A DNA stretch of 64,000 nt from Nitrospirota bacterium (GTDB lineage Bacteria > Nitrospirota > Thermodesulfovibrionia > Thermodesulfovibrionales > Dissulfurispiraceae), in contig CAWBMP010000004.1 in NCBI GenBank assembly GCA_963790025.1, positions 96,001-160,000 on the forward strand. Reading direction: 5' to 3'. The translations under genes and the position numbers were made by a program. Under the pieces are notes generated by a model. The model did no database searches and was not told the origin of the DNA. It saw only the letters and a list, made by a program, of their open reading frames with translations. Positions 1 to 64,000 of the stretch are shown in pieces (position 1 is the stretch's first letter; each line of letters begins with the position of its first letter).

Positions 1-651
1 TTTTACATGCTGTTCATAGGGCAGATAGCCGACGTAGTCCACAGATAGTTTCAGAAATCTGTCCGCTACAATCGCCAGCTTCCGGAAGGTATCGAATGCC
101 TCTTTTTCGGAGCGTGCAGTGTTGACGAGAATCCTGAAACACCTTTCTCCAAAATCTCTTGACAGCACCTTTATCAGGGCATAAGCGTCTGCCAGCGACG
201 TCGGCTCCGGGGTGACAATCACAATAGTCTCCTGCGCTGCGCTGCAGAAAAACAGCACGTTGTCCGCTATGCCGGCGCCGGTGTCGATAAGAAAGATATC
301 GAATGGCACATTAAAATTATCCAGTTCGGTGACAAGTTTCAGCCGGCTCTTATCGGAAAGTTCCGTCAACTCTCTCACCCCTGAGCTTGCGGGCAAAATC
401 ATTATGTCCAATGGACCTTTCACAATAATGTCTTGCATCGTCTTTTCACCTAACAGAACGTGCTTCAGATTGAATTTCGGAGCTATGCCGAACAGAACAT
501 CTATGTTGCTTAAGCCGAGGTCGGCATCGAGAATAAGGACTTTTTTGTTCAAGCCAGCATAGAACAGGGCAAGATTTGCAACAAAGTTAGTCTTGCCGAC
601 ACCGCCTTTTCCGCTGGAAACAGCTATGATGCGTGGTCCCGCCTTAGTCAT
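1..651 (-). CDS. flhG: MinD-like flagellar number/placement ATPase FlhG (FleN), 3' end outside window
   Basis: Read manually: ATG at 651 overlapping flhF stop (TAATG) gives MTKAGPRIIAVSSGKGGVGKTNFVANLA (deviant Walker A), later DADLGL and IDTGAG motifs; follows flhF. Confidence 0.93.
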   Translation of the reverse strand, partial: MTKAGPRIIAVSSGKGGVGKTNFVANLALFYAGLNKKVLILDADLGLSNIDVLFGIAPKFNLKHVLLGEKTMQDIIVKGPLDIMILPASSGVRELTELSDKSRLKLVTELDNFNVPFDIFLIDTGAGIADNVLFFCSAAQETIVIVTPEPTSLADAYALIKVLSRDFGERCFRILVNTARSEKEAFDTFRKLAIVADRFLKLSVDYVGYLPYEQHVK

Positions 652-1688
652 TAGATACCTCCAATAATCAGGCCGGCAAGAAAGTCCGATGTTGGGACCC
701 TTATGTCGTCCGGCACACCTGGCCCTGTAGTTATAAATGATAGCGGCCTGCTTGTAAGCATGGAAATGTTGTAGAGGCCTCCGTACTGAGTAGCCATATC
801 AAGTTTTGTAAACCCGATTGAGTCGATCATATCGCTATCGCACTTCTTCCATGCTTTAAGTGCGGAAGACACGCTCATCGATGAATCTACAAGAAAGCAT
901 TTTTTGACAGGGAACCCGGAAGGGAATATATCTTTTATGTCGCCCAGAATATTATGGAATTCGGTCCCGGGTGTATCGATGAGCAGAGGCCCCTTCTTCA
1001 TTTCCTTATACACCATTTTCGGCAGGTCACTTATTCTTCTCGCCATTTTTAAAGGACATCGCAGTTGTTGTGAAAGCGCTTTCATGTTTGCAACAGAACC
1101 AATCCTGTCGGCATCAAGAGAGATAAGGTTTACAGGCATTCTTCTTGAAGCAAAGAGATGAGCAACTTTACAGACAGTCGTCGTTTTGCCTACGCCTGGA
1201 GGTCCGAGAAAAATCAACCCACTCTCTTCAGCCGGCAGAAGTCCCTGAATTTTGATGTCACCCTTTATGCTGTTCTTCAAACTGTCGAGTGTTTCCTGAG
1301 ATCTTTCCAGCAGAAGCATCGCAAACTGGATATCGACCCCTTGCTTTACAAGAAGATTGAAAAGTCCTTTTTTGTCCTTTCCTATTCTGAGGGTTGGGAC
1401 AATCGGCCGCAGTGTCTCTTTAAGATAACAGACCTCCTCCCGGAGCCCTCTTATCTCCCTTAACAGTTCGTCCCTTTCAGAAGCAGCCGCGGCTTCAGAG
1501 GGATTGGACAATGCTTCATCATTTTCGTCAAGGGCAACGGTAACTTCCACAGCCTCTTTACTGCGCATTCCGAACGGGCCCGATTTTACTGATTTACTCG
1601 ACAAAATTATTGCGTCCGAACCCAGTTCTCTCTTGACCGTCTCTAATGCATCCTTGAAGCTCCGCCCTACAAATTTCTTGATCCTCAT
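651..1688 (-). CDS. flhF: SRP-type GTPase FlhF
   Basis: MRIKKFVGRSFKDAL..VKRELGSDAIIL N-terminus, GPPGVGKTTT, DTPG, TKLD; start moved to ATG 1688 (AAGGGG SD). Confidence 0.93.
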   Translation of the reverse strand: MRIKKFVGRSFKDALETVKRELGSDAIILSSKSVKSGPFGMRSKEAVEVTVALDENDEALSNPSEAAAASERDELLREIRGLREEVCYLKETLRPIVPTLRIGKDKKGLFNLLVKQGVDIQFAMLLLERSQETLDSLKNSIKGDIKIQGLLPAEESGLIFLGPPGVGKTTTVCKVAHLFASRRMPVNLISLDADRIGSVANMKALSQQLRCPLKMARRISDLPKMVYKEMKKGPLLIDTPGTEFHNILGDIKDIFPSGFPVKKCFLVDSSMSVSSALKAWKKCDSDMIDSIGFTKLDMATQYGGLYNISMLTSRPLSFITTGPGVPDDIRVPTSDFLAGLIIGGI

Positions 1689-1740
1689 AGTATCCCCCTT
1701 AAAAAAGCGTACGGCGTTCCGGGCACAGCGCTGCACGCCT

Positions 1741-3786
1741 TTATTCCAGCTTCAGCGTTCCAATAGAAAATACTTGCGTACTAGGCGTAATCTCGCCCTG
1801 TGATACGATCATGATACTGCCTGATATCCGTTCAGCCAGTTTCTTCAGAAACCTCCTGATCGTAGGCGAACATAGCACGACCGGTTGATATCCCTTACGG
1901 ACCCCGTCCTCATAATTTTTTTTCAAGTTCTCGCTGATCTTATCAGATGTCACCGGATCAAGGGCCAGATATGAGCCCTGCGGTGTGCTCTGAACAGCTT
2001 CTATTATCTGCCGCTCAACTTTAGGGTCCACTACAATGACGGATATTGACCCATCGGTCCCCTGCAATTGTTTTGTAATGTTACGGGCCAGCGCTTGCCT
2101 GACATACTCTGTCAGTACTTCCGGGTCCTTGGTGACCGCAGCATAATCCGAAAGAGTTTCAAGTATAGTTTGAAGGTCTCTAATAGAAATTCTTTCTCTC
2201 AACAGGTTTTGCAGCACTTTCTGCACTGCGCTTAAGCCAAGAAGGGCGGGGATGAGGTCCTCCACCACTTTGGGGTGTGTTTTAATCAGATTATCAAGCA
2301 GCTTCTGTACATCCTGTTTGCCTAATAATTCATTTGAATAATTCTTTATTACTTCGGTCAGGTGTGTCGCCATCACTGACGGCACATCAACAACCGTATA
2401 GCCGAGCAGTTGGGCTTCCTCCCTGTTTTTTTCATCAATCCAAACTGCATTTAAGCCAAAAGCAGGGTCTTTTCCCGGTATGCCTTCAATCTTTGACGTT
2501 TCGGTACCTGGCGCAATAGCAAGGTATTTATTAAGCATTACATCTGCGGTAGAAACCCCAACTCCTTTTATAAGAATCGAATAAGAATGCGGCTTCAATG
2601 ATAAATTATCTTTTATATGGACCGGTGGAACAATATAGCCCATGTCCGTGACCATTTGTCTTCTGATCGCCTTTATTCTGCTCAGAAGAGTGCCGCCTTC
2701 CTCCACAAGCGGTATCAACCCGTAGCCAATGTCCAGCGATAGAGGATCAATGGGGAGCAATGATTCGAGTGTCTCGGGAGGTTTTACCTCCTCCACTGCC
2801 GGGGCTTCCACAGCTTCCTTCAGCGTGAGTTTCTGTTTTATAAAGTACGCCGTTGTCCCGGTTATGGTTGCGAGAATAATAAAAGGTAAATGAGGCAGCC
2901 CCGGAATCAGTCCGAAAAAACCCAGTATACCGGCTGTGGTACCAAGCACCTTGGGGTTCGCAAAAAGCTGATTAACCACATCGGTGCCGAGGTTCGCCTC
3001 CGCAGCCGCCCTTGTGACAATAATACCGGCGGCGGTTGAGGTGACCAGTGCAGGGATCTGTGCCACCAATCCTTCTCCTATTGTCAGTATGGTGTAAGTC
3101 TGCGCGGCTTCCGCCATAGGCATGCCCTTCTGAATGACCCCTATCATAAATCCGCCAATAATGTTGATTACCATGATAATGATAGCGGCAATGGCATCTC
3201 CCCTCACAAATTTGCTGGCGCCGTCCATAGATCCGTAGAAATCAGCCGCCCTGCTTATTTCCTGCCTTCTCTTCCGCGCTTCTCTTTCATCTATAAGACC
3301 TGCATTCAGGTCCGCATCGATACTCATTTGCTTGCCCGGCATTGCATCGAGGGTAAACCGGGCCGAAACTTCGGCAATCCTGCCTGCGCCCTTCGTAATA
3401 ACAACAAAATTTATTATTATCAAAATAAAAAAGATGACGAAGCCCACCACAAAATTACCGCCGACTACAAATGCCCCGAAAGATTTAATTACCATTCCGG
3501 CGGCCTCGATACCGGTATCGCCCTTCGTGAGAATAAGCCGCGTGGAGGCGATGTTCAAAGCGAGTCTCAGCAGCGTCGCTACAAGCAAAATGGAAGGGAA
3601 GACGGAAAAATCAAGGGGCTTTTCAGTATAAGCCGCCACAAGCAGCACAACAATAGACAGCGTAATGCTGAAAGATAAAAAGAGATCAAGCAGAAGGGCC
3701 GGCACTGGAATGATCATCAATCCGAGGACCAGCACTATGCCGAATGCCAATAAAATGTCGCTCTGTCTTAACAGCCTTTCAAGCAT
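1741..3786 (-). CDS. flhA: Flagellar export gate protein FlhA
   Basis: RIAEVSARFTLDAMPGKQMSIDADL and FYGSMDGASKFVRGDAIA signatures. Confidence 0.98.
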   Translation of the reverse strand: MLERLLRQSDILLAFGIVLVLGLMIIPVPALLLDLFLSFSITLSIVVLLVAAYTEKPLDFSVFPSILLVATLLRLALNIASTRLILTKGDTGIEAAGMVIKSFGAFVVGGNFVVGFVIFFILIIINFVVITKGAGRIAEVSARFTLDAMPGKQMSIDADLNAGLIDEREARKRRQEISRAADFYGSMDGASKFVRGDAIAAIIIMVINIIGGFMIGVIQKGMPMAEAAQTYTILTIGEGLVAQIPALVTSTAAGIIVTRAAAEANLGTDVVNQLFANPKVLGTTAGILGFFGLIPGLPHLPFIILATITGTTAYFIKQKLTLKEAVEAPAVEEVKPPETLESLLPIDPLSLDIGYGLIPLVEEGGTLLSRIKAIRRQMVTDMGYIVPPVHIKDNLSLKPHSYSILIKGVGVSTADVMLNKYLAIAPGTETSKIEGIPGKDPAFGLNAVWIDEKNREEAQLLGYTVVDVPSVMATHLTEVIKNYSNELLGKQDVQKLLDNLIKTHPKVVEDLIPALLGLSAVQKVLQNLLRERISIRDLQTILETLSDYAAVTKDPEVLTEYVRQALARNITKQLQGTDGSISVIVVDPKVERQIIEAVQSTPQGSYLALDPVTSDKISENLKKNYEDGVRKGYQPVVLCSPTIRRFLKKLAERISGSIMIVSQGEITPSTQVFSIGTLKLE

Positions 3787-3795
3787 AATAAACCT

Positions 3796-3868
3796 CGTAC
3801 TGCGTACTGCGTTTTAAAGGCTGCTTTAAGCCTTGTTACGCTGAACGCAGAACGCAGTATCCGGAACG
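3796..3868. repeat. Inverted 7-mer arrays (CGTACTG / ACGCWGA family)
   Basis: cgtactg cgtactg cgtt ... acgctga acgcaga acgcagt; relatives at 1707-1739, 15587-15710, 20282-20359, 21089-21164, 56213-56241. Confidence 0.8.
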
Positions 3869-3883
3869 ATATATTCTGTACGC

Positions 3884-4942
3884 TCATCGTATTTTCCCCT
3901 TGAGTTTATACACATTGGCAAGGATTGCTGCCATTGCCTTGTAAAAAACCTCCGGGATTTCCTGATCGATCTGAAGCTTGTATAAAGACCGGGCCAGCAG
4001 TTTATCTTCAAAGACCGGCACTCCATGTGCCCTTGCGATCTCCCTTATCTTTTCCGCGATCAGATTGGCCCCTTTTGCCTTTACCGCAGGAGCGCCCATA
4101 GTGGCTGAATCGTACTTGAGTGCAACGGCATAATGGGTGGGGTTGGTAATTACCACGTCTGCCTTCGGCACTTCCTGCATCATTCTCTTGCGTGCCATCT
4201 CTCTCTGCAAGCTCTTCAGCCTTGCCTTGACCCGTGGATCGCCCTCCATCTCCTTATGTTCTTCTTTCACTTCCTGTTTCGTCATTTTCAGGTCGCGTGA
4301 GTACTGCCACCGCTGGTATGAAAAATCTACAACGGCAAATATAGAGAGAACAATAACAGAGGTCATAAAAAGCTTTTTTAGTAACACAAATGAAAATTGG
4401 GCCATTCCCGAAATGTCCATGTCGGTGATAAGTGGAATATTCATCATCTCCTTTTGTAAAAGCTTATAAAGGACGAGGCCGAGGACAATCACTTTTAACA
4501 AACCCTTTGCCGCTTCGAAATACATACTAAGATTAAAAAATTTTTTGATCCCTTTCAGCGGGCTGAGCCGCGTGATGTCAGGGGTCAGAGGCTTGGTAGT
4601 TATTAAAAAGCCGCTCTGCAGAAAACCCACAGTCATAACCGCTATGAGCAATGACACGAACAGCGGGGCCATCATTAAAAGCGCTCTTATTGAATCTCCC
4701 CTGAATATTTGCACAAAAGAGGAATCCGTCAGCGAGACCTCAAAGCCTCTTTTAAGCGCCATTCTTAAGTAGTTCAGCAGCATCGTGAACATAAAACCGC
4801 CGAAAGATAGATATAAAAATACAACCCAGAGCGGCATGATGCCGACAATATCCCGGCTCTTTGGGATATTACCCTCTTCACGTGCCTTTTCACGCCTTCG
4901 CCCTGTAGCCTGTTCCGTTCGCTCCTGATCTTCTTCAGCCAT
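3884..4942 (-). CDS. flhB: Export substrate-specificity switch FlhB
   Basis: ERTEQAT N-terminus, MTKQEVKEE.K..EGDP, NPTH autocleavage motif. Confidence 0.98.
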   Translation of the reverse strand: MAEEDQERTEQATGRRREKAREEGNIPKSRDIVGIMPLWVVFLYLSFGGFMFTMLLNYLRMALKRGFEVSLTDSSFVQIFRGDSIRALLMMAPLFVSLLIAVMTVGFLQSGFLITTKPLTPDITRLSPLKGIKKFFNLSMYFEAAKGLLKVIVLGLVLYKLLQKEMMNIPLITDMDISGMAQFSFVLLKKLFMTSVIVLSIFAVVDFSYQRWQYSRDLKMTKQEVKEEHKEMEGDPRVKARLKSLQREMARKRMMQEVPKADVVITNPTHYAVALKYDSATMGAPAVKAKGANLIAEKIREIARAHGVPVFEDKLLARSLYKLQIDQEIPEVFYKAMAAILANVYKLKGKIR

Positions 4943-5005
4943 TCCTCTCTCCTAAAAAAAGCAGGCAAAGGTAAGGGCAGAGGCCTGCTTTTACCTTTGC
5001 CTGCC

Positions 5006-5743
5006 TCATCTCGTAATCACCATGATGGTGTCTTTAACAGTCATAAAAGCACTTGAAATGACCTGAATACTTAGCGGCAAAGATAGGACCATAAATATCA
5101 AACCCAAAGTTATGAGTAACGGGAAGCTTACGAAAAAAACATTCGCCTGAGGAATTGCTTTTGAAAGAAATCCCAATGACAGGTTTATCAGCAACTGTAC
5201 CAGCAGCACAGGGGCAGCTATTTTAAGTGCCATCGGGAAAAAAAACGCATTCAATTTTATGACAGAACTGAACACGCCATTATAACGAATGCTGCTGACA
5301 TCAAAGCTCCGCACAATACCCTCGATGATAAAATAGTGCACGTCGAAAATAAAGAATAACGCCATAGACAGCATCGAATAAAAGAGACTCAAGGGACTCA
5401 GTTGCTCGCCAAAGGTCGGATTGAAAACTGCCGCCATCGATAAACCCATCGCCAGGCTTACCCATTGCGCCGCCATCTCAATGGCGCCCAGGATTATTCG
5501 TGTGGTCAATCCCATGGCAGAACCCACAAAAAAAGCCTCAAAAACCGCCTTTACCGGATTAGAGGCGTCAACATTAACTATCGGAAGGAGCATCAACGTT
5601 AAAGCTATTGAAAGGCCGGCCCTTATCAGTATAGGGGTTTGCTGCGCGCCGATAAAAGGAATAAAAGACAACATCACAGCCACCCTGATAAATATGGGAA
5701 TGAATTTGTCCGCATAGACATTTATCAAGTTATATAATTCCAT
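5006..5743 (-). CDS. fliR: Flagellar export protein FliR
   Basis: Hydrophobic 245 aa, KAIPQANVF motif, position between fliQ and flhB. Confidence 0.93.
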   Translation of the reverse strand: MELYNLINVYADKFIPIFIRVAVMLSFIPFIGAQQTPILIRAGLSIALTLMLLPIVNVDASNPVKAVFEAFFVGSAMGLTTRIILGAIEMAAQWVSLAMGLSMAAVFNPTFGEQLSPLSLFYSMLSMALFFIFDVHYFIIEGIVRSFDVSSIRYNGVFSSVIKLNAFFFPMALKIAAPVLLVQLLINLSLGFLSKAIPQANVFFVSFPLLITLGLIFMVLSLPLSIQVISSAFMTVKDTIMVITR

Positions 5744-5817
5744 AATTAAAGCTTTAATTTAACTTCTTTCAACTTCCTCTTTTTCTTTGCCTTCATCTTC
5801 ATCTTTATCTTTACCTG

Positions 5818-6087
5818 TTATTTGATGTACATCGGTATATTCTCAAAAATACTTTTTGTGAAACCCACAACTGTCTTTACCATCCAGGGAAGTGCTACGA
5901 GTAAGGTTATAAAGACTGCAACAATCTTCGGAACGAAGGTCAGGGTCATCTCCTGGAGTTGTGTAACTGACTGAAAAATGCTTATCATCAATCCGATGAC
6001 AAGGCTCACCATCAATACGGGCCCCCCCACCAGCAGAATAGTTTCAAATGTCTGCCTGGAAAGCTGGTTCAATAACTCAGTTGTCAT
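5818..6087 (-). CDS. fliQ: Flagellar export protein FliQ
   Basis: FQSVTQLQEMTLTFVPKI motif; start at ATG 6087 overlapping fliP stop (ATGA). Confidence 0.96.
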   Translation of the reverse strand: MTTELLNQLSRQTFETILLVGGPVLMVSLVIGLMISIFQSVTQLQEMTLTFVPKIVAVFITLLVALPWMVKTVVGFTKSIFENIPMYIK

Positions 6088-6866
6088 CTGAATCCCCCGA
6101 TAAGAGAACCGATCAGGAGCTGCCATCCATCGACCATGACAAAAAGCAGCAACTTAAAGGGCATGGAAACCATGACAGGGGGCAGCATCATCATACCCAT
6201 CGAGAGCAGTACGCTTGCAACAACCATATCAATAACCAGAAAGGGAAGAAAAATAAGGAACCCTATCTCGAATGCCTTTTTAAGCTCTCCGATGGCAAAG
6301 GCAGGAATCACCACCCGCATAGGCAAATCCATCGGTTTTGCAGGTCTCTCCGATTTAGACATCTTCAGAAAGAAAGCAAGCTCCTTCTCTTTAGTCTGTC
6401 TAAGCATGAACTCCTTCAGAGGGCCCCCTGCCCTGTTAATGGCATCTTCGACCCCAATCTCTTTTTTTGAATATGGTTGATACGCTTCCGAGTAAATCCG
6501 GTCGATGACCGGTGACATGATGAAAAATGTAATAAAGAGGGCCAACCCCAGGATTACTTGCGTCGGCGGCACCGAAGGAGTGCCGAGCGCCTGCCTCAAA
6601 AAAGAAAGCACTACAACAATTCTGGTGAATGAGGTGACCATGACAAGAATTGCAGGCAATATGGACAAAAGGGTCAGGAACAGGAGCAACTCAAGGGGCG
6701 TCGACAGGCCAAAAAGTCCGGCACCAGCAGGAGGGGCAGCTGTCGCCGGTGTCTGGGCTAAAACAAAAGAAGGCAACAAAAGGCAATAGGCGATAGGCAA
6801 TAGGCTATAGGTCAAAAACGAAAGACCTTTTCTGTTCTGTTTTTTTATCGTTGACCTATTGCCCAT
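6084..6866 (-). CDS. fliP: Flagellar export protein FliP
   Basis: TSFTRIVVVLSFLRQALG and MGMMMLPP..PFKLLLFVMVDGW signatures. Confidence 0.97.
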   Translation of the reverse strand: MGNRSTIKKQNRKGLSFLTYSLLPIAYCLLLPSFVLAQTPATAAPPAGAGLFGLSTPLELLLFLTLLSILPAILVMVTSFTRIVVVLSFLRQALGTPSVPPTQVILGLALFITFFIMSPVIDRIYSEAYQPYSKKEIGVEDAINRAGGPLKEFMLRQTKEKELAFFLKMSKSERPAKPMDLPMRVVIPAFAIGELKKAFEIGFLIFLPFLVIDMVVASVLLSMGMMMLPPVMVSMPFKLLLFVMVDGWQLLIGSLIGGFR

Positions 6867-6884
6867 AGCCTATTGCCTATCGCC
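6771..6884. repeat. Inverted 7-mer arrays (AGGCAAT / CCTATTG family)
   Basis: aggcaat aggcgat aggcaat aggctat ... cctattg cccatag cctattg cctatcg; relatives at 44531-44619 and 9431-9491 (TAGCTCA variant). Confidence 0.85.
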
Positions 6885-7217
6885 ACCTTGCTTTGTCCCT
6901 AGCCATTTAAGTCTGCTTTTTTGAATTTCGCTGTACGCTTTGGGCCCATCGTCATTTGCTTTTCGCAATTCTTCAATTTCTTCACGATTCAGTTTGCTCA
7001 GGAGCGAGATGCTCTCGTCGGCTATACCCACTGCAATGTAATCATTCACTATTTTAATAATGGCTATGCCTCTCTTGGGTCCTAACGACTGATAATGGAG
7101 CATCTCGATCATCCCCTTTTGCGGCAGCATTTTTTGCTTCATAAACCTGAGCAGCAGATATACCGCAGCAAGGGTCAACAGTAAAGCTGCAGAAACTTTA
7201 ATAATTTCGAAACCCAA
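6870..7217 (-). CDS. fliO: Flagellar protein FliO/FliZ
   Basis: Single N-terminal TM helix, SLGPKR beta-domain, between fliN and fliP. Confidence 0.82.
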   Translation of the reverse strand: MGFEIIKVSAALLLTLAAVYLLLRFMKQKMLPQKGMIEMLHYQSLGPKRGIAIIKIVNDYIAVGIADESISLLSKLNREEIEELRKANDDGPKAYSEIQKSRLKWLGTKQGGDRQ

Positions 7218-7252
7218 GAAAACCTCCTATACCTCTACCTTTACCTGTTTTT

Positions 7253-7582
7253 TCATCTTAGTTGCCTTACCCGCTCCGTCGGGCTTACGATGTCCGTCAG
7301 CCTGATGCCGAATTTTTCATTCACCACAACCACCTCGCCCCTGCCTATGAGCTTTTGATTAACATACACCTCCATAGGCTCACCGGCCAGCTTATCAAGA
7401 GCGATCACCGATCCCTGTCCAAGCTGCAACAGCTCCTGAACGAGGATTTTTGTGTTCCCTATAACCACCATCAGTTCAAGCGGGACATCAAGAATAAAAT
7501 TGATATCACGATGGGTAGTCTGAGGTGGTTGGACCTCTCCTTTAAACTCCTGCACATCCAGATTTTTGACATCTTCCGACAT
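7253..7582 (-). CDS. fliN: C-ring protein FliN
   Basis: ILDVPLEL..LGQGSVIALDKLAGEP..GEVVVVNEKFGIR SpoA domain. Confidence 0.97.
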   Translation of the reverse strand: MSEDVKNLDVQEFKGEVQPPQTTHRDINFILDVPLELMVVIGNTKILVQELLQLGQGSVIALDKLAGEPMEVYVNQKLIGRGEVVVVNEKFGIRLTDIVSPTERVRQLR

Positions 7583-7612
7583 TATAAAAACCTCCGTTCC
7601 CTGTACGCGTTT

Positions 7613-8593
7613 CTAATGTTTTTCATCCTGCTGTATTACTTTTGTTATTCTTAAGGCCCTGTATCCCCTGTGCACGCCGAATTTGGCTTTAAACTTGGCG
7701 CTTCCTTCAACCATCACATTGAGGTCTTCATCAACATTGCTATTAAGGACAAGCACATCCTCCTCCTGCAGATCGAGAACATCTTCGACAGTGAGCACAG
7801 TCCTGCCCAGCACTCCGGTCAAAGTGACAGGTATCTCTGTCAGCCGCTCCTTCAGACGCTCAAGCCATTTGATATCCAGTTCATCCCTGTCGGCGGAAAA
7901 AGCGCTGTATAATTTCTCCTTAATCGGCTCTACCGACCCGTAAGGAATACAGAGGAAGGCCTTGCACTGTTTACCTTCAACCTCGAGGACAAACTCTACT
8001 TTAATGACAACATCTACCGGGGTAACAATAGTTACAAACTGCGGGTTCATTTCCGAACGCACGTAGATAGGTTTGATAGGGTAAACAGGCTTCCAAGCCT
8101 CTTCCATGTCATCAAAAAAAAGTAATACTACTTTATGTATGATTTTCTGTTCTATAGGCGTAAACTCTCTTCCCTCCGGTTTATAGTAGCCTTTCCCGGT
8201 GCCGCCGAAAATGAATTCGATAAGACTGAATATCATGGAGGCGTCAAACACCAGAAGCCCGAAGCCCCTGAGCGGCTCCATCTTGAAAATGTTTATGCTC
8301 GAAGGAAATGGGACACCTCTCATAAAATCATAAAATTTGGTAATAGTGACATTGACGTTCGTGATATCCACCATATGCCTGATTACCGCTGACAGAGAAA
8401 GGCGGAAGTTCCTTGCCAGCCGCTCGTTGGCAATATCGAGGGACGGCATCCTTCCCCTGACAATCTTCTCCTGGCCGGTAAAATCATATGCCTTGACGCC
8501 GGAAGTTTCCTCCAGCTTCTCTGTTTCTACCTCTCCTTCAGCAATGCCCTTTAGAAGGGCATCAACTTCATCCTGCGAAAGAATATCTTCCAT
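7613..8593 (-). CDS. fliM: C-ring switch protein FliM
   Basis: ILSQDEVDALL CheY-binding motif, EGREFT.IE, SEMNPQF. Confidence 0.97.
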   Translation of the reverse strand: MEDILSQDEVDALLKGIAEGEVETEKLEETSGVKAYDFTGQEKIVRGRMPSLDIANERLARNFRLSLSAVIRHMVDITNVNVTITKFYDFMRGVPFPSSINIFKMEPLRGFGLLVFDASMIFSLIEFIFGGTGKGYYKPEGREFTPIEQKIIHKVVLLFFDDMEEAWKPVYPIKPIYVRSEMNPQFVTIVTPVDVVIKVEFVLEVEGKQCKAFLCIPYGSVEPIKEKLYSAFSADRDELDIKWLERLKERLTEIPVTLTGVLGRTVLTVEDVLDLQEEDVLVLNSNVDEDLNVMVEGSAKFKAKFGVHRGYRALRITKVIQQDEKH

Positions 8594-8610
8594 TTAACCC
8601 CCAAAAGACA

Positions 8611-8698
8611 GGCATAGGTAAAGGTATAGGTAAAGGAAAAAACTTTTTCTCTTATTATGTTTGCCTTTTCTTTCACTCTACCGATACCTCTGCCTTCT
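8611..8698. repeat. Inverted 6-mer arrays (AGGYAW / WTRCCT family)
   Basis: aggcat aggtaa aggtat aggtaa ... taccga tacctc tgcctt; relatives at 4961-5004, 5757-5817, 7223-7247, 24248-24333, 53957-54053, 55476-55564. Confidence 0.8.
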
Positions 8699-8701
8699 TT
8701 C

Positions 8702-9202
8702 TCATTGCATGACAAATTCTGTAAGGTAAACATTTTTCACTGTGTTGTTTCCCAGAATCTGGTTTGCCATCATATTTATTTCATCTTTGAGCTGCAGTTT
8801 TCCTTCCGCCGACATCAGGGTATCAGAAGTCTTGCTCGTCAACAGATTTATGACCGCATCCCTCAGTTGCGGTGTTTTTACCTTGGCGCTTTCCATAGCA
8901 GCCTGGTTCGCAAGCTCCAATTGCATTGATACCTTCAGAAACTTGGAGGCACCCTGGTCGCCCAGATTAACTACAAAAGGGTCCAGAGCGAACATTGAAC
9001 TTTCTTCCTTCGGGTTTGCCTCTCCCTTTTTTGGTCCTTTATCACCGCCGCCGCCTGATTTCGTAAGAAAGAAAAATGCGCCGCCACCGCCCAGGATAAC
9101 AGCAACAGCAATGACTATAATAAGAATAAACTTCTTTCCCGATTTCTTTTTACTGGATCCCGTACCTTCCAAGTCAAATTTTTCGTCCTTTTCATCATCC
9201 AT
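8702..9202 (-). CDS. fliL: Basal-body associated protein FliL
   Basis: Basic patch plus TM helix, LDPFVVNL, VYLTEFVMQ C-terminus; start ATG 9202 with GGAGGT SD. Confidence 0.94.
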   Translation of the reverse strand: MDDEKDEKFDLEGTGSSKKKSGKKFILIIVIAVAVILGGGGAFFFLTKSGGGGDKGPKKGEANPKEESSMFALDPFVVNLGDQGASKFLKVSMQLELANQAAMESAKVKTPQLRDAVINLLTSKTSDTLMSAEGKLQLKDEINMMANQILGNNTVKNVYLTEFVMQ

Positions 9203-9320
9203 AAAATACCTCCGAAAATAGCGTGTTGCTTCGCACTTCAAGCGGCCACAATAATCGTTGTTCCTACCACAAGCATGACTCGCCAACGGCGCAGAAAAGC
9301 TTCCAGCAATAGAATATAAA

Positions 9321-9335
9321 GCTAAAACTATGCCA
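9321..9335 (-). promoter_or_regulatory. Sigma-54 -24/-12 promoter for the fliL operon
   Basis: Minus strand TGGCATAGTTTTAGC fits GG-N10-GC, about 120 bp upstream of fliL. Confidence 0.7.
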
Positions 9336-9376
9336 GGATATAACTATTTGATTTTATGAAAGTATTAATAAGGAAG

Positions 9377-9434
9377 GTCAAAAAAATGACGGAATAGAAG
9401 CCATTAGAGGCTCCCTAACCGTCAATAAATTAGC
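9377..9434. promoter_or_regulatory. Putative FleQ-like enhancer sites
   Basis: GTCAAAAAAATGAC (9377-9390, GTCA-N6-TGAC) and degenerate GTCAATAAATTAGC (9421-9434), upstream of the sigma-54 site. Confidence 0.55.
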
Positions 9435-9495
9435 TCATAGCTCATAGAAAAGCACTTTCTGCCTTTGCTATGAGTTATGAGCTATCAGCTAATTA

Positions 9496-11373
9496 CTATT
9501 GTTTCGCCTGCTGTAAAGCAGTAAACAGTTCTTCAGAAGTTGAAATAACCTTTGCGCTGGCCTGATATGCGCTCTGAACAGTTATCATGGCAACAAATTC
9601 GCTTGATAAGTCGACATTGCTTTCCTCAAGTGAACTTGAGAATATCTTTCCAAATCCTGCATTGCCTGCAAGACCAGGAATCGGTTGTCCTGAATCACTT
9701 GTTTGGCTGTACATATTGTTTCCCACATCCGTGAGTTTATCCGGAGCATTAAACCTGACAAGCTCAATCTGGGCAATATTCTTTGTCTGGCCATTAGTAA
9801 AGGTGCCGGTTATGACGCCCGTCTGGGAAACAGCATAACTATCGAGACTGCCTGCTGCATATCCATCCTGGTACTGGTTCGCGACCGAACTCGATGAACC
9901 ACCAAATTGAGTTGTGCCGGCAGTTCCGCTGCCGCCCTGGTTAACCGTCTCGGCCTCCAACTGGCCGAAATCAAAAGTAATCGGCTGGGCTTGTTTTACA
10001 CCTCCTGAGAAATCGAAGCTGTTATAAGTCGGGGCAACAGTGTCAACAAGTGCACCGGCGTCATTGAACTCGAGAGTCCCCTGGCTGGCTATCTGGGTCA
10101 GACCACTAGCGCTGTCGCCCGAAGAAACCGATGACCACCACATCCATGTGTTGCCTTTTGCCGCCAGGTTAGCGTTCTGCAGCAGTTCACTATTGTCTAT
10201 CTGCTCGAAATAAATATTGGCCAAATGGCCGTTGCCGGCCGAGTCATATAGCGTCATCGACGTTGAAAAAGCAGTGCCGGGATTAGTCGGATCGAACCCG
10301 GCAGTCTCGAAATCACTTGTGGCTGCACCTGCAGCAGCAAGTGCCGTTATGCCTGCTCCGGTCCCGTTAGTGTTAGTGCTGGAATAACCCAGTATATTCT
10401 GCAATCCATCCTTTTGAGTCCAGTCAATGTTAAAAGCCGTACCGGCAGTTATTGTGAATGTGTATGGGGTGCCCGCGCCTGAGTTTGCCGGGAGGTTGAG
10501 GCCGATTTTTGGATCATTGTAAACAACCGTTGCCGCAGCGCTTACTGCAGCTCCGTTTATCTGGTAAGCTGCGGCTGAATAGTCTGCGTTTGCGCCTCCA
10601 TTAGCATTATTGAGCAGGTTCTGGATTTGGTTGGCCAGTCCCTCACCGTCATAACTGCCGGTATTAAGGGTAAAGGTCTTGTAAGTCATGACGCCGGCAA
10701 CCAGTACGCCTAATTTAATTGAATTATTTGAAGTGGTAATAACAAAGGGTTTTGTGCCTGTGGCGGCTGCGCCTACAGTATTATAATTGACGTTGGTGTT
10801 TGTAAGTGTTGCAGAGGTTGGGTCATCGAGGGGCGCCGACTGCGACAAATTAGCGAAGATTGTCGCATTTGCCGTTGCCGCTGGAGAACCGATGCCGATC
10901 TGGGACATGTTGATGTTGCCTATAGCACCGAACGTGCCGGGCGTCGTGCCTGTTTTTGAAATAACCGGCTGATCCACCGCCACAGCTCCCTGTACGAAGT
11001 CGCCAGTGGGAGTCACAATGTTACCATCTTTGTCCACGCTGAATTGGCCGGCCCTTGTATAAAATTGACTCCCATTTGGATCTTTAATACTAAAAAAACC
11101 AGACCCCTGAATAGCCATGTCAAGGGGATTCGCTGTCGCTTGCAGCGTCCCCTGCGAAAAGTCTGCAGCTACCGAATCAACCTGAACGCCGCTTCCGGCA
11201 TCGAGTCCGGTAGAACCTCCCAGACTTGTACTCAAAAGATTGGCAAATTCTGTAGTATCTGCTTTAAAACCTACCGTATTGCTGTTGGATATGTTGTTGC
11301 CGATAACCGACAAATCTGCGGACATTGCGTTCAGTCCGCTTACCGAAGTGTATAGTGCCGTTCCAAATGCCAT
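9496..11373 (-). CDS. flgE: Flagellar hook protein FlgE (long form, 625 aa)
   Basis: SGLNA..VIGNNISNSNTVGFK, YTRAGQF, SLEESNVDLSSEFVAMITVQ; start ATG 11373 with GGAGG SD. Confidence 0.93.
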   Translation of the reverse strand: MAFGTALYTSVSGLNAMSADLSVIGNNISNSNTVGFKADTTEFANLLSTSLGGSTGLDAGSGVQVDSVAADFSQGTLQATANPLDMAIQGSGFFSIKDPNGSQFYTRAGQFSVDKDGNIVTPTGDFVQGAVAVDQPVISKTGTTPGTFGAIGNINMSQIGIGSPAATANATIFANLSQSAPLDDPTSATLTNTNVNYNTVGAAATGTKPFVITTSNNSIKLGVLVAGVMTYKTFTLNTGSYDGEGLANQIQNLLNNANGGANADYSAAAYQINGAAVSAAATVVYNDPKIGLNLPANSGAGTPYTFTITAGTAFNIDWTQKDGLQNILGYSSTNTNGTGAGITALAAAGAATSDFETAGFDPTNPGTAFSTSMTLYDSAGNGHLANIYFEQIDNSELLQNANLAAKGNTWMWWSSVSSGDSASGLTQIASQGTLEFNDAGALVDTVAPTYNSFDFSGGVKQAQPITFDFGQLEAETVNQGGSGTAGTTQFGGSSSSVANQYQDGYAAGSLDSYAVSQTGVITGTFTNGQTKNIAQIELVRFNAPDKLTDVGNNMYSQTSDSGQPIPGLAGNAGFGKIFSSSLEESNVDLSSEFVAMITVQSAYQASAKVISTSEELFTALQQAKQ

Positions 11374-11410
11374 AATAATCCTCCTTTTTACGCTATAACG
11401 CTTTATATAT

Positions 11411-12178
11411 CTATGTTGTTTCAGCCAACATGGATGTGAACATCTCATTTGTTGTGTTCAAAACCGTAGTCCCCGATTGAAACGCATTTTGCAGCGAAAT
11501 CATATTTACAAATTCATTTTCCATGTTCACATTGCTCGCCTCAAGAGAACTCCCCTGAATAGTGCCTGTCCCCCCTGTGCCCGGAGTCGCCACTACGGGC
11601 ACCCCCGACCCGGCAGTCTGCGAATACAAATTATTCCCCATATTTTGAAGCTGGGTCGGAGCATTGAATTTAGCCAGCAATATCTGGGTTTTTGTGACCT
11701 GTCCACTTGGATAAGTTGCGTTAAGCATGCCATACTGGTCCACTTGCAACGAAACAGGTAAATTACCTCCTGCATCAGGAGGAACAAATAAATCGCCAGG
11801 GGGTCCCTGAAGAATCAAACCCTGGGGGTTTACAATATAATTATTCTTATCGAGCGAGAATTCACCGTCCCTCGTATAAGACATAGTGCCGTTTGGATTT
11901 CTGACTATGAAAAAGCCGTCTCCGCTGATCCCAAGATCAAGAGGATTACTGGTAGCTTGGAATGTGCCTTGTGTAAACTGGGTCTGGACCGCCTGGGTCA
12001 TGACGCCCGAGCCGATAGTCTGCCCCATGGCCTGAGTTAACAAATCACCGAACAGCGGCCGGCTCCCCTTGAACCCGACTGTATTGCTATTGGCCAGATT
12101 GTTGCCGATAATACCAAGACCGGAACTCGCTGCGTCAAGACCGCTCTGAATAATATTAACTGACGATAACCCCCCCAT
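11411..12178 (-). CDS. Short hook/basal-body protein (FlgE/F/G family, 255 aa)
   Basis: IGNNLANSNTVGFK, NPLDLGISGDGFF, YTRDGEF, SLEASNVNMENEFVNMI; start ATG 12178 with AAGGAGG SD. Confidence 0.88.
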   Translation of the reverse strand: MGGLSSVNIIQSGLDAASSGLGIIGNNLANSNTVGFKGSRPLFGDLLTQAMGQTIGSGVMTQAVQTQFTQGTFQATSNPLDLGISGDGFFIVRNPNGTMSYTRDGEFSLDKNNYIVNPQGLILQGPPGDLFVPPDAGGNLPVSLQVDQYGMLNATYPSGQVTKTQILLAKFNAPTQLQNMGNNLYSQTAGSGVPVVATPGTGGTGTIQGSSLEASNVNMENEFVNMISLQNAFQSGTTVLNTTNEMFTSMLAETT

Positions 12179-12188
12179 GTTCCCTCCT

Positions 12189-12698
12189 TTAACTGCCGCT
12201 CGTTGTCGAACTGCCGGCGCCGGACGCAGAGTTAAAGGAAACACTTGCAATAGCTGAGTAGTTGACTGTCATAGGGACAGTCTGTGTCGTGCCATCGCTC
12301 TGGGTCTGCTTGGCATTAATGGTAAGTTGAACACCATTTGTCGGATCGACGCTCACTTGTGTCACTACGCCTGTATCACCACTCGTGTCTGTTATGTTCA
12401 TCCCGATCATGCCTGTCGCAGAGCTCTCTTGCACAGCTTGTGTTGTTTTGATTTGCTGATCAAGGCTGTTAAAAGTGGCAAGCTGCGCTACAAAATCACT
12501 GTTGCTCATGGGATTGGTAGGGTCCTGGTTCTTTAACTCCGCGACCAACAGTGTTAAGAAATCGCTCTCCCCCAGTGCATTTGTTCCCGACGCACCGGAT
12601 GAACTGCCGGTGCTGCCTGTAGTGCTGGAGCTGTTGGCAGTGCTCGTGTTGTTTGTGTAGCCCGAATTGTTCAAAATCGATGTTATGTCTGCTGACAT
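12189..12698 (-). CDS. flgD: Hook capping protein FlgD
   Basis: [31 protein letters not shown] motif. Confidence 0.95.
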
Positions 12699-12715
12699 CT
12701 CATAACCTCCTTTTT

Positions 12716-14383
12716 TTACGCAAAGAAGTCGAAGAAACCTGTTTTTTGTTCCTTTTGCTGTCTTTGCTGCCGCTGGTTTGTATCGTCCTGTTGTCTTCTT
12801 CCATCCTTAAAGCTGTCTTCTTTCAAATCTGTAAAAAAATTCCCGGTCTTTATGCCCGAACTTTCGATTGACTGCTTGATTTGAGGCATTACGGTAGTGA
12901 ACATGTCTTTTACCGCAGTAGAGTCAACCTTGATGTCCGCTGTCAAAATGCCGTTTTCCATTTTGAGTTTTATCTGTATTGTGCCCATATCGGGAGGCGA
13001 AAGTTTTATTGTCAGATTACTGTCTCCGGAAGCCAGCGTTTTCATTATGGGTTCGCTCAATTCGCCCAACCTGCTGACGGGAATGGCTTCCTGTGCCGGT
13101 TTCGCATCATTGGCATACTGGGTCTGCTGTGCCGGGACAGCAGCGCAGAGCGCAGAGTGTTCAGCGTTCAGCGACGTCGAGTCAGTGTTGCTGTTCGGGT
13201 TTTTTTGCGTTATAGCGCTCAGAACTGTAACCTCTACGCCATTTGCGCCAAGAGTTGCTGAGTTCATTGCATTCGTAGCCGGATTACCTGCATTATTGGT
13301 TGCGTTAAGATTTCCAGCGTTTATTTCATTCGATGTTGGATTGCCGGCATTATTGGCTGTCTTTAGAGTTGCAGCGCTTATTGAATTCGTCGCTTGATTG
13401 CCGGCGTTATTGGCTGCGTTAAGAGTTGCAGCGCTTATTGAATTCGTCGCTTGATTGCCGGCGTTATTGGCTGCGTTAAGAGTTGCAGCGCCTATTGCAC
13501 CTGTCGTTGGATTGCCGGCGTTATTGGCTGCGTTAAGAGTTGCAGCGCCTATTGCACCTGTCGTTGGATTGCCGGCGTTATTGGCTGCGTTAAGAGTTGC
13601 AGCGCCTATTGCACCCGTCGTTGGATTGCCGGCGTTATTGGCCGCGTTAAGAGTTGCAGCGCCTATTGCACCTGTCGTTGGATTGCCGGCGTTATCAGGC
13701 AAGTTTTGTTGCGCCATAACGGTCAACGCGGTATTATCAACAATAGCGTCAGGCGTTAGATTACCAGTATAGCCGGCAACGCTAGTAGTCAAGTTTTGTT
13801 GCGCCGCTGAGCCCTTAACGTTTTCGCCGCCATTGGCAGCAGGCACGGCACTTTTTTGAAGTGCCTGCTCCAACACCGCAATCAGAGAGGTCGTACCATT
13901 GCCTGTGCCATTGCTGCCGGCTATGCCGGTAGCGGCAATTGAGGTATCAGAGGAAGCAGCATTTAAGGACTGACCCGGCGCAATTAAAATATAAGGCTGG
14001 GCAACCGATGTCTGCAGCTGACCTATCATCTGCTGAAGCAGGTCCGTCATGCTGTTTCTGGAATCTGTTTTTTTGTCTGGACCTGTCTTATTGTCGGTCC
14101 CGTTGTTGATAAAAAGTCCTTGCATTAATTCAGCGAGTGAAACTGTTTTGCCGTCGGCGTTTATAAAAGTGCCGTTCTGAAGATTGCCTGTCCCTTTGTC
14201 AAGACCGGAACTTATTGCCCGTAAAAGGCCCGCAAAGTCTGCGGTCGGGTCTCCATTTCCGCCAGCGCCTTGAGTAACACTGCTTGTAGTCATGCCTGAC
14301 ACCGGGGTCACCGAAGAATCGGATATTCGTTGGGGTACGGCAGGCATGATTTCATTAACTTTAGCTATGATATTATCGACCAT
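12716..14383 (-). CDS. fliK: Hook-length control protein FliK
   Basis: Low-complexity N-region, C-terminal [14 protein letters not shown]3S4 domain, upstream of flgD; start ATG 14383 with CAGGAG SD. Confidence 0.88.
13238..13693 (-). repeat. 57-bp (19-aa) tandem repeat x8 inside fliK
   Basis: [19 protein letters not shown] x4, [15 protein letters not shown](N/K)(A/T)AN x2, plus two diverged units. Confidence 0.95.
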
Positions 14384-14436
14384 ACGATTCTCCTGGCCTC
14401 CTGATGACTTTTTGAACTTTTGCAATACGAGATAAA

Positions 14437-14451
14437 GCAAGCCGCATGCCA
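14437..14451 (-). promoter_or_regulatory. Sigma-54 promoter for fliK-flgD-hook operon
   Basis: Minus strand TGGCATGCGGCTTGC, near-perfect consensus, 54 bp upstream of fliK ATG. Confidence 0.85.
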
Positions 14452-14569
14452 AGGGAAAAAACGGGTATCAAGTGGCAAACAGCAAAGGAAAAGAAAAAAA
14501 CGGGTACTTGCTACCCTTCATTTTGCCGGTTACTTTTTTCCTATGGGGAATTAATTTCCTGCTCTACGA

Positions 14570-15073
14570 TTACTTCGGGGCTTTGGGGATTTTGGTAATA
14601 ATCTTTTTTGAAATGGAAGCCGCCTTGTCACTGTCCATCTGGGCAAGAATTCCACCGGCAGTCCTCGGCTTCAGTGAGCTGAGAATAGCCGCGGCAGTGT
14701 CCTCGTCAAGTTTTTCGAGTGCTTTTGCAGCTTCTTCAGGGGGCATCGCCTCGTATATCTTGCTTACCTTCAGCAGACGCTGTTTTGCGGCTTCATCCAA
14801 ACCTTTTTGCGCCTCTTCAATATCTTTTTTCAGCTTCTCGTTGTATTCTATTTCCTTTTTTATATCAGACTTTATGATACCAAGCCGTTCCTTATCGAGT
14901 GACCCCTGGTCCTGCCCGTAAGCGGGCGTAAGCAGTAAGCAGTAAGCAGTAAGCAGTAAAACAGTAAATAAAGAAAAAAAAGAACCCAGAGCTTCAAAAG
15001 AATGGATTCCCGCCCGTGCGGGTATAACAATCAAGTGCTTTTTAAGACTTTTTACGAGCTGGTCAGACTTCAT
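14570..15073 (-). CDS. MotE/YlxF-like periplasmic flagellar protein (MgtE N-domain-like)
   Basis: VSKIYEAMPPEEAAKAL..SLKPRTAGGILAQMD motif; signal-like region ending AYG; between fliJ and fliK; AAGGAG SD. Confidence 0.8.
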   Translation of the reverse strand: MKSDQLVKSLKKHLIVIPARAGIHSFEALGSFFSLFTVLLLTAYCLLLTPAYGQDQGSLDKERLGIIKSDIKKEIEYNEKLKKDIEEAQKGLDEAAKQRLLKVSKIYEAMPPEEAAKALEKLDEDTAAAILSSLKPRTAGGILAQMDSDKAASISKKIITKIPKAPK

Positions 15074-15143
15074 TGTTTATCTCCTTACCACTCACTTCTT
15101 ACCCTTTTTGCTAAATCCTATTTTCTTTTTTACTGCTTACTCC

Positions 15144-15584
15144 CTACCGCCTGCTATCTTTCCTTTGATGCCGTATTATCGCACTCTCGTCTATGTTTAT
15201 CTGTTCTTTTCTTTTAATTTCTTTACTGAGCATACTTTTTTGTTTCTCGTCCAGTTTTTCAAATGTCTTTTTTTCCTTCGAAGCCTCCTGAAGGGCCTTG
15301 CGCGACTCTTCCACCTGAAGCTCCTTTTGCAAGATCACTTTCTTCTGACGCTCTATCTTATCCAGCAAATATTCTATATATCTATTCAGTCTCCTGATTT
15401 CAGCAATTTCGATCAATTTATTCGTCGCCGCTTCAAATTTTGTGCCGGCATCCTTATACTGCTCTTCCAAGGCAAGAAGGCGTTTCTCTTCTACCGCAAG
15501 CTGTTTAAGGCAATGAGCAAACTGCTGCTTTGCCTCATCCTCCTTCCATCTTTTCAGATTCAACAGACTCGCGATAGTACTCAT
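15144..15584 (-). CDS. fliJ: Flagellar export protein FliJ
   Basis: Coiled-coil 146 aa, EKKTFEKL and EQINIDE motifs, directly after fliI. Confidence 0.88.
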   Translation of the reverse strand: MSTIASLLNLKRWKEDEAKQQFAHCLKQLAVEEKRLLALEEQYKDAGTKFEAATNKLIEIAEIRRLNRYIEYLLDKIERQKKVILQKELQVEESRKALQEASKEKKTFEKLDEKQKSMLSKEIKRKEQINIDESAIIRHQRKDSRR

Positions 15585-15710
15585 ATAGCGTACTGCGTAC
15601 GGAGTTCAGCGTGCCGCGTAAAAAAAATCGCAGACTTTCTGTTAGTCACTTCTCTATTCATGTCCGTTATAGTCCTTTAACGCTGTACGCTGAACGCACA
15701 ACGGCGAACG

Positions 15711-17036
15711 TTATTCAAATAAACCATTGAGATCCTGCAAGCCCTGTTCAAAAGTGACCTTGTCGGTAATGTTTTGTCTCAGAAAAGCCCTGATTTTTTC
15801 CATCATACGTATGGCTGCATCCAGCCCCGGATTTGTCCCTTCCTTATATGCTCCGATGGTGATGACATCTTCGTATCTTTTATACAAGGCCATTATTTCC
15901 AGCACTTTTTCCACCTGCATTTTGTGCTTCGGGTCGGATATATCTTTCATAAGCCTGCTTATACTCTGAAGGACATCAATTGCCGGATAGTGATTGTGGT
16001 TGGCAAGCTCCCTGGAGAGGACTATATGGCCATCGAGTATTGACCTGGCGGCATCGGCAATCGGCTCATTCATATCATCGCCTTCAACAAGGACTGTATA
16101 CAGGCCGGTTATTGTTCCCTCCCGCTCCCATGTGCCTGCCCGTTCAAGGAGCTTGGGCATGAGATTGAAAACTGACGGTGTATACCCTTTCATAGTCGGC
16201 GGTTCACCGGCAGCCAAACCTATTTCTCTTTGCGCCATTGCAAATCTCGTCAGCGAGTCCATCATTAACAGAACGTTTTTGCCCAGCGACCTGAAGTACT
16301 CGGCAATGGCCGTTGCGACAAAAGCGCCACGTATTCTTATAAGCGGAGAAGTGTCCGATGTGGCTACCACAAGCACCGACCTATTTAGTCCTTCCGCGCC
16401 GAGGTCTTTCTCAATAAACTCCCTTACTTCCCTCCCGCGCTCACCGATAAGGGCTATGACATTGACATCTGCGGCCGTATTCCGTGCCATCATGCCTAAA
16501 AGCACACTCTTGCCGACACCGCTGCCGGCCATTATCCCGATCCTCTGGCCTTTCCCAATGGTAAGCAAGGTGTTTACAGAACGTATCCCGAGGTCAAGAG
16601 GAGTGGTTATTCGCTGACGGTATAACGGATTTATCGGCTCGTTATATACCGGATATAGCTGGCCTGTCACAGGTTCTTTGGCATCCATCGGGTTGCCGAC
16701 ACCGTCAAGTATTCGTCCCAAAAGGCCCTTGCCCATCCTTATGTAACGCTGCCTGCCCTTTGCTACTATTCTGGAGCCCGGACCGATGCCCCTCAATTCA
16801 CCAAGAGGCATCAAAAGTATTTTACCTTCTTTAAAACCTATAACTTCGGCCTCCATAAACTGTTCTGCTCCATTGCCGTTTAATTCTATCTGGCATATAT
16901 CGCCGATATTGGCCTGAGGACCAAGTCCCTCAATCACAATACCGATCCCTTTGTTCACCTTGCCGTAAACCTTGACCGGATCGGTTTCCCTGACAATAGA
17001 CTTACATCTTTCTATGAGTTGCAGTGCCGATGACAT
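15711..17036 (-). CDS. fliI: Flagellar export ATPase FliI
   Basis: AGSGVGKS Walker A, LIGERGREV, MDSLTRFAMAQREIGL. Confidence 0.97.
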   Translation of the reverse strand: MSSALQLIERCKSIVRETDPVKVYGKVNKGIGIVIEGLGPQANIGDICQIELNGNGAEQFMEAEVIGFKEGKILLMPLGELRGIGPGSRIVAKGRQRYIRMGKGLLGRILDGVGNPMDAKEPVTGQLYPVYNEPINPLYRQRITTPLDLGIRSVNTLLTIGKGQRIGIMAGSGVGKSVLLGMMARNTAADVNVIALIGERGREVREFIEKDLGAEGLNRSVLVVATSDTSPLIRIRGAFVATAIAEYFRSLGKNVLLMMDSLTRFAMAQREIGLAAGEPPTMKGYTPSVFNLMPKLLERAGTWEREGTITGLYTVLVEGDDMNEPIADAARSILDGHIVLSRELANHNHYPAIDVLQSISRLMKDISDPKHKMQVEKVLEIMALYKRYEDVITIGAYKEGTNPGLDAAIRMMEKIRAFLRQNITDKVTFEQGLQDLNGLFE

Positions 17037-17769
17037 CCTCGACTTCCTTCATTTGCTCTTCGATCCTGGCATCGACCTCTCCTGTCGGGGTTTCAATGTA
17101 GCACCCTCCAGGGGATATCGTCGCAGAGGGCTCAAGAGATATGTTTTTAAGACCTGACTGCTCTTTGAGCAGGTCAATATGGGGAATCATTACTTCGTAA
17201 TCCAGCGGATTTATTTTTATGACAAGGTATTCTTCTTTTTCTCCAACCTTCCGTACAGCATCCTGGGCAACCGAGAGTATCAGGTCTCTATCGAGATCTA
17301 TTTCCTTATGCACTATCTTCTTTGCGATTTCGATGGAGAGCTCAATGATTTGGGGCAATATTTCAGTGAGCTTGTCAACCCTGAAATTCTCAAGCGATGC
17401 TATAATTTCTCCGAGTCTTGTGAGCGTGGCGCTGACTTTATCATTTCCCCCGGTCAGTCCTTCGGCAAAACCTTCCGCATGACCTTCCGCATGCCCCCGC
17501 GAGCGCGCCTCCTGTTCAAGGTTTCTTATACGCTCCTGCACTTCCTCACCCAGCGGCTCTTCCACAGGGGGGCTCTCTTCAGTTTCCTGCAAACCTTCCG
17601 GCCCGACAGGAGCAACGATACCGGCAAGCTCATCATTAAAATCCTGAAGTGTATACAGTTCCGCCTCAACGAATCTTCGATTCTTCGGGGACGCCGCAGC
17701 TCCCCCCCTAAAAGTCTGCTGACTTTTCGGGGACCCCGGTTGCACGTCGTTTTCGTGTGCGCTAGGCAA
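17002..17769 (-). CDS. fliH: Flagellar assembly protein FliH
   Basis: GxxxG repeats (GHAEGHAEGFAEG), PGGCYIET..GEVDA; start uncertain (TTG 17769 preferred over 17832). Confidence 0.88.
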   Translation of the reverse strand: MPSAHENDVQPGSPKSQQTFRGGAAASPKNRRFVEAELYTLQDFNDELAGIVAPVGPEGLQETEESPPVEEPLGEEVQERIRNLEQEARSRGHAEGHAEGFAEGLTGGNDKVSATLTRLGEIIASLENFRVDKLTEILPQIIELSIEIAKKIVHKEIDLDRDLILSVAQDAVRKVGEKEEYLVIKINPLDYEVMIPHIDLLKEQSGLKNISLEPSATISPGGCYIETPTGEVDARIEEQMKEVEDVIGTATHRKM

Positions 17770-18742
17770 TAATTTCTTCTCCACCTTTGCCTCCGACCAC
17801 AATCTTGCCCTCTTCTTCAAGCCTGCGCGCAACCCTTACGACATTCATCTGGGCCTTTTCAACATCCGAAACCCTTACAGCGCCTTTAGTTTCCATTTCT
17901 TCCTTCAGTATCTGAACAGCCCTCTGAGACATATTCCCGTATATTTTTGCCTTGAGATCATCGGACGCCATTTTGAGGGCAAGAGCAAGGTCATCAGTGG
18001 TTATTTCTTTGAGAATCATCTGTATGCCCTTGGCATCTATATTGACGAGGTCATCAAAGGTAAACATAAGCTTCCTGATCTCATCCGCGAGTATCTGGTC
18101 CTTCTCTTCAATATTCTTGATGATCAGGTCCTCACTGGCCCTGTCGAGCTGGTTCAGTATCTCAGCAACAGTTTTAATACCGCCGATCTTTTTACCCCTG
18201 GTGTAACTCTGCAACTGGGACTGCAACACGTCCTCCAGTTCTCCCAGGATAGTAGGCGATATCTGATCGAGACTCGCAATTCTCAGGGAAACGTCTATTT
18301 TAACATGCTCCGGCAGCTTAGACAACACCTCGGCGGCCTGAGTAGGCTCGAGATAAGCGATAATTATGGCGATCGTTTGCGGATGCTCCCTCGCCAGCAT
18401 GTTTGCGATAGCACCGGAATCAAGCCACCGGAGGATATCGAAAGCGCTTGCACCGCTTTCGATCTTGTCCATCAATTTTTTTGCATGGTCTTCGCCGAAG
18501 GCCTGCACCAATATTTTCTTAATATAGTCCTCATCGACCGCAAGCATGGCCGAACCTGTTTTATCGAAAAACTCCTCCAGGAGACCGTCAACTAATTCTG
18601 GAGTCAGCTTTATGCGCGCCATCATGGGAACGACCCTTGCCAGTTCGAGAGGATCGAGATGCTTGAAAATCTGCGTTGCCGCATCCTCCCCTACTATTGA
18701 CAGAAATGCGGCGACCTTTTCAACACCGGACAACTTTTTCAT
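17762..18742 (-). CDS. fliG: Motor switch protein FliG
   Basis: EHPQTIA and MFTFDDL motifs, NMSQRA..LKEEM. Confidence 0.97.
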   Translation of the reverse strand: MKKLSGVEKVAAFLSIVGEDAATQIFKHLDPLELARVVPMMARIKLTPELVDGLLEEFFDKTGSAMLAVDEDYIKKILVQAFGEDHAKKLMDKIESGASAFDILRWLDSGAIANMLAREHPQTIAIIIAYLEPTQAAEVLSKLPEHVKIDVSLRIASLDQISPTILGELEDVLQSQLQSYTRGKKIGGIKTVAEILNQLDRASEDLIIKNIEEKDQILADEIRKLMFTFDDLVNIDAKGIQMILKEITTDDLALALKMASDDLKAKIYGNMSQRAVQILKEEMETKGAVRVSDVEKAQMNVVRVARRLEEEGKIVVGGKGGEEIIA

Positions 18743-18743
18743 T

Positions 18744-20264
18744 TCATTCCTGCAGCCATTCCTTCAGTACCATCGCTGCCGTGCGCGGGTCTTTTTTCAC
18801 CACCTCCGTCACTTGTTCTTTCCTCAAAGCTTCAGTACTGACTTCTGTCTCAACCGCCGAAGGCACTACCGGCTGCACCTCTTTGGGTGACGGGGCAATT
18901 TTCGGTTGGGCTTTCAGCGTCTCTATAACAGGTTTGATGACAAAGAAAATGATCAATACGATCAGGACGAGAGGCACCATATATTTTAATACGGAGAGCG
19001 CGGCCCTCATGTAATCCGTTTTCTCGACTTCTTCGGGCACCGTTTCAAAGGGAACATTCTCTACAATCACCTGATCGCCACGATCTTTATTGAATCCTAT
19101 GGCAGCCTTTATTATTTCGTCATATTTCTTTAATTCCTCATCACCCCTGGCCTGGTATACTGTTTTATCCTTCACTTTTTTATAGGTGCCGTCGACAAGC
19201 ACGGCAACGGACACGCTTTTAACTTCACCCCGCGGCTGGATTATCTTGCTGACACTCCTGCTTACTTCGTAATTTATATTTTCAGTAGTCTTCTGTGAGG
19301 AAGAAGATGAAGATGAGGGAGCTGCAACTGCAGCTTGAGGTCCCGGCTGGTTTGAAAGCACACCAGGAATGCCGCCACCGCCACCGCCACCGCTGCTTTT
19401 TTCCGTGTTGCGTTGTACGCTGCGCATGGCTATTGTGTCAGGATCGAAACTTTCTTCGGTCTTTTCGACTTGCGCGTAATCTATCTTTGTCGCAGCCCTG
19501 ACAATCACTTTGCCTTTTCCGATAATGCCCTCAAGCATGCTTGCCAGCTTGCTTTCGTAATCCTTGTCCACTGCTTTCTGGTAATCACGTTGTTTCGCAT
19601 CGACAGTGGCATCCCCATCAGCAGGCCTTGAAAGCATGTTACCCATGCTGTCTATTACCGCCACATTATCAGGGGACAAGCCTTCAACAGCGCTCGAAAC
19701 CAGGTGCAAAATACCGCCTATCTGTCCCTGGCTCAAGACTCTCCCCGTCCTAAGTTTCAAAACAACAGAGGCGGTAGGCCTCTCTTCTTTTTCTGTAAAA
19801 ATAGTCCGTTCGGGTATAGCTATATGCACTCTTGCCTGGTCCACTTCGGAAAGTTGCCGTATTGTCCTTGCCAGCTCGCCCTGCAACGCCCTTATATAAT
19901 TCAACCGCTGAACAAATTCAGTCACACCAAGCTGGTTCTTGTCAAATATCTCAAAACCGACCCCTCCCCCGGAAGGAATGCCCTGAGCAGCCAACTCAAG
20001 CCTGAGTTCATAGACTTTATTACCAGGAACATAAATGGCATTTCCATCTACCTTGTAAATCACCTTCATGTCTTTTAATTTATTGATGACCTGACCGGCA
20101 TCTTCCTGGGTCAGATTACTGAAGAGGACCTGGTAGTCAATACGCTCACTCCACAGCATGATCCCTGCCATGAGAGCTATGGTAAGTGCAATAACAGAAC
20201 AAAGGGCTATTTTCTTCTTAAGCGGCCATGTTTTTATTTGATTCAGCACATCATTCCATGCCAT
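18744..20264 (-). CDS. fliF: MS-ring protein FliF
   Basis: GFEIFD, RALQGELARTI, ARVHIAIP, PTASVVL; two TM segments. Confidence 0.97.
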   Translation of the reverse strand: MAWNDVLNQIKTWPLKKKIALCSVIALTIALMAGIMLWSERIDYQVLFSNLTQEDAGQVINKLKDMKVIYKVDGNAIYVPGNKVYELRLELAAQGIPSGGGVGFEIFDKNQLGVTEFVQRLNYIRALQGELARTIRQLSEVDQARVHIAIPERTIFTEKEERPTASVVLKLRTGRVLSQGQIGGILHLVSSAVEGLSPDNVAVIDSMGNMLSRPADGDATVDAKQRDYQKAVDKDYESKLASMLEGIIGKGKVIVRAATKIDYAQVEKTEESFDPDTIAMRSVQRNTEKSSGGGGGGGIPGVLSNQPGPQAAVAAPSSSSSSSQKTTENINYEVSRSVSKIIQPRGEVKSVSVAVLVDGTYKKVKDKTVYQARGDEELKKYDEIIKAAIGFNKDRGDQVIVENVPFETVPEEVEKTDYMRAALSVLKYMVPLVLIVLIIFFVIKPVIETLKAQPKIAPSPKEVQPVVPSAVETEVSTEALRKEQVTEVVKKDPRTAAMVLKEWLQE

Positions 20265-20362
20265 CAATTAAACCCCGCAATAACGTGCTGCTTACAGCGC
20301 ACTGCGTTCCAAAGTCCGTTTCGGGGGCTTTTCACGCAGTGCGCTGTAAGCAACACGCGAAT

Positions 20363-20659
20363 TTATACCTGCATGCCCATAATTTGACTATATGCAGCCA
20401 GGAGCTTGTTTCGTACCTGAAGCAAGGTTTGCATGGAAACATCGGCCTTTTCCATGGCAACTACGACGGTATGCACATCCTTAACGTTGCCTTTTGAAAA
20501 ATCCTGGATAGCGTTATCAGCATCATTTTGAACTTCCGACACGGCCTTTATTGCATCCTTTATGGCTGTATCAAACGATGCAGTTCCTTTCTGGACCGTT
20601 TTTGAAGCTTCAGGAATGCCCTGCTGTATATCTCCCACGACCTTTCCGATTTCATTCAT
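20363..20659 (-). CDS. fliE: Hook-basal body protein FliE
   Basis: DVHTVVVAMEKA..QVRNKLLAAY..IMGMQV. Confidence 0.95.
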   Translation of the reverse strand: MNEIGKVVGDIQQGIPEASKTVQKGTASFDTAIKDAIKAVSEVQNDADNAIQDFSKGNVKDVHTVVVAMEKADVSMQTLLQVRNKLLAAYSQIMGMQV

Positions 20660-20670
20660 AAAAACCTCCG

Positions 20671-21078
20671 TTACACTTTAGTAATATCAAGTGTTTTCAT
20701 AAACATATCTTTATACGATGCCATCAGAGTCAGGTTCGCCTCATAGGAGTGAGTAGCGTCTATGAGATTGACCATCTCCTCCATAGTATTCACATTAGGG
20801 TAGCTTACAAAGCCATCTTTATCGGCATCAGGATGACCAGGTTCATAGACCTTTTTAGGGGGCCTCTGGTCTTCAACAATTTTCGAGATATTGACGCCAA
20901 CGGAACTCGCGTCATAGAGATACGATTCGAATCTCACATCCTGCCTTTTGTATGGCCCGCCGGCTGGAGTCGAAGTCGAGTTAACATTAGCTATATTGGA
21001 AGCAATAATATTCATTCTTATCTTCTGAGCTTCAAGTCCGGTTGCACTAACTTTTAACGGCAAAAACATATCTTCCAT
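20671..21078 (-). CDS. flgC: Proximal rod protein FlgC
   Basis: IASNIANVNST, GPYKRQ, YEPGHPDADKDGFV.YPNVN. Confidence 0.97.
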   Translation of the reverse strand: MEDMFLPLKVSATGLEAQKIRMNIIASNIANVNSTSTPAGGPYKRQDVRFESYLYDASSVGVNISKIVEDQRPPKKVYEPGHPDADKDGFVSYPNVNTMEEMVNLIDATHSYEANLTLMASYKDMFMKTLDITKV

Positions 21079-21167
21079 TTAAAACCCCCGTTCAGCGTGC
21101 GGCGAACAGCTTACTGCGTCAAAAGCCTCTAAAGCGGACCTTGGAACGCTGTAAGCAGTACGCGTTT

Positions 21168-21506
21168 TTATGGTGCTGTTAACACATTCTTTATCATGCG
21201 GATTTTCATACTCATTAACTGGGTCCCCGTGTCGTATAATAACGTATTTTCGGCAACCTTTGCCATCTCAATATCGAGATTTACCGTATTACCGTCTCTC
21301 TCAGGCAATGTTGTTCTGGACTCATAGACCTCGTACCCTGAATTTCCGTCTGAACTAATCGCCTTTTGCATCTCTTTCTGGAACGATATATCTTGTGCCT
21401 TATACCCGGGTGTGTCCGCGTTGGCGATATTTGATGTCAACACTTTATTCCTGTACGCAGTAACGTCAAGCATATGTTGAAGTGTTGTTAACGGATCGTT
21501 CGGCAT
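21168..21506 (-). CDS. flgB: Proximal rod protein FlgB
   Basis: SNIANADTPGYKA, DGNTVNLDIEM. Confidence 0.96.
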   Translation of the reverse strand: MPNDPLTTLQHMLDVTAYRNKVLTSNIANADTPGYKAQDISFQKEMQKAISSDGNSGYEVYESRTTLPERDGNTVNLDIEMAKVAENTLLYDTGTQLMSMKIRMIKNVLTAP

Positions 21507-21549
21507 TACATCCCTCCTTCTCGGTAAAATAGCAGACGCTGTTTTATAT

Positions 21550-21564
21550 GCAATTTTTATTCCT
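21550..21564 (-). promoter_or_regulatory. Probable sigma-54 promoter for flgB operon
   Basis: Minus strand AGGAATAAAAATTGC fits GG-N10-GC with TTGCA at -12. Confidence 0.55.
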
Positions 21565-21597
21565 GAAATTCGTTAATAAATTATTGTCTTTTTACAT

Positions 21598-21746
21598 ATC
21601 ATCAAACTCTTAAAAAAAGTCCTCCAGTCTGTGATTGCGAGCAGGGCAAAGCGATCTCTCAGTTTATAACTCATTGAAAAAATGAGATTGCCATGTCGCT
21701 TAACTCCTCGTAATGACAATGGTAAAGACTTTTTATATGTTCGTCA
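21598..21746. repeat. Degenerate REP-like palindromic element
   Basis: Nested arms AAAAAGTC...GACTTTTT, GTGATTGCGAG...CTCGTAATGAC and GCGATCTC...GAGATTGC. Confidence 0.6.
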
Positions 21747-21800
21747 CAGTTAATTGCTTGATAATTCGACCAGGTAATTTTTTCCTGATCAGCCAATTAA

Positions 21801-23108
21801 CTATTCACCCATATACTCCTCGTCACGAATAGTATACTCCTTTATCTTGTTCCTGACGGTCCGGACTGTTTTCCCTAATAATCCTGCAGCCTTTGTCTTA
21901 TTCCCGCCGGTTTTTCTGAGTGTCTCAATTATTAATTCCCGTTCCATGTCTTTAATGGTTCCAGTTTTGGCAGCATCCGCAGCCGCTTCATTCTTCGACG
22001 GTCCACCGGACGGCTGGGCGGACGGAGGCGTTAATACTTCTGCCCGAGATATAACCGCAGTCCTGTAAATAAAATTATCAATTTCCCTGGCATTGCCTTC
22101 CCAGTCAGCATCAAGAATATATGATTTAAGCTCATCTGAGAGTGAGAAGTGTTTGCTCATCTTGACAGACAATTTCTTCAGAAAGAACTCTGCCAAAGGG
22201 ATGATATCGTTTCGACGTTCCCTGAGAGGCGGCAGCTTCAGGGGGAAAACATTTAACCTGTAATAAAGGTCCTCCCTGAAACGCCCCTTTTTCACTTCGG
22301 CGAGAAGATCGCAATTTGTTGTAGCAATGACCCTCACATCTACGGGAATAGGTAATCGGCCCCCTATGCGGTCTATCTCTCTTTCCTGAATTGCCCTAAG
22401 CAGCTTAGCCTGCAAAGAATGCGCCATTTCACTGATTTCGTCCAGAAGCAGTGTTCCATGATTGGAAAGCTCAAACTTGCCCATGTGCCGGTCTACTGCA
22501 CCGGTAAAAGCGCCTTTTTCGTGACCGAACAATTCCGATTCCAGAAGGTTTTCGGAAATAGCGGCACAATTGATGGCAATAAAAGGCTTGTCGGCCCTGA
22601 GGCTGTTCCTATGGATAAATCGGGCAATTACCTCTTTGCCGGTCCCGCTCTCTCCCGACAACAATACGGTAATATCGCTTTTTGCCACTTCCTTTGCTAT
22701 AGACAGCAGATTTTTCATCTCCGATGATTGAGCGACAATATCGGCGTCATCCGACGGAAGTATCCGGTCGATCACCAGTCTGAGCGAGTCGAAAGAAAAC
22801 GGTTTCATAATGTAATCAGTTGCTCCGAGTTTCATGGCATCTACGGCATTCTCAACGGTGCCAAAGCCTGTGATGACAATCACAGGAACAAAAATATGCC
22901 GTTTCCGTATTTCCTGGAGAAACTGGATTCCGTTCATCTTCGGCATCTTCATGTCCGTGATGATCAGTGAGAAATTCATGAGGTTGCAAGACGCAAGGAC
23001 TTCTTCCGGGTTGTGATATACAACAGGATCAAAACCGAACCGCTTCAGCGATTCCTTGAGAGCAAGCGCCATATCGACTTCGTCATCAACTATTAAAACT
23101 GATTTCAT
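21801..23108 (-). CDS. Sigma-54-dependent response regulator (FleR/FlrC-like)
   Basis: REC (DD, D, K), GESGTGKE, GAFTGA, Fis-type HTH; directly upstream of flgB. Confidence 0.9.
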   Translation of the reverse strand: MKSVLIVDDEVDMALALKESLKRFGFDPVVYHNPEEVLASCNLMNFSLIITDMKMPKMNGIQFLQEIRKRHIFVPVIVITGFGTVENAVDAMKLGATDYIMKPFSFDSLRLVIDRILPSDDADIVAQSSEMKNLLSIAKEVAKSDITVLLSGESGTGKEVIARFIHRNSLRADKPFIAINCAAISENLLESELFGHEKGAFTGAVDRHMGKFELSNHGTLLLDEISEMAHSLQAKLLRAIQEREIDRIGGRLPIPVDVRVIATTNCDLLAEVKKGRFREDLYYRLNVFPLKLPPLRERRNDIIPLAEFFLKKLSVKMSKHFSLSDELKSYILDADWEGNAREIDNFIYRTAVISRAEVLTPPSAQPSGGPSKNEAAADAAKTGTIKDMERELIIETLRKTGGNKTKAAGLLGKTVRTVRNKIKEYTIRDEEYMGE

Positions 23109-23135
23109 TTCATTTTTCTCCGAAAAACCTGACCA

Positions 23136-24239
23136 TTAACTTTTTATCTCCGGCAAGGTAATCACAAACTCCGTACCGACCCCAGAGCTGCTCCTAACCT
23201 CTACGCTACCCTCGTGGGCCGCTATAATGCTGGACGTTATTGACAAGCCGAGGCCGGTCCCCCTGTCTTTTGTCGAAAAGAAGGGTTCAAATATCTTTGA
23301 CCTCGTCTCATTGTCCATGCCGGGACCGTTGTCACGGACCAGAATTTCGGCTGCCTCAGGCCTGACCTCGGAATGACGGATTTCAACGGCTATGGTCCCT
23401 CCCTCAGGCATTGCCTGGACCGAATTCAAAAGTATGTTGATCAACGCCTGCCTTATTAATCCCTTGTCAGCATAGACAGAATGACGTCCGTGTTCTATAA
23501 ATTCAAGTCGCACATTACTTCCCGAAAACAATTCTCTGAATTCCCCGCAAATTTCATCAACAACTTCGTTTAGCAAGCACTCTTCCCGGCGAGGCTTTAT
23601 CTCTCTCGAAAATCTTAGCATGTTATCGAGTGTATTGACGAGCGATTTTACCGAATTAGATATCCTATTTGCATAATCACCGTGTGTCGTGCCCTTGAGG
23701 TCACTGGAGATGAGATTTGCAAACAGCTCTATGCTGCCAAGCGGGTTCCTGATTTCGTGGGCAATTTTTAACACTAACTCGCCCATTGCACTTAGCCGCG
23801 CGTTTCTTTCGCTTTCCGATTCAAGTTGTTTAAGCCTTGAAATATCTTTAAATATCAGTACATGCCCGACATTCTGATCTTCGGAATCGTTGACAGCAAA
23901 ACGGGACACAATGGCATAAAAAGGCTTGCCGTTTTCGGGCAGTATCATGTCATCGTTAATCTCGGCGCGGAGCGAGTCACCCCCTACGATTTCGCCTGCC
24001 TTCACAGAAAGCAACTGTTCTACAGCGCTATTAACCAGACGTATAATCCCCTGATTATCAAAAAAAACAACTCCGACATCAATGCTGTCCAGAATGCTGT
24101 TGAGGAGCCGTTTCTTGTGATCTACCTCTTCGGTCAGCAATATGACCTTGTCTTCGAGCGTCTTGTAATAGTGTGACAGCGTCGCCGAAGCAGAATTAAA
24201 GCTTTCGATCGCTTTGTTGAGCAGTTCTATATCAGCCAT
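23136..24239 (-). CDS. Soluble PAS sensor histidine kinase (FleS/FlrB-like)
   Basis: N-terminal coil (ESFN..S..L..YY..LE), PAS, HEIRNPL, HATPase boxes. Confidence 0.88.
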   Translation of the reverse strand: MADIELLNKAIESFNSASATLSHYYKTLEDKVILLTEEVDHKKRLLNSILDSIDVGVVFFDNQGIIRLVNSAVEQLLSVKAGEIVGGDSLRAEINDDMILPENGKPFYAIVSRFAVNDSEDQNVGHVLIFKDISRLKQLESESERNARLSAMGELVLKIAHEIRNPLGSIELFANLISSDLKGTTHGDYANRISNSVKSLVNTLDNMLRFSREIKPRREECLLNEVVDEICGEFRELFSGSNVRLEFIEHGRHSVYADKGLIRQALINILLNSVQAMPEGGTIAVEIRHSEVRPEAAEILVRDNGPGMDNETRSKIFEPFFSTKDRGTGLGLSITSSIIAAHEGSVEVRSSSGVGTEFVITLPEIKS

Positions 24240-24337
24240 AATTAATCAGGCATAGGCATAGGTTAAGATTGAGAATAAAATTTTTTTCTTCACTTTATTC
24301 TTTTACTCCACCTTTACCTTTTCCTTTACCTCTCTTT

Positions 24338-26035
24338 TTATTCACCTTTAATTAATAATTTGGCAGCTTCTCCCACTGCCCCGCCGCCATTAGCGGCCTT
24401 TTTCAGATACTCTTTGTCATTGGTCATTTTGCCGTACTGGTAGTAAGCCCACTGGCGGCTCTTCTCATCGGGAAGCCCCAGACTCAGGGCCCGTTTATAA
24501 TACACACGTGATTTGGAAAGATTCCCTGAGAGGAATAGCAGATCACCCGCCTTAAGCGCAGCGACCGCATCGCCGTATACGTCAGAAGCCACTTTGTAAT
24601 ATTGCAATGCCCTGGCCTTGTCTCCGGTCTCAAGATATAAATCTGCGATTTTATTGCTGATCCTGGCGCTTTTTGAATATTTGTTTGCCTTTTCCAGATA
24701 ACCGATAGCGCCTTGCAAGTCGCCTTTTTGGCTCAATATGTCAATCATGAGAAACGTCGCCTTTACAAAATATCTGTTGTCCAGCAAAAGAGGGGCCAGA
24801 GTTTTTTCGGCTTCGCTGTATTTACCATCTTTGAAAAGCATTTGGGCCATTAACAGCGCGGCATCTCCTTCCTGAACACCGTGCATCGCCTTATTGAGCA
24901 GTAAATTGCCCTCCAATTTTTTTCCGTTTTCGATCAGGTATTGTGCGGCAGTAAGAATGAAAGGGCTTTCCTGGCTGATCGAAGCCAGGAATTTGAGAAG
25001 GCATTCCGCAGCCTTAGGATCTTTGGCGGCAATAAGCTGCCTCAGTCGCTTTTCAATTTCTGACGACCGTTTTCCCTTGTCCTTCAGCAGACTCGCATAT
25101 CTCAATGCATTTTCTCTATCTCCCTTTTTATCGTAAAGCGAGGCTATGGACATTTTAACGCTGTCGTCTGTTTCGTAAGGCCCTAAATCGAGATACAATT
25201 TCAGAGCATCATCCACCCTTCCCTTACCTTCATACACTTTGGCAAGAATTTTCTGTGCCTTCTGTTTCTCGATCATGGATACAGGGTCTGCAATGATGGA
25301 CTCACACAGTTTCTCTGCCCTATCCATCCGCGAAGCGTTAAAATAAATCAATGCCTTGTCCGCCCTCAAGTCCTCTTCTCTCAATATTACATCGAAAATT
25401 TTATTGATAACGCTCACTGCCTCTTTGTGCATTCCCTTTTTGCTTAATATGACGGCCTGTACATAGAGCGCCCGTGGATTGCGTCCCAGCTCTTTTTTGT
25501 CCATGGCGTTAATGATGGATTCCGCAGCCGCAACATCATCGCGCTTAAGGGCCACCTCTGCTCTTCCTATATCAGCTTTTTGTTTTAAAGGAGCGACTAC
25601 CTGCTCAAAATAATGCTGTGCCTGATCGAATTTTTTGTCATACATTAAGATATAGCCCGTGAGTAAAAAGGCCTCGTCCACATACTCAGACTGAGGGAAG
25701 GCCAGTAAAAAGCGCTGCAGATTCAGACGCGCTTCAGAATAGCGCTTCAGTTTGTAATCAGTTCTCACCATGCCCCACAATGCACGTTCGGAAAACGGGC
25801 CCCTCCTGTTGTTAATAAAAACTCCCCGATAAATCTCTTCCGCCTTATTGTAGTGTCTGGTCTTATAAAAGTAGTCTGCTGATTTCAGCGGATCTTCGGC
25901 AGCAAATGAGCGAATGGGTAAAAAGGTAAATGAGCAGATGAGTAAAAGTGTAAATGAAAGGTCAATTATCTGACATAGAGTCATTAGCAATCTCTTGCAA
26001 GTGTTATTTTTATGACAGTTTATCCATTCTCTCAT
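24338..26035 (-). CDS. Exported TPR-repeat protein
   Basis: Signal-like segment ending SFA-AE, multiple TPR-like helices; start uncertain. Confidence 0.75.
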   Translation of the reverse strand: MREWINCHKNNTCKRLLMTLCQIIDLSFTLLLICSFTFLPIRSFAAEDPLKSADYFYKTRHYNKAEEIYRGVFINNRRGPFSERALWGMVRTDYKLKRYSEARLNLQRFLLAFPQSEYVDEAFLLTGYILMYDKKFDQAQHYFEQVVAPLKQKADIGRAEVALKRDDVAAAESIINAMDKKELGRNPRALYVQAVILSKKGMHKEAVSVINKIFDVILREEDLRADKALIYFNASRMDRAEKLCESIIADPVSMIEKQKAQKILAKVYEGKGRVDDALKLYLDLGPYETDDSVKMSIASLYDKKGDRENALRYASLLKDKGKRSSEIEKRLRQLIAAKDPKAAECLLKFLASISQESPFILTAAQYLIENGKKLEGNLLLNKAMHGVQEGDAALLMAQMLFKDGKYSEAEKTLAPLLLDNRYFVKATFLMIDILSQKGDLQGAIGYLEKANKYSKSARISNKIADLYLETGDKARALQYYKVASDVYGDAVAALKAGDLLFLSGNLSKSRVYYKRALSLGLPDEKSRQWAYYQYGKMTNDKEYLKKAANGGGAVGEAAKLLIKGE

Positions 26036-26047
26036 ATACGTGTTTAC

Positions 26048-27043
26048 TTATAGATCCAATCGTTTCATTTTCTCGATTAATGTAGTGCGGTTGATATTAA
26101 GATATTTTGCAGCCTGGCTCTTAACCCCTTTATATAGCTCCAGCGCGTGGAGAATAAGTCTTTTTTCATAACCCACAAGTGCGGCATTAAGGTCTATGCC
26201 GCTCACAAAGGGGTTGCTATCGTCATCCTCAACATCAGGGAATTCCGGTATCCGCTTTCCTGTCATGCTTTCAGGTAAATCGGCAGGCTTCACTACGTCA
26301 TCGTCCTTGAGCACAAGAAGTCGCTCTATGGCGTTTTCAAGCTCCCTGACGTTGCCGGGCCATGAGTAACCGGCTAAAACCTTTGTCGCCTCCTCGGTAA
26401 TTGTTATAGGGTTTCTTCCAAATCTTTGTGAGTATTTATCGATAAAGAAGCTGCAAAGCAGAGGAATATCATCTGTCCGATTCCGAAGAGGAGGTATTTC
26501 TATTGGAATGACATTAAGGCGGTAGAAGAGATCTTCCCTGAAACGTCCGCTTTTAACAGAAGTCTCAAGGTCCTGATTGGTTGCTGCGATTATTCTAACG
26601 TCTACATTGATCGTCCTGGTACCGCCTACCCGTTCAAAGGAACGTTCCTGCAGCACCCTGAGGAGCTTCACCTGCAGTATCTGAGGCATCTCCCCGATTT
26701 CGTCAAGAAGTATCGTTCCCCCATCGGCAAGCTCGAACCTGCCAATCCTGGTCGCGATTGCACTGGTAAATGCACCCTTCTCATGGCCGAACAATTCAGA
26801 TTCAAGCAGATCTCCCGGAATTGCCCCGCAATTTACCGGGATAAACGGCCTGTCCGCCCTGTCGCTATGCAGGTGAATGGACTTGGCAATGAGTTCTTTA
26901 CCGGTACCGCTCTCACCTGAAATAAGAACGGTACTCTGACAGCAAGCCACTTTGGCTGTTAACTCGTAAATACGCTTAATACCGGGGGAATTTCCAACAA
27001 TACTGACGGGACTGACGCTTCCTGAAGAGGTACCGTAACCCAT
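26048..27043 (-). CDS. Sigma-54 activator without N-terminal regulatory domain (FleQ/FlrA-like master regulator candidate)
   Basis: AAA+ begins at about residue 15; GESGTGKE, NCGAIP..LLESELFGHEKGAFTSA, RTTLIEKMKR HTH resembling FleQ. Confidence 0.8.
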   Translation of the reverse strand: MGYGTSSGSVSPVSIVGNSPGIKRIYELTAKVACCQSTVLISGESGTGKELIAKSIHLHSDRADRPFIPVNCGAIPGDLLESELFGHEKGAFTSAIATRIGRFELADGGTILLDEIGEMPQILQVKLLRVLQERSFERVGGTRTINVDVRIIAATNQDLETSVKSGRFREDLFYRLNVIPIEIPPLRNRTDDIPLLCSFFIDKYSQRFGRNPITITEEATKVLAGYSWPGNVRELENAIERLLVLKDDDVVKPADLPESMTGKRIPEFPDVEDDDSNPFVSGIDLNAALVGYEKRLILHALELYKGVKSQAAKYLNINRTTLIEKMKRLDL

Positions 27044-27078
27044 GTCATAAATATGACATAAATGATATCAAATGTCAA
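27044..27078 (-). promoter_or_regulatory. Putative sigma-70 promoter overlapped by GTCA-N6-TGAC operator
   Basis: TTGACA (27073-27078, minus), 17 bp, CATATT; palindrome ATGTCA-TAAATA-TGACAT abuts the ATG. Confidence 0.5.
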
Positions 27079-27098
27079 TAAATTTTTGTTACACTTCA

Positions 27099-28901
27099 TT
27101 AACTTCCAGTTTGACACCACATACGCCATACATCCCTAACTGCCTGTGTCCACATTCGCGTAAATCGCTTACCATCACAAAGTGAAGATTTTTCCATACT
27201 GCAGCGCAAATTGCTCCTGAGTCGGGAAAGCATTTCCAGGTCTGATGCAGTTTTCAGAGCTATGTCTAAATATTCTTCTTTTGTTTTTGCAGTTAAATAT
27301 TGCAACCCAAGCTGGGCATTAATGCTTGCTCCCTGACGTCCAAGAGCAGTCTGTCCATATAACGTAACGACAGGAACTCCCATCCACAGCGAGTCACAAC
27401 TCGTAGTGCCGCCGCTAAAGGGGAATGGGTCCAACGATATATCTATTTCATTAAATGCGGCCAGATATTGATCGTGTGGCGATGACGGTAAGAAATCGAT
27501 TTGCTGAGGGTCTATGCCGTGTGTACAAAACAAATCCCGATAATACTTCATTGTCGGGTTATCACTCAACGACCTGTTTTTCAGAACAAGCCTCGATGCA
27601 GGCATCTTTCTTAACAGTTCACACCAGACACTTATCACCTCGTCATTGATTTTTGCCAGATTATTGAAACATCCAAATGTGATAAAACCCCTTGTCAGGA
27701 CCGGCGGGGGCCCAATCTGAGGCGCATATCCATGAGGGGCATAACACAGAAACCCATCGGGCAACCTGATTATTTTTTCCGTAAAATAAACTTCTTCTCC
27801 CTCCGGAATGCATACATTGTCCGACATCAAATAATCAATCGCGGAAAGCCCGGTAGTGCCTGCATAGCCTATCCATGAGATCTGAACAGGGGACGGCCTG
27901 AAGGCAAAGACAGGCAGCCGATTATTGGAAGTATGCCCGCCCAGATCAAACAAAATATCAATCGCGTCTCCGTGAATGAGTTGTGCCAGCGCCTCATCCG
28001 GCAAGCCAATGACCCGCCGCCAAATCCGCGCTGTTGACCTGATTCGGGCGGTCATCTCATCCTCTCTATTTGAATTTGAGTAGCAGATAACTTCCATCTC
28101 GCCGGGGTCAATATTTTCAAAAACACTGACAACAAAAAAACTGACCGGGTGCCGGTTCAGATCGGATGAAACAAATCCCAGACGCAGCGGGCGGTCCGGA
28201 TCGCAACTATTTAAGTGTGACTGCCGATTATAAAGTGCCCGGCCGAAAAGCCGGGCCCCGAATTCTTCATGCCATAGTTTGAGGTAAGCATTGTTTACGC
28301 CGGATTGATATTGCAATGCCAATAAAAGATTGCTGTGTGCCTCGTTGAAATCGGGTTTCAAAGACAGAGCACGGCGATAACAGGCTATTGATTCCTCAAG
28401 CCGCCCCTGAGCGTTAAGCGCATTGCCCAGATTGTTATGGGCTAAATGAAAATCCGGTTTTAGGGACAGAGCACGGCGGTAACAGGCTGTTGCTTCCTCA
28501 AGCTGTCCCTTTCCCTGCAAAGCCAGGCCAAGGTTGTTGTGTGCCTCGGGAACTTTAGGATTTAAGGATAAAGCACGTTTGTAACGCGCTATTGCTTCGT
28601 CCAATTTATTGAGGGCCCTATAGGCTTCGCCGGCATTAGTATAAAAAGATGCTGCCATTGGCTTTAGTGCTATCGCTTTTTCAATAAACTCGATCGCCTC
28701 TTCGTTTTTTCCGGCTCTTAGGGCCATAACTCCGAGCAAATGCAATGCATCGGCATTGTTTTTGTCCACGCGCAATACTTGATTATAAATATCTTCCGCT
28801 TGTTGCAACTCCCCCTTCTGATGGTGCCTTACGGCTGATTGCAGGGCATCGGAAATATTGAAGGATTGCTTCTGGCTGCTACTTTTTATTTTTTTTACCA
28901 T
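27099..28901 (-). CDS. TPR + O-GlcNAc transferase/SPINDLY-like (GT41) glycosyltransferase
   Basis: TPRs (AHNNLG), LRLGFVSSDL..HPV, DLGGHT, FGCFNNLAKI, DISLDPFPFSGGTTSCDSLWMGVPVVTL. Confidence 0.9.
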   Translation of the reverse strand: MVKKIKSSSQKQSFNISDALQSAVRHHQKGELQQAEDIYNQVLRVDKNNADALHLLGVMALRAGKNEEAIEFIEKAIALKPMAASFYTNAGEAYRALNKLDEAIARYKRALSLNPKVPEAHNNLGLALQGKGQLEEATACYRRALSLKPDFHLAHNNLGNALNAQGRLEESIACYRRALSLKPDFNEAHSNLLLALQYQSGVNNAYLKLWHEEFGARLFGRALYNRQSHLNSCDPDRPLRLGFVSSDLNRHPVSFFVVSVFENIDPGEMEVICYSNSNREDEMTARIRSTARIWRRVIGLPDEALAQLIHGDAIDILFDLGGHTSNNRLPVFAFRPSPVQISWIGYAGTTGLSAIDYLMSDNVCIPEGEEVYFTEKIIRLPDGFLCYAPHGYAPQIGPPPVLTRGFITFGCFNNLAKINDEVISVWCELLRKMPASRLVLKNRSLSDNPTMKYYRDLFCTHGIDPQQIDFLPSSPHDQYLAAFNEIDISLDPFPFSGGTTSCDSLWMGVPVVTLYGQTALGRQGASINAQLGLQYLTAKTKEEYLDIALKTASDLEMLSRLRSNLRCSMEKSSLCDGKRFTRMWTQAVRDVWRMWCQTGS

Positions 28902-28984
28902 GCATTCCGTATAGACTTCACTGCAAATACTGTCTTAGTGTCTGTTTTATTTTAGCCACAATAAAAGCTCTTTCGACCCTTGCT

Positions 28985-29407
28985 TCACTTCAATTTCTTC
29001 CCCCTGCGCATATCTTCCGGTGATATCCGGGTAACGGAATCGAAAGCATTTTTGTAGTCCTCGACATTCCACTGCCATGCCTCTTCGATTTCATAAGCGG
29101 TGTTGTAGTTGATCCATATCAAATAGTCCCATTCGTAATTTGCGGCTTTTGGGACCTTCGTGACCGTGCTCTCTGGCTTACCACCCGGACGGGTTCCTTT
29201 GACTTGATATCTCTTACCGGCATATACAAAGTCAGCTCCCCTGGAAACCGCTGTCCTGTCCTGCATGAAGCAGGAATAATCTTCTTCGGAGCATCCTGCA
29301 AGGAGTGCCGCATCGTATTCAGATAAGGCCGACGTTATTGCCGGAGCTACCCCGAAAAGCCGTTGCCATCCTAATGCCGTTGAGACCAATTTTTGTCTTA
29401 TATCCAT
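28985..29407 (-). CDS. Hypothetical protein, possible PD-(D/E)xK-fold nuclease
   Basis: SEYDAA ... GADF..GKRYQVKG pattern; overlaps upstream gene by 10 bp. Confidence 0.55.
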   Translation of the reverse strand: MDIRQKLVSTALGWQRLFGVAPAITSALSEYDAALLAGCSEEDYSCFMQDRTAVSRGADFVYAGKRYQVKGTRPGGKPESTVTKVPKAANYEWDYLIWINYNTAYEIEEAWQWNVEDYKNAFDSVTRISPEDMRRGKKLK

Positions 29408-29973
29408 TTTCCGCCTCCGTGGTACAAATTCAGGATGTGACCGAGGACCTCACTTAGGCTTGAATACAGTCCGAATCTATTATCTGCATATTCTCTGTTC
29501 CACGGAAATAACAATCCCATAGCCTTCACCCCATTCTCAACTGCCCTTCCCAATACCTCCGGGTGATCATCTACTACAACATAAGTAGATGTAGTAATCA
29601 ATCTGGTTTTTTGAAAGGAAAGGTGGAGATCATCATACACAAGGCCGTGCTTACTAAGCCATCTCTCAGTTGGCTCTCTATAATCGGGTGACCTATGACT
29701 TGCTATGGTGATATGGAAGCCGTTTTCCCTTAAAGAAGCAAGAAATTCCTTCGCGTCGGGATAAGGCAAAAAATTGTCGCTGTCCTGTTTGGCATGTATC
29801 GCGTTAACTGCTCCATAAAACTCTTCTTTTGAACAATATCCTTCCCATATGTCCCATTGTGTCCAGGCATCGATGGGAGGAAAATTCTTGTTTATCTTAA
29901 GCAGTTCAACGTAGAAAGGATCGCAAAACCGCCACAGAGTATTGTCTATGTCAACTATCGCGTTCTTATTCAT
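29398..29973 (-). CDS. HAD-superfamily phosphatase, 5'(3')-deoxyribonucleotidase-like
   Basis: VDIDNTL motif I, IASHR, VVDDHP, FPWN. Confidence 0.82.
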   Translation of the reverse strand: MNKNAIVDIDNTLWRFCDPFYVELLKINKNFPPIDAWTQWDIWEGYCSKEEFYGAVNAIHAKQDSDNFLPYPDAKEFLASLRENGFHITIASHRSPDYREPTERWLSKHGLVYDDLHLSFQKTRLITTSTYVVVDDHPEVLGRAVENGVKAMGLLFPWNREYADNRFGLYSSLSEVLGHILNLYHGGGKWI

Positions 29974-30076
29974 CGGAACTCCATCCTCAATATTATAACT
30001 GACTAAATCAATGTTAAAATAGCAAAAAAAGCTGTTAGAGGCTCTTTATCTGATTATTCTTACTTGGTACTACTTG

Positions 30077-30142
30077 AAAGTCAATCACTTGAGGAATAGA
30101 GCGGGCGACGGGATTCGAACCCGCGACCCCCAGCTTGAGAAG
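30077..30142 (-). repeat. att-like direct repeat: displaced 3' half of tRNA-Gly plus trailer
   Basis: 66 bp aligns ungapped with 36942-37007 (7 mismatches; 2 in the 44-bp tRNA core). Confidence 0.92.
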
Positions 30143-30260
30143 TTACAGTGGCAGCTATTATATCTTCTAAATACAATGCGGTTTGATTAGATCAAACTAT
30201 AACACTAATTTTACACCCTTTTACGTATAATAATCGAAGGGAACACCATTGGGAAAATTC

Positions 30261-32321
30261 ATGACAGAACAGCTTTATAACAGCAGGGTAATCAATACTT
30301 TTATCAAGTTCATAAAAAATCGTTACAGCTACGTCGATGTTAATGAGCTTCTGAAATATTCGAATATGGAACCATATCAGGTAGAGGATGAGGGACATTG
30401 GTTCACACAGGAACAGGTCAATCTCTTTCATGACCGGCTTGTGAAACTGACCGGCAACGAACATATCGCGCGCGACTCTGGCAGGTATGCCGCCTCTCCC
30501 GACGCTATCGGGGTATTGAGACAGTACGTACTCAGCATGGCGAGTCCGAAATTAACATATGAACTGATAGGCAAGGTCGCCACGAATTTTACGCACGATG
30601 CCGTATACAAGTCCAAATCCGTAGCCGGCAATAAGGTGGAACTTACGGTAACTCCAAAGGAGGGGGTCAATGAAAAACCCTTTCAGTGCGAAAACAGGAT
30701 AGGTCATATGGAGGCGGTACCATTGCTATTTGGACAAAAGAACTTTGCTGATATAGAGCATCCGGAATGCATCTTTAAGGGTGACAAAGTCTGCCGATAC
30801 ATTATTAGTTGGCAGTCGACCCCATCCGATTTTATGAAACGAGTTCGCAATTCATCGCTTCTGGCGCTTTCACTGGCATGTATTTCCGGGCTCATTATTT
30901 ATCCTCGCTTCACTATTTCCGCTCTTATTCCTGTGTCGGCCGTTGCGATATTAGTTATAAGCCTCATCGTCAAACAACTCGAGAAAAAGGAACTGGTCGC
31001 TGCGCTTGGACATGTCCGGGGGTCGGTTGACCAGCTAATGGAACAAATAAACACGAATTACAGAAATGCACTGGTTGTAAAGGACATAGGTCATGCGCTG
31101 AGTAAACAGATGTCTACAGAAGATATACTCGAAAGCTTTGTCAAGGTGCTGCAAAAAAGGCTGGACTTCGGGCGTGGTATGATAATGCTTGCTAATCCAG
31201 AGAAAAGTATTCTCTATTTTCGCACAGGCTTCGGTTATACCCAGGATCAATATGCACTATTGAAAAACACCACCTTCCATCTCGATAACAAAGAATCCCG
31301 CGGAGTATTCGAACATGCTTTCCATGAGCAGAAGCCGTTTTTAATCAACAATGTCGAGCATATGACCAATTCTCTTCCAGCCCGCAGCCTTCAGTTCGTA
31401 AAGGACATAGGTACAAAATCTTTCATTTGCTGTCCAATCATATATGAAGGAGAGTCGGTTGGCGTGCTTGCAGTGGACAATCTCAACGTCAAACGCCAGC
31501 TTGTGCAAAGCGATCTCAATTTGCTTATGGGAATTGCGCCCGAAATCGGTATCAGCATTCATAACTCAAACCTGATAGCAGAGAAGGCTTTTAATGAACG
31601 GTTATCCATACTCGGATCCACTGCCGCGGCCCTGGCCCATGAAATCAGGAATCCCCTTGCAGCCATAAAGACTTTTGCGCAGCTATTGCCTGAAAAAAGA
31701 CACGACGATGAATTCTACGCTTCTTTCAACGCCATTGTACCACCGGAAATCGAGCGCATAAATCGGTTGATAACCCAGCTTCTAGAATTTGCAAAAACTC
31801 CTCGTCCTGAAAGCGCCATGAGAATAATGTCGCTCGCAGCCCCTCTCAAAGAATGTTCTTCGTTACTCTCTGAACAGTTAAGAAAGGCGGGTATTACATT
31901 CAACACATACTTCCGTAACTCCGACATTTATATCATGGGGGATGCAGATCAACTCAAACAGGCTTACCTGAATATTATGACAAACAGTCAACAGGCTATG
32001 CACCTTGGGGGCACTTTAGATGTCATTTTGGAGTCTTCGAGCGTTGGAGCCGAGATAACCATCGCTGATAACGGTTGCGGAATAAAAGAAGATGCTTTAA
32101 CAGAAATATTCAATCCTTTTTTTACGACCAAAGAGACGGGTACAGGTCTCGGCCTCACCATCAGCAAAAAAATACTCGAGGAACATGGGGCAAAAATAGT
32201 TATTACAAGTGAGTCTGGGCAAGGAACTACATTTAAAATATCTTTTCCATCTCATTGCCTGCTTATTGCTCCAGATAATGTTGACAATGCTGCCGATGTG
32301 ACGCAATTACCACTTTACTAA
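30261..32321 (+). CDS. Membrane sensor histidine kinase (V4R-like N-domain, 2 TM, GAF, HisKA, HATPase)
   Basis: CENR and PECIFKGDKVCRY motifs, SFICCPI..GVLAVDN GAF, AHEIRNPL, GTGLGL. Confidence 0.88.
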   Translation: MTEQLYNSRVINTFIKFIKNRYSYVDVNELLKYSNMEPYQVEDEGHWFTQEQVNLFHDRLVKLTGNEHIARDSGRYAASPDAIGVLRQYVLSMASPKLTYELIGKVATNFTHDAVYKSKSVAGNKVELTVTPKEGVNEKPFQCENRIGHMEAVPLLFGQKNFADIEHPECIFKGDKVCRYIISWQSTPSDFMKRVRNSSLLALSLACISGLIIYPRFTISALIPVSAVAILVISLIVKQLEKKELVAALGHVRGSVDQLMEQINTNYRNALVVKDIGHALSKQMSTEDILESFVKVLQKRLDFGRGMIMLANPEKSILYFRTGFGYTQDQYALLKNTTFHLDNKESRGVFEHAFHEQKPFLINNVEHMTNSLPARSLQFVKDIGTKSFICCPIIYEGESVGVLAVDNLNVKRQLVQSDLNLLMGIAPEIGISIHNSNLIAEKAFNERLSILGSTAAALAHEIRNPLAAIKTFAQLLPEKRHDDEFYASFNAIVPPEIERINRLITQLLEFAKTPRPESAMRIMSLAAPLKECSSLLSEQLRKAGITFNTYFRNSDIYIMGDADQLKQAYLNIMTNSQQAMHLGGTLDVILESSSVGAEITIADNGCGIKEDALTEIFNPFFTTKETGTGLGLTISKKILEEHGAKIVITSESGQGTTFKISFPSHCLLIAPDNVDNAADVTQLPLY

Positions 32322-32393
32322 AAAGTTTAATTTTGACATAGTACGGATAATACGTTTATTTTAATACAATTGAGGAAAACTGAAATAAATCCA

Positions 32394-33533
32394 ATGGATT
32401 CCACAAAGAACTCCGTCATACTCGTTATTGATGATGAAATAGGGCCAAGAGAAGCGCTCCGCATGATCTTGAAAGATACTTACACCGTTTTGACGGCGCG
32501 TAATGCGGCAGAGGCCTATTCGGTGCTTGATAAGCATGAAGTAGCCGTTGTGCTGACTGACCTCGTTATGCCTGAGACAGATGGTATTGCGGTGCTGAAA
32601 CAAGTCAAAGATACTTATCCGGATACGGAAGTCGTAATAGTAACTGCATACGCCTCTTTTGAAACCGCGCGGCAATCCATAAAACAGGACGTCTGTGACT
32701 ATTTAGTCAAACCTTTTGATCGCGCTGACGTGCTCCTCGCAGTTAAAAAAGGGATAGAGCGGAGAAAAACGACCCAGTCAGTTCGTGAACAAATTCTGCA
32801 GGCAGAGAAAATAAATACACTTTCAACACTCGCCTGCGGATTAACCCACGACTTAAAAAATAACCTGGCGACGATAATGATGTTCACTGACCTTGTAAAG
32901 ACTGCCAACAATGACACGCTCAGTGGACCGGCCACAGTTATACAAAAAGAAGTGCGTCAGGCCTCACAACTCATCAATAAACTCCTTACTATCGGTGCCG
33001 CAAAAAAGACGGAATTTGCATATTTCGATATCAATTTGACAATCGCCGAAGTGTGCAGAATTTATGAAACAATCCCACCCAGCGTACCCGTGCATGTACG
33101 CTCAGACCCGGCTATAGGCCTATTCTATGGGTCTCAAATGCAGATAGAGCAGCTAATGAGCAACCTTCTCCTGAACGCAAAACAGGCTTCATCTGACAAT
33201 GGTGTAATAAAAGTAACAACATCTGTCACGGAAAAAGACAACGGTACAATTTCAACAGTTGATACCACGGGCATAAAAACATCGAAGTTCATTTGTATTA
33301 CAGTCGGCGACCAGGGCACTGGAATGAGCCCGGACGTCCTGTCACACATATTTGACCCTTTTTTCACGACAAAAAAAGGGAACAAAGGAACCGGACTCGG
33401 CCTATCAGTGGTACAAAATATTATAGAGGAACATCACGGGACCAGATCGGTTCAAAGCGAGAAGGGCAAAGGAACTACATTCACTATCATCCTGCCACAC
33501 AGAGAACAAGCTACCGTTCTGAATACAGAATAA
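32394..33533 (+). CDS. Hybrid receiver-histidine kinase
   Basis: N-terminal REC (VIDDE, TDLVMP, KPF), THDLKNNL, HATPase boxes. Confidence 0.9.
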   Translation: MDSTKNSVILVIDDEIGPREALRMILKDTYTVLTARNAAEAYSVLDKHEVAVVLTDLVMPETDGIAVLKQVKDTYPDTEVVIVTAYASFETARQSIKQDVCDYLVKPFDRADVLLAVKKGIERRKTTQSVREQILQAEKINTLSTLACGLTHDLKNNLATIMMFTDLVKTANNDTLSGPATVIQKEVRQASQLINKLLTIGAAKKTEFAYFDINLTIAEVCRIYETIPPSVPVHVRSDPAIGLFYGSQMQIEQLMSNLLLNAKQASSDNGVIKVTTSVTEKDNGTISTVDTTGIKTSKFICITVGDQGTGMSPDVLSHIFDPFFTTKKGNKGTGLGLSVVQNIIEEHHGTRSVQSEKGKGTTFTIILPHREQATVLNTE

Positions 33534-33559
33534 TTTAAGCCAGGGGTCAACCGAGTAGA

Positions 33560-33958
33560 CTACGTCAACCATTCCAGAGATACAAGATTCCCAAGTTTCT
33601 CGAATTCCCTGTCGCCTGTGACGATAGAACAGCTGTGCTTAACAGCCAAAGCAGCAGCAAAACAATCGCCAAGAGTTATTGAATGATTTGCCTTCAACTG
33701 AGAAACATGATACATAAAATCTTTATCTACCTCAATCATTTGTATGGGTAGTTGCTCAAATATCAAGAGGAAATCTTCAGCTTTCCCGGACCCTTTTGAA
33801 CGGCGTAGGGAATAATAAACCTCACCAGTTGACTACGCTCATTATGAGGTCAGCCCCCCCTTCTCCGCTTGTTCAAGCAACTTTTGCACTTTACCGGCAC
33901 CTGGCTCATCCTCAAAGTAAGCCAACAAGGCATAGCTATCAAGAACAAGGGTTTTCAT
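33560..33958 (-). pseudogene. vapC: VapC (PIN-domain) toxin, disrupted by two compensating frameshifts
   Basis: ATG 33958 gives MKTLVLDSYALLAYFEDEPGA; in-frame stops near 33834-33845; resumes GEVYY...LGDCFAAALA..IVTGDREF. Confidence 0.82.
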
Positions 33959-34185
33959 CTCTTGGCCTCTTCCTTCCGGTCATTCATCAGTGCCTTGAGA
34001 GCAGAATTGCCTTTCTTAAAAAAACCTCGTGCCTCTTTGATCGCTTCCCTGAATAACGGCCTGATAATGATATCATTGTCTTTTTCAAAAATCGCCGGTT
34101 TCGTACCCTTTACGATGTTGTGTTTCTTCCGAATATCGGCAGGAATTACTACCTGCCCCTTTTCGGTTGTCATTGCTATTATCAC
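33955..34185 (-). CDS. AbrB/MazE-type antitoxin (VapB)
   Basis: KGQVVIPADIRKK swapped-hairpin motif; ATGA overlap with vapC. Confidence 0.88.
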   Translation of the reverse strand: MIIAMTTEKGQVVIPADIRKKHNIVKGTKPAIFEKDNDIIIRPLFREAIKEARGFFKKGNSALKALMNDRKEEAKR

Positions 34186-34442
34186 GTAACCCTCCTATCG
34201 CCACTGTAGTATTATTTATACAAAGTATACATAATGGCTATATTATCTGCATATTATAAATAAGTTGGAATATAATGAGCATATCCCCCAATGTTCCTCA
34301 CTTTAAGAGTCATATTTGGCGCAATCTGGTACGATGGAAATCACATGTCTGCTTCATCTGTCAGTAGCGCATTTTTTTAAAGAAAAAAAAGTTTTTTCTC
34401 TAACTTTAATGTATAATGGTTCGTCGAACTCATTGGGGCTTT

Positions 34443-34814
34443 ATGAAAAAGAAAAAAAACAAGAAAATACTGATGATTGATGATGATGTGGCCTTTCTGT
34501 CGCTCATGCAGGCAGTTTGCAAGAGCTATGAACTGGTCCTGTGTTCAAATCTCAGTGAAGCAAGATCGGCATTAAAGAAACTTGATGCTGATTTAATCTT
34601 CTTAGATGTCATGATGCCCGATGGAAATGGCATTGAATTTATCGACGAAATCAAGACATCTGGGAACACGGCCCCTATAGTGTTGCTGACAGCGGTAAAT
34701 AAGGGCACTGCAGTCAGCGATGCTTATAAGAAAGGTATTGCTGATTTCATATTGAAGCCCTTTCCTTCCTTTCAGAAGGTCAGGGACGTTATAGTCAAAT
34801 TAACTGGAGAATGA
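34443..34814 (+). CDS. Single-domain response regulator
   Basis: IDDD, LDVMMPDGNG, LTA, KPF. Confidence 0.88.
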   Translation: MKKKKNKKILMIDDDVAFLSLMQAVCKSYELVLCSNLSEARSALKKLDADLIFLDVMMPDGNGIEFIDEIKTSGNTAPIVLLTAVNKGTAVSDAYKKGIADFILKPFPSFQKVRDVIVKLTGE

Positions 34815-34817
34815 ATA

Positions 34818-35555
34818 ATGTATTTACTTTCCTATATAAAGAGAAAGATGAAAGAGAAAAAACTGCGGGCGGTTGATGTTTTTCACCTTAGTCATAATAT
34901 CGTAAAGATGCCGATGCTTGCGATGATCATGCAGGGCGTGGTCCCGCAAAAGCTTCAGATAGTGGATTCCCTTGCAGAAGCGCTCGAAGAGGATAAAATG
35001 AAACTCAGGAGATTGGTCGTTCTTGACCTCCATGAACAGAAGATAAATGAATTTGGCCTGACCCCGCAGCAAGTTTCCAAAGAGGCAAAATCTCATAAGT
35101 TATTCTGGATACCAATATTTGACGTGTCCAATTTGAAAGATTGTCTCTCAGACACTGGATATCCCGAGCCTATGAAGGCGGCGGGCTGGTTACAGGTTGG
35201 CCTTAACTACGGCGAATACGCTTACGCCGTGCAGATCCCTGACGATAGTATGTGGCCCCGTGTTGCGCCTGAAGAGGTGGCAATTTTTTCCCAGGATTAC
35301 TCCTTTGGTGAAAGAGATTTCGGGCTGGTTGCAGGTCGGAAGGATGGCGTGAAACAAATAGAACTTGGCGAAATTTCCAACACTCGCACATTCTACATTG
35401 TAGAGAAAGTTATTCATAGTAAATATTATACGACACAATTTAAGCCGAGTGAATTGCTCTTTGCTCACAAAGCAGTTGCTATAAGTCTGCTGCCTTATAG
35501 TCAACGCAAATCTGCAAACACAAAAAGAAAAAATAAATCCGACTCAAATGGATAA
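34818..35555 (+). CDS. Divergent XRE-HTH/S24 (LexA/CI-like) protein
   Basis: Helical N-domain ending SLAEAL, IPIF linker, YAVQIPDDSMWP S24-like motif. Confidence 0.6.
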   Translation: MYLLSYIKRKMKEKKLRAVDVFHLSHNIVKMPMLAMIMQGVVPQKLQIVDSLAEALEEDKMKLRRLVVLDLHEQKINEFGLTPQQVSKEAKSHKLFWIPIFDVSNLKDCLSDTGYPEPMKAAGWLQVGLNYGEYAYAVQIPDDSMWPRVAPEEVAIFSQDYSFGERDFGLVAGRKDGVKQIELGEISNTRTFYIVEKVIHSKYYTTQFKPSELLFAHKAVAISLLPYSQRKSANTKRKNKSDSNG

Positions 35556-35594
35556 GCACTATAAGATAACTTTCATTTCTTCTGGTACTGAATT

Positions 35595-36149
35595 ATGAGC
35601 AAGATGGACATGAAGAAGGAATTCCATTCGGCAAAGACATCTCAGACAATTGTCGATGTCTTTTTCAATAATTTATGGTCACTTATCCCGGAAGAGCGCG
35701 ACGATTTTATATGTAACCACGGTCACCTGTGCAGAAGCGCATTGGAGCAACTTCTCAAATTCTTAGATTTTTTTGATGCCGACGCACCAGTTCAGGAAAA
35801 AGAAGGCGACATATTGATATACGACGACAATACTGCTTTTGCGGGCCTGCTTAAAGCCTTATTGAGCTCTAATGGCCATGCATCAAAAGTGGTCCGGTCG
35901 GTTGGCGAACTTAATCAATATCTCGACAAACACAATGGTCAACTTTGCCTTTTGCTTGATATCGTAATCGGTGATATCAGTGGAGCTGACCTGGCAGTTT
36001 CACTTAAAGAGACCTATCCTGTTCTCAAGATAATACTGATCTCCGGTGATGTGGCAACTCCGGCGGTGGAGAATCTGATAGCAACAGGTGTAGTGTCAAA
36101 ATATCTTGCTAAGCCATTTACATACGAAGAACTTAAGACAGTTTTATAA
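35595..36149 (+). CDS. Response regulator with N-terminal extension and C-terminal REC
   Basis: IYDDN, LLDIV, ISG, KPF. Confidence 0.8.
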   Translation: MSKMDMKKEFHSAKTSQTIVDVFFNNLWSLIPEERDDFICNHGHLCRSALEQLLKFLDFFDADAPVQEKEGDILIYDDNTAFAGLLKALLSSNGHASKVVRSVGELNQYLDKHNGQLCLLLDIVIGDISGADLAVSLKETYPVLKIILISGDVATPAVENLIATGVVSKYLAKPFTYEELKTVL

Positions 36150-36257
36150 ATGCCTGATTTACTATCCGCGGTAACAGACAGTGTCAATTAAATAGTTTGA
36201 ACGTGTGACAAGCTTTTTTTTTATGTTGAACATGATTTTTTTTATTAAAAAAAAGTC

Positions 36258-36290
36258 TTGACAATTATTTTGTCCTTTCTATACTATAAT
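36258..36290 (+). promoter_or_regulatory. Probable sigma-70 promoter for ImmA/IrrE gene
   Basis: TTGACA, 18 bp, TACTAT(AAT), with A-rich upstream tract. Confidence 0.5.
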
Positions 36291-36432
36291 CGCACCAACA
36301 GATTTGTCTGCAGTGTTGAGCTTTGATCAACTAAAAAGTTTTAAAGAATGAATGAGGTGTTCAAGTTTTGCATTCGCTGCAGTGACAGTGATATTTATTT
36401 ATTTATTAATAACGTATGAGAACCGGTGGGCG

Positions 36433-36930
36433 ATGACTGAACAAGCAGTGCAATCTTTGGCTAAACGCTTCCTACGCAAACACGATATTACCGTGCCAAC
36501 CGATTTAAAAAAGATTCTCAAAATGCTAAACGCCGACCTCGTATATATAGAAATAGAGAAGCCGCGTTGCGTGAGCGGTGTTCTTATTCAGGTCGGCGAC
36601 TGCCGGGATAACTTTGTTATCGGGATAAACGCCCTTAATTCAGAGTATCATCGAAGGTTCGCCCTCGCGCATGAGATTGCGCATATTATCTTAAACCATT
36701 TCGAAACCGGTATGGTTTTGCATGCCGATATGGACAATTTTCTCCTGAGCCCATATCCAATGGAGCGCGAGGCCAACATCTTTGCCGCAGAACTCCTCAT
36801 CCCTACAGGCCATTTCAAAAGTATCGTCTATGAAAGCGGCTTGAGAAATGTGGAGCAACTCTGCAGGATGTATCAAGTATGCGAGCCGGCAATGCAGATC
36901 AAAATGCGGGAAATAGGCGTGACTGCATAG
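36433..36930 (+). CDS. ImmA/IrrE-family metallopeptidase
   Basis: RRFALAHEIAH (HExxH), EREANIFAAELLIP; start ATG 36433 preferred. Confidence 0.9.
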   Translation: MTEQAVQSLAKRFLRKHDITVPTDLKKILKMLNADLVYIEIEKPRCVSGVLIQVGDCRDNFVIGINALNSEYHRRFALAHEIAHIILNHFETGMVLHADMDNFLLSPYPMEREANIFAAELLIPTGHFKSIVYESGLRNVEQLCRMYQVCEPAMQIKMREIGVTA

Positions 36931-36961
36931 GTCACCAGAGAAAAGTCAATTATTGAAGGAA

Positions 36962-37036
<75 letters not shown>

Positions 37037-37098
37037 AAAACAACAAGTTAAAAATTAGTATATCATATGCTGTTCCAAATTGGGAACAAAGTCAGCAG

Positions 37099-39231
37099 TT
37101 ATTCGAATTGCTGTTCCAGCAGTTCGGCGGTATGAATAACCTTAATCGCCGCCCCCTCTTTATCAAACCCTCCCCTGATCTGCATAACGCAGCCTGGGCA
37201 ATCCATAGCAACTACTGGGACTGAAGCGGCCCTGATGTTCTGGAGCTTGCGCTGCAGGATGGGCGCGGATATTTCTGGTAGTTTCAGTGAATAGGAACCT
37301 CCCATTCCGCAGCACATGTCGGACTCGAACATCTCGACCAGCTCGAATCCCGCCTTTTTCATAAGCGCCCTCGGCTCATCGTGGACGTTCAGCGTCCTCT
37401 TCAAATGGCAGGAGTCGTGATAAGTATACTTTCCGAGTTGTTGTCCCTCTTTGAATGTCAGGCGGCCTTTATCGACAAGTGTCATGATCAGGGTGGAAAA
37501 ATCCATTGCCCTGGCAGAAACCTCACGCGCTTTGGGCATCCAGTCACTCCTGGCCAGGCTTTCGAACGTGTTGATGAATTCGTGTTTCAATGCTACGGTG
37601 CATGTTGGACAGGCTGATATGATATATGCGGCATCTTCTTTCAGCAGGGCTTTTATGTTATCGACAGCATTTTGCGCAGCAACCTCGTAAGCGCCGCTAT
37701 ACCGTGCCGGTGCTCCGCAGCAGGTCTGCTCATCAGGGAATACGACCTCTATGCCGGCCTTGTTCAATATCCTGACAATCGCCTGTCCCGTACCGGGATA
37801 GGCAAAATCAATGAGGCATCCGGCAAAGAAAGCGGCTTTCTCCTTAAGTTTCGGCTGCCTGATCTCCTTGAACTTGTCCCTGAAAGGCACATCTGCTATG
37901 GCAGGCAGGCTTCTGAATTCAGTAAGGTCCGACAGGAACATCGGCAGATGGCGGATAAGGCCTTCCTTTGAAAAAGGCCTCTGCGTGATCGATGCGGCGC
38001 GAAGCATTGAATGGAAAAGCCTGCGGTTGTTCACTACGGAGAAAATCGCCTTCTGGGTCAGCGACTGTCCCTCGTCCTTCACAAGCCTGCGCCTGATCTC
38101 GAGGATCAGGTCAGGGATGTCGATCTTTGCCGGACATATCTCTTTACAGTTGCCGCATTGGATGCAGAGCCCCTGGATATCTTCCGCTTTCTTCAGTTCA
38201 TCGAACCATGCAGTGAGTATGGTGCCTATGCCGCCCGTATATATTTTTCCAAAAACATGGCCGCCTACCAGCCTGAAGACCGGGCAGACATTGAGACAAG
38301 AGGCGCAACGGATGCACTGAAGCGCTTGTTTGAACTTGGGGTCATTCGCCATCTCGGTCCTGCGGTTGTCCATGAGGATGATATGGAGGTCCTTGAGCGA
38401 ACCGTCAGTATTAGGGACCTGTCCGGTAATAATCGATACATAGCTGGTCAGCAACTGGGCCGTGGCACTCTTCGGCAAAGCCGTCACAATTGGGACGATG
38501 TCTTCAAATTTAGCAACGAGCTTTTCGATGCCGATGATAGCGACATGTACCTTGGGAAGGGTAGTGACAAGACGTGCGTTGCCTTCATTGGTGATTATTA
38601 CTATGCTGCCGGTTTCGGCCACAGCGATGTTCGCGCCAGAGATGCCCATGTCGGCATTGATAAACTTGGTCCTCAACTCTCTCCGTGCCAACTTGACAAG
38701 ACGCGGGATGTCGGTGCTCAGGCGTTCATTGACTTCTTTGCTGAACAGCTCGGCTACCTCTTCCTTGGTCATGTGGATCGCAGGAAGGACCATGTGTGAC
38801 GGCGTCTGCCCTGCCAGCTGGATAATCCACTCCCCCAGGTCGGTCTCACTAACAGAGATACCGCGTTCTTTAAGAAAGGGATTCAAATGGATCTCTTCCG
38901 ATGCCATCGACTTGGACTTCACTACGCTCCTGACTCCGTTTTCCTGCGCGACCTTTAAGACATACTCCCTGACCTTCTCGGGACTCTTCGTCCTGAAGAC
39001 CCTGGCCCCTTTCGCCTCGGCATTCCGGGTAAAAAGCTCCGCCAGCACTTCAAGGTGAGAGGCGGCATAGGACTTCAATTCTGCTATCCTGGTCCTAAGT
39101 GCCTCGAAATCCGTCCCTTCGTAAGCCTTGGCGCGGCTGGTTCTGTATGCCTCCGAGAACCTGCCGAGTGCGCCGGTCAGGTTCGCATTGTGCAAAGCCT
39201 TATTTATCGATTCCCTGAATTCTTTTTTCAT
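37099..39231 (-). CDS. L-lactate dehydrogenase large subunit (LutB-LutA/LldF-LldE fusion; LUD, 4Fe-4S, CCG domains)
   Basis: KSKSMASEE, ETDLGEWI, NEGNAR, CIRCASCLNVCP, two CCG motifs. Confidence 0.9.
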   Translation of the reverse strand: MKKEFRESINKALHNANLTGALGRFSEAYRTSRAKAYEGTDFEALRTRIAELKSYAASHLEVLAELFTRNAEAKGARVFRTKSPEKVREYVLKVAQENGVRSVVKSKSMASEEIHLNPFLKERGISVSETDLGEWIIQLAGQTPSHMVLPAIHMTKEEVAELFSKEVNERLSTDIPRLVKLARRELRTKFINADMGISGANIAVAETGSIVIITNEGNARLVTTLPKVHVAIIGIEKLVAKFEDIVPIVTALPKSATAQLLTSYVSIITGQVPNTDGSLKDLHIILMDNRRTEMANDPKFKQALQCIRCASCLNVCPVFRLVGGHVFGKIYTGGIGTILTAWFDELKKAEDIQGLCIQCGNCKEICPAKIDIPDLILEIRRRLVKDEGQSLTQKAIFSVVNNRRLFHSMLRAASITQRPFSKEGLIRHLPMFLSDLTEFRSLPAIADVPFRDKFKEIRQPKLKEKAAFFAGCLIDFAYPGTGQAIVRILNKAGIEVVFPDEQTCCGAPARYSGAYEVAAQNAVDNIKALLKEDAAYIISACPTCTVALKHEFINTFESLARSDWMPKAREVSARAMDFSTLIMTLVDKGRLTFKEGQQLGKYTYHDSCHLKRTLNVHDEPRALMKKAGFELVEMFESDMCCGMGGSYSLKLPEISAPILQRKLQNIRAASVPVVAMDCPGCVMQIRGGFDKEGAAIKVIHTAELLEQQFE

Positions 39232-39782
39232 CAGTTCATCGCTCCCAGCTCATCGACAAAGATGATGATGAGCCTTTCAGGACCGTGAACGCCGATGGTG
39301 AGAACACGCTCGATGTCTGCTGTCCGGCTCGGACCGGTGATCATTGCAATATAGCCGCTCTCCGCGGGACCGATCTTCGTTAAAAGAGATGGCATGTCTG
39401 CAAGAAGCCTGTCCGTGGCAACCAGGGCTATGTGTATAAGGGGCAGCGAAGATGCCAACCGCTGCCCCACGGCGGTCGAGTCCTGTGCCAGTGAGCCCGT
39501 ATTTGCTATGGCCCAGTCCATCTGGGTAATACCAATCCTGGATTCCACAGCAGCTTCACGGCTTACATCGAACTTCAGACCCGGAACTTTCTCTGAAAGC
39601 TGCTTCTTGTCAAACCCATTTAGAAAACTGCATTCGGCCCAAACAGCATAGGACTGCGGTTGATCAGCAACGCCTTCTTTTTTTAGCATATCCATAATAA
39701 AATCGAGGGCCTCTCTCCTGGCCGAAAAATGATGGACCTCTGCGCTCACCGCCTCAGCCCGGGTCTTGAATAACTCAAACAT
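39231..39782 (-). CDS. LutC/LldG lactate utilisation protein
   Basis: ITGPSRTADIERVLTIGVHGP. Confidence 0.93.
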   Translation of the reverse strand: MFELFKTRAEAVSAEVHHFSARREALDFIMDMLKKEGVADQPQSYAVWAECSFLNGFDKKQLSEKVPGLKFDVSREAAVESRIGITQMDWAIANTGSLAQDSTAVGQRLASSLPLIHIALVATDRLLADMPSLLTKIGPAESGYIAMITGPSRTADIERVLTIGVHGPERLIIIFVDELGAMN

Positions 39783-39808
39783 GAAAGTTCCTCCCCTATC
39801 GCTTTCCG

Positions 39809-41581
39809 CTACTCCCTCGCCGGGTTACCTATCACCCTGGACAGCACCGTTACAAGCAATGCGAGACCGACGGTTACAGCAAGATAGAGCAACCCGTCCG
39901 AAGGGAACGCGGGTTTTGCAGCGGCAGCCGCCGCAGCGACTGCGGGAGTTACAACTGCCGCCTTTGCTGAGACAGGGACAATCCACTTGATGACATATGC
40001 CTGCAATAACGCCATCACACCTATAACGGCGGTGAGTATGATCGAATGTTTGATGGTAAAACGGAAAATATCCGATTCATGCCCGACAAGACCAACGGCC
40101 GCGGTTGCCACTGAAAGTGATTGGGGTGAGATCATCTTCCCGCACACGCCTCCCGAAGAGTTTGCTCCCACGGTGACCACAGGATCGACGCCTATCTGTG
40201 TAGCGGTCACGTACTGAAGCTTTCCGAAGAGTGCGTTGGAAGACGTGTCCGATCCGGTCATGAAGACACCAAGCCATCCGAGAAATGCCGCGAAGAAAGG
40301 AAATAGAAAGCCGGTCATTGCAAAGGCATTGCCGAGGGTAATCACCATTCCCGAGAAGTTAAAAATATAAGCAAACCCGAGAATCGACGAGATTGTCAGG
40401 ACAGGAAGGCGAAGCTTCTTCAGGGTATCTCCGGCTACGGCCAATGCTGTCGAAATCGATGAGCCCATAACAGGTATGGAGAATAACGCTACGAACAGGA
40501 TGGCCGTGCCTGTAGCGCTAAGGGTGTTGAACAGGTAAACAGCGGCCATCGGCTTTCCACCCCTGATAACCATGTTATGGAGTCCGGCTATCGGGAACTT
40601 GACCAGGCCGTAAAAATCGAGGGCGGCCTTGATGGGCTTGATGCCCCAGGCAGCGACAAATATTGAGAGGATCAGAAAAGGCGCCCATGCCCTGAAGACC
40701 TGCCCGCCTGTGCAGCCGAGTTTCCCCCTGCCGCAGGCTGCTGCTTCATGGTCGAAGGTCCAGCTCTCCTTGGGGTGCCAGAACCTGAGAAAAAAGGTGA
40801 GGCATATAATTGAGGCAAGAGACGCCAGGATATCCGGGAGCATGGGTCCCAGGAAGTTTGAAGATAAATACTGTACGAGTGCAAACGATCCGCCGCTGAC
40901 AAGACAGGCAGGCCAAACCTCTACACCCTTCTTCCAGCCTGACATAAGCACCACAAGGTAAAGAGGGATCAGGACACTAAGGAAAGGCAAGGTCCGTCCG
41001 ACCATCTGGCTGAGCGCCATCTGGTCAACGCCGGCAACCTGGGCGCCGACTATGATCGGTATTCCAATGGCCCCAAATGCGACCGGGGCGGTGTTGGCTA
41101 TAAGGCAGATGCCGGCTGCATAGAGCGGGACGAAGCCGAGTCCCATCAGCATCGCTGCAGTAATGGCGACCGGTGCTCCGAAACCTGCTGCTCCCTCGAG
41201 AAACGCGCCGAAAGAAAAGGCTATCAGAAGGGCCTGCATGCGCCTGTCATCCGAGATGGCGGCCAGCGAATTCTTGATGATCTCGAACTGTCCCGTCTTG
41301 ACAGAAAGGTTGTAGATAAAAAGGGCAGTGACGATGATCCACGACACCGGCCACAAGCCGAACAGACATCCGTTCAACGTAGAAAGCACGGCATATTTGA
41401 CCGGCATTCCGTAGCCGACAATGGCAATGAACAGGGCTATCGCAACGGCGCTCATGGCAGCCCAGTGTCCGGCCATCCTTTTGAACGCCAAAGCCCAGAA
41501 CAGGTAGAGCACCGGTACAGCCGCCATCAGGGCGGAAAGACCGAGATTTCCCAAAGGATCAGTAACTGTTTGCCAAGGCAT
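39809..41581 (-). CDS. L-lactate permease (LctP/LldP family)
   Basis: FLEGAAGFGAP, NTAPVAFGAIG, TGSDTSSNALF, GKMISPQS. Confidence 0.95.
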   Translation of the reverse strand: MPWQTVTDPLGNLGLSALMAAVPVLYLFWALAFKRMAGHWAAMSAVAIALFIAIVGYGMPVKYAVLSTLNGCLFGLWPVSWIIVTALFIYNLSVKTGQFEIIKNSLAAISDDRRMQALLIAFSFGAFLEGAAGFGAPVAITAAMLMGLGFVPLYAAGICLIANTAPVAFGAIGIPIIVGAQVAGVDQMALSQMVGRTLPFLSVLIPLYLVVLMSGWKKGVEVWPACLVSGGSFALVQYLSSNFLGPMLPDILASLASIICLTFFLRFWHPKESWTFDHEAAACGRGKLGCTGGQVFRAWAPFLILSIFVAAWGIKPIKAALDFYGLVKFPIAGLHNMVIRGGKPMAAVYLFNTLSATGTAILFVALFSIPVMGSSISTALAVAGDTLKKLRLPVLTISSILGFAYIFNFSGMVITLGNAFAMTGFLFPFFAAFLGWLGVFMTGSDTSSNALFGKLQYVTATQIGVDPVVTVGANSSGGVCGKMISPQSLSVATAAVGLVGHESDIFRFTIKHSIILTAVIGVMALLQAYVIKWIVPVSAKAAVVTPAVAAAAAAAKPAFPSDGLLYLAVTVGLALLVTVLSRVIGNPARE

Positions 41582-41634
41582 ATTCTTCCTCCTCTTTTAA
41601 ACGAATAATGTTTGTTATGCTGTAACACACAACG

Positions 41635-44466
41635 CTATAATGCTGTTGTACACCTGTCAACAAGATACATAATCGACTGATAACCTATCCCGCCGTGTAA
41701 AGAAAGGCCAATCTCGCAGGTACGGCTGTTTGAATAACCCGCACGGCAATCCTCAGGCAGCGAGACACTGAGTTCCGCAAGGGCCGACTCGTTAAGCTCC
41801 GGATACGAAAAGCCCCTATCACCGGCAAAGCCGCAGCATCCCACCTTCGGCGGCATAAGGACCCTTTCGGAGCATGCCTCGGCTACGGCCCGGAATTTCC
41901 CTGCCAGTCCCATCTTCACAGAGCTGCAGGTCACATGCACCGCTATGGGTTCCGGCGCTTTTTTAAACACCAGACGGTCCATGAGAAATGTGTGGATGAA
42001 CTCAACGGGATCGTATAACTTCAACCCCTGGGCAAACGCGCCTCTCATCCGATAAAGACACGGACTGGTATCGCAAAGCACGGGATGTTCTCCGCCATTG
42101 CTTCGTGCGAGGAGCGCACTTTCAAGCTGACGCGACATTTGATCGGCCTGTTCGAAGAAACCCTTACTCTCAAAGGTTATACCGCAGCACAACTTTTCCA
42201 TTCCCTCGGGAAACAATACATCGTAGCCCGCTTTCCCGAGGACTGAAAGCGTGGCCTCGAATACAGCCCTCCGGTCTTTATCGCTTTTCGAAGGACCCAT
42301 GGTCCTTACTATGCAGCTCGGAAAATAAACCACAGTGCGGTCCGAACTGTTTTTGATGTCCCGGAATCGACGCGCGGATACCGCTTCAGGCATATGGGGA
42401 TTCCAAAGGGGAATTTTGTTGTTAGAAAGCTTCCGCAGCCCCCGGCTGATTTTTTCCATTAGTGCAGAACCGAAAACTGCATGCGCGGCGCTCGCGGCCG
42501 TCAGCCCGTATCTTACACCGGACAATACCGTTGGGTAGTGGTCCGCAAACCACTGGGCCGCATGGATGTCACGCGGACTGTTTTTCAGCGAGCGCAGGTA
42601 CTTCGTCAGCTTTCCGGTATCAATGGATACAGGGCAGGCCGTTGCGCAGAGGCCGTCAGCTGCGCAGGTCTGTTCTCCTAAATATGTGTACGCGCCTTCG
42701 AGGACCTCGATCCTTCCACTTTTCTCTCCGGCTGCCCTCAGCCTGGAAATTTCCCTCCGGACAACGATACGCTGTCTCGGTGTCGCGGTAATATTCTTCG
42801 AAGGACACTTCACCTCGCAAAAGCCGCATTCTATGCACCTATCCACAATCTCGTGGGTTTTCGGCAGCGGTTTCAGGTTTTCTATATGAACAACCGGATT
42901 GTCATTTATCATTACACCCGGATTCAATAAATTGTCAGGGTCAAATGCCCCTTTTATTCTTTTCATTAAATCATAGGCCTTCTTACCCCACTCCAATTCT
43001 ACAAAAGGGGCCATGTTCCTTCCGGTTCCGTGTTCGCCTTTGAGGGAACCATCATACTTTTTCACCACGATATTACAGACGTCATCCATGAAACGATGAT
43101 ATCGTTGCACCTCTTCGGGATCGTTGAAATCCTGTGTGAACACAAAATGGAGATTTCCGTCAAGGGCGTGGCCGAAGATGATCCCCTCGCTATAGCCATG
43201 CTTTTTCAGCAGTCCCTCTATTTCAAGCGCAGCACATGCAAGATTTTCGATAGGAAAGGCAACGTCCTCGATTATGACCGTAGTCCCGATTTCCCTCGCC
43301 GCGCCCACCGCGGGGAAAAGTCCTCTCCTCACATCCCAGAGTCTTTCATATTCTTCCTTGATATCGGTAAATGCAATGGGGAAGACTGTCGGGACGCGCT
43401 GCAGTGAATCCATGATCTCTTCCATCTGTCTTTTGAGAGAAGTTACGTCGCCGGCCCTCGTCTCTATGAGCAGGGCAGCCGTCTGCGGGCCCAGCGACTT
43501 TAAATATGAAGGCATTCCGCCTCTGTCCTCTACGGAACGCAGGGACGCCCGATCCATCAATTCCACGGCGGAGGAAGGTCCCCCTTTCAGTATGATCGTT
43601 GCCTTGCAGGCATTCTCCATGTCCGGGAAAATTACAAGGGTGCTCGCTTTATGCACATGTTCGACAACCGTCCTGTATGTAATCTCGGCTATAAAGCCGA
43701 GAGTGCCTTCCGAGCCGATCATTAAATGTAGGATGATGTCTATCGGATCGGTGTAATCGACAAACGAGTTCAGACTATAACCCGTAGTATTCTTGATGCT
43801 GTACTTGTGAATTATCCTCTGCCTAAGGTCCCCGTCGCTGTTTATCTCGTCCCTGATGCATCCGATTTCCTCGAGGAGCATTTTATGTGAAGCCGCAAAC
43901 CGCAGCCTTGATCCGGGGTCGCCGGTATCCAGCACCAGGCCTCCGGAAAGAATAATCTTCATCCTGTCAACAGTCTTGTAGCTGTTCTGCGCGGTCCCGC
44001 AGCACATGCCGCTGGCGTTGTTGGCTGCGATCCCGCCGATCATGCAACTGTTGATCGAAGCCGGATCAGGGCCTATCTTTCTGCGATGAGGAATGAGGTA
44101 ACTGTTCGCCTCCGCACCGATCACTCCCGGTTCGCAGGTTATCCGCTCCCCATTGTCATGGACCGTAAACTTCTTCCATCCGCCGGAGATGACTAATAGC
44201 ACAGAGTCGGTGACCGCCTGCCCTGAAAGGCTCGTGCCCGCGGCCCTGAACGTAACCGGGACCTTTAAACGATCGGCTATGTTCAGTATACGCGAGATTT
44301 CCTCAGGCGTATTTACGCGGATGACAATTTTCGGAATGAGCCGGTAAAAACTGGCATCGGTCCCATACGCAAGGGTACGGAAGGGGTCGCTGAAAAGTCT
44401 CGATCGAGGGATGAACCCGCCTATCTCCTCGTAAAACAGTCTGTATTTGTCCGTAAGGGGATCCAT
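41635..44466 (-). CDS. FAD- and Fe-S-containing D-lactate dehydrogenase (Dld-II type)
   Basis: GTDASFYRL, GTSLSGQ, GPDPAS, GSLKGEHGTGRNMAPF, CIECGFCE, CCGFAGDRG. Confidence 0.9.
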   Translation of the reverse strand: MDPLTDKYRLFYEEIGGFIPRSRLFSDPFRTLAYGTDASFYRLIPKIVIRVNTPEEISRILNIADRLKVPVTFRAAGTSLSGQAVTDSVLLVISGGWKKFTVHDNGERITCEPGVIGAEANSYLIPHRRKIGPDPASINSCMIGGIAANNASGMCCGTAQNSYKTVDRMKIILSGGLVLDTGDPGSRLRFAASHKMLLEEIGCIRDEINSDGDLRQRIIHKYSIKNTTGYSLNSFVDYTDPIDIILHLMIGSEGTLGFIAEITYRTVVEHVHKASTLVIFPDMENACKATIILKGGPSSAVELMDRASLRSVEDRGGMPSYLKSLGPQTAALLIETRAGDVTSLKRQMEEIMDSLQRVPTVFPIAFTDIKEEYERLWDVRRGLFPAVGAAREIGTTVIIEDVAFPIENLACAALEIEGLLKKHGYSEGIIFGHALDGNLHFVFTQDFNDPEEVQRYHRFMDDVCNIVVKKYDGSLKGEHGTGRNMAPFVELEWGKKAYDLMKRIKGAFDPDNLLNPGVMINDNPVVHIENLKPLPKTHEIVDRCIECGFCEVKCPSKNITATPRQRIVVRREISRLRAAGEKSGRIEVLEGAYTYLGEQTCAADGLCATACPVSIDTGKLTKYLRSLKNSPRDIHAAQWFADHYPTVLSGVRYGLTAASAAHAVFGSALMEKISRGLRKLSNNKIPLWNPHMPEAVSARRFRDIKNSSDRTVVYFPSCIVRTMGPSKSDKDRRAVFEATLSVLGKAGYDVLFPEGMEKLCCGITFESKGFFEQADQMSRQLESALLARSNGGEHPVLCDTSPCLYRMRGAFAQGLKLYDPVEFIHTFLMDRLVFKKAPEPIAVHVTCSSVKMGLAGKFRAVAEACSERVLMPPKVGCCGFAGDRGFSYPELNESALAELSVSLPEDCRAGYSNSRTCEIGLSLHGGIGYQSIMYLVDRCTTAL

Positions 44467-44626
44467 TACAAATTAGAATACAATACTGGACAAAAGAATG
44501 CATATCGGATTTTGTCCTATGAAGGATGAATAATGGCAATAGGCGATAGGCTATAGGCTATGGTGTTAATGCTGGAGAAAAAATTGTCCTACAACAACTA
44601 CCTATTGCCTATTGCCTGTATTACGC

Positions 44627-45268
44627 TTAGTCGGTGAGTGATATGAGGTTATGCTTTATTGTATAGTTGGTCAATTCGGCATTGCTTTTCATCTTCATCT
44701 TTTCGAGGATGTGGACCCTGTGAGTACTGACAGTTTTCACGCTCAGGAAAAGCTCACCTGCAATCTCGCTGACTGTCTTACCCATAGCTATCATGCATAG
44801 TATCTGATATTCCCTGTCGGAAAGTTTCTCATGAACAGGACGCTCCGCTTCGGGTTCGAGGTCGAAGAGAAGCCTTTCCGCGATGGAGGCGCTGATGTAT
44901 CTGCCTCCCTTCGATATCTTCCTTATGGCATCTATGAGTTCTTCAGAGGCGCTCACCTTTGTAATATAACCGGCGGCGCCCGCCTTTATCGCGCGAACAG
45001 CATACTGCTCTTCGGGATACATGCTCAGTACGAGGACCCTTAGTTTAGGCTTCTGGGTCTTGAGGAGCTTCAGTGTATCGAGCCCGTTCAGGCCGGGCAT
45101 AGCGATGTCGAGCACGAGCAGATCGTAATCGTTCTTTGAAACCTTGTCGAGGACCTCCTGTCCTCCACTCGCCTCATCGGCAACGACCAAATCCGGAACA
45201 TCCTCGAGTATCTGCCTCAATCCTTCACGAAAAATCGCGTGGTCGTCTGCAATAAGTATCCGCGTCAT
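44627..45268 (-). CDS. NarL/LuxR-family response regulator
   Basis: REC plus LSDREYQIL..LSVKTVSTHR HTH. Confidence 0.93.
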   Translation of the reverse strand: MTRILIADDHAIFREGLRQILEDVPDLVVADEASGGQEVLDKVSKNDYDLLVLDIAMPGLNGLDTLKLLKTQKPKLRVLVLSMYPEEQYAVRAIKAGAAGYITKVSASEELIDAIRKISKGGRYISASIAERLLFDLEPEAERPVHEKLSDREYQILCMIAMGKTVSEIAGELFLSVKTVSTHRVHILEKMKMKSNAELTNYTIKHNLISLTD

Positions 45269-45292
45269 ACCAAATTCACCCTCAAAAACCTA

Positions 45293-45427
45293 AACCGCAG
45301 AGCACACAGAGATTATTGTTGCACTCAAAGAACCGAAGTACAGAGAGCCCCGGGATTCTGCTCTGTGTAAGCTCGGTTTTAACTCTTGTTCCAAGATTAA
45401 TCATTTCCTCTGTGTTCTCTGTAGTTT
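45293..45427. repeat. Inverted 9-mer-type arrays (CRCAGAG / CTCTGYG)
   Basis: aaccgcagagcacacagag ... ctctgtgttctctgtagtt. Confidence 0.65.
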
Positions 45428-45430
45428 TTT

Positions 45431-47011
45431 TTAATTCAGTGGTATGCTCAATTTTACGGTTGTCCCTTTTCCGGGAATGCCCCCGATGGTGACTTCGCCG
45501 CCGAGGAAACGGGCGCGTTCCCTCATTCCCATGAGTCCGAAAGACTCGTGGCTCGAAACCTTCTCATCGTCGATTCCTGTCCCGTTGTCCCTCACTTCGA
45601 GCAAAAGGCAATTATCTTCTTTTGCGAGGACAACATCAACACGGGTGGCTTTTGAGTGGCGCATCACATTCGTAAGCGTTTCCTGAAATATGCGGAAAAC
45701 AGCGATAGAAATGCCCTGGTCCTCCACCGCCACCTCATGGGATATTACGGCTGAACATTCGGTCCCTGTCTGTTCTTTAAATTCCTTGACCTGCCATTCT
45801 ATTGCAGCCGGGAGACCGAGATAATCCAGCACGCCCGGCCTCAGTTCAGAAGATATTCTCTGGACAGTCCGGATCGTTGTGTCGACAAGGCCTGACATCT
45901 TTTCAGTCTTTTCAATAAGCTGTCGAGGCCCCTCTGACAGCCGTTTTTTCAGCCAGGAGAGATCGAGTTTCAGCCTCGAAAGAATCTGCCCGAGTTCATC
46001 GTGGATCTCGCGGGCGATGTGTCCCCTCTCTTCTTCTCTGGCCGATTGGATATGTGCCGACAGGATCCTCAGTTCCTCACGCGAACTTCTTAGTTCATCT
46101 TCCACTCTTTTGCGCTCGGTTATGTCCCTTCCGATGGTCTTCGTCCTCAGCAGTTCACCGTTTTCATCGAACTCAATGAATACATTCAGTATTGCCGGAA
46201 ATGTCGTACCGTCCTTTCTTATAAACTCTCTCTCGAGGCCGTACAGCGCGGCATGATCTTTCAGGACGGAAAAATCCTTTTCATATATCTTCCGCGATTC
46301 CTCAGTAAGGAAATCAGCGATAGGCCTGCCGATAATCTCGTATTTCGCGTAACCCAACATTTTTGCTTCTGTATCGTTACACTCGATCACAATCCCATTC
46401 CGGTCGATGGAGTGGTACATGTCAGGGGCATTGTCATAAAGGTCGCGGTATTTTTTTTCGCTCTTGTGAAGGGATTTCTGCGTCTCGATAACACTGAGAG
46501 ACTGCTCCGCCAGATCACAGATGAAACGCACAAGTGCCCTGTCGTAAGCAATTATGTAGTTGACCTTCTCGACACTGAAAACCCGTATCTTGTCGAGCGC
46601 AGCAAGATAAGCGTCGAGATCGTAACCGAATTCCCGCGCCTGTCTGATAAAGTATTGTCGGTCGGGAACTTCACCTTCAAAGTAGAATTGTGTCAGGAAC
46701 ATTGTCGCCAGGTGCCGTCCGGCAACAAGTATGGGGAGTGCTACATGCCACATCCCGTTACTGCATTTATATTGATGAAATTCTTTGGTGAGATGGTCTT
46801 CTATGACACGATCGCTCTCAATGCAGCGCCTGTTGGAAAGCGGAAAAGCACGATGATAATTCGTACAGATGTCTGTCCAGCCGGCCTGGACAAGAACTGA
46901 CATGTCGAAAACGTCGACGATACTCATAGGTAAACCGCTGGCCAGGAAGTTGGAATCGGCCAACTTCTGGATAAGCGACATATCGAGGAGCTCGGAAAGC
47001 CGGTAGCTCAC
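45431..47011 (-). CDS. PocR-PAS-HisKA_3 sensor kinase
   Basis: PocR Cys pattern (ICTNYHR..RCIESD..YKCSNGM), PAS, IAREIHDELGQ. Confidence 0.88.
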   Translation of the reverse strand: MSYRLSELLDMSLIQKLADSNFLASGLPMSIVDVFDMSVLVQAGWTDICTNYHRAFPLSNRRCIESDRVIEDHLTKEFHQYKCSNGMWHVALPILVAGRHLATMFLTQFYFEGEVPDRQYFIRQAREFGYDLDAYLAALDKIRVFSVEKVNYIIAYDRALVRFICDLAEQSLSVIETQKSLHKSEKKYRDLYDNAPDMYHSIDRNGIVIECNDTEAKMLGYAKYEIIGRPIADFLTEESRKIYEKDFSVLKDHAALYGLEREFIRKDGTTFPAILNVFIEFDENGELLRTKTIGRDITERKRVEDELRSSREELRILSAHIQSAREEERGHIAREIHDELGQILSRLKLDLSWLKKRLSEGPRQLIEKTEKMSGLVDTTIRTVQRISSELRPGVLDYLGLPAAIEWQVKEFKEQTGTECSAVISHEVAVEDQGISIAVFRIFQETLTNVMRHSKATRVDVVLAKEDNCLLLEVRDNGTGIDDEKVSSHESFGLMGMRERARFLGGEVTIGGIPGKGTTVKLSIPLN

Positions 47012-48285
47012 AATATGGCGCTAACCTTTTCAACGTGCAGTTTCACCTCACCCGCCGCCTTTTCCAGTATCTCCGCATTCAAACGCAACAGACTTGCGGA
47101 TTTGGTCTTCAGAATTTCCTTCTCTTTTTCTTCCCTGAGACTGAAGCCTAATTCCCTGACAAACAGGTTTGCGAAATGGACGACGACAAGCTCCTGTTCA
47201 GGTTTTTCAAAGGTTGAAATGTCCTCATGGTTCAGGGCCACCAATGGGTAAACAGACGGGAAAGACCACTTCGACAGCAGCATGTATCCCGCCTTATTAT
47301 GCAGGGAGTTCACTGTGTCCAAGGTATGCGTCAGGTCTATTCCCCGCTTGCCTTTTGTCAGTTCCGCAAGCACTTGCAGGACCAGAAGCTTGCCGATATC
47401 ATGAAAAAGCCCCAACGCAAAAAAATTATAATTGTCCGGAATTTCCAGATGTCTCGCTATGGACTCACTCGCCGCTCCGCAAGCTATCGAATGGATAAAC
47501 AGGTCCTTGATAGTACCTTCAAACCGCTTGTCTTTCAGCGCAAACAGGTTTTTGTTCGAGATGAGATAAACAAGCTCTCTGGTTTCATCCATTCCCAGCC
47601 TGCTGATGGCCTCCTCAACCTGGGTGCATTCCTTGCCCCCACTGTAGTATACCGAATTCGAAACGCTGATGAGCCTTGAGGAAATACCCGGGTCCATTTC
47701 GATAAGTTCAGAAAGGGAATGAATATCAGCGTCTTCTTTTCGCAAAGTCTCTTCGATCGTAAAGATAATCTGAGGCATTGCAGGAAGGGTCACTTCCCCT
47801 TTTCCGATAAGTTCCATTATATTTACCGATATGGATTTGAGGTCGACATCGTCCGCTGGAGGCGCCCAGGCATTTTTCATGGGGTCCGCCTGGCGATGCG
47901 CCGGTCCACCCATCAGTTTTTCTATTTTTTGAATCAGCAATGCTTTGTCAAAAGGCTTGATCACGTAATCGCTTACTCCGGCCTTTACTGCCGAGGCCAC
48001 ACTTTCAACGTCTTTTCTTACCGTCAGCATCAAAAAGGCGATTTTGTTTGTACGCTCCTCAGCCTTCATTTTATTCAGAAGCTGGTTGCCGTCCATACGC
48101 GGCATGTTCCAGTCTGAAAGTACCAGATTATAACTTCCGGACTGTATTTTTTCCCAGGCTTCCATACCGTCGGCTGCCGTATCGACTGCCTCGCAAGGGA
48201 AGTTGGATTTTACGATCAGTTTAAGGGCCAGCACTATATTTGCATCATCGTCCGCAATCAGCACCTTCATTTTTTCCTTCATCAC
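47008..48285 (-). CDS. REC-HDOD domain protein
   Basis: N-terminal REC; LPAMP, DPGISSRLI..SNS, GLFHDIGK. Confidence 0.88.
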   Translation of the reverse strand: MMKEKMKVLIADDDANIVLALKLIVKSNFPCEAVDTAADGMEAWEKIQSGSYNLVLSDWNMPRMDGNQLLNKMKAEERTNKIAFLMLTVRKDVESVASAVKAGVSDYVIKPFDKALLIQKIEKLMGGPAHRQADPMKNAWAPPADDVDLKSISVNIMELIGKGEVTLPAMPQIIFTIEETLRKEDADIHSLSELIEMDPGISSRLISVSNSVYYSGGKECTQVEEAISRLGMDETRELVYLISNKNLFALKDKRFEGTIKDLFIHSIACGAASESIARHLEIPDNYNFFALGLFHDIGKLLVLQVLAELTKGKRGIDLTHTLDTVNSLHNKAGYMLLSKWSFPSVYPLVALNHEDISTFEKPEQELVVVHFANLFVRELGFSLREEKEKEILKTKSASLLRLNAEILEKAAGEVKLHVEKVSAIL

Positions 48286-50960
48286 GCAATACCTCCACGA
48301 GCATTTTTCGAGACAGGCAGAAATATATTGAAAGTCGTTCCTTGTCCAGGTGCGCTTGTAACTATTACATATCCCCCGTGGTCTTTCACCAAACCATATA
48401 CTATGGCAAGACCCAATCCGGTCCCGGTTTTTTTGGTAGTGTAAAAAGGATCAAAAATATGGGCCATGTAATCCTTAGGTATTCCTTTTCCGGTGTCGGA
48501 GCACGTGACATTGACATAACGGCCGCTGCTTATTTGAGCTGGTATCTGGAGTGAGCCGTGCCCCAATTCCACAACCCTTGTCGATATATTTATCTCTCCT
48601 CCTTCGGGCATCGCATCTATGGAATTAAGGACCAGATTCATGATTATCTGCTCAAGCTTGCTCTCATCGCCGTCAACCGGAGGCAGCGATTCATCCAAAT
48701 ATTGATTTATTCTTATATTTTTAGGAATTAGTGTCGATACCAGACCCATCGTTTTCCTGATAACGTCATTAGCTGAAACCTGAACAAAATCACCATACTC
48801 GCGTTTTGCATACGCAAGAAGTTGTGTCACGAAATGTTTGCCCCGTTCTGCAGAGGACTTGACTATACTTGCATATTGGTCAATATCAGAAGAGGTACCT
48901 TCGCTTGAGGAAATCAGGTCCGCATACAAGCTGACCGTGGTCAGGATGTTTCCGAAGTCGTGGGCGATTCCTCCCGCAAGTGTTCCGATAGATTCCATTT
49001 TTTGAGCATGGATAAGCTGTGCCAGCATTTTTTTCCTTTCAGTAATATCACGGTGGAATGCCTGTATATATACTTTCTGGTCTATCAGCATGGATTTGGC
49101 GCTGATCTCAATAAAGCGGAAACTGCCTTCTTGGCTATAATATCTGGTCTCGAACAGCAACGTCTCACCCCGCTGCAACCGCTGCAGCTGCTCCGTCCAG
49201 GCCGATCCGTCTTTTTCAGACCTGAACAATCTCATACGTTGTCCAATCAATTCACTGCTGTCGGTTTCATACATCGAATATGCCTGTTTATTCGCGTTCA
49301 CAATAATTCCGTTATCGTCGGAAATGACTATCCCGTCCATGGAATTATCCATAATGGCTGCCAGCTGATACATTGCAGCCTCCGCTTCTTTGTGCTCGGT
49401 AATGTCTTCGTTTATGCCGTCTATCCATTTCAGTTCACCATTTTCATCATATGCTGCGGTGGCGGTCATCGAACACCAGATGGTCTTCCCGTCCTTTTTC
49501 TTCATGGCTATAACTTTGTTGTTCACGTAACCGTCGCGCCTGAGCTCATCAATATAGCCCTGTCTGTCTTCAGGGTTCCTCCACATTTCCTCCACCTTGA
49601 CTGCCAGCATCTGATCTGCTGACTCGTACCCGTGCATATGTGCCAAAGCCGGGTTTACCCGGATGAAATGTCCGCCTCCGGCAGGACTTCTAAAGATGCC
49701 GACATTTATATTGTCAACCAGTGTGTGGTATTCCATTTCGCTCTTCTGAAGGGACTGCAATACCTGCCCCTTTTCTTCGATCTCACGTTGAAGCGATTGG
49801 TTGTAAGCATCCAGTTTTTCCATAAAACCGTTAAAATATCGTGACAATTTGCCGAATTCATCTTCCGGGGTATCTGATATCCTGGCCGAAAAATCACCCG
49901 CGCTGCCTGCCTTGAATCCGGCGATAAGCCTGTTGAGACTGTTGATGATATATGAGCCATACCAAAACGTCAGAAAAAATAAAAATATCAGTGATGTGAC
50001 AAACATTACGATTAGAGTATTTCTGATATATGCAAGAGGCGCATATATTTCGTCAACATAGGCCGAGGCCGCCACGATCCAGTCCAGTTCAGGGATATAA
50101 TTAAAGAAAACCAGTTTATAGCGCAGGTTTTTTTCTCCCGGGTTTCGCCACGGATAGATTATCCTGCCGTTCTTTTGTTTGCAAAGCTCCTGAACAAAAG
50201 CCCTTCCGCTTGCGTCCTTCAAGTTAAAGAAGTTCCTTCCCTCCAGCAGGGGATGAATTATCATATTACCTTTGGAATCGACAACAAATGGGTATCCGGT
50301 TTTTCCAATACGGATACCTATTATACCTTCCCTGAAATCTTTCACGTCGAGAAGACTTAAGAATTCCTCACGGTATGCCGAGACGGATATGATCCAGTCC
50401 CAGGGCCCAAAATATGTCATATAGAGAGCTTTCGGTCTGGCCCTTGCTTCCCCGGGATTTGCCCACTCGTACTCCATATAGCCTTCCTTCCTCTTTAGCT
50501 GTTCCCGGACAAAGACATACTGGGTATTACGGGTCCCAACTAAAGCAGCTACAGGATGCACCCGGATGGCCCCCCCGCTGTCAATGCAATAGACGTAGCC
50601 GCTCTTGCCGATATGCTGACTAAGCAACATCGATATAGCGCGTTTCTTTGCGTCGCCCTCGCTTATCTCGCCCCGCATGTACTGCTCGTACAGACCTTCA
50701 AGTATATACTTGTCCTGTTCCGCCACTGCCCGGAGGTAGTTCTCTATGGATACGTGCACACCAGTTTTAACCATGTTAAGAATAGTCCTTGAAGTGTTAT
50801 TCAGTTCGCTTTCTATATTCCTCTCGATAGTCTTTCGGACAATGGGATAAATAATCAAAATACCTATGGAAAGTGTCAGCATGAATGCCGTCAGATATCC
50901 AAACAGCAATTTTGAACGTATTTTAAGGTTGGTTATTTTCTCTGAAAGATTAAAAGTCAA
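48282..50960 (-). CDS. Cache-HAMP-PAS-PAS sensor histidine kinase
   Basis: Tandem Cache_2-like repeats (IGKSGY..HP..YEW; IGKTGY..HP..YPW), DEFG HAMP, AHDFGN. Confidence 0.88.
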   Translation of the reverse strand: MTFNLSEKITNLKIRSKLLFGYLTAFMLTLSIGILIIYPIVRKTIERNIESELNNTSRTILNMVKTGVHVSIENYLRAVAEQDKYILEGLYEQYMRGEISEGDAKKRAISMLLSQHIGKSGYVYCIDSGGAIRVHPVAALVGTRNTQYVFVREQLKRKEGYMEYEWANPGEARARPKALYMTYFGPWDWIISVSAYREEFLSLLDVKDFREGIIGIRIGKTGYPFVVDSKGNMIIHPLLEGRNFFNLKDASGRAFVQELCKQKNGRIIYPWRNPGEKNLRYKLVFFNYIPELDWIVAASAYVDEIYAPLAYIRNTLIVMFVTSLIFLFFLTFWYGSYIINSLNRLIAGFKAGSAGDFSARISDTPEDEFGKLSRYFNGFMEKLDAYNQSLQREIEEKGQVLQSLQKSEMEYHTLVDNINVGIFRSPAGGGHFIRVNPALAHMHGYESADQMLAVKVEEMWRNPEDRQGYIDELRRDGYVNNKVIAMKKKDGKTIWCSMTATAAYDENGELKWIDGINEDITEHKEAEAAMYQLAAIMDNSMDGIVISDDNGIIVNANKQAYSMYETDSSELIGQRMRLFRSEKDGSAWTEQLQRLQRGETLLFETRYYSQEGSFRFIEISAKSMLIDQKVYIQAFHRDITERKKMLAQLIHAQKMESIGTLAGGIAHDFGNILTTVSLYADLISSSEGTSSDIDQYASIVKSSAERGKHFVTQLLAYAKREYGDFVQVSANDVIRKTMGLVSTLIPKNIRINQYLDESLPPVDGDESKLEQIIMNLVLNSIDAMPEGGEINISTRVVELGHGSLQIPAQISSGRYVNVTCSDTGKGIPKDYMAHIFDPFYTTKKTGTGLGLAIVYGLVKDHGGYVIVTSAPGQGTTFNIFLPVSKNARGGIA

Positions 50961-50989
50961 CGCTTGCTTTCTTCGTAAAATACCGGTCT

Positions 50990-52648
50990 TTATTCATCAC
51001 GCATGATTGCGCCGTTTCCTGCAGAACTCACAAGTTTCGCATAACGGGAAAGATATCCGTGGCGTATCTTGGGCTGAGGTCGTTTCCACCCGGCAAGCCT
51101 TTCCTTGATCTCCCTGTCTGAAATAAGAACTTCTATTTTCCTTTTCGGAATATCGATATTGATCCTGTCACCGTCTTTCAGGATTGCAATAGGGCCGCCT
51201 TCCATCGCTTCCGGTGAAATATGGCCGATGCAGGGCCCGCGGGTGCCGCCCGAGAATCTGCCGTCCGTAATCAGTGCAACAGATTCGCTTAACCCCATCC
51301 CTGCAATAGCGGACGTAGGCGACAGCATTTCCCTCATCCCCGGTCCGCCCTTCGGCCCCTCATATCGTATGACCACAACATCACCAGCTTTTATGTCGCC
51401 ATTCATTATTGACTTCATGGCGGCTTCTTCGGAGTCAAAAATACATGCCGCACCTTCAAATTTCATAATATTTTTGCTTACCGCAGTCTGCTTGACAACA
51501 GCCCCTTCAGGCGCCAGGTTCCCCTTCAGTATCGCTATTCCGCCCTCTTTATGATAGGCCTTGTCCAGAGACCTGATTACATCCTCATCCATTATCATTG
51601 CTTCCCTTGCGATCCTGGAAATATTCAATCCGGAAACGGTTAGAGAAGGGTTGAGCATTCCCTTGAGCCGGTTAAGCACTGCAGGAATGCCTCCTGCATG
51701 GTCCAGGTCCTCCATATAGTAGACACCTCCGGGGATCATGCTGGTAATATGAGGGGTCTTCCGGCTGAGGATATTGAAAATCTCAAGTGGCAGCTTTACT
51801 CCGGTTTCATAAGCAATAGCAGGAATATGCAGGGTAGTATTAGTAGAACCGCCAAGTGCGAGGTCGACCATGATAGCATTTTCAAAGGCCTTCCCTGTCA
51901 TTATTTTGCGGGGTGTTATATTCTTTTTAACCAGGTCCACAACCCTCCTGCCGCTCTCAAAAGCTATTCTTCTTTTTTGGGCCAGCACTGCAGGGGAAGT
52001 GGCGCAACCGGGTAAACTCATCCCGAGTGCCTCGGTAATGCAAGCCATCGTGTTGGCAGTATACATTCCCTGGCACGAGCCGGCGCCGGGACAGGCACAC
52101 ATTTCCATGGCTTCCAGCTCATCGTCTTTTATCAATCCCTTCTTATATTTTCCCACTGCCTCAAATGTATCACTGGTAAGATTAAGCCTCCTGCCCTTAT
52201 AATGCCCTGAAAGCATGGGGCCGGCAGTTACCACTATGCTGGGAATATTCACCCTGGCGGCGGCCATGAGCATGCCTGGTGTTATTTTATCGCAGTTGGT
52301 AAGAAGTACCAGACCGTCAAGCTGGTGTGCCTCTGCAACGGTTTCAACCATGTCTGCAATCAACTCCCGCGAAGCGAGGGAATAATGCATTCCTTTATGA
52401 CCCATGGCAATACCGTCACAGATGCCCGGAATGCCAAAAAAGAAAGGATAACCGCCCCCTGTGTGGACACCCTTCTCAATAAAGCGTTCAAGGTCCCTCA
52501 TCCCCGCGTGTCCGGGAATAATATCGGTAAAACTGGTTGCAACCCCTATAAAAGGTTTTTCCATCTCGCTTTTGGGGATGCCTGTTGCGTAGAGGAGAGC
52601 CCTGTGAGGTAGCCTTTCAAGCCCTTTTTTAATAGTTTTGCTTCTCAT
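50990..52648 (-). CDS. ilvD: Dihydroxy-acid dehydratase
   Basis: [48 protein letters not shown]. Confidence 0.97.
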
Positions 52649-52673
52649 AATTACCCATTTACTCATTCTCCCT

Positions 52674-52898
52674 TTAGTTGATGCCCCTCTTAAAGTGCTT
52701 TATCAATTCCGCTATTTTGTCTTTTTTGGAAAGCTTTTCCTTCTTCATCCGGAGTACTTCAAGTTCTTCTTCAGGTGTAAGGTAATGTTTTTTGTTAAGC
52801 TCCGAAAGTATGCTATCCAGTTGCCTATGTTCCTGGTAAAGCCTTCTGAACTCTTCATTGTCCTTTTTTAAAGTTTCAATGATTTCCTCTTCGCTCAT
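52674..52898 (-). CDS. DUF465/YdcH-like small coiled-coil protein
   Basis: [29 protein letters not shown] pattern. Confidence 0.78.
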
Positions 52899-53022
52899 AT
52901 AGCATCCCTCCCTTTTATTTATTATCTATAGAATTTTACAACAAACTTACAAAAACAGTAAATGAGTAGATGGGTAAATGGGTAATAAAAAAAGTCTTTT
53001 ACCAATTTACTGATCCACTCAT

Positions 53023-53946
53023 TCACTGTTTTGCAGGCATCTCAATGGGCTTGGTGAATTCCAAGGGGTTCCTGGGCGCAACATTGAGCGGCCCGAACAA
53101 GGATTTCTTTTGCTCCTGCCCGGCAGCCGGTTTTTCTGCAGCCGGTGCTGGAGCTTTTGTCTCGGCAGGCTGGACCGTCATCGGCGGCCGCGGAACTCTC
53201 TCATTGAGCACAATTATGCTGATTCTCCTGTTTCTGGAGTCAGTGGGACTATCTTTATAAAGCAGTTGGGTATCGGCATAGCCGACTACCCGGGCAATCC
53301 TGCCGGAGTCAACACTGTTCTGCTCAAGATTCCGGCGGGCAGTTGACGCCCTTTCAGTAGATAGTTCCCAGTTGGTATACTTTTCACGCTTAAGGGGGGA
53401 TGAATCTGTATGGCCTTCCACAGCGATCTTGTTCGGCATATCTTTAATATTATCCGCAACAAAGCCTAAAATTTCTTTTGCGCTTGAACTAAGCTCCGCT
53501 CCGCCGGGAAGGAACATCGGTTTGCCCTCTGTATCGACAACTTGAATTCTAACGCCCTCCGGGACGGCATCAATCATCACATGTTCTTTCAGTCCCTGCA
53601 ATTTCTCGTCTATCGCTTTTTTCAGCTTGTTTTGGAAATCTTCGGCAAATGCCTTTGCAGACTCCTGGGAGACGGTCTGCGCTTCACCGCCAGGTTTGGA
53701 TAAAATCTGTGAAGATTCTTGCATGAACGACTTGCCGGATTTTTCAAATATGGAGAAGTTCTTGAAATATTCTGCCATAGAGGCCCTCTTCTGAGGCGTG
53801 ACCATCGCAAGCAGCCACATCAGCAGGAAAAAGGCCATCATTGCGGTCACAAAATCGGCATAAGCGACCTTCCAGCTGCCCCCGTGGCCGCCTTCGTGTC
53901 CCCTCCTGATTTTTTTGACTATTACAGTCTTGGATTTGTCAGCCAT
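53023..53946 (-). CDS. motB: Flagellar stator MotB (set 1)
   Basis: WKVAYADFVTAMMAFF, EGHTD, NWELS..RA, NRRI. Confidence 0.95.
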   Translation of the reverse strand: MADKSKTVIVKKIRRGHEGGHGGSWKVAYADFVTAMMAFFLLMWLLAMVTPQKRASMAEYFKNFSIFEKSGKSFMQESSQILSKPGGEAQTVSQESAKAFAEDFQNKLKKAIDEKLQGLKEHVMIDAVPEGVRIQVVDTEGKPMFLPGGAELSSSAKEILGFVADNIKDMPNKIAVEGHTDSSPLKREKYTNWELSTERASTARRNLEQNSVDSGRIARVVGYADTQLLYKDSPTDSRNRRISIIVLNERVPRPPMTVQPAETKAPAPAAEKPAAGQEQKKSLFGPLNVAPRNPLEFTKPIEMPAKQ

Positions 53947-54053
53947 CTAAAAAATCAGGCAAAGGTAGAGGTAAAGATTAAGACAAATTAGATCAAAAAT
54001 AAAAACTTTATCTTTATCCTTTTCTTTACCTTCCTTACTTACCTTTACCTGCC

Positions 54054-54911
54054 TCACTTCTTCAGTTCCCTTATTTTTTCCTCAATTTCTACGAATGAGG
54101 GTTTCACGTTAGCGGGGATTACCCGTCTGCCGAATTCCACTGCAATTTGCGGCGCTGCCCCCCCTACAAATCCTACAAGGGCTATCTTTAATACATTCAG
54201 GTAATCTCTTTCTTCATTTGCACCGAACTCGAGATTTTTTGCCGCGGGCCCGACAAAGCCATAGCACATCAACACACCAAGAAAAGTGCCCACCAGCGCC
54301 GAGGCAACACTGTGCCCGATAATTTCGGGAGGTTCGCTTATTTTCCCCATCGTTATGACAACACCAAGGACCGCCGCAACAATTCCGAGGCCCGGGAGGG
54401 AGTCGGCAATCGTACCGATACTCTTGGATGGGATCATTAATTCTTCATGATGCGACTCAAGCTCTGTATCGAGCAGAGATTCGAGTTCATGCGGCGCTAT
54501 ACTGGTGGTCATTACCGTCCGCAGGGTATCGGTAACCAATGAAACAGCATGATGATTTTTAAGAAATTTAGGGTAGTTGCTGAAAATCTTGCTTTCCTCA
54601 GGGTTGTCCACGTCAGCCTCAATCGAAACAAGACCCTCTTTTCGTATTTTTGCGAATATTTCACTTAAAAGCAAAAGCACTTCTATATAATCACCCTTGG
54701 AATATGTCTTGCCTGTAAGTAGTTTAACAATACCGCCAATAACGGCCTTGATGACCTTGACAGGAGAGGCTATAATAAAACCACCGATTGCCGCTCCAAA
54801 TATTATAAGCAGTTCGACCGGCTGAAAGATAACACTGAGGTTTCCTTTCTCTATCATAAAACCGCCGATAACACAACCAAAAACGATGACCGCTCCGATT
54901 ATAGCAAACAT
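54054..54911 (-). CDS. motA: Flagellar stator MotA (set 1)
   Basis: LPGLGIVAAVLGVV, ALVGTFLG, AVEFGRR. Confidence 0.95.
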   Translation of the reverse strand: MFAIIGAVIVFGCVIGGFMIEKGNLSVIFQPVELLIIFGAAIGGFIIASPVKVIKAVIGGIVKLLTGKTYSKGDYIEVLLLLSEIFAKIRKEGLVSIEADVDNPEESKIFSNYPKFLKNHHAVSLVTDTLRTVMTTSIAPHELESLLDTELESHHEELMIPSKSIGTIADSLPGLGIVAAVLGVVITMGKISEPPEIIGHSVASALVGTFLGVLMCYGFVGPAAKNLEFGANEERDYLNVLKIALVGFVGGAAPQIAVEFGRRVIPANVKPSFVEIEEKIRELKK

Positions 54912-54921
54912 AAAACCTCGT

Positions 54922-55458
54922 TCATCTGCGTTTTTCCCTTAGTATTTCACGCTGTTTGCTGAAGACGAATTTGACAATTTCATCCCTGACATCCTCATCC
55001 ATGGCAATAAATTTTGTCGCAGTCAGGTAGTTGTTCTTGAGCTGTTCAGTCTTTACGACTTCTCCGTAAATAAAAAGTGCAACAGGCGGCATCATCGGTA
55101 AAATTATCTTGATCTCGAGAATATCTCCCATCTTAAAACTGTTTTTGGAAAAAAACCCGATGCCGCCCCCGCTAATATTGACATGGGCATAAGGCATAGA
55201 GCCAAACCCCTCTCTCTGAAAAGAAAGCATGCTCACAATAGCATCGAGCTTTGAGTTAAGTGCCTTGATCCATTCACTAAGGACCTTGTCCTGCAACTCC
55301 GGCATTGCACGAGTCTCGGCAAAGGCCGTGCCGCCTGAAGGTCTGGCCCTTATAGTGCCGTGTTCCTCTGCCGGCACCACTCTCGTCTCAAAAGGGACAT
55401 GAGCATCAACCCTGGAGAATTCTCTCGCTTTTTGATATTCTTCTTCATCCTGTGCCAT
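54922..55458 (-). CDS. PilZ-domain (c-di-GMP-binding) protein
   Basis: REFSR (RxxxR) and NISGGG (NxSxxG) motifs. Confidence 0.85.
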   Translation of the reverse strand: MAQDEEEYQKAREFSRVDAHVPFETRVVPAEEHGTIRARPSGGTAFAETRAMPELQDKVLSEWIKALNSKLDAIVSMLSFQREGFGSMPYAHVNISGGGIGFFSKNSFKMGDILEIKIILPMMPPVALFIYGEVVKTEQLKNNYLTATKFIAMDEDVRDEIVKFVFSKQREILREKRR

Positions 55459-55566
55459 AAAAACCCCCAAAGAACAGGTATAGGTAAAGATGCAGGTAAA
55501 GACAAAAATTAGCTTCTTTTTTGCTTCTCTTTCCCTCTCCCGCTACCTTTGCCTCTACCTTGCTTT

Positions 55567-56211
55567 CTATTGCGCTATTATTATTTCAACCCGCCTGTTC
55601 TTCTGCCTGCCCTCTTCGGTGGCATTGCTCTCCAAAGGCCTGAATTCAGCATATCCCGCAATTGAAAATTTGGTTGGATCAACCCCTTTTTCAATAAAAA
55701 AATGGAGTATGCTGGCGGCCCTGGCAGTGGACAACTCCCAGTTAGAAGTATATTTGGAGCTTGCTATCGGGATATTGTCCGTATGCCCCTCGATGGTAAG
55801 CTTTCCATGGGCAGCATTCAGCACTTTCGAAAGCTCCGTCAGAACTGACTGTATTTCCGTCTTGACATCCGCAGACCCTGAGGCAAAAAGAACACCATCC
55901 GAGAATGTTATCACCACCCCTCGCGGCTCGTTCTTTACAGTAATGCCCTTCAGGTCCGAGGTCACCTTCCTTATATCATCTATAAGCATTGATTTTTGGG
56001 TGTCCATGAGTGCAATAGGTTTGTCCATTACCTTGAAGCTCGCATTAAGTGAACCCGAAAACTGCTCCATTTTTTTTATATCAACCGAGGACAACGCATA
56101 AAGGGCAACAAAAAATGTGAACAACAATGTAATAAAATCAGCATAGGATATCAGCCACCTTTCGCTGTTATCATGCTCTTCTTCACTATATCGATTATTT
56201 CTCACAATCAC
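55567..56211 (-). CDS. Second stator B subunit (MotD/MotS-like)
   Basis: RWLISYADFITLLF, OmpA-like EGHTDN, NWELS, NRRVEI. Confidence 0.9.
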   Translation of the reverse strand: MIVRNNRYSEEEHDNSERWLISYADFITLLFTFFVALYALSSVDIKKMEQFSGSLNASFKVMDKPIALMDTQKSMLIDDIRKVTSDLKGITVKNEPRGVVITFSDGVLFASGSADVKTEIQSVLTELSKVLNAAHGKLTIEGHTDNIPIASSKYTSNWELSTARAASILHFFIEKGVDPTKFSIAGYAEFRPLESNATEEGRQKNRRVEIIIAQ

Positions 56212-56241
56212 TCCGTTCGTTCACGCACAACGCTGAACGCC

Positions 56242-56997
56242 TCATGACTTTTCATAGTCCGCCAGAAATGCATTCATGCGGGCTTTGAGAAAGTAAGGGT
56301 TGACGCCGCTTTCGATTCCCAGGACACCCTCAACTATCAGTTCCTTGACAAATACCTCCTCTTTAAGCCTGTTCATCACCTTTTTGCCGAGAGGTATGAG
56401 AAAAAGGTTGGCTGATCCGACACCGTAAATCGTTGCAACGAAGGCGACTGCTATTCCACCGCCGATTTTTGACGGATCGGTGACATTACGCATGACCTGA
56501 ATAAGACCCAGAACAGCGCCTAATATGCCTATGGTCGGTGCATACCCGCCAGCTGACTCATATACTTTTGATGCTTTTTTGTAGGTTTCCTCATAGGTGG
56601 AAATCTCCTGGTAAAGTATTTCCTTTATCATTGCAGGAGGAATACCGTCGATGACAAGCGACAACCCTTTCCTCAGGAATGGGTTGTCGATAGTTTTGAC
56701 CTGAGACTCAAGGGTCAGCAGACCCATCTTCCTGGCCTTAACCAGAAGACCTAAAATGTCCTCTATTACTTCACCGGGCGATGACGACCTGCCGCCGAAG
56801 ACCATGCCAAGCGCCATGACAGCATTAAATAAATCCCTGATCGAAAAGCTCAGCATAGTCGCGCCCAGCGTACCGCCGAAAACGATTATTGCCGCGGCGA
56901 CCTGTACAAGATGGGCGGTGTTGCCGCCTTCAACCAGGTTTCCGCCGATTATAGCGCCTATTCCGAGAATAATGCCTATTAGTGCAGCTATATCCAT
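56242..56997 (-). CDS. Second stator A subunit (MotC/PomA-like)
   Basis: GGYAPTIGILGAVLGLI, AFVATIYGV. Confidence 0.92.
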   Translation of the reverse strand: MDIAALIGIILGIGAIIGGNLVEGGNTAHLVQVAAAIIVFGGTLGATMLSFSIRDLFNAVMALGMVFGGRSSSPGEVIEDILGLLVKARKMGLLTLESQVKTIDNPFLRKGLSLVIDGIPPAMIKEILYQEISTYEETYKKASKVYESAGGYAPTIGILGAVLGLIQVMRNVTDPSKIGGGIAVAFVATIYGVGSANLFLIPLGKKVMNRLKEEVFVKELIVEGVLGIESGVNPYFLKARMNAFLADYEKS

Positions 56998-57038
56998 TTT
57001 TTCCTGATGCCGCGAAATTTGCTTTATTATATACTATT

Positions 57039-57335
57039 TGAGTAAATGGGTAAATGGGTAGATGAGTGGACGGGTAAATAAGTAAATGGGAACGCGGTAA
57101 TACTTGACACACTACTGTCAAACCTCGTGGAGCTTGTTACGAAGAAACACTTGGATATTAGCCTTAAAGACATTGAAAGTGACATTAAGCTGCTCAAATG
57201 GATCATGGGCGTTATAATTGCAGGCACCTATCTATATAATCCACCCATTTACTCATAAACTTATTTACTCGTACACTCATACACTCGTTCACCCATTTAC
57301 TCATTTACTCTTTTACTTTTCTCATATACTCATTC
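57039..57335. repeat. Inverted 8-mer arrays (GRGTAAAT / ACYCATTT family)
   Basis: gagtaaat gggtaaat gggtagat gagtggac gggtaaat aagtaaat ... acccattt actcataa acttattt actcgtac actcatac actcgttc acccattt actcattt; relatives at 25901-25957, 52651-52668, 52957-53028. Confidence 0.85.
57094..57257 (+). pseudogene. Gene relic resembling the C-terminus of DUF1640/CCDC90-like coiled-coil proteins
   Basis: Manual translation ...NLVELVTKKHLDISLKDIESDIKLLKWIMGVIIAG...; no clear start; flanked by inverted 8-mer arrays. Confidence 0.45.
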
Positions 57336-57765
57336 ACGCACTCACACTTTCACTCATCCCCCCACTCACACTTTCACTCATTCCCCCATTCACCGTATCC
57401 TTGATCTGTGTCCAACCTTCGCGCACGTCTTTCAGCAGGGAGGCAATGTGGAGCAGTTTGGCGCCGTCATTGCTGACATTTGCCATGAAAATCTCTGTCA
57501 TCATATAACCATACAGGCCGCGCAGGTTCACAGCCACTTCTCCTCCTACATCCATATCCAGGCTCCTGTCGAGCTCCTCGATGATTGCCAATGCGTTGCT
57601 GATATATTTCAGCTTTATATGCAGGTTTTTCATGTTTATCCCTGTGGCTGCCTTATGAAGGAACTCGATGGCCCCATCGTAAAGCATGATAATCAGGTCA
57701 ACAGGGCTGCCGCCGACAACCTTTGCCTGAGTGTAAGAATTCAGGGCATACGCTGTGTTTACCAT
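57334..57765 (-). CDS. fliS: Flagellin chaperone FliS
   Basis: SPVDLIIMLYDGAI, GGEVAVNLRGLYGYM, REGW. Confidence 0.94.
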   Translation of the reverse strand: MVNTAYALNSYTQAKVVGGSPVDLIIMLYDGAIEFLHKAATGINMKNLHIKLKYISNALAIIEELDRSLDMDVGGEVAVNLRGLYGYMMTEIFMANVSNDGAKLLHIASLLKDVREGWTQIKDTVNGGMSESVSGGMSESVSA

Positions 57766-59288
57766 TAGTAACTCTTCGGATTGGTGAGAAGATTAGTTTG
57801 TGTTGTTAAATAGTTGCCTATGATGTTGTCGTTTGTGACGGTGGTGGCAAGGCTGGAGTACTCGCTTATAAGATCAGTCTGTTCCACATTCAGTTGGCTC
57901 TGCAGTTGAGTATACTGACTTTGCAGGTTGGTTACTTGCGTCTGATAATTACTCTGTTCTCCCGGGATTGTTGTAGTTATATAATTGCTAAGGTCTGATC
58001 CAAACGAGCTCGCCATATTATTTATCATCGTGGTGATATTGGCCGAATCCGTCTGATATACGTTGCTGAGTGTTGACGAATTAAAACTCAGGACACCATT
58101 CTTGTCAAGTGAAAAACCGAGATAAACAAGACTGTTATTTGCCGGGTCTTGTTCGGTGCCATATGATGACGTTATCGAATTCATCATATCAGTCGACAAT
58201 GTGAGCAATCCTATATCTCCGCTCAGTAATCCCTGGTTTGTTTGAGTAGCCTGCGTGCCCGCCGGCACAGGCTGGTAGAGATTACTTATGGTACTCATAG
58301 CGCTATTGTATGCCGTGACAAATGAATTCAATTGGTTGGCCAGCGAACTGCTGCTGGCAGCAACATCGAGACTTAAATTCGGCGAGGCGGCGTTATAAGA
58401 AGGGTCCCCTTTAAGAAGGTTTAAAGTGACCCCTGTCACTGCATCAGTGACAGTATTGCTCGACCTCTGGATCTCGACACCATTTACGCTCATAGTGGCG
58501 TCAATGGCTGCCATTGTCTGGGTCATGTTCTGTATACCGCCTGTGGGCACGCCGGAGCTATCGTATGACCCGCCATTTGTTGGATCGAAGGCAAGCTGTG
58601 ACAGTCCGGTCATATCCGTATTGACGCCTGATTCGGCCCAGCCCCCGCCGAAGTTGCTTCCGGTCTCATCGACTTTGACGGTGATTCTGTTCGAGCTGCC
58701 GGTCGCATTTGAAGTCAATCCCAATTCATATGAATTGCTGGACACCTGCAGCACTGATGCGGTAACGCCTGCGTTTGCAGAGTTGATGGCCTCCGCTATC
58801 CCCGACAGGGTATTGTTTCCGCTGTTTATATTTATCGTGGCGGCAGTACTGGAACCGACCTGTATCTGTAATTGCTGTGTTCCAACAACAGACAGATCTG
58901 CGACAGCACTGGTCGCCGAGCCGAAAGTCGTGGAATAAACGGTTTGGGTGGTCGCAATATTTTTAATATCTATTCCGGTTGTGCCGGCCACAGCACCGCT
59001 TGCCGCAGTTGCAGTGAAATAAGATGAATCCGATGGAGTTGCCGACAGCCCTGTGGTGGAATTTTGCATTGCAGTCACAGCACTTTGCAGGCCCGACAGA
59101 CTTGAAAGCACTGTCCCATACGCGCTTATATCCGTCTGAACATTTGTTTCTTGTTGCTGAAGAGTGGTAAGAGGCTCGGAGTCAACATCCATAATCTGCT
59201 GGACAATGTTGCTTACGTCAATGTTAGATGACCCGCCGAGGCCAAAGGCTGATAAAAGACTTGAAACATCTATTGGGCTGGTTGCCAT
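57765..59288 (-). CDS. fliD: Filament cap FliD
   Basis: GLGGSSNID..IVQQIM, SSNTVTDAVTGVTLNL; between flaG and fliS. Confidence 0.9.
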   Translation of the reverse strand: MATSPIDVSSLLSAFGLGGSSNIDVSNIVQQIMDVDSEPLTTLQQQETNVQTDISAYGTVLSSLSGLQSAVTAMQNSTTGLSATPSDSSYFTATAASGAVAGTTGIDIKNIATTQTVYSTTFGSATSAVADLSVVGTQQLQIQVGSSTAATININSGNNTLSGIAEAINSANAGVTASVLQVSSNSYELGLTSNATGSSNRITVKVDETGSNFGGGWAESGVNTDMTGLSQLAFDPTNGGSYDSSGVPTGGIQNMTQTMAAIDATMSVNGVEIQRSSNTVTDAVTGVTLNLLKGDPSYNAASPNLSLDVAASSSSLANQLNSFVTAYNSAMSTISNLYQPVPAGTQATQTNQGLLSGDIGLLTLSTDMMNSITSSYGTEQDPANNSLVYLGFSLDKNGVLSFNSSTLSNVYQTDSANITTMINNMASSFGSDLSNYITTTIPGEQSNYQTQVTNLQSQYTQLQSQLNVEQTDLISEYSSLATTVTNDNIIGNYLTTQTNLLTNPKSY

Positions 59289-59365
59289 ATCAGTTCCTCC
59301 AAACTAGTATCAGAGTCAGTTGGAAAATGAGTGATAAGCATAAGGAAATCAACTCATTTACTATT

Positions 59366-59392
59366 TTATCGGGATATTCAGATTAATCTTTA
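59366..59392 (-). promoter_or_regulatory. Sigma-28 promoter for fliD-fliS
   Basis: TAAA-N15-CCCGATAA. Confidence 0.8.
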
Positions 59393-59432
59393 ACAGTGAA
59401 AAGCAGTAAATGTGCGGATGAGTATACTCTTT

Positions 59433-59831
59433 TTACGCTGTTTTGTGGAATAAACTCTCTGCAACCTGATTCAACTCTTTCATCATTAGCAAGTAATCTT
59501 CAGGCGGGTATTGGCGTACTATTTTCCCATCATTATCAAAAAAGCGTATTACAACATTCTTATCTTCATCAAGGGTAATAACACCTTTCGTGCCGCTAAG
59601 TACAGCGGGTGCGGAAGCGCTCGTTGTTCCAGCCTGCCCGCTTGCCGGCTTGGCAGCTTTCCCATTTGAAGTGCTGGTAACAGTAACAAGGTCATCCTGC
59701 AAAGCATTGCCTTCATTTGATGTGTTGTTCGCCGCCACGGACACATCCGGCCCACTGGTTGCCTGAAGGTCCGGCTGGACCTTTATATCCGGTATATTCG
59801 GCGTATTTATTGCACTTGTCTCCACGTTCAT
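59433..59831 (-). CDS. flaG: FlaG-family protein
   Basis: VVIRFFDNDGKIVRQYPPED motif; between flagellin and fliD. Confidence 0.85.
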   Translation of the reverse strand: MNVETSAINTPNIPDIKVQPDLQATSGPDVSVAANNTSNEGNALQDDLVTVTSTSNGKAAKPASGQAGTTSASAPAVLSGTKGVITLDEDKNVVIRFFDNDGKIVRQYPPEDYLLMMKELNQVAESLFHKTA

Positions 59832-59863
59832 CCCACTCGCCTATTATAAATCCTTTTTTTATT

Positions 59864-59896
59864 CAGGGCGGTCCTCCGTGAGGAGGACCTGCCCTG
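59864..59896 (-). other. 3' stem-loop of flagellin copy 1 (no U-tract on coding strand)
   Basis: CAGGGCAGGTCCTCC-TCAC-GGAGGACCGCCCTG followed by AATAAAAAAA. Confidence 0.65.
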
Positions 59897-59939
59897 TGTT
59901 TCTGCTTACCTCTTAATCCTTAACCCTTACTTACTGCTG

Positions 59940-61421
59940 TTATTTCGGCAACAGTGCAAGGATCTGCTGCGGCAATGTGTTGGCCTGTGCCAGCACCGAG
60001 ATACCTGCTTGCTGCGTGATCATCGCCTTTGTCATATTTGCCGTCTCAGCCGCGTAGTCGGCATCCATAATCCGGGACTGTGCAGCACTCATGTTCTGAG
60101 AAGTGTTCTGCAGGTTCGAAATTGCAGACGTAAACCGGTTCTGATAAGCGCCCAGCGATGCCGCTGAATTATTGATAGAAGTCAGCGCCGCATCAATCGT
60201 GCTTATAGCGGTGTTTGCCCCGGCTTGAGTTGAGATATTGATGGACGATACCGCGCCTGTGACGTTTGCCGTTGCGGCATTTAATCCCGTAACAGCAGCG
60301 GAAACGCCGCCAAAAGCATGAACAACGTTGGCGCCGCCAATAAGAATGCCGGCAGATCCGTTTGAAGCTAAGGTGACCGACCCGTAAAGAGTAGTAAAGT
60401 TTACACCACCAGGTGTACATAATCCGGCCAATGAAGCATTGTTACCGGTAACGACTATATCGCGGCCATCCGCTGCGGTCAGAGTTATACCCACATCAGT
60501 GCCTACACCGGTATTTGTAGTGTACAGTGTTGCCGTTACGCCGGTTGATATACTCATGGCATTGATAGCTGCTACAAGATTGGATTCCAGACCAACGGCA
60601 CTGCCGCCTGCGGCCACTGATCCTAAAGCGAACCCGTTGATCGTTATACCGGCGGAAACCGCAGTACCGGCCAGTACAGCAGCCATAGTACCCTGACCAT
60701 TTGCTGTCGTCGCAATCGCAGTTGCCGTTACACCGCAAGCAGCCTGGTTAATCGCATTGGCTATAGACCATGCGCTGTCATTATTCTGTCCTGCTGCCCC
60801 TGACATGGTGGGGCTGACAGCAATACCATTAATCGAAAGATCACCAACGGCCAATGCTGCCATACCGACGCTGCTGCCGACAACAGCGGTTGAGTAACTC
60901 GCGCTTCCCCCGGTGAGCGACCCTGTCCTGGCACTGGAAATAGAAGCTATGGTGATGGTCTGCCCCGCAAAAGCACCGACCTGAAACGACTGGTTCTGGA
61001 AGGTGCCGTCCAGCAAATTGATGCCGTTGAATTGTGCCGTTTGCGCAACCCTGTCGATTTCAGCGATCAACTGCGTAGACTGTGTGTTCAGCGCCGCGCG
61101 GTTCGATGCACTGTTTGTAGCATTTTCCGATTGGATTGCAAGTGTGCGGATTGTCTGCAGGTTATTTGCCAATGCCGTTAATGAACCCGACGCGGTCTGC
61201 AATAATGAGACAGCGTCATTGGCATTCCTTACAGCCTGGTTCATACCATTGACCTGTGAGGCCATCTTTGTCGCAATTGCCATACCAGCCGCGTCATCCG
61301 CTGCGGAATTGATCCTCAAGCCGGTTGACAGCCTCTGCATAGAGGTTGCCAGAGGTTGCTGGGCCTGGCTTAGAGCATTCTGGGTGTTGAGAGAAAATAG
61401 GTTGGTGTTAATTGAAAGCAT
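59940..61421 (-). CDS. fliC: Flagellin (copy 1)
   Basis: RLSTGLRINSAADDAAG, LGAYQNRF, SRIMDADYAAE, AQAN. Confidence 0.97.
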   Translation of the reverse strand: MLSINTNLFSLNTQNALSQAQQPLATSMQRLSTGLRINSAADDAAGMAIATKMASQVNGMNQAVRNANDAVSLLQTASGSLTALANNLQTIRTLAIQSENATNSASNRAALNTQSTQLIAEIDRVAQTAQFNGINLLDGTFQNQSFQVGAFAGQTITIASISSARTGSLTGGSASYSTAVVGSSVGMAALAVGDLSINGIAVSPTMSGAAGQNNDSAWSIANAINQAACGVTATAIATTANGQGTMAAVLAGTAVSAGITINGFALGSVAAGGSAVGLESNLVAAINAMSISTGVTATLYTTNTGVGTDVGITLTAADGRDIVVTGNNASLAGLCTPGGVNFTTLYGSVTLASNGSAGILIGGANVVHAFGGVSAAVTGLNAATANVTGAVSSINISTQAGANTAISTIDAALTSINNSAASLGAYQNRFTSAISNLQNTSQNMSAAQSRIMDADYAAETANMTKAMITQQAGISVLAQANTLPQQILALLPK

Positions 61422-61636
61422 GCTATGTTCCTCCTTGAGTTTTATTTACGGGCGTCCTGCCCGTAATGCGATCAGCATACAGCGTTGTACGCGCCTAATG
61501 CGCATACCTTTGGTGCTTAATGCACCTGCTTTTGGTGCCTAAGGCACCTGCTGTTGGCCCGGTGTTAAAAACATTAATTCACCTCCTTATTGGGCAATTC
61601 TGTATATACGCCTCAGACTTTAATCGCTTGTCTATT

Positions 61637-61663
61637 TTATCGGAGGGCATTTTGAAAACTTTA
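61637..61663 (-). promoter_or_regulatory. Sigma-28 promoter, flagellin copy 1
   Basis: TAAA-GTTTTCAAAATGCCC(15)-TCCGATAA. Confidence 0.85.
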
Positions 61664-61669
61664 ATTCAC

Positions 61670-61747
61670 TATGAGGATTATCATGAAACCCTGGAAGATC
61701 AGAGATATGGGCTTATTGAAGGAGAGCTTATAATGACACCATGGTAA
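61670..61747 (+). pseudogene. Uma2 (DUF820)-like N-terminal relic
   Basis: YEDYHETLEDQRYGLIEGELIMTP resembles the Uma2 start TYEDY..LPED.RYELI.GEL.M.P. Confidence 0.55.
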
Positions 61748-61790
61748 AAAAAAAATTCAGGGCCATCCTCCGTGAGGAGGACCTGCCCTG
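61746..61790 (-). terminator. Intrinsic terminator after flagellin copy 2
   Basis: Same hairpin as 59864-59896, here followed by AA plus T10 on the coding strand. Confidence 0.75.
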
Positions 61791-61841
61791 CTGTTTCTGC
61801 TTACCGCTTGCCTCTTAATCCTTAACCCTTACTGCCTGCTG

Positions 61842-63323
61842 TTATTTCGGCAACAGTGCAAGGATCTGCTGCGGCAATGTGTTGGCCTGTGCCAGCACCG
61901 CTATACCTGCCTGCTGCGTGATCATCGCCTGTGTCATATTTGCCGTCTCAGCCGCGTAGTCGGCATCCATAATCCGGGACTGTGCAGCACTCATGTTCTG
62001 AGAAGTGTTCTGCAGGTTCGAAATTGCAGACGTAAACCGGTTCTGATAAGCGCCCAGCGATGCCGCTGAATTATTGATAGAAGTCAGCGCCGCATCAATC
62101 GTGCTTATAGCGGTGTTTGCCCCGGCTTGAGTTGAGATATTGATGGACGATACCGCGCCTGTGACGTTTGCCGTTGCGGCATTTAATCCCGTAACAGCAG
62201 CGGAAACGCCGCCAAAAGCATGAACAACGTTGGCGCCGCCAATAAGAATACCGGCAGATCCGTTTGAAGCTAAGGTGACCGACCCGTAAAGAGTAGTAAA
62301 GTTTACACCACCAGGTGTACATAATCCGGCCAATGAAGCATTGTTACCGGCAACGACTATATCGCGGCCATCCGCTGCGGTCAGAGTTATACCCACATCA
62401 GTGCCTACACCGGTATTTGTAGTGTACAGTGTTGCCGTTACGCCGGTTGATATACTCATGGCATTGATAGCTGCTACAATATTGGATTCCAGACCAACGG
62501 CACTACCGCCTGCGGCCACTGATCCTAAAGCGAACCCGTTGATCGTTATACCGGCGGAAACCGCAGTACCGGCCTGTACAGCAGCCATAGTACCCTGACC
62601 ATTTGCTGTCGTCGCAATCGCAGTTGCCGTTACACCGCAAGCAGCCTGGTTAATCGCATTGGCTATAGACCATGCGCTGTCATTATTCTGTCCTGCGGCC
62701 CCTGACATGGTGGGGCTGACAGCAATACCATTAATCGAAAGATCACCAACGGCCAATGCTGCCATACCGACGCTGCTGCCGACAACAGCGGTTGAGTAAC
62801 TCGCGCTTCCCCCGGTGAGCGACCCTGTCCTGGCACTGGAAATAGAAGCTATGGTGATGGTCTGCCCCGCAAAAGCACCGACCTGAAACGACTGGTTCTG
62901 GAAGGTGCCGTCCAGCAAATTGATGCCGTTGAATTGTGCCGTTTGCGCAACCCTGTCGATTTCAGCGATCAACTGCGCAGCCTGTGTGTTCAGCGCCGCA
63001 CGGTTCGATGCACTGTTTGTAGCATTTTCCGATTGGATTGCAAGTGTGCGGATTGTCTGCAGGTTATTTGCTAATGCCGTTAATGAACCCGACGCGGTCT
63101 GCAATAATGAGACAGCGTCATTGGCATTCCTTACAGCCTGGTTCATACCATTGACCTGTGAGGCCATCTTTGTCGCAATTGCCAGACCAGCTGCGTCATC
63201 CGCTGCGGAATTGATCCTCAAGCCGGTTGACAGCCTCTGCATAGAGGTTGCCAGAGGTTGCTGGGCCTGGCTTAGAGCATTCTGGGTGTTGAGAGAAAAT
63301 AGGTTGGTGTTAATTGAAAGCAT
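61842..63323 (-). CDS. fliC: Flagellin (copy 2)
   Basis: 493 aa, 8 substitutions relative to copy 1. Confidence 0.97.
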   Translation of the reverse strand: MLSINTNLFSLNTQNALSQAQQPLATSMQRLSTGLRINSAADDAAGLAIATKMASQVNGMNQAVRNANDAVSLLQTASGSLTALANNLQTIRTLAIQSENATNSASNRAALNTQAAQLIAEIDRVAQTAQFNGINLLDGTFQNQSFQVGAFAGQTITIASISSARTGSLTGGSASYSTAVVGSSVGMAALAVGDLSINGIAVSPTMSGAAGQNNDSAWSIANAINQAACGVTATAIATTANGQGTMAAVQAGTAVSAGITINGFALGSVAAGGSAVGLESNIVAAINAMSISTGVTATLYTTNTGVGTDVGITLTAADGRDIVVAGNNASLAGLCTPGGVNFTTLYGSVTLASNGSAGILIGGANVVHAFGGVSAAVTGLNAATANVTGAVSSINISTQAGANTAISTIDAALTSINNSAASLGAYQNRFTSAISNLQNTSQNMSAAQSRIMDADYAAETANMTQAMITQQAGIAVLAQANTLPQQILALLPK

Positions 63324-63449
63324 GCTATGTTCCTCCTTGAGTTTTATTTACGGGCGTCCTTGCCCTACATGTGAGCTGCGTACGGCAACTCACTATCCCC
63401 TCGGCCACCTTAATATCAGCCTCAGACTCAAATAGATTTCTAAATATAT

Positions 63450-63476
63450 TAATCGGAAGTTCTTCCGAAAACTTTA
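63450..63476 (-). promoter_or_regulatory. Sigma-28 promoter, flagellin copy 2
   Basis: TAAA-GTTTTCGGAAGAACT(15)-TCCGATTA. Confidence 0.8.
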
Positions 63477-63478
63477 AT

Positions 63479-64000
63479 TCACATTTTCAGCCAATCACCC
63501 ATGAACTTTATGACATCATCATCCTTCGGCAGTTTGCCGCACCATTTAGAGAAAAACTTGATCCTCCTCTTCCATGCATCATCAGGACCGCTTCTCTCAG
63601 CCTTTTTCCAGTGTTCCACGGCCTCCTTCTTATAAACAACTCCGAGAGAGTCGGGAAGATATGTGATCGAATAGCCTTTATCTTTGGCAGCCAGGCATAC
63701 ATCGGCTTCAGTCAGGTGGTTCGCGATTCCCTCGTCAAACCCGCCTGCGGCATTGAAGGCGTCCCTGCTAAGACCGATAAATCCCCCTCCGACAGCATTC
63801 AGCTTCGGGCGTTCAGCGTTCAGCGCCAGGTCCTCTTTGATAAAGAAAGGTGTAAAATTAAAGTCAAATCCTATACCGAGACAATAGGGCGTCATGTCTG
63901 CATTTTTTATCGGCATGCCGGCTACCCCGTTTTTCATTGCTTCAGTAAGACCTTCACCTTTTATATAAACAATACCCGGCATCATAAAAACGAGGAATTC
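63479..64000 (-). CDS. GT2-like glycosyltransferase C-terminal part (5' end outside window)
   Basis: AVGGGFIGLSRDAFNAAGGFDE..EADVCL..GY.I.YLP..FFSKW; frame open to window edge. Confidence 0.72.
   Translation of the reverse strand, partial: EFLVFMMPGIVYIKGEGLTEAMKNGVAGMPIKNADMTPYCLGIGFDFNFTPFFIKEDLALNAERPKLNAVGGGFIGLSRDAFNAAGGFDEGIANHLTEADVCLAAKDKGYSITYLPDSLGVVYKKEAVEHWKKAERSGPDDAWKRRIKFFSKWCGKLPKDDDVIKFMGDWLKM

Follow-up and report, generated by a model that had tools for sequence, protein, structure and literature searches.

Repeat hairpins at gene junctions of a Nitrospirota bacterium as likely gene-less derivatives of a four-helix-bundle gene cassette

Introduction

The STRR sequences of cyanobacteria are intergenic tandem heptamers that vary in copy number. 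Several other classes of short repeat and hairpin are relevant here. The GGGAATC arrays of Xanthomonas are described as inverted pairs (70 in Xcc) found near stop codons (PMC4692102), and the TAACTGA repeats of Beggiatoaceae as supplying stop codons when read one way round and staying open when read the other way (PMC4679880); the term 'helix bundle' is absent from the main texts of both papers. The ORF-bearing intervening sequence (IVS) of Coxiella 23S rRNA is described as holding S23p between terminal inverted repeats (PMC4990558). In the REPIN-RAYT system, as presented in PMC3337134, inverted doublets without a gene, numerous and variable in their spacers, occupy extragenic sites and have family-specific partner genes. 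The YPAL and RU-2 MITEs are described as small hairpin elements, one reported case of which forms part of a predicted signal peptide (PMC2229807). Finally, Avd, a protein of diversity-generating retroelements, is described as a pentamer in which all five protomers touch a single RNA stem-loop (bioRxiv 10.1101/2023.10.23.563531, PMC10053308).

Here we analyse a 64-kb stretch of DNA from a Nitrospirota bacterium (the window). An initial annotation had proposed that its flagellar operons carry about 20 inverted pairs of degenerate tandem repeats, forming one structural class, which would either mark the ends of a small mobile cassette, or the scars it left, or act as operon-internal mRNA stems. 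On our best reading, these hairpins likely arose by deletion from a mobile cassette that resembles the IVS; its mode of movement is offered as a proposal. We found no paper joining 6-9-mer hairpins to TIGR02436 cassettes in the main texts considered.

Results

The unit types named in the annotation (6-, 7-, 8- and 9-mers) were all recovered in the window. We folded 27 stretches, of which 20 are arm pairs, matching the number proposed, and seven are lone arms; 15 of the 20 pairs reach z ≤ -2 against dinucleotide shuffles, and the five that fold weakly begin at 14461, 15587, 21090, 56214 and 59326. Pairs of the AGGYAW 6-mer lie between fliR and flhB (4961..5007, z -5.7, with a minus-strand left arm that begins at the fliR stop), between fliL and fliM (8608..8697, z -4.5), in the gap between a TPR gene and a sensor kinase gene (24248..24333, z -4.9), between motA and motB (53957..54054, z -7.7) and behind the second motB (55474..55562, z -5.3); lone minus-strand arms of this type follow the fliQ stop (5761..5817, no fold) and separate fliN from fliO (7226..7247, called by profile score). 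The CGTWCWG type is represented by a degenerate pair at the flhA-flhF junction (1707..1740, z -2.2), a junction that is short in 9 of 17 genomes, and by a CGTACTG/CGTTCAG pair at flhB-flhA (3793..3862, z -3.2), a junction where five families were seen by eye among 18 genomes. Further members are a profile-called pair with a weak fold between fliI and fliJ (15587..15712, z -0.2; 11 of 12 relatives are short here), a collapsed hairpin between motA and motB (56214..56240, z -0.5), and a lone plus-strand array within ORF 63479-63985 (63796..63825, profile score). An eighth single remnant, between fliM and fliN (7597..7611), was seen by inspection and lies outside the scored and folded set. Two pairs are of CGTWCWG/GCAGTAA type, one near-perfect at fliE-fliF (20283..20358, z -10.8) and one profile-called at flgB-flgC (21090..21164, z -1.6).

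An AGGCAAT pair spans the fliO stop and the start of FliP (6771..6887, z -10.4) and a second lies at 44535..44619 (z -4.3); a TAGCTCA pair begins 4 nt past the stop of the hook gene (9431..9491, z -5.8). The GCAGTAA pair at 14928..15155 (z -4.9) takes in the stop codon of fliJ as well as the N-terminus of ORF 14570-15073, and a short palindrome is nested within it near 15003-15025. Pairs of the GRGTAAAT 8-mer lie behind motB (52956..53029, z -5.4) and, as a long pair, over the 3' end of fliS (57040..57393, z -2.5), the latter enclosing a 41-codon open fragment (57124-57246) that has no Pfam match. Lone minus-strand GRGTAAAT arms, both called by profile score, lie ahead of ilvD (52650..52672) and at 25903..25960, the latter forming in frame the hydrophobic N-terminus of ORF 24338-26035. 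The 9-mer CRCAGAG pair (45293..45425, z -2.7) carries another pair within its loop, and its unit type is one that flanks GxxExxY genes in relatives. The remaining elements are a degenerate pair without clear family (14461..14533, z -0.4), a degenerate mixed pair (59326..59428, z -1.4) and two lone mixed minus-strand arms directly behind the first (59900..59939) and second (61796..61841) flagellin stops. A search of the window against Rfam returned no family except tRNA. The tRNA-Gly island is free of pairs, as had been noted, with one borderline single-arm score in an ORF. The class is genome-wide rather than flagellar, with 10 profile-called pairs in the window versus 3.8 expected, and it is not confined to non-coding gaps, since arms run into the reading frames of FliP, ORF 14570-15073, ORF 24338-26035 and FliS.

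On contig C4, tandem arrays exceed those of the shuffled sequence at period 6 (70 versus 8), 7 (149 versus 5), 8 (41 versus 7) and 9 (51 versus 12), and the genome holds 192 inverted pairs versus none in its shuffled counterpart. The arms are complementary beyond shuffled controls, with z < -2 in 120 of 128 elements (131 minus three dropped beforehand as non-family). The consistent arm order reported for the window extends to the whole genome, with 214 left-right pairs versus 2 right-left, and 205 of the 214 join arms of the same family, among about 11 families. The position at stop codons is also general: according to the gene calls of a simple custom caller, elements start a median of 4 nt from the stop codon (73 of 92 within -25..+15) and the upstream stop lies at or within an arm in 50 of 136 co-directional cases. 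At least six U in the 8 nt past the stem were found on the sense strand in 24 of 136 cases versus 31 on the antisense strand, so that the intrinsic-terminator reading was rejected; the claim that U-tracts are lacking holds for most elements, and the window stems at 1707 and 4961 are among the few that have one.

Both TIGR02436 (four-helix-bundle) genes of the genome are enclosed by AGGTWA 6-mer arms, and among the 12 same-family pairs with gaps of 95-1500 nt these two loci are the only ones with a frame above 100 aa. Elsewhere, arms were found at 90 of 141 TIGR02436 loci versus 0 of 423 shuffles; a Geomonas strain is one of the carriers of a 6-mer cassette. One protein clade (SH-aLRT 98, more than 10 phyla) has 6-mer arms in 48 of its 52 members, and unit length tracks protein clade, with 8 label changes versus 28.5 when shuffled, on a tree made by a quick search over 107 columns in which 80 input loci had been picked by likeness to one 6-mer protein. 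Of the 11 arm profiles trained on this genome, seven match both flanks of filled genes, and those of CGTWCWG and AGCTCAT matched no filled locus at the threshold. The suggestion that such arms flank both TIGR02436 and GxxExxY genes is thus borne out for the former here and for the latter in relatives, where 9-mer arrays accompany 7 of 8 GxxExxY loci (a simple arm-gene-arm order in 4 of 8, by eye), but this genome has no GxxExxY gene. That its roughly 11 families contrast with intact cassette genes for the 6-mer family only is a point against derivation from the cassette.

The cassette protein has the fold of Xcc0516 and BT0352, and resembles Avd at a TM of 0.72 with 12% identity; it shows no transposase fold. 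The genome, which is 98.8% complete, has no match to reverse transcriptase (PF00078). Two other candidate partners were ruled out: none of 11 Y1 transposase genes (PF01797) has an arm within 200 nt, and a small GIY-YIG gene has no arms.

Comparison with relatives revealed filled, gene-less and absent states at a single orthologous site, the pmm-manC junction, where 2 of 11 loci are gene-filled, 4 gene-less and 5 element-free. In one gene-less locus (G006), the spacer agrees at 18 of 19 nt with the final codons, stop included, of the gene at a filled locus (G003), and the first codons of the same gene are retained in the spacers of G001, G002 and G004. Truncated four-helix-bundle genes occur between arms at fliL-fliM in G014 and G016, and a truncated gene lies between arms in our genome, G000 (C2:471161-471302). 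Gene remnants are detectable in only 1 of 128 element interiors, and a family-specific likeness of spacers to gene ends is lacking in 8 of 10 comparisons, both positives using one reference gene. Because most spacers have no gene trace, a deletion origin beyond the one junction and the three truncated copies is an extrapolation.

Among 180 orthologous junction states, 104 are short, 28 hold called pairs and 48 are other; the de novo caller undercalls degenerate pairs (2 of 11 found in this genome), so the last class holds many of them. Families replace one another at orthologous flagellar junctions, and no consistent target-site duplication was seen by eye, with FliM identity to the closest empty relatives no higher than about 92%. 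In run X2, DNA contigs (depth below 3, min_likeness 85) span 3787-3890 and 8606-8706; they may come from other organisms and are left out of the supporting evidence.

These states bear on two rival explanations. If polymerase slippage and fold-back copying had built the arrays where they stand, with an incidental gene link, this would account for the variable copy number and the symmetric inner stems. However, the recurrence of a small unit set genome-wide in fixed order and the family swaps at single sites argue against such an origin, and the tracking of protein clades across phyla and the three pmm-manC states with their gene-end traces largely refute it; we consider it extremely improbable. 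Host-selected mRNA stems, acting as RNase III sites or stabilisers that tune operon expression, are very unlikely in our estimation. The sense strand is the more stable in 82 of 136 cases (p 0.0009; 542 versus 425 G-U pairs), own arms pair slightly better than swapped ones (41.7 versus 39.8; 69 of 124, p 0.017), of 24 elements in long gaps 14 are no more than 30 nt away from the upstream stop and 3 are near the next start, and the genome has an RNase III gene. But turnover is fast, the hairpin being absent at most orthologous junctions, with no pair called in the two closest relatives at 10 and 9, respectively, of 11; direct stem alignment gives 146 G-U versus 138 A-C; coding-strand C-to-T decay would yield an equal bias; and the gene link is left unexplained. 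Of the two alternatives in the annotation, the mRNA one thus retains a small folding bias, and the one that sees a small mobile cassette in its ends or scars is supported by the arm-gene-arm loci and the states above.

The spacers bear on a third explanation, in which the gene-less hairpins form REPIN-like non-autonomous elements: a cognate protein would copy them in trans, and only the founders would have come from deletion. There are about 100 gene-less pairs per filled one, the two inner halves of the spacers mirror each other in base bias (first half A 0.46, second half T 0.45), and in relatives non-orthologous sites share spacer stretches with scores of 29-32 versus half-shuffled maxima of 24-26 (45 elements). 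The context is REP-like as well, with elements in 43 of 356 convergent versus 20 of 353 divergent gaps (p 0.003), and REPIN spacers are likewise described as all different (PMC3337134). On the other side, the 81 spacers of our genome include no near-identical gene-less copies, neighbouring elements do not cluster significantly by family (p 0.12), and both the armless Y1 genes and the fold of the cassette protein speak against it. We regard this explanation as rather unlikely.

The elements also enter rRNA and proteins. In both 23S genes of the genome, a 6-nt loop has given way to one and the same 6-mer pair, and at the tip of that helix relatives have other families or no insert. An AGTGTC pair near one rRNA operon, considered as a 16S insert, was rejected, as it sits in the 16S-23S spacer before a tRNA. 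In FliP, the 3' arm of the AGGCAAT pair encodes the hydrophobic core LLPIAYCLLL of a predicted signal peptide, and the Pfam FliP domain begins at residue 64; the 3' arm of the GCAGTAA pair encodes the predicted core in ORF 14570-15073. For one orthologous protein, the family that encodes the predicted signal peptide differs between relatives. From these assignments, based on hydropathy, lipobox and position, some hairpins appear now to encode protein export signals.

Discussion

One of the closest described systems is the 23S IVS. As in Coxiella, complementary termini form a long stem, a protein of the S23p family lies between inverted repeats (the S23p/TIGR02436 ORF in the loop, an optional feature of IVSs, is present in two filled copies and in no window copy), an arm pair is present in both 23S genes, and the genome encodes RNase III, the enzyme that cuts out IVSs with no religation. 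Unlike the IVS, nearly all copies lie outside rRNA; because the window copies sit between or in protein genes, the rRNA location holds for the two 23S copies only. The arms are moreover tandem 6-9-mers of many families, and most copies have no gene. With REPINs as described, the elements have in common a doublet of inverted same-family units that flanks a variable spacer, the abundance of gene-less copies, family-specific partner genes and an extragenic position, but their arms are tandem arrays rather than single palindromes, the gene lies inside the pair, and the partner is a four-helix bundle and not an HUH/Y1 transposase. The described GGGAATC, TAACTGA and STRR heptamers are likewise intergenic and variable in copy number; the units here differ from the published ones. 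In a metagenome scan, four-helix-bundle genes were found at 2 of 121 GGGAATC loci, a count that speaks neither for nor against a link, given about one filled copy per 100 gene-less ones. MITEs such as YPAL and RU-2, as described, are also small hairpins, but the elements here have no conserved body of fixed length and showed no sign, by eye, of a consistent target duplication, and in orthologues it is different families that repeatedly serve as predicted signal peptide. The relation to Avd is one of fold; identity is low and the reverse transcriptase of its retroelement was not found in this genome.

Because the hairpins come and go between relatives and match the arms around a four-helix-bundle gene, they are likely emptied cassette shells. 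Our main reading, to which we give a probability of about 0.7, is that they are gene-less deletion derivatives of the four-helix-bundle or GxxExxY cassettes whose arms they share, and that these cassettes probably move with their own protein. Behind it stand the arm-gene-arm order, the link of unit type to protein clade, the range of states seen at orthologous sites (filled, truncated, gene-less, collapsed and absent) and the exchange of families at a single one. The cassette would enter sites that tolerate it, either at the tip of a hairpin or directly downstream of a stop codon; its loop gene would then be deleted, leaving a hairpin of 80-110 nt, and some gene-less hairpins may be copied to nearby sites. 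Hairpins would subsequently decay, be overwritten by another family or be retained, in some cases perhaps because of what the arms supply: a stop codon or basic residues from the purine arm, and the hydrophobic core of a signal peptide from the pyrimidine arm.

As to movement, we tentatively propose binding of an Avd-like pentamer to its own repeat, on the folded RNA or on single-stranded DNA, with insertion left to host enzymes. Equally speculative is a broader scheme, a transposase-free mobile class. Its protein, an Avd-like pentamer or a GxxExxY nuclease, would recognise its own tandem repeat on folded RNA, drive insertion behind stops and into hairpin tips, and move gene-less shells in trans; such a class could be the shared source of rRNA IVSs, orphan heptamer repeats and new signal peptides that keep arising.

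The hairpins rewrite host genes, through stop codons at or inside an arm (the 50 of 136 cases above) and predicted signal peptides drawn from differing families. If the reading is true, it would give one answer for both the origin of bacterial 6-9-mer intergenic repeats and the role of the four-helix-bundle protein of rRNA IVSs.

Inverted tandem-repeat arms occur throughout the genome

The minus-strand flagellar and motility region of the genome under study (G000, contig C4:96001-160000) encodes FliP, MotA/B, FliS, FlaG and IlvD, confirmed by Pfam; all other gene names (pmm, manC and ugd among them) are putative and were read off translations only. The initial annotation had described about 20 inverted pairs of short tandem arrays (arms) at flagellar junctions and guessed that they were either ends or scars of a small mobile cassette or operon-internal mRNA processing or stoichiometry stems. 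The inverted pairs are real: every unit type that it listed was found, 15 of the 20 folded arm pairs gave z ≤ -2 against dinucleotide shuffles, and other window junctions carry eight single arms or remnants. The class is distributed over the whole genome, with 149 period-7 arrays on contig C4 against 5 after shuffling, and 192 inverted pairs against 0. Arm profiles trained on 128 elements retrieved 618 arms and 214 left-right pairs from G000, 205 of them joining arms of one family, that is, of one unit type, while only 2 pairs showed the reverse arm order. These 205 pairs lie at co-directional (136), convergent (43) and divergent (20) junctions or inside called genes (6), the background being 2457, 356 and 353 junctions, respectively, and elements start at a median distance of 4 nt from the upstream stop. 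A terminator reading was dropped for the class as a whole.

No arm pair was found within the tRNA-Gly island (window 30098-37036). Its boundaries are a partial copy of the tRNA (near 30098-30137) and the full tRNA (36962-37036), between which lie signalling genes on the plus strand and an IrrE-like peptidase. In one rRNA operon, two pairs (C2:711711-711962) occupy the 16S-23S spacer, which also contains a tRNA; the other operon's spacer is short. Three GCAGTAA-family elements (window 15003-15025, C2:665554 and C2:722372) contain a short GC-rich palindrome within the loop, and elements of a relative, G006, have similar nested palindromes. Two near-identical 493-aa flagellins (59940-61421 and 61842-63323) both have a single arm and the same GC-rich stem behind them; a short fragment between them (about 61700-61760) may resemble the start of a Uma2-type nuclease. 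The region also contains a 57-nt tandem repeat (7.3 copies) in a fliK-like frame (13281-13695) and two motA-motB pairs in tandem (53023-56997).

Arms flank four-helix-bundle and GxxExxY genes

The initial annotation had suggested similar arms around TIGR02436 four-helix-bundle genes. Both G000 copies, at neighbouring junctions of one operon, sit between AGGTWA arms; they are the only long frames among 12 same-family pairs with gaps of 95-1500 nt. Judged by the closest named relatives of this gene, the host is probably a member of Nitrospirota. The family was found in 27 of 41 related genomes. From 150 loci scanned, 3 without a hit and 6 duplicates were removed, and 90 of the 141 left carry inverted tandem arms in an arm-gene-arm layout, compared with none of 423 shuffles. 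A quick tree of 82 proteins whose arms were called shows unit type coupled to clade: 6-mer arms occur in 48 of the 52 rows of one clade (SH-aLRT 98), across more than 10 phyla, and the other four rows form one nested 7-mer subclade. The sample is biased, as 80 loci were selected for their similarity to a single 6-mer protein. Seven of the 11 G000-trained profiles matched both flanks of filled (gene-carrying) loci elsewhere; the CGTWCWG, AGCTCAT, AGTGTC and 9-mer profiles gave no two-flank match at threshold. The fold of the protein resembles Xcc0516 and BT0352, and Avd at TM 0.72. GxxExxY genes are present in 6 of 41 genomes; 9-mer arrays, the CRCAGAG type among them, adjoin the gene at 7 of 8 loci in relatives (by eye). 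G000 has no such gene.

Composite layouts around four-helix-bundle genes (loci L005, L007, L008, L020, L022), such as arm-gene-arm-spacer-arm, suggest repeated insertion at one spot. A 41-codon open fragment in the long 8-mer pair (window 57124-57246) has no Pfam match; we take it to resemble a coiled-coil plus membrane-tail family (DUF1640-like), a possible third cargo type.

Filled, gene-less and element-free junctions

Comparison of orthologous junctions, as had been proposed, revealed all three states at pmm-manC: 2 of 11 loci are filled (G000, G003), 4 are gene-less (G001, G002, G004, G006) and 5 are without an element. This one site presents a deletion series, in which G006 joins its left arm to the gene's last codons and stop (18/19 nt match to G003), and the spacers of G001, G002 and G004 keep the gene's first codons. 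Truncated genes between arms also occur in G000 at C2:471161-471302 and at fliL-fliM in G014 and G016, the junction of window 8608-8697. Families turn over: 6-, 7- and 8-mer families alternate at manC-ugd, and flhB-flhA in 18 genomes has pairs in 6, of five families (by eye), and is short in 10. Eleven flagellar junctions across 19 genomes gave 180 states, namely 104 short, 28 called pairs and 48 other, many of the latter visibly degenerate pairs.

Several results run against a simple scar model. A protein-level gene remnant was found in only 1 of 128 element interiors, and likeness of spacers to cognate gene ends was absent in 8 of 10 tests. Most spacers are A-rich then T-rich, prolonging the stem. 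Gene ends alone would not be expected to produce this pattern, which could derive from independent copying or from correction by fold-back. In relatives, certain non-orthologous sites have spacer stretches in common, slightly above controls; no near-identical copies were found within G000, which keeps about 11 families and an intact gene for one only. The sense strand folds slightly better in 82/136 (p 0.0009, larger set), and a direct G-U count in a smaller set showed no bias (146 vs 138).

Arms as putative leaders

Whatever the frame, the 3' arm of most families reads as hydrophobic residues; their 5' arm yields basic residues or stops. An open frame with a start runs through the 3' arm in 23 of 92 downstream genes, and by eye about 13 of these leaders resemble signal peptides or lipoboxes. 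FliP and ORF 14570-15073 would take a putative signal peptide from a 3' arm, and ORF 24338-26035 a putative leader from a single arm in the same way as FliP. At 14 orthologous loci of one lipoprotein, the leader scores ≥ 19 for arms in 9, with four families represented; three distant orthologues have ordinary leaders.

A candidate cassette and its relation to known elements

The cassette is probably mobile, and most gene-less pairs would descend from a gene-carrying form. Its protein may bind its own repeat, by analogy with Avd, all five protomers of which touch one RNA stem-loop (bioRxiv 10.1101/2023.10.23.563531). G000 has RNase III, and no reverse transcriptase was found in it. Arms were found at 0 of 11 Y1 transposase genes, several of which (C5:249411, C4:1215177, C5:55813) have short terminal repeats of their own in common, which bear no relation to the tandem arms.

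Both G000 23S genes carry a 6-mer pair, 109 nt replacing a 6-nt loop (Rfam model columns 283-288). Across 17 loci this helix bears 6-, 7- or 8-mer families or other long inserts, and it is short in four genomes; the two 23S genes of G004 (L404, L422) have different families at the same tip.

No published link of tandem-repeat arms to TIGR02436 or GxxExxY genes was found among the open-access papers searched. Set beside published elements (PMC4990558, PMC3337134; further comparisons in PMC4679880, PMC4692102, PMC2229807, PMC10053308 and PMC8700078), the class resembles an rRNA intervening sequence released among protein genes, and its empty shells form a population like REPINs. The window copies lack a defining feature of each. 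That elements sit behind stop codons and at helix tips may be due to targeting or to the survival of tolerated insertions.
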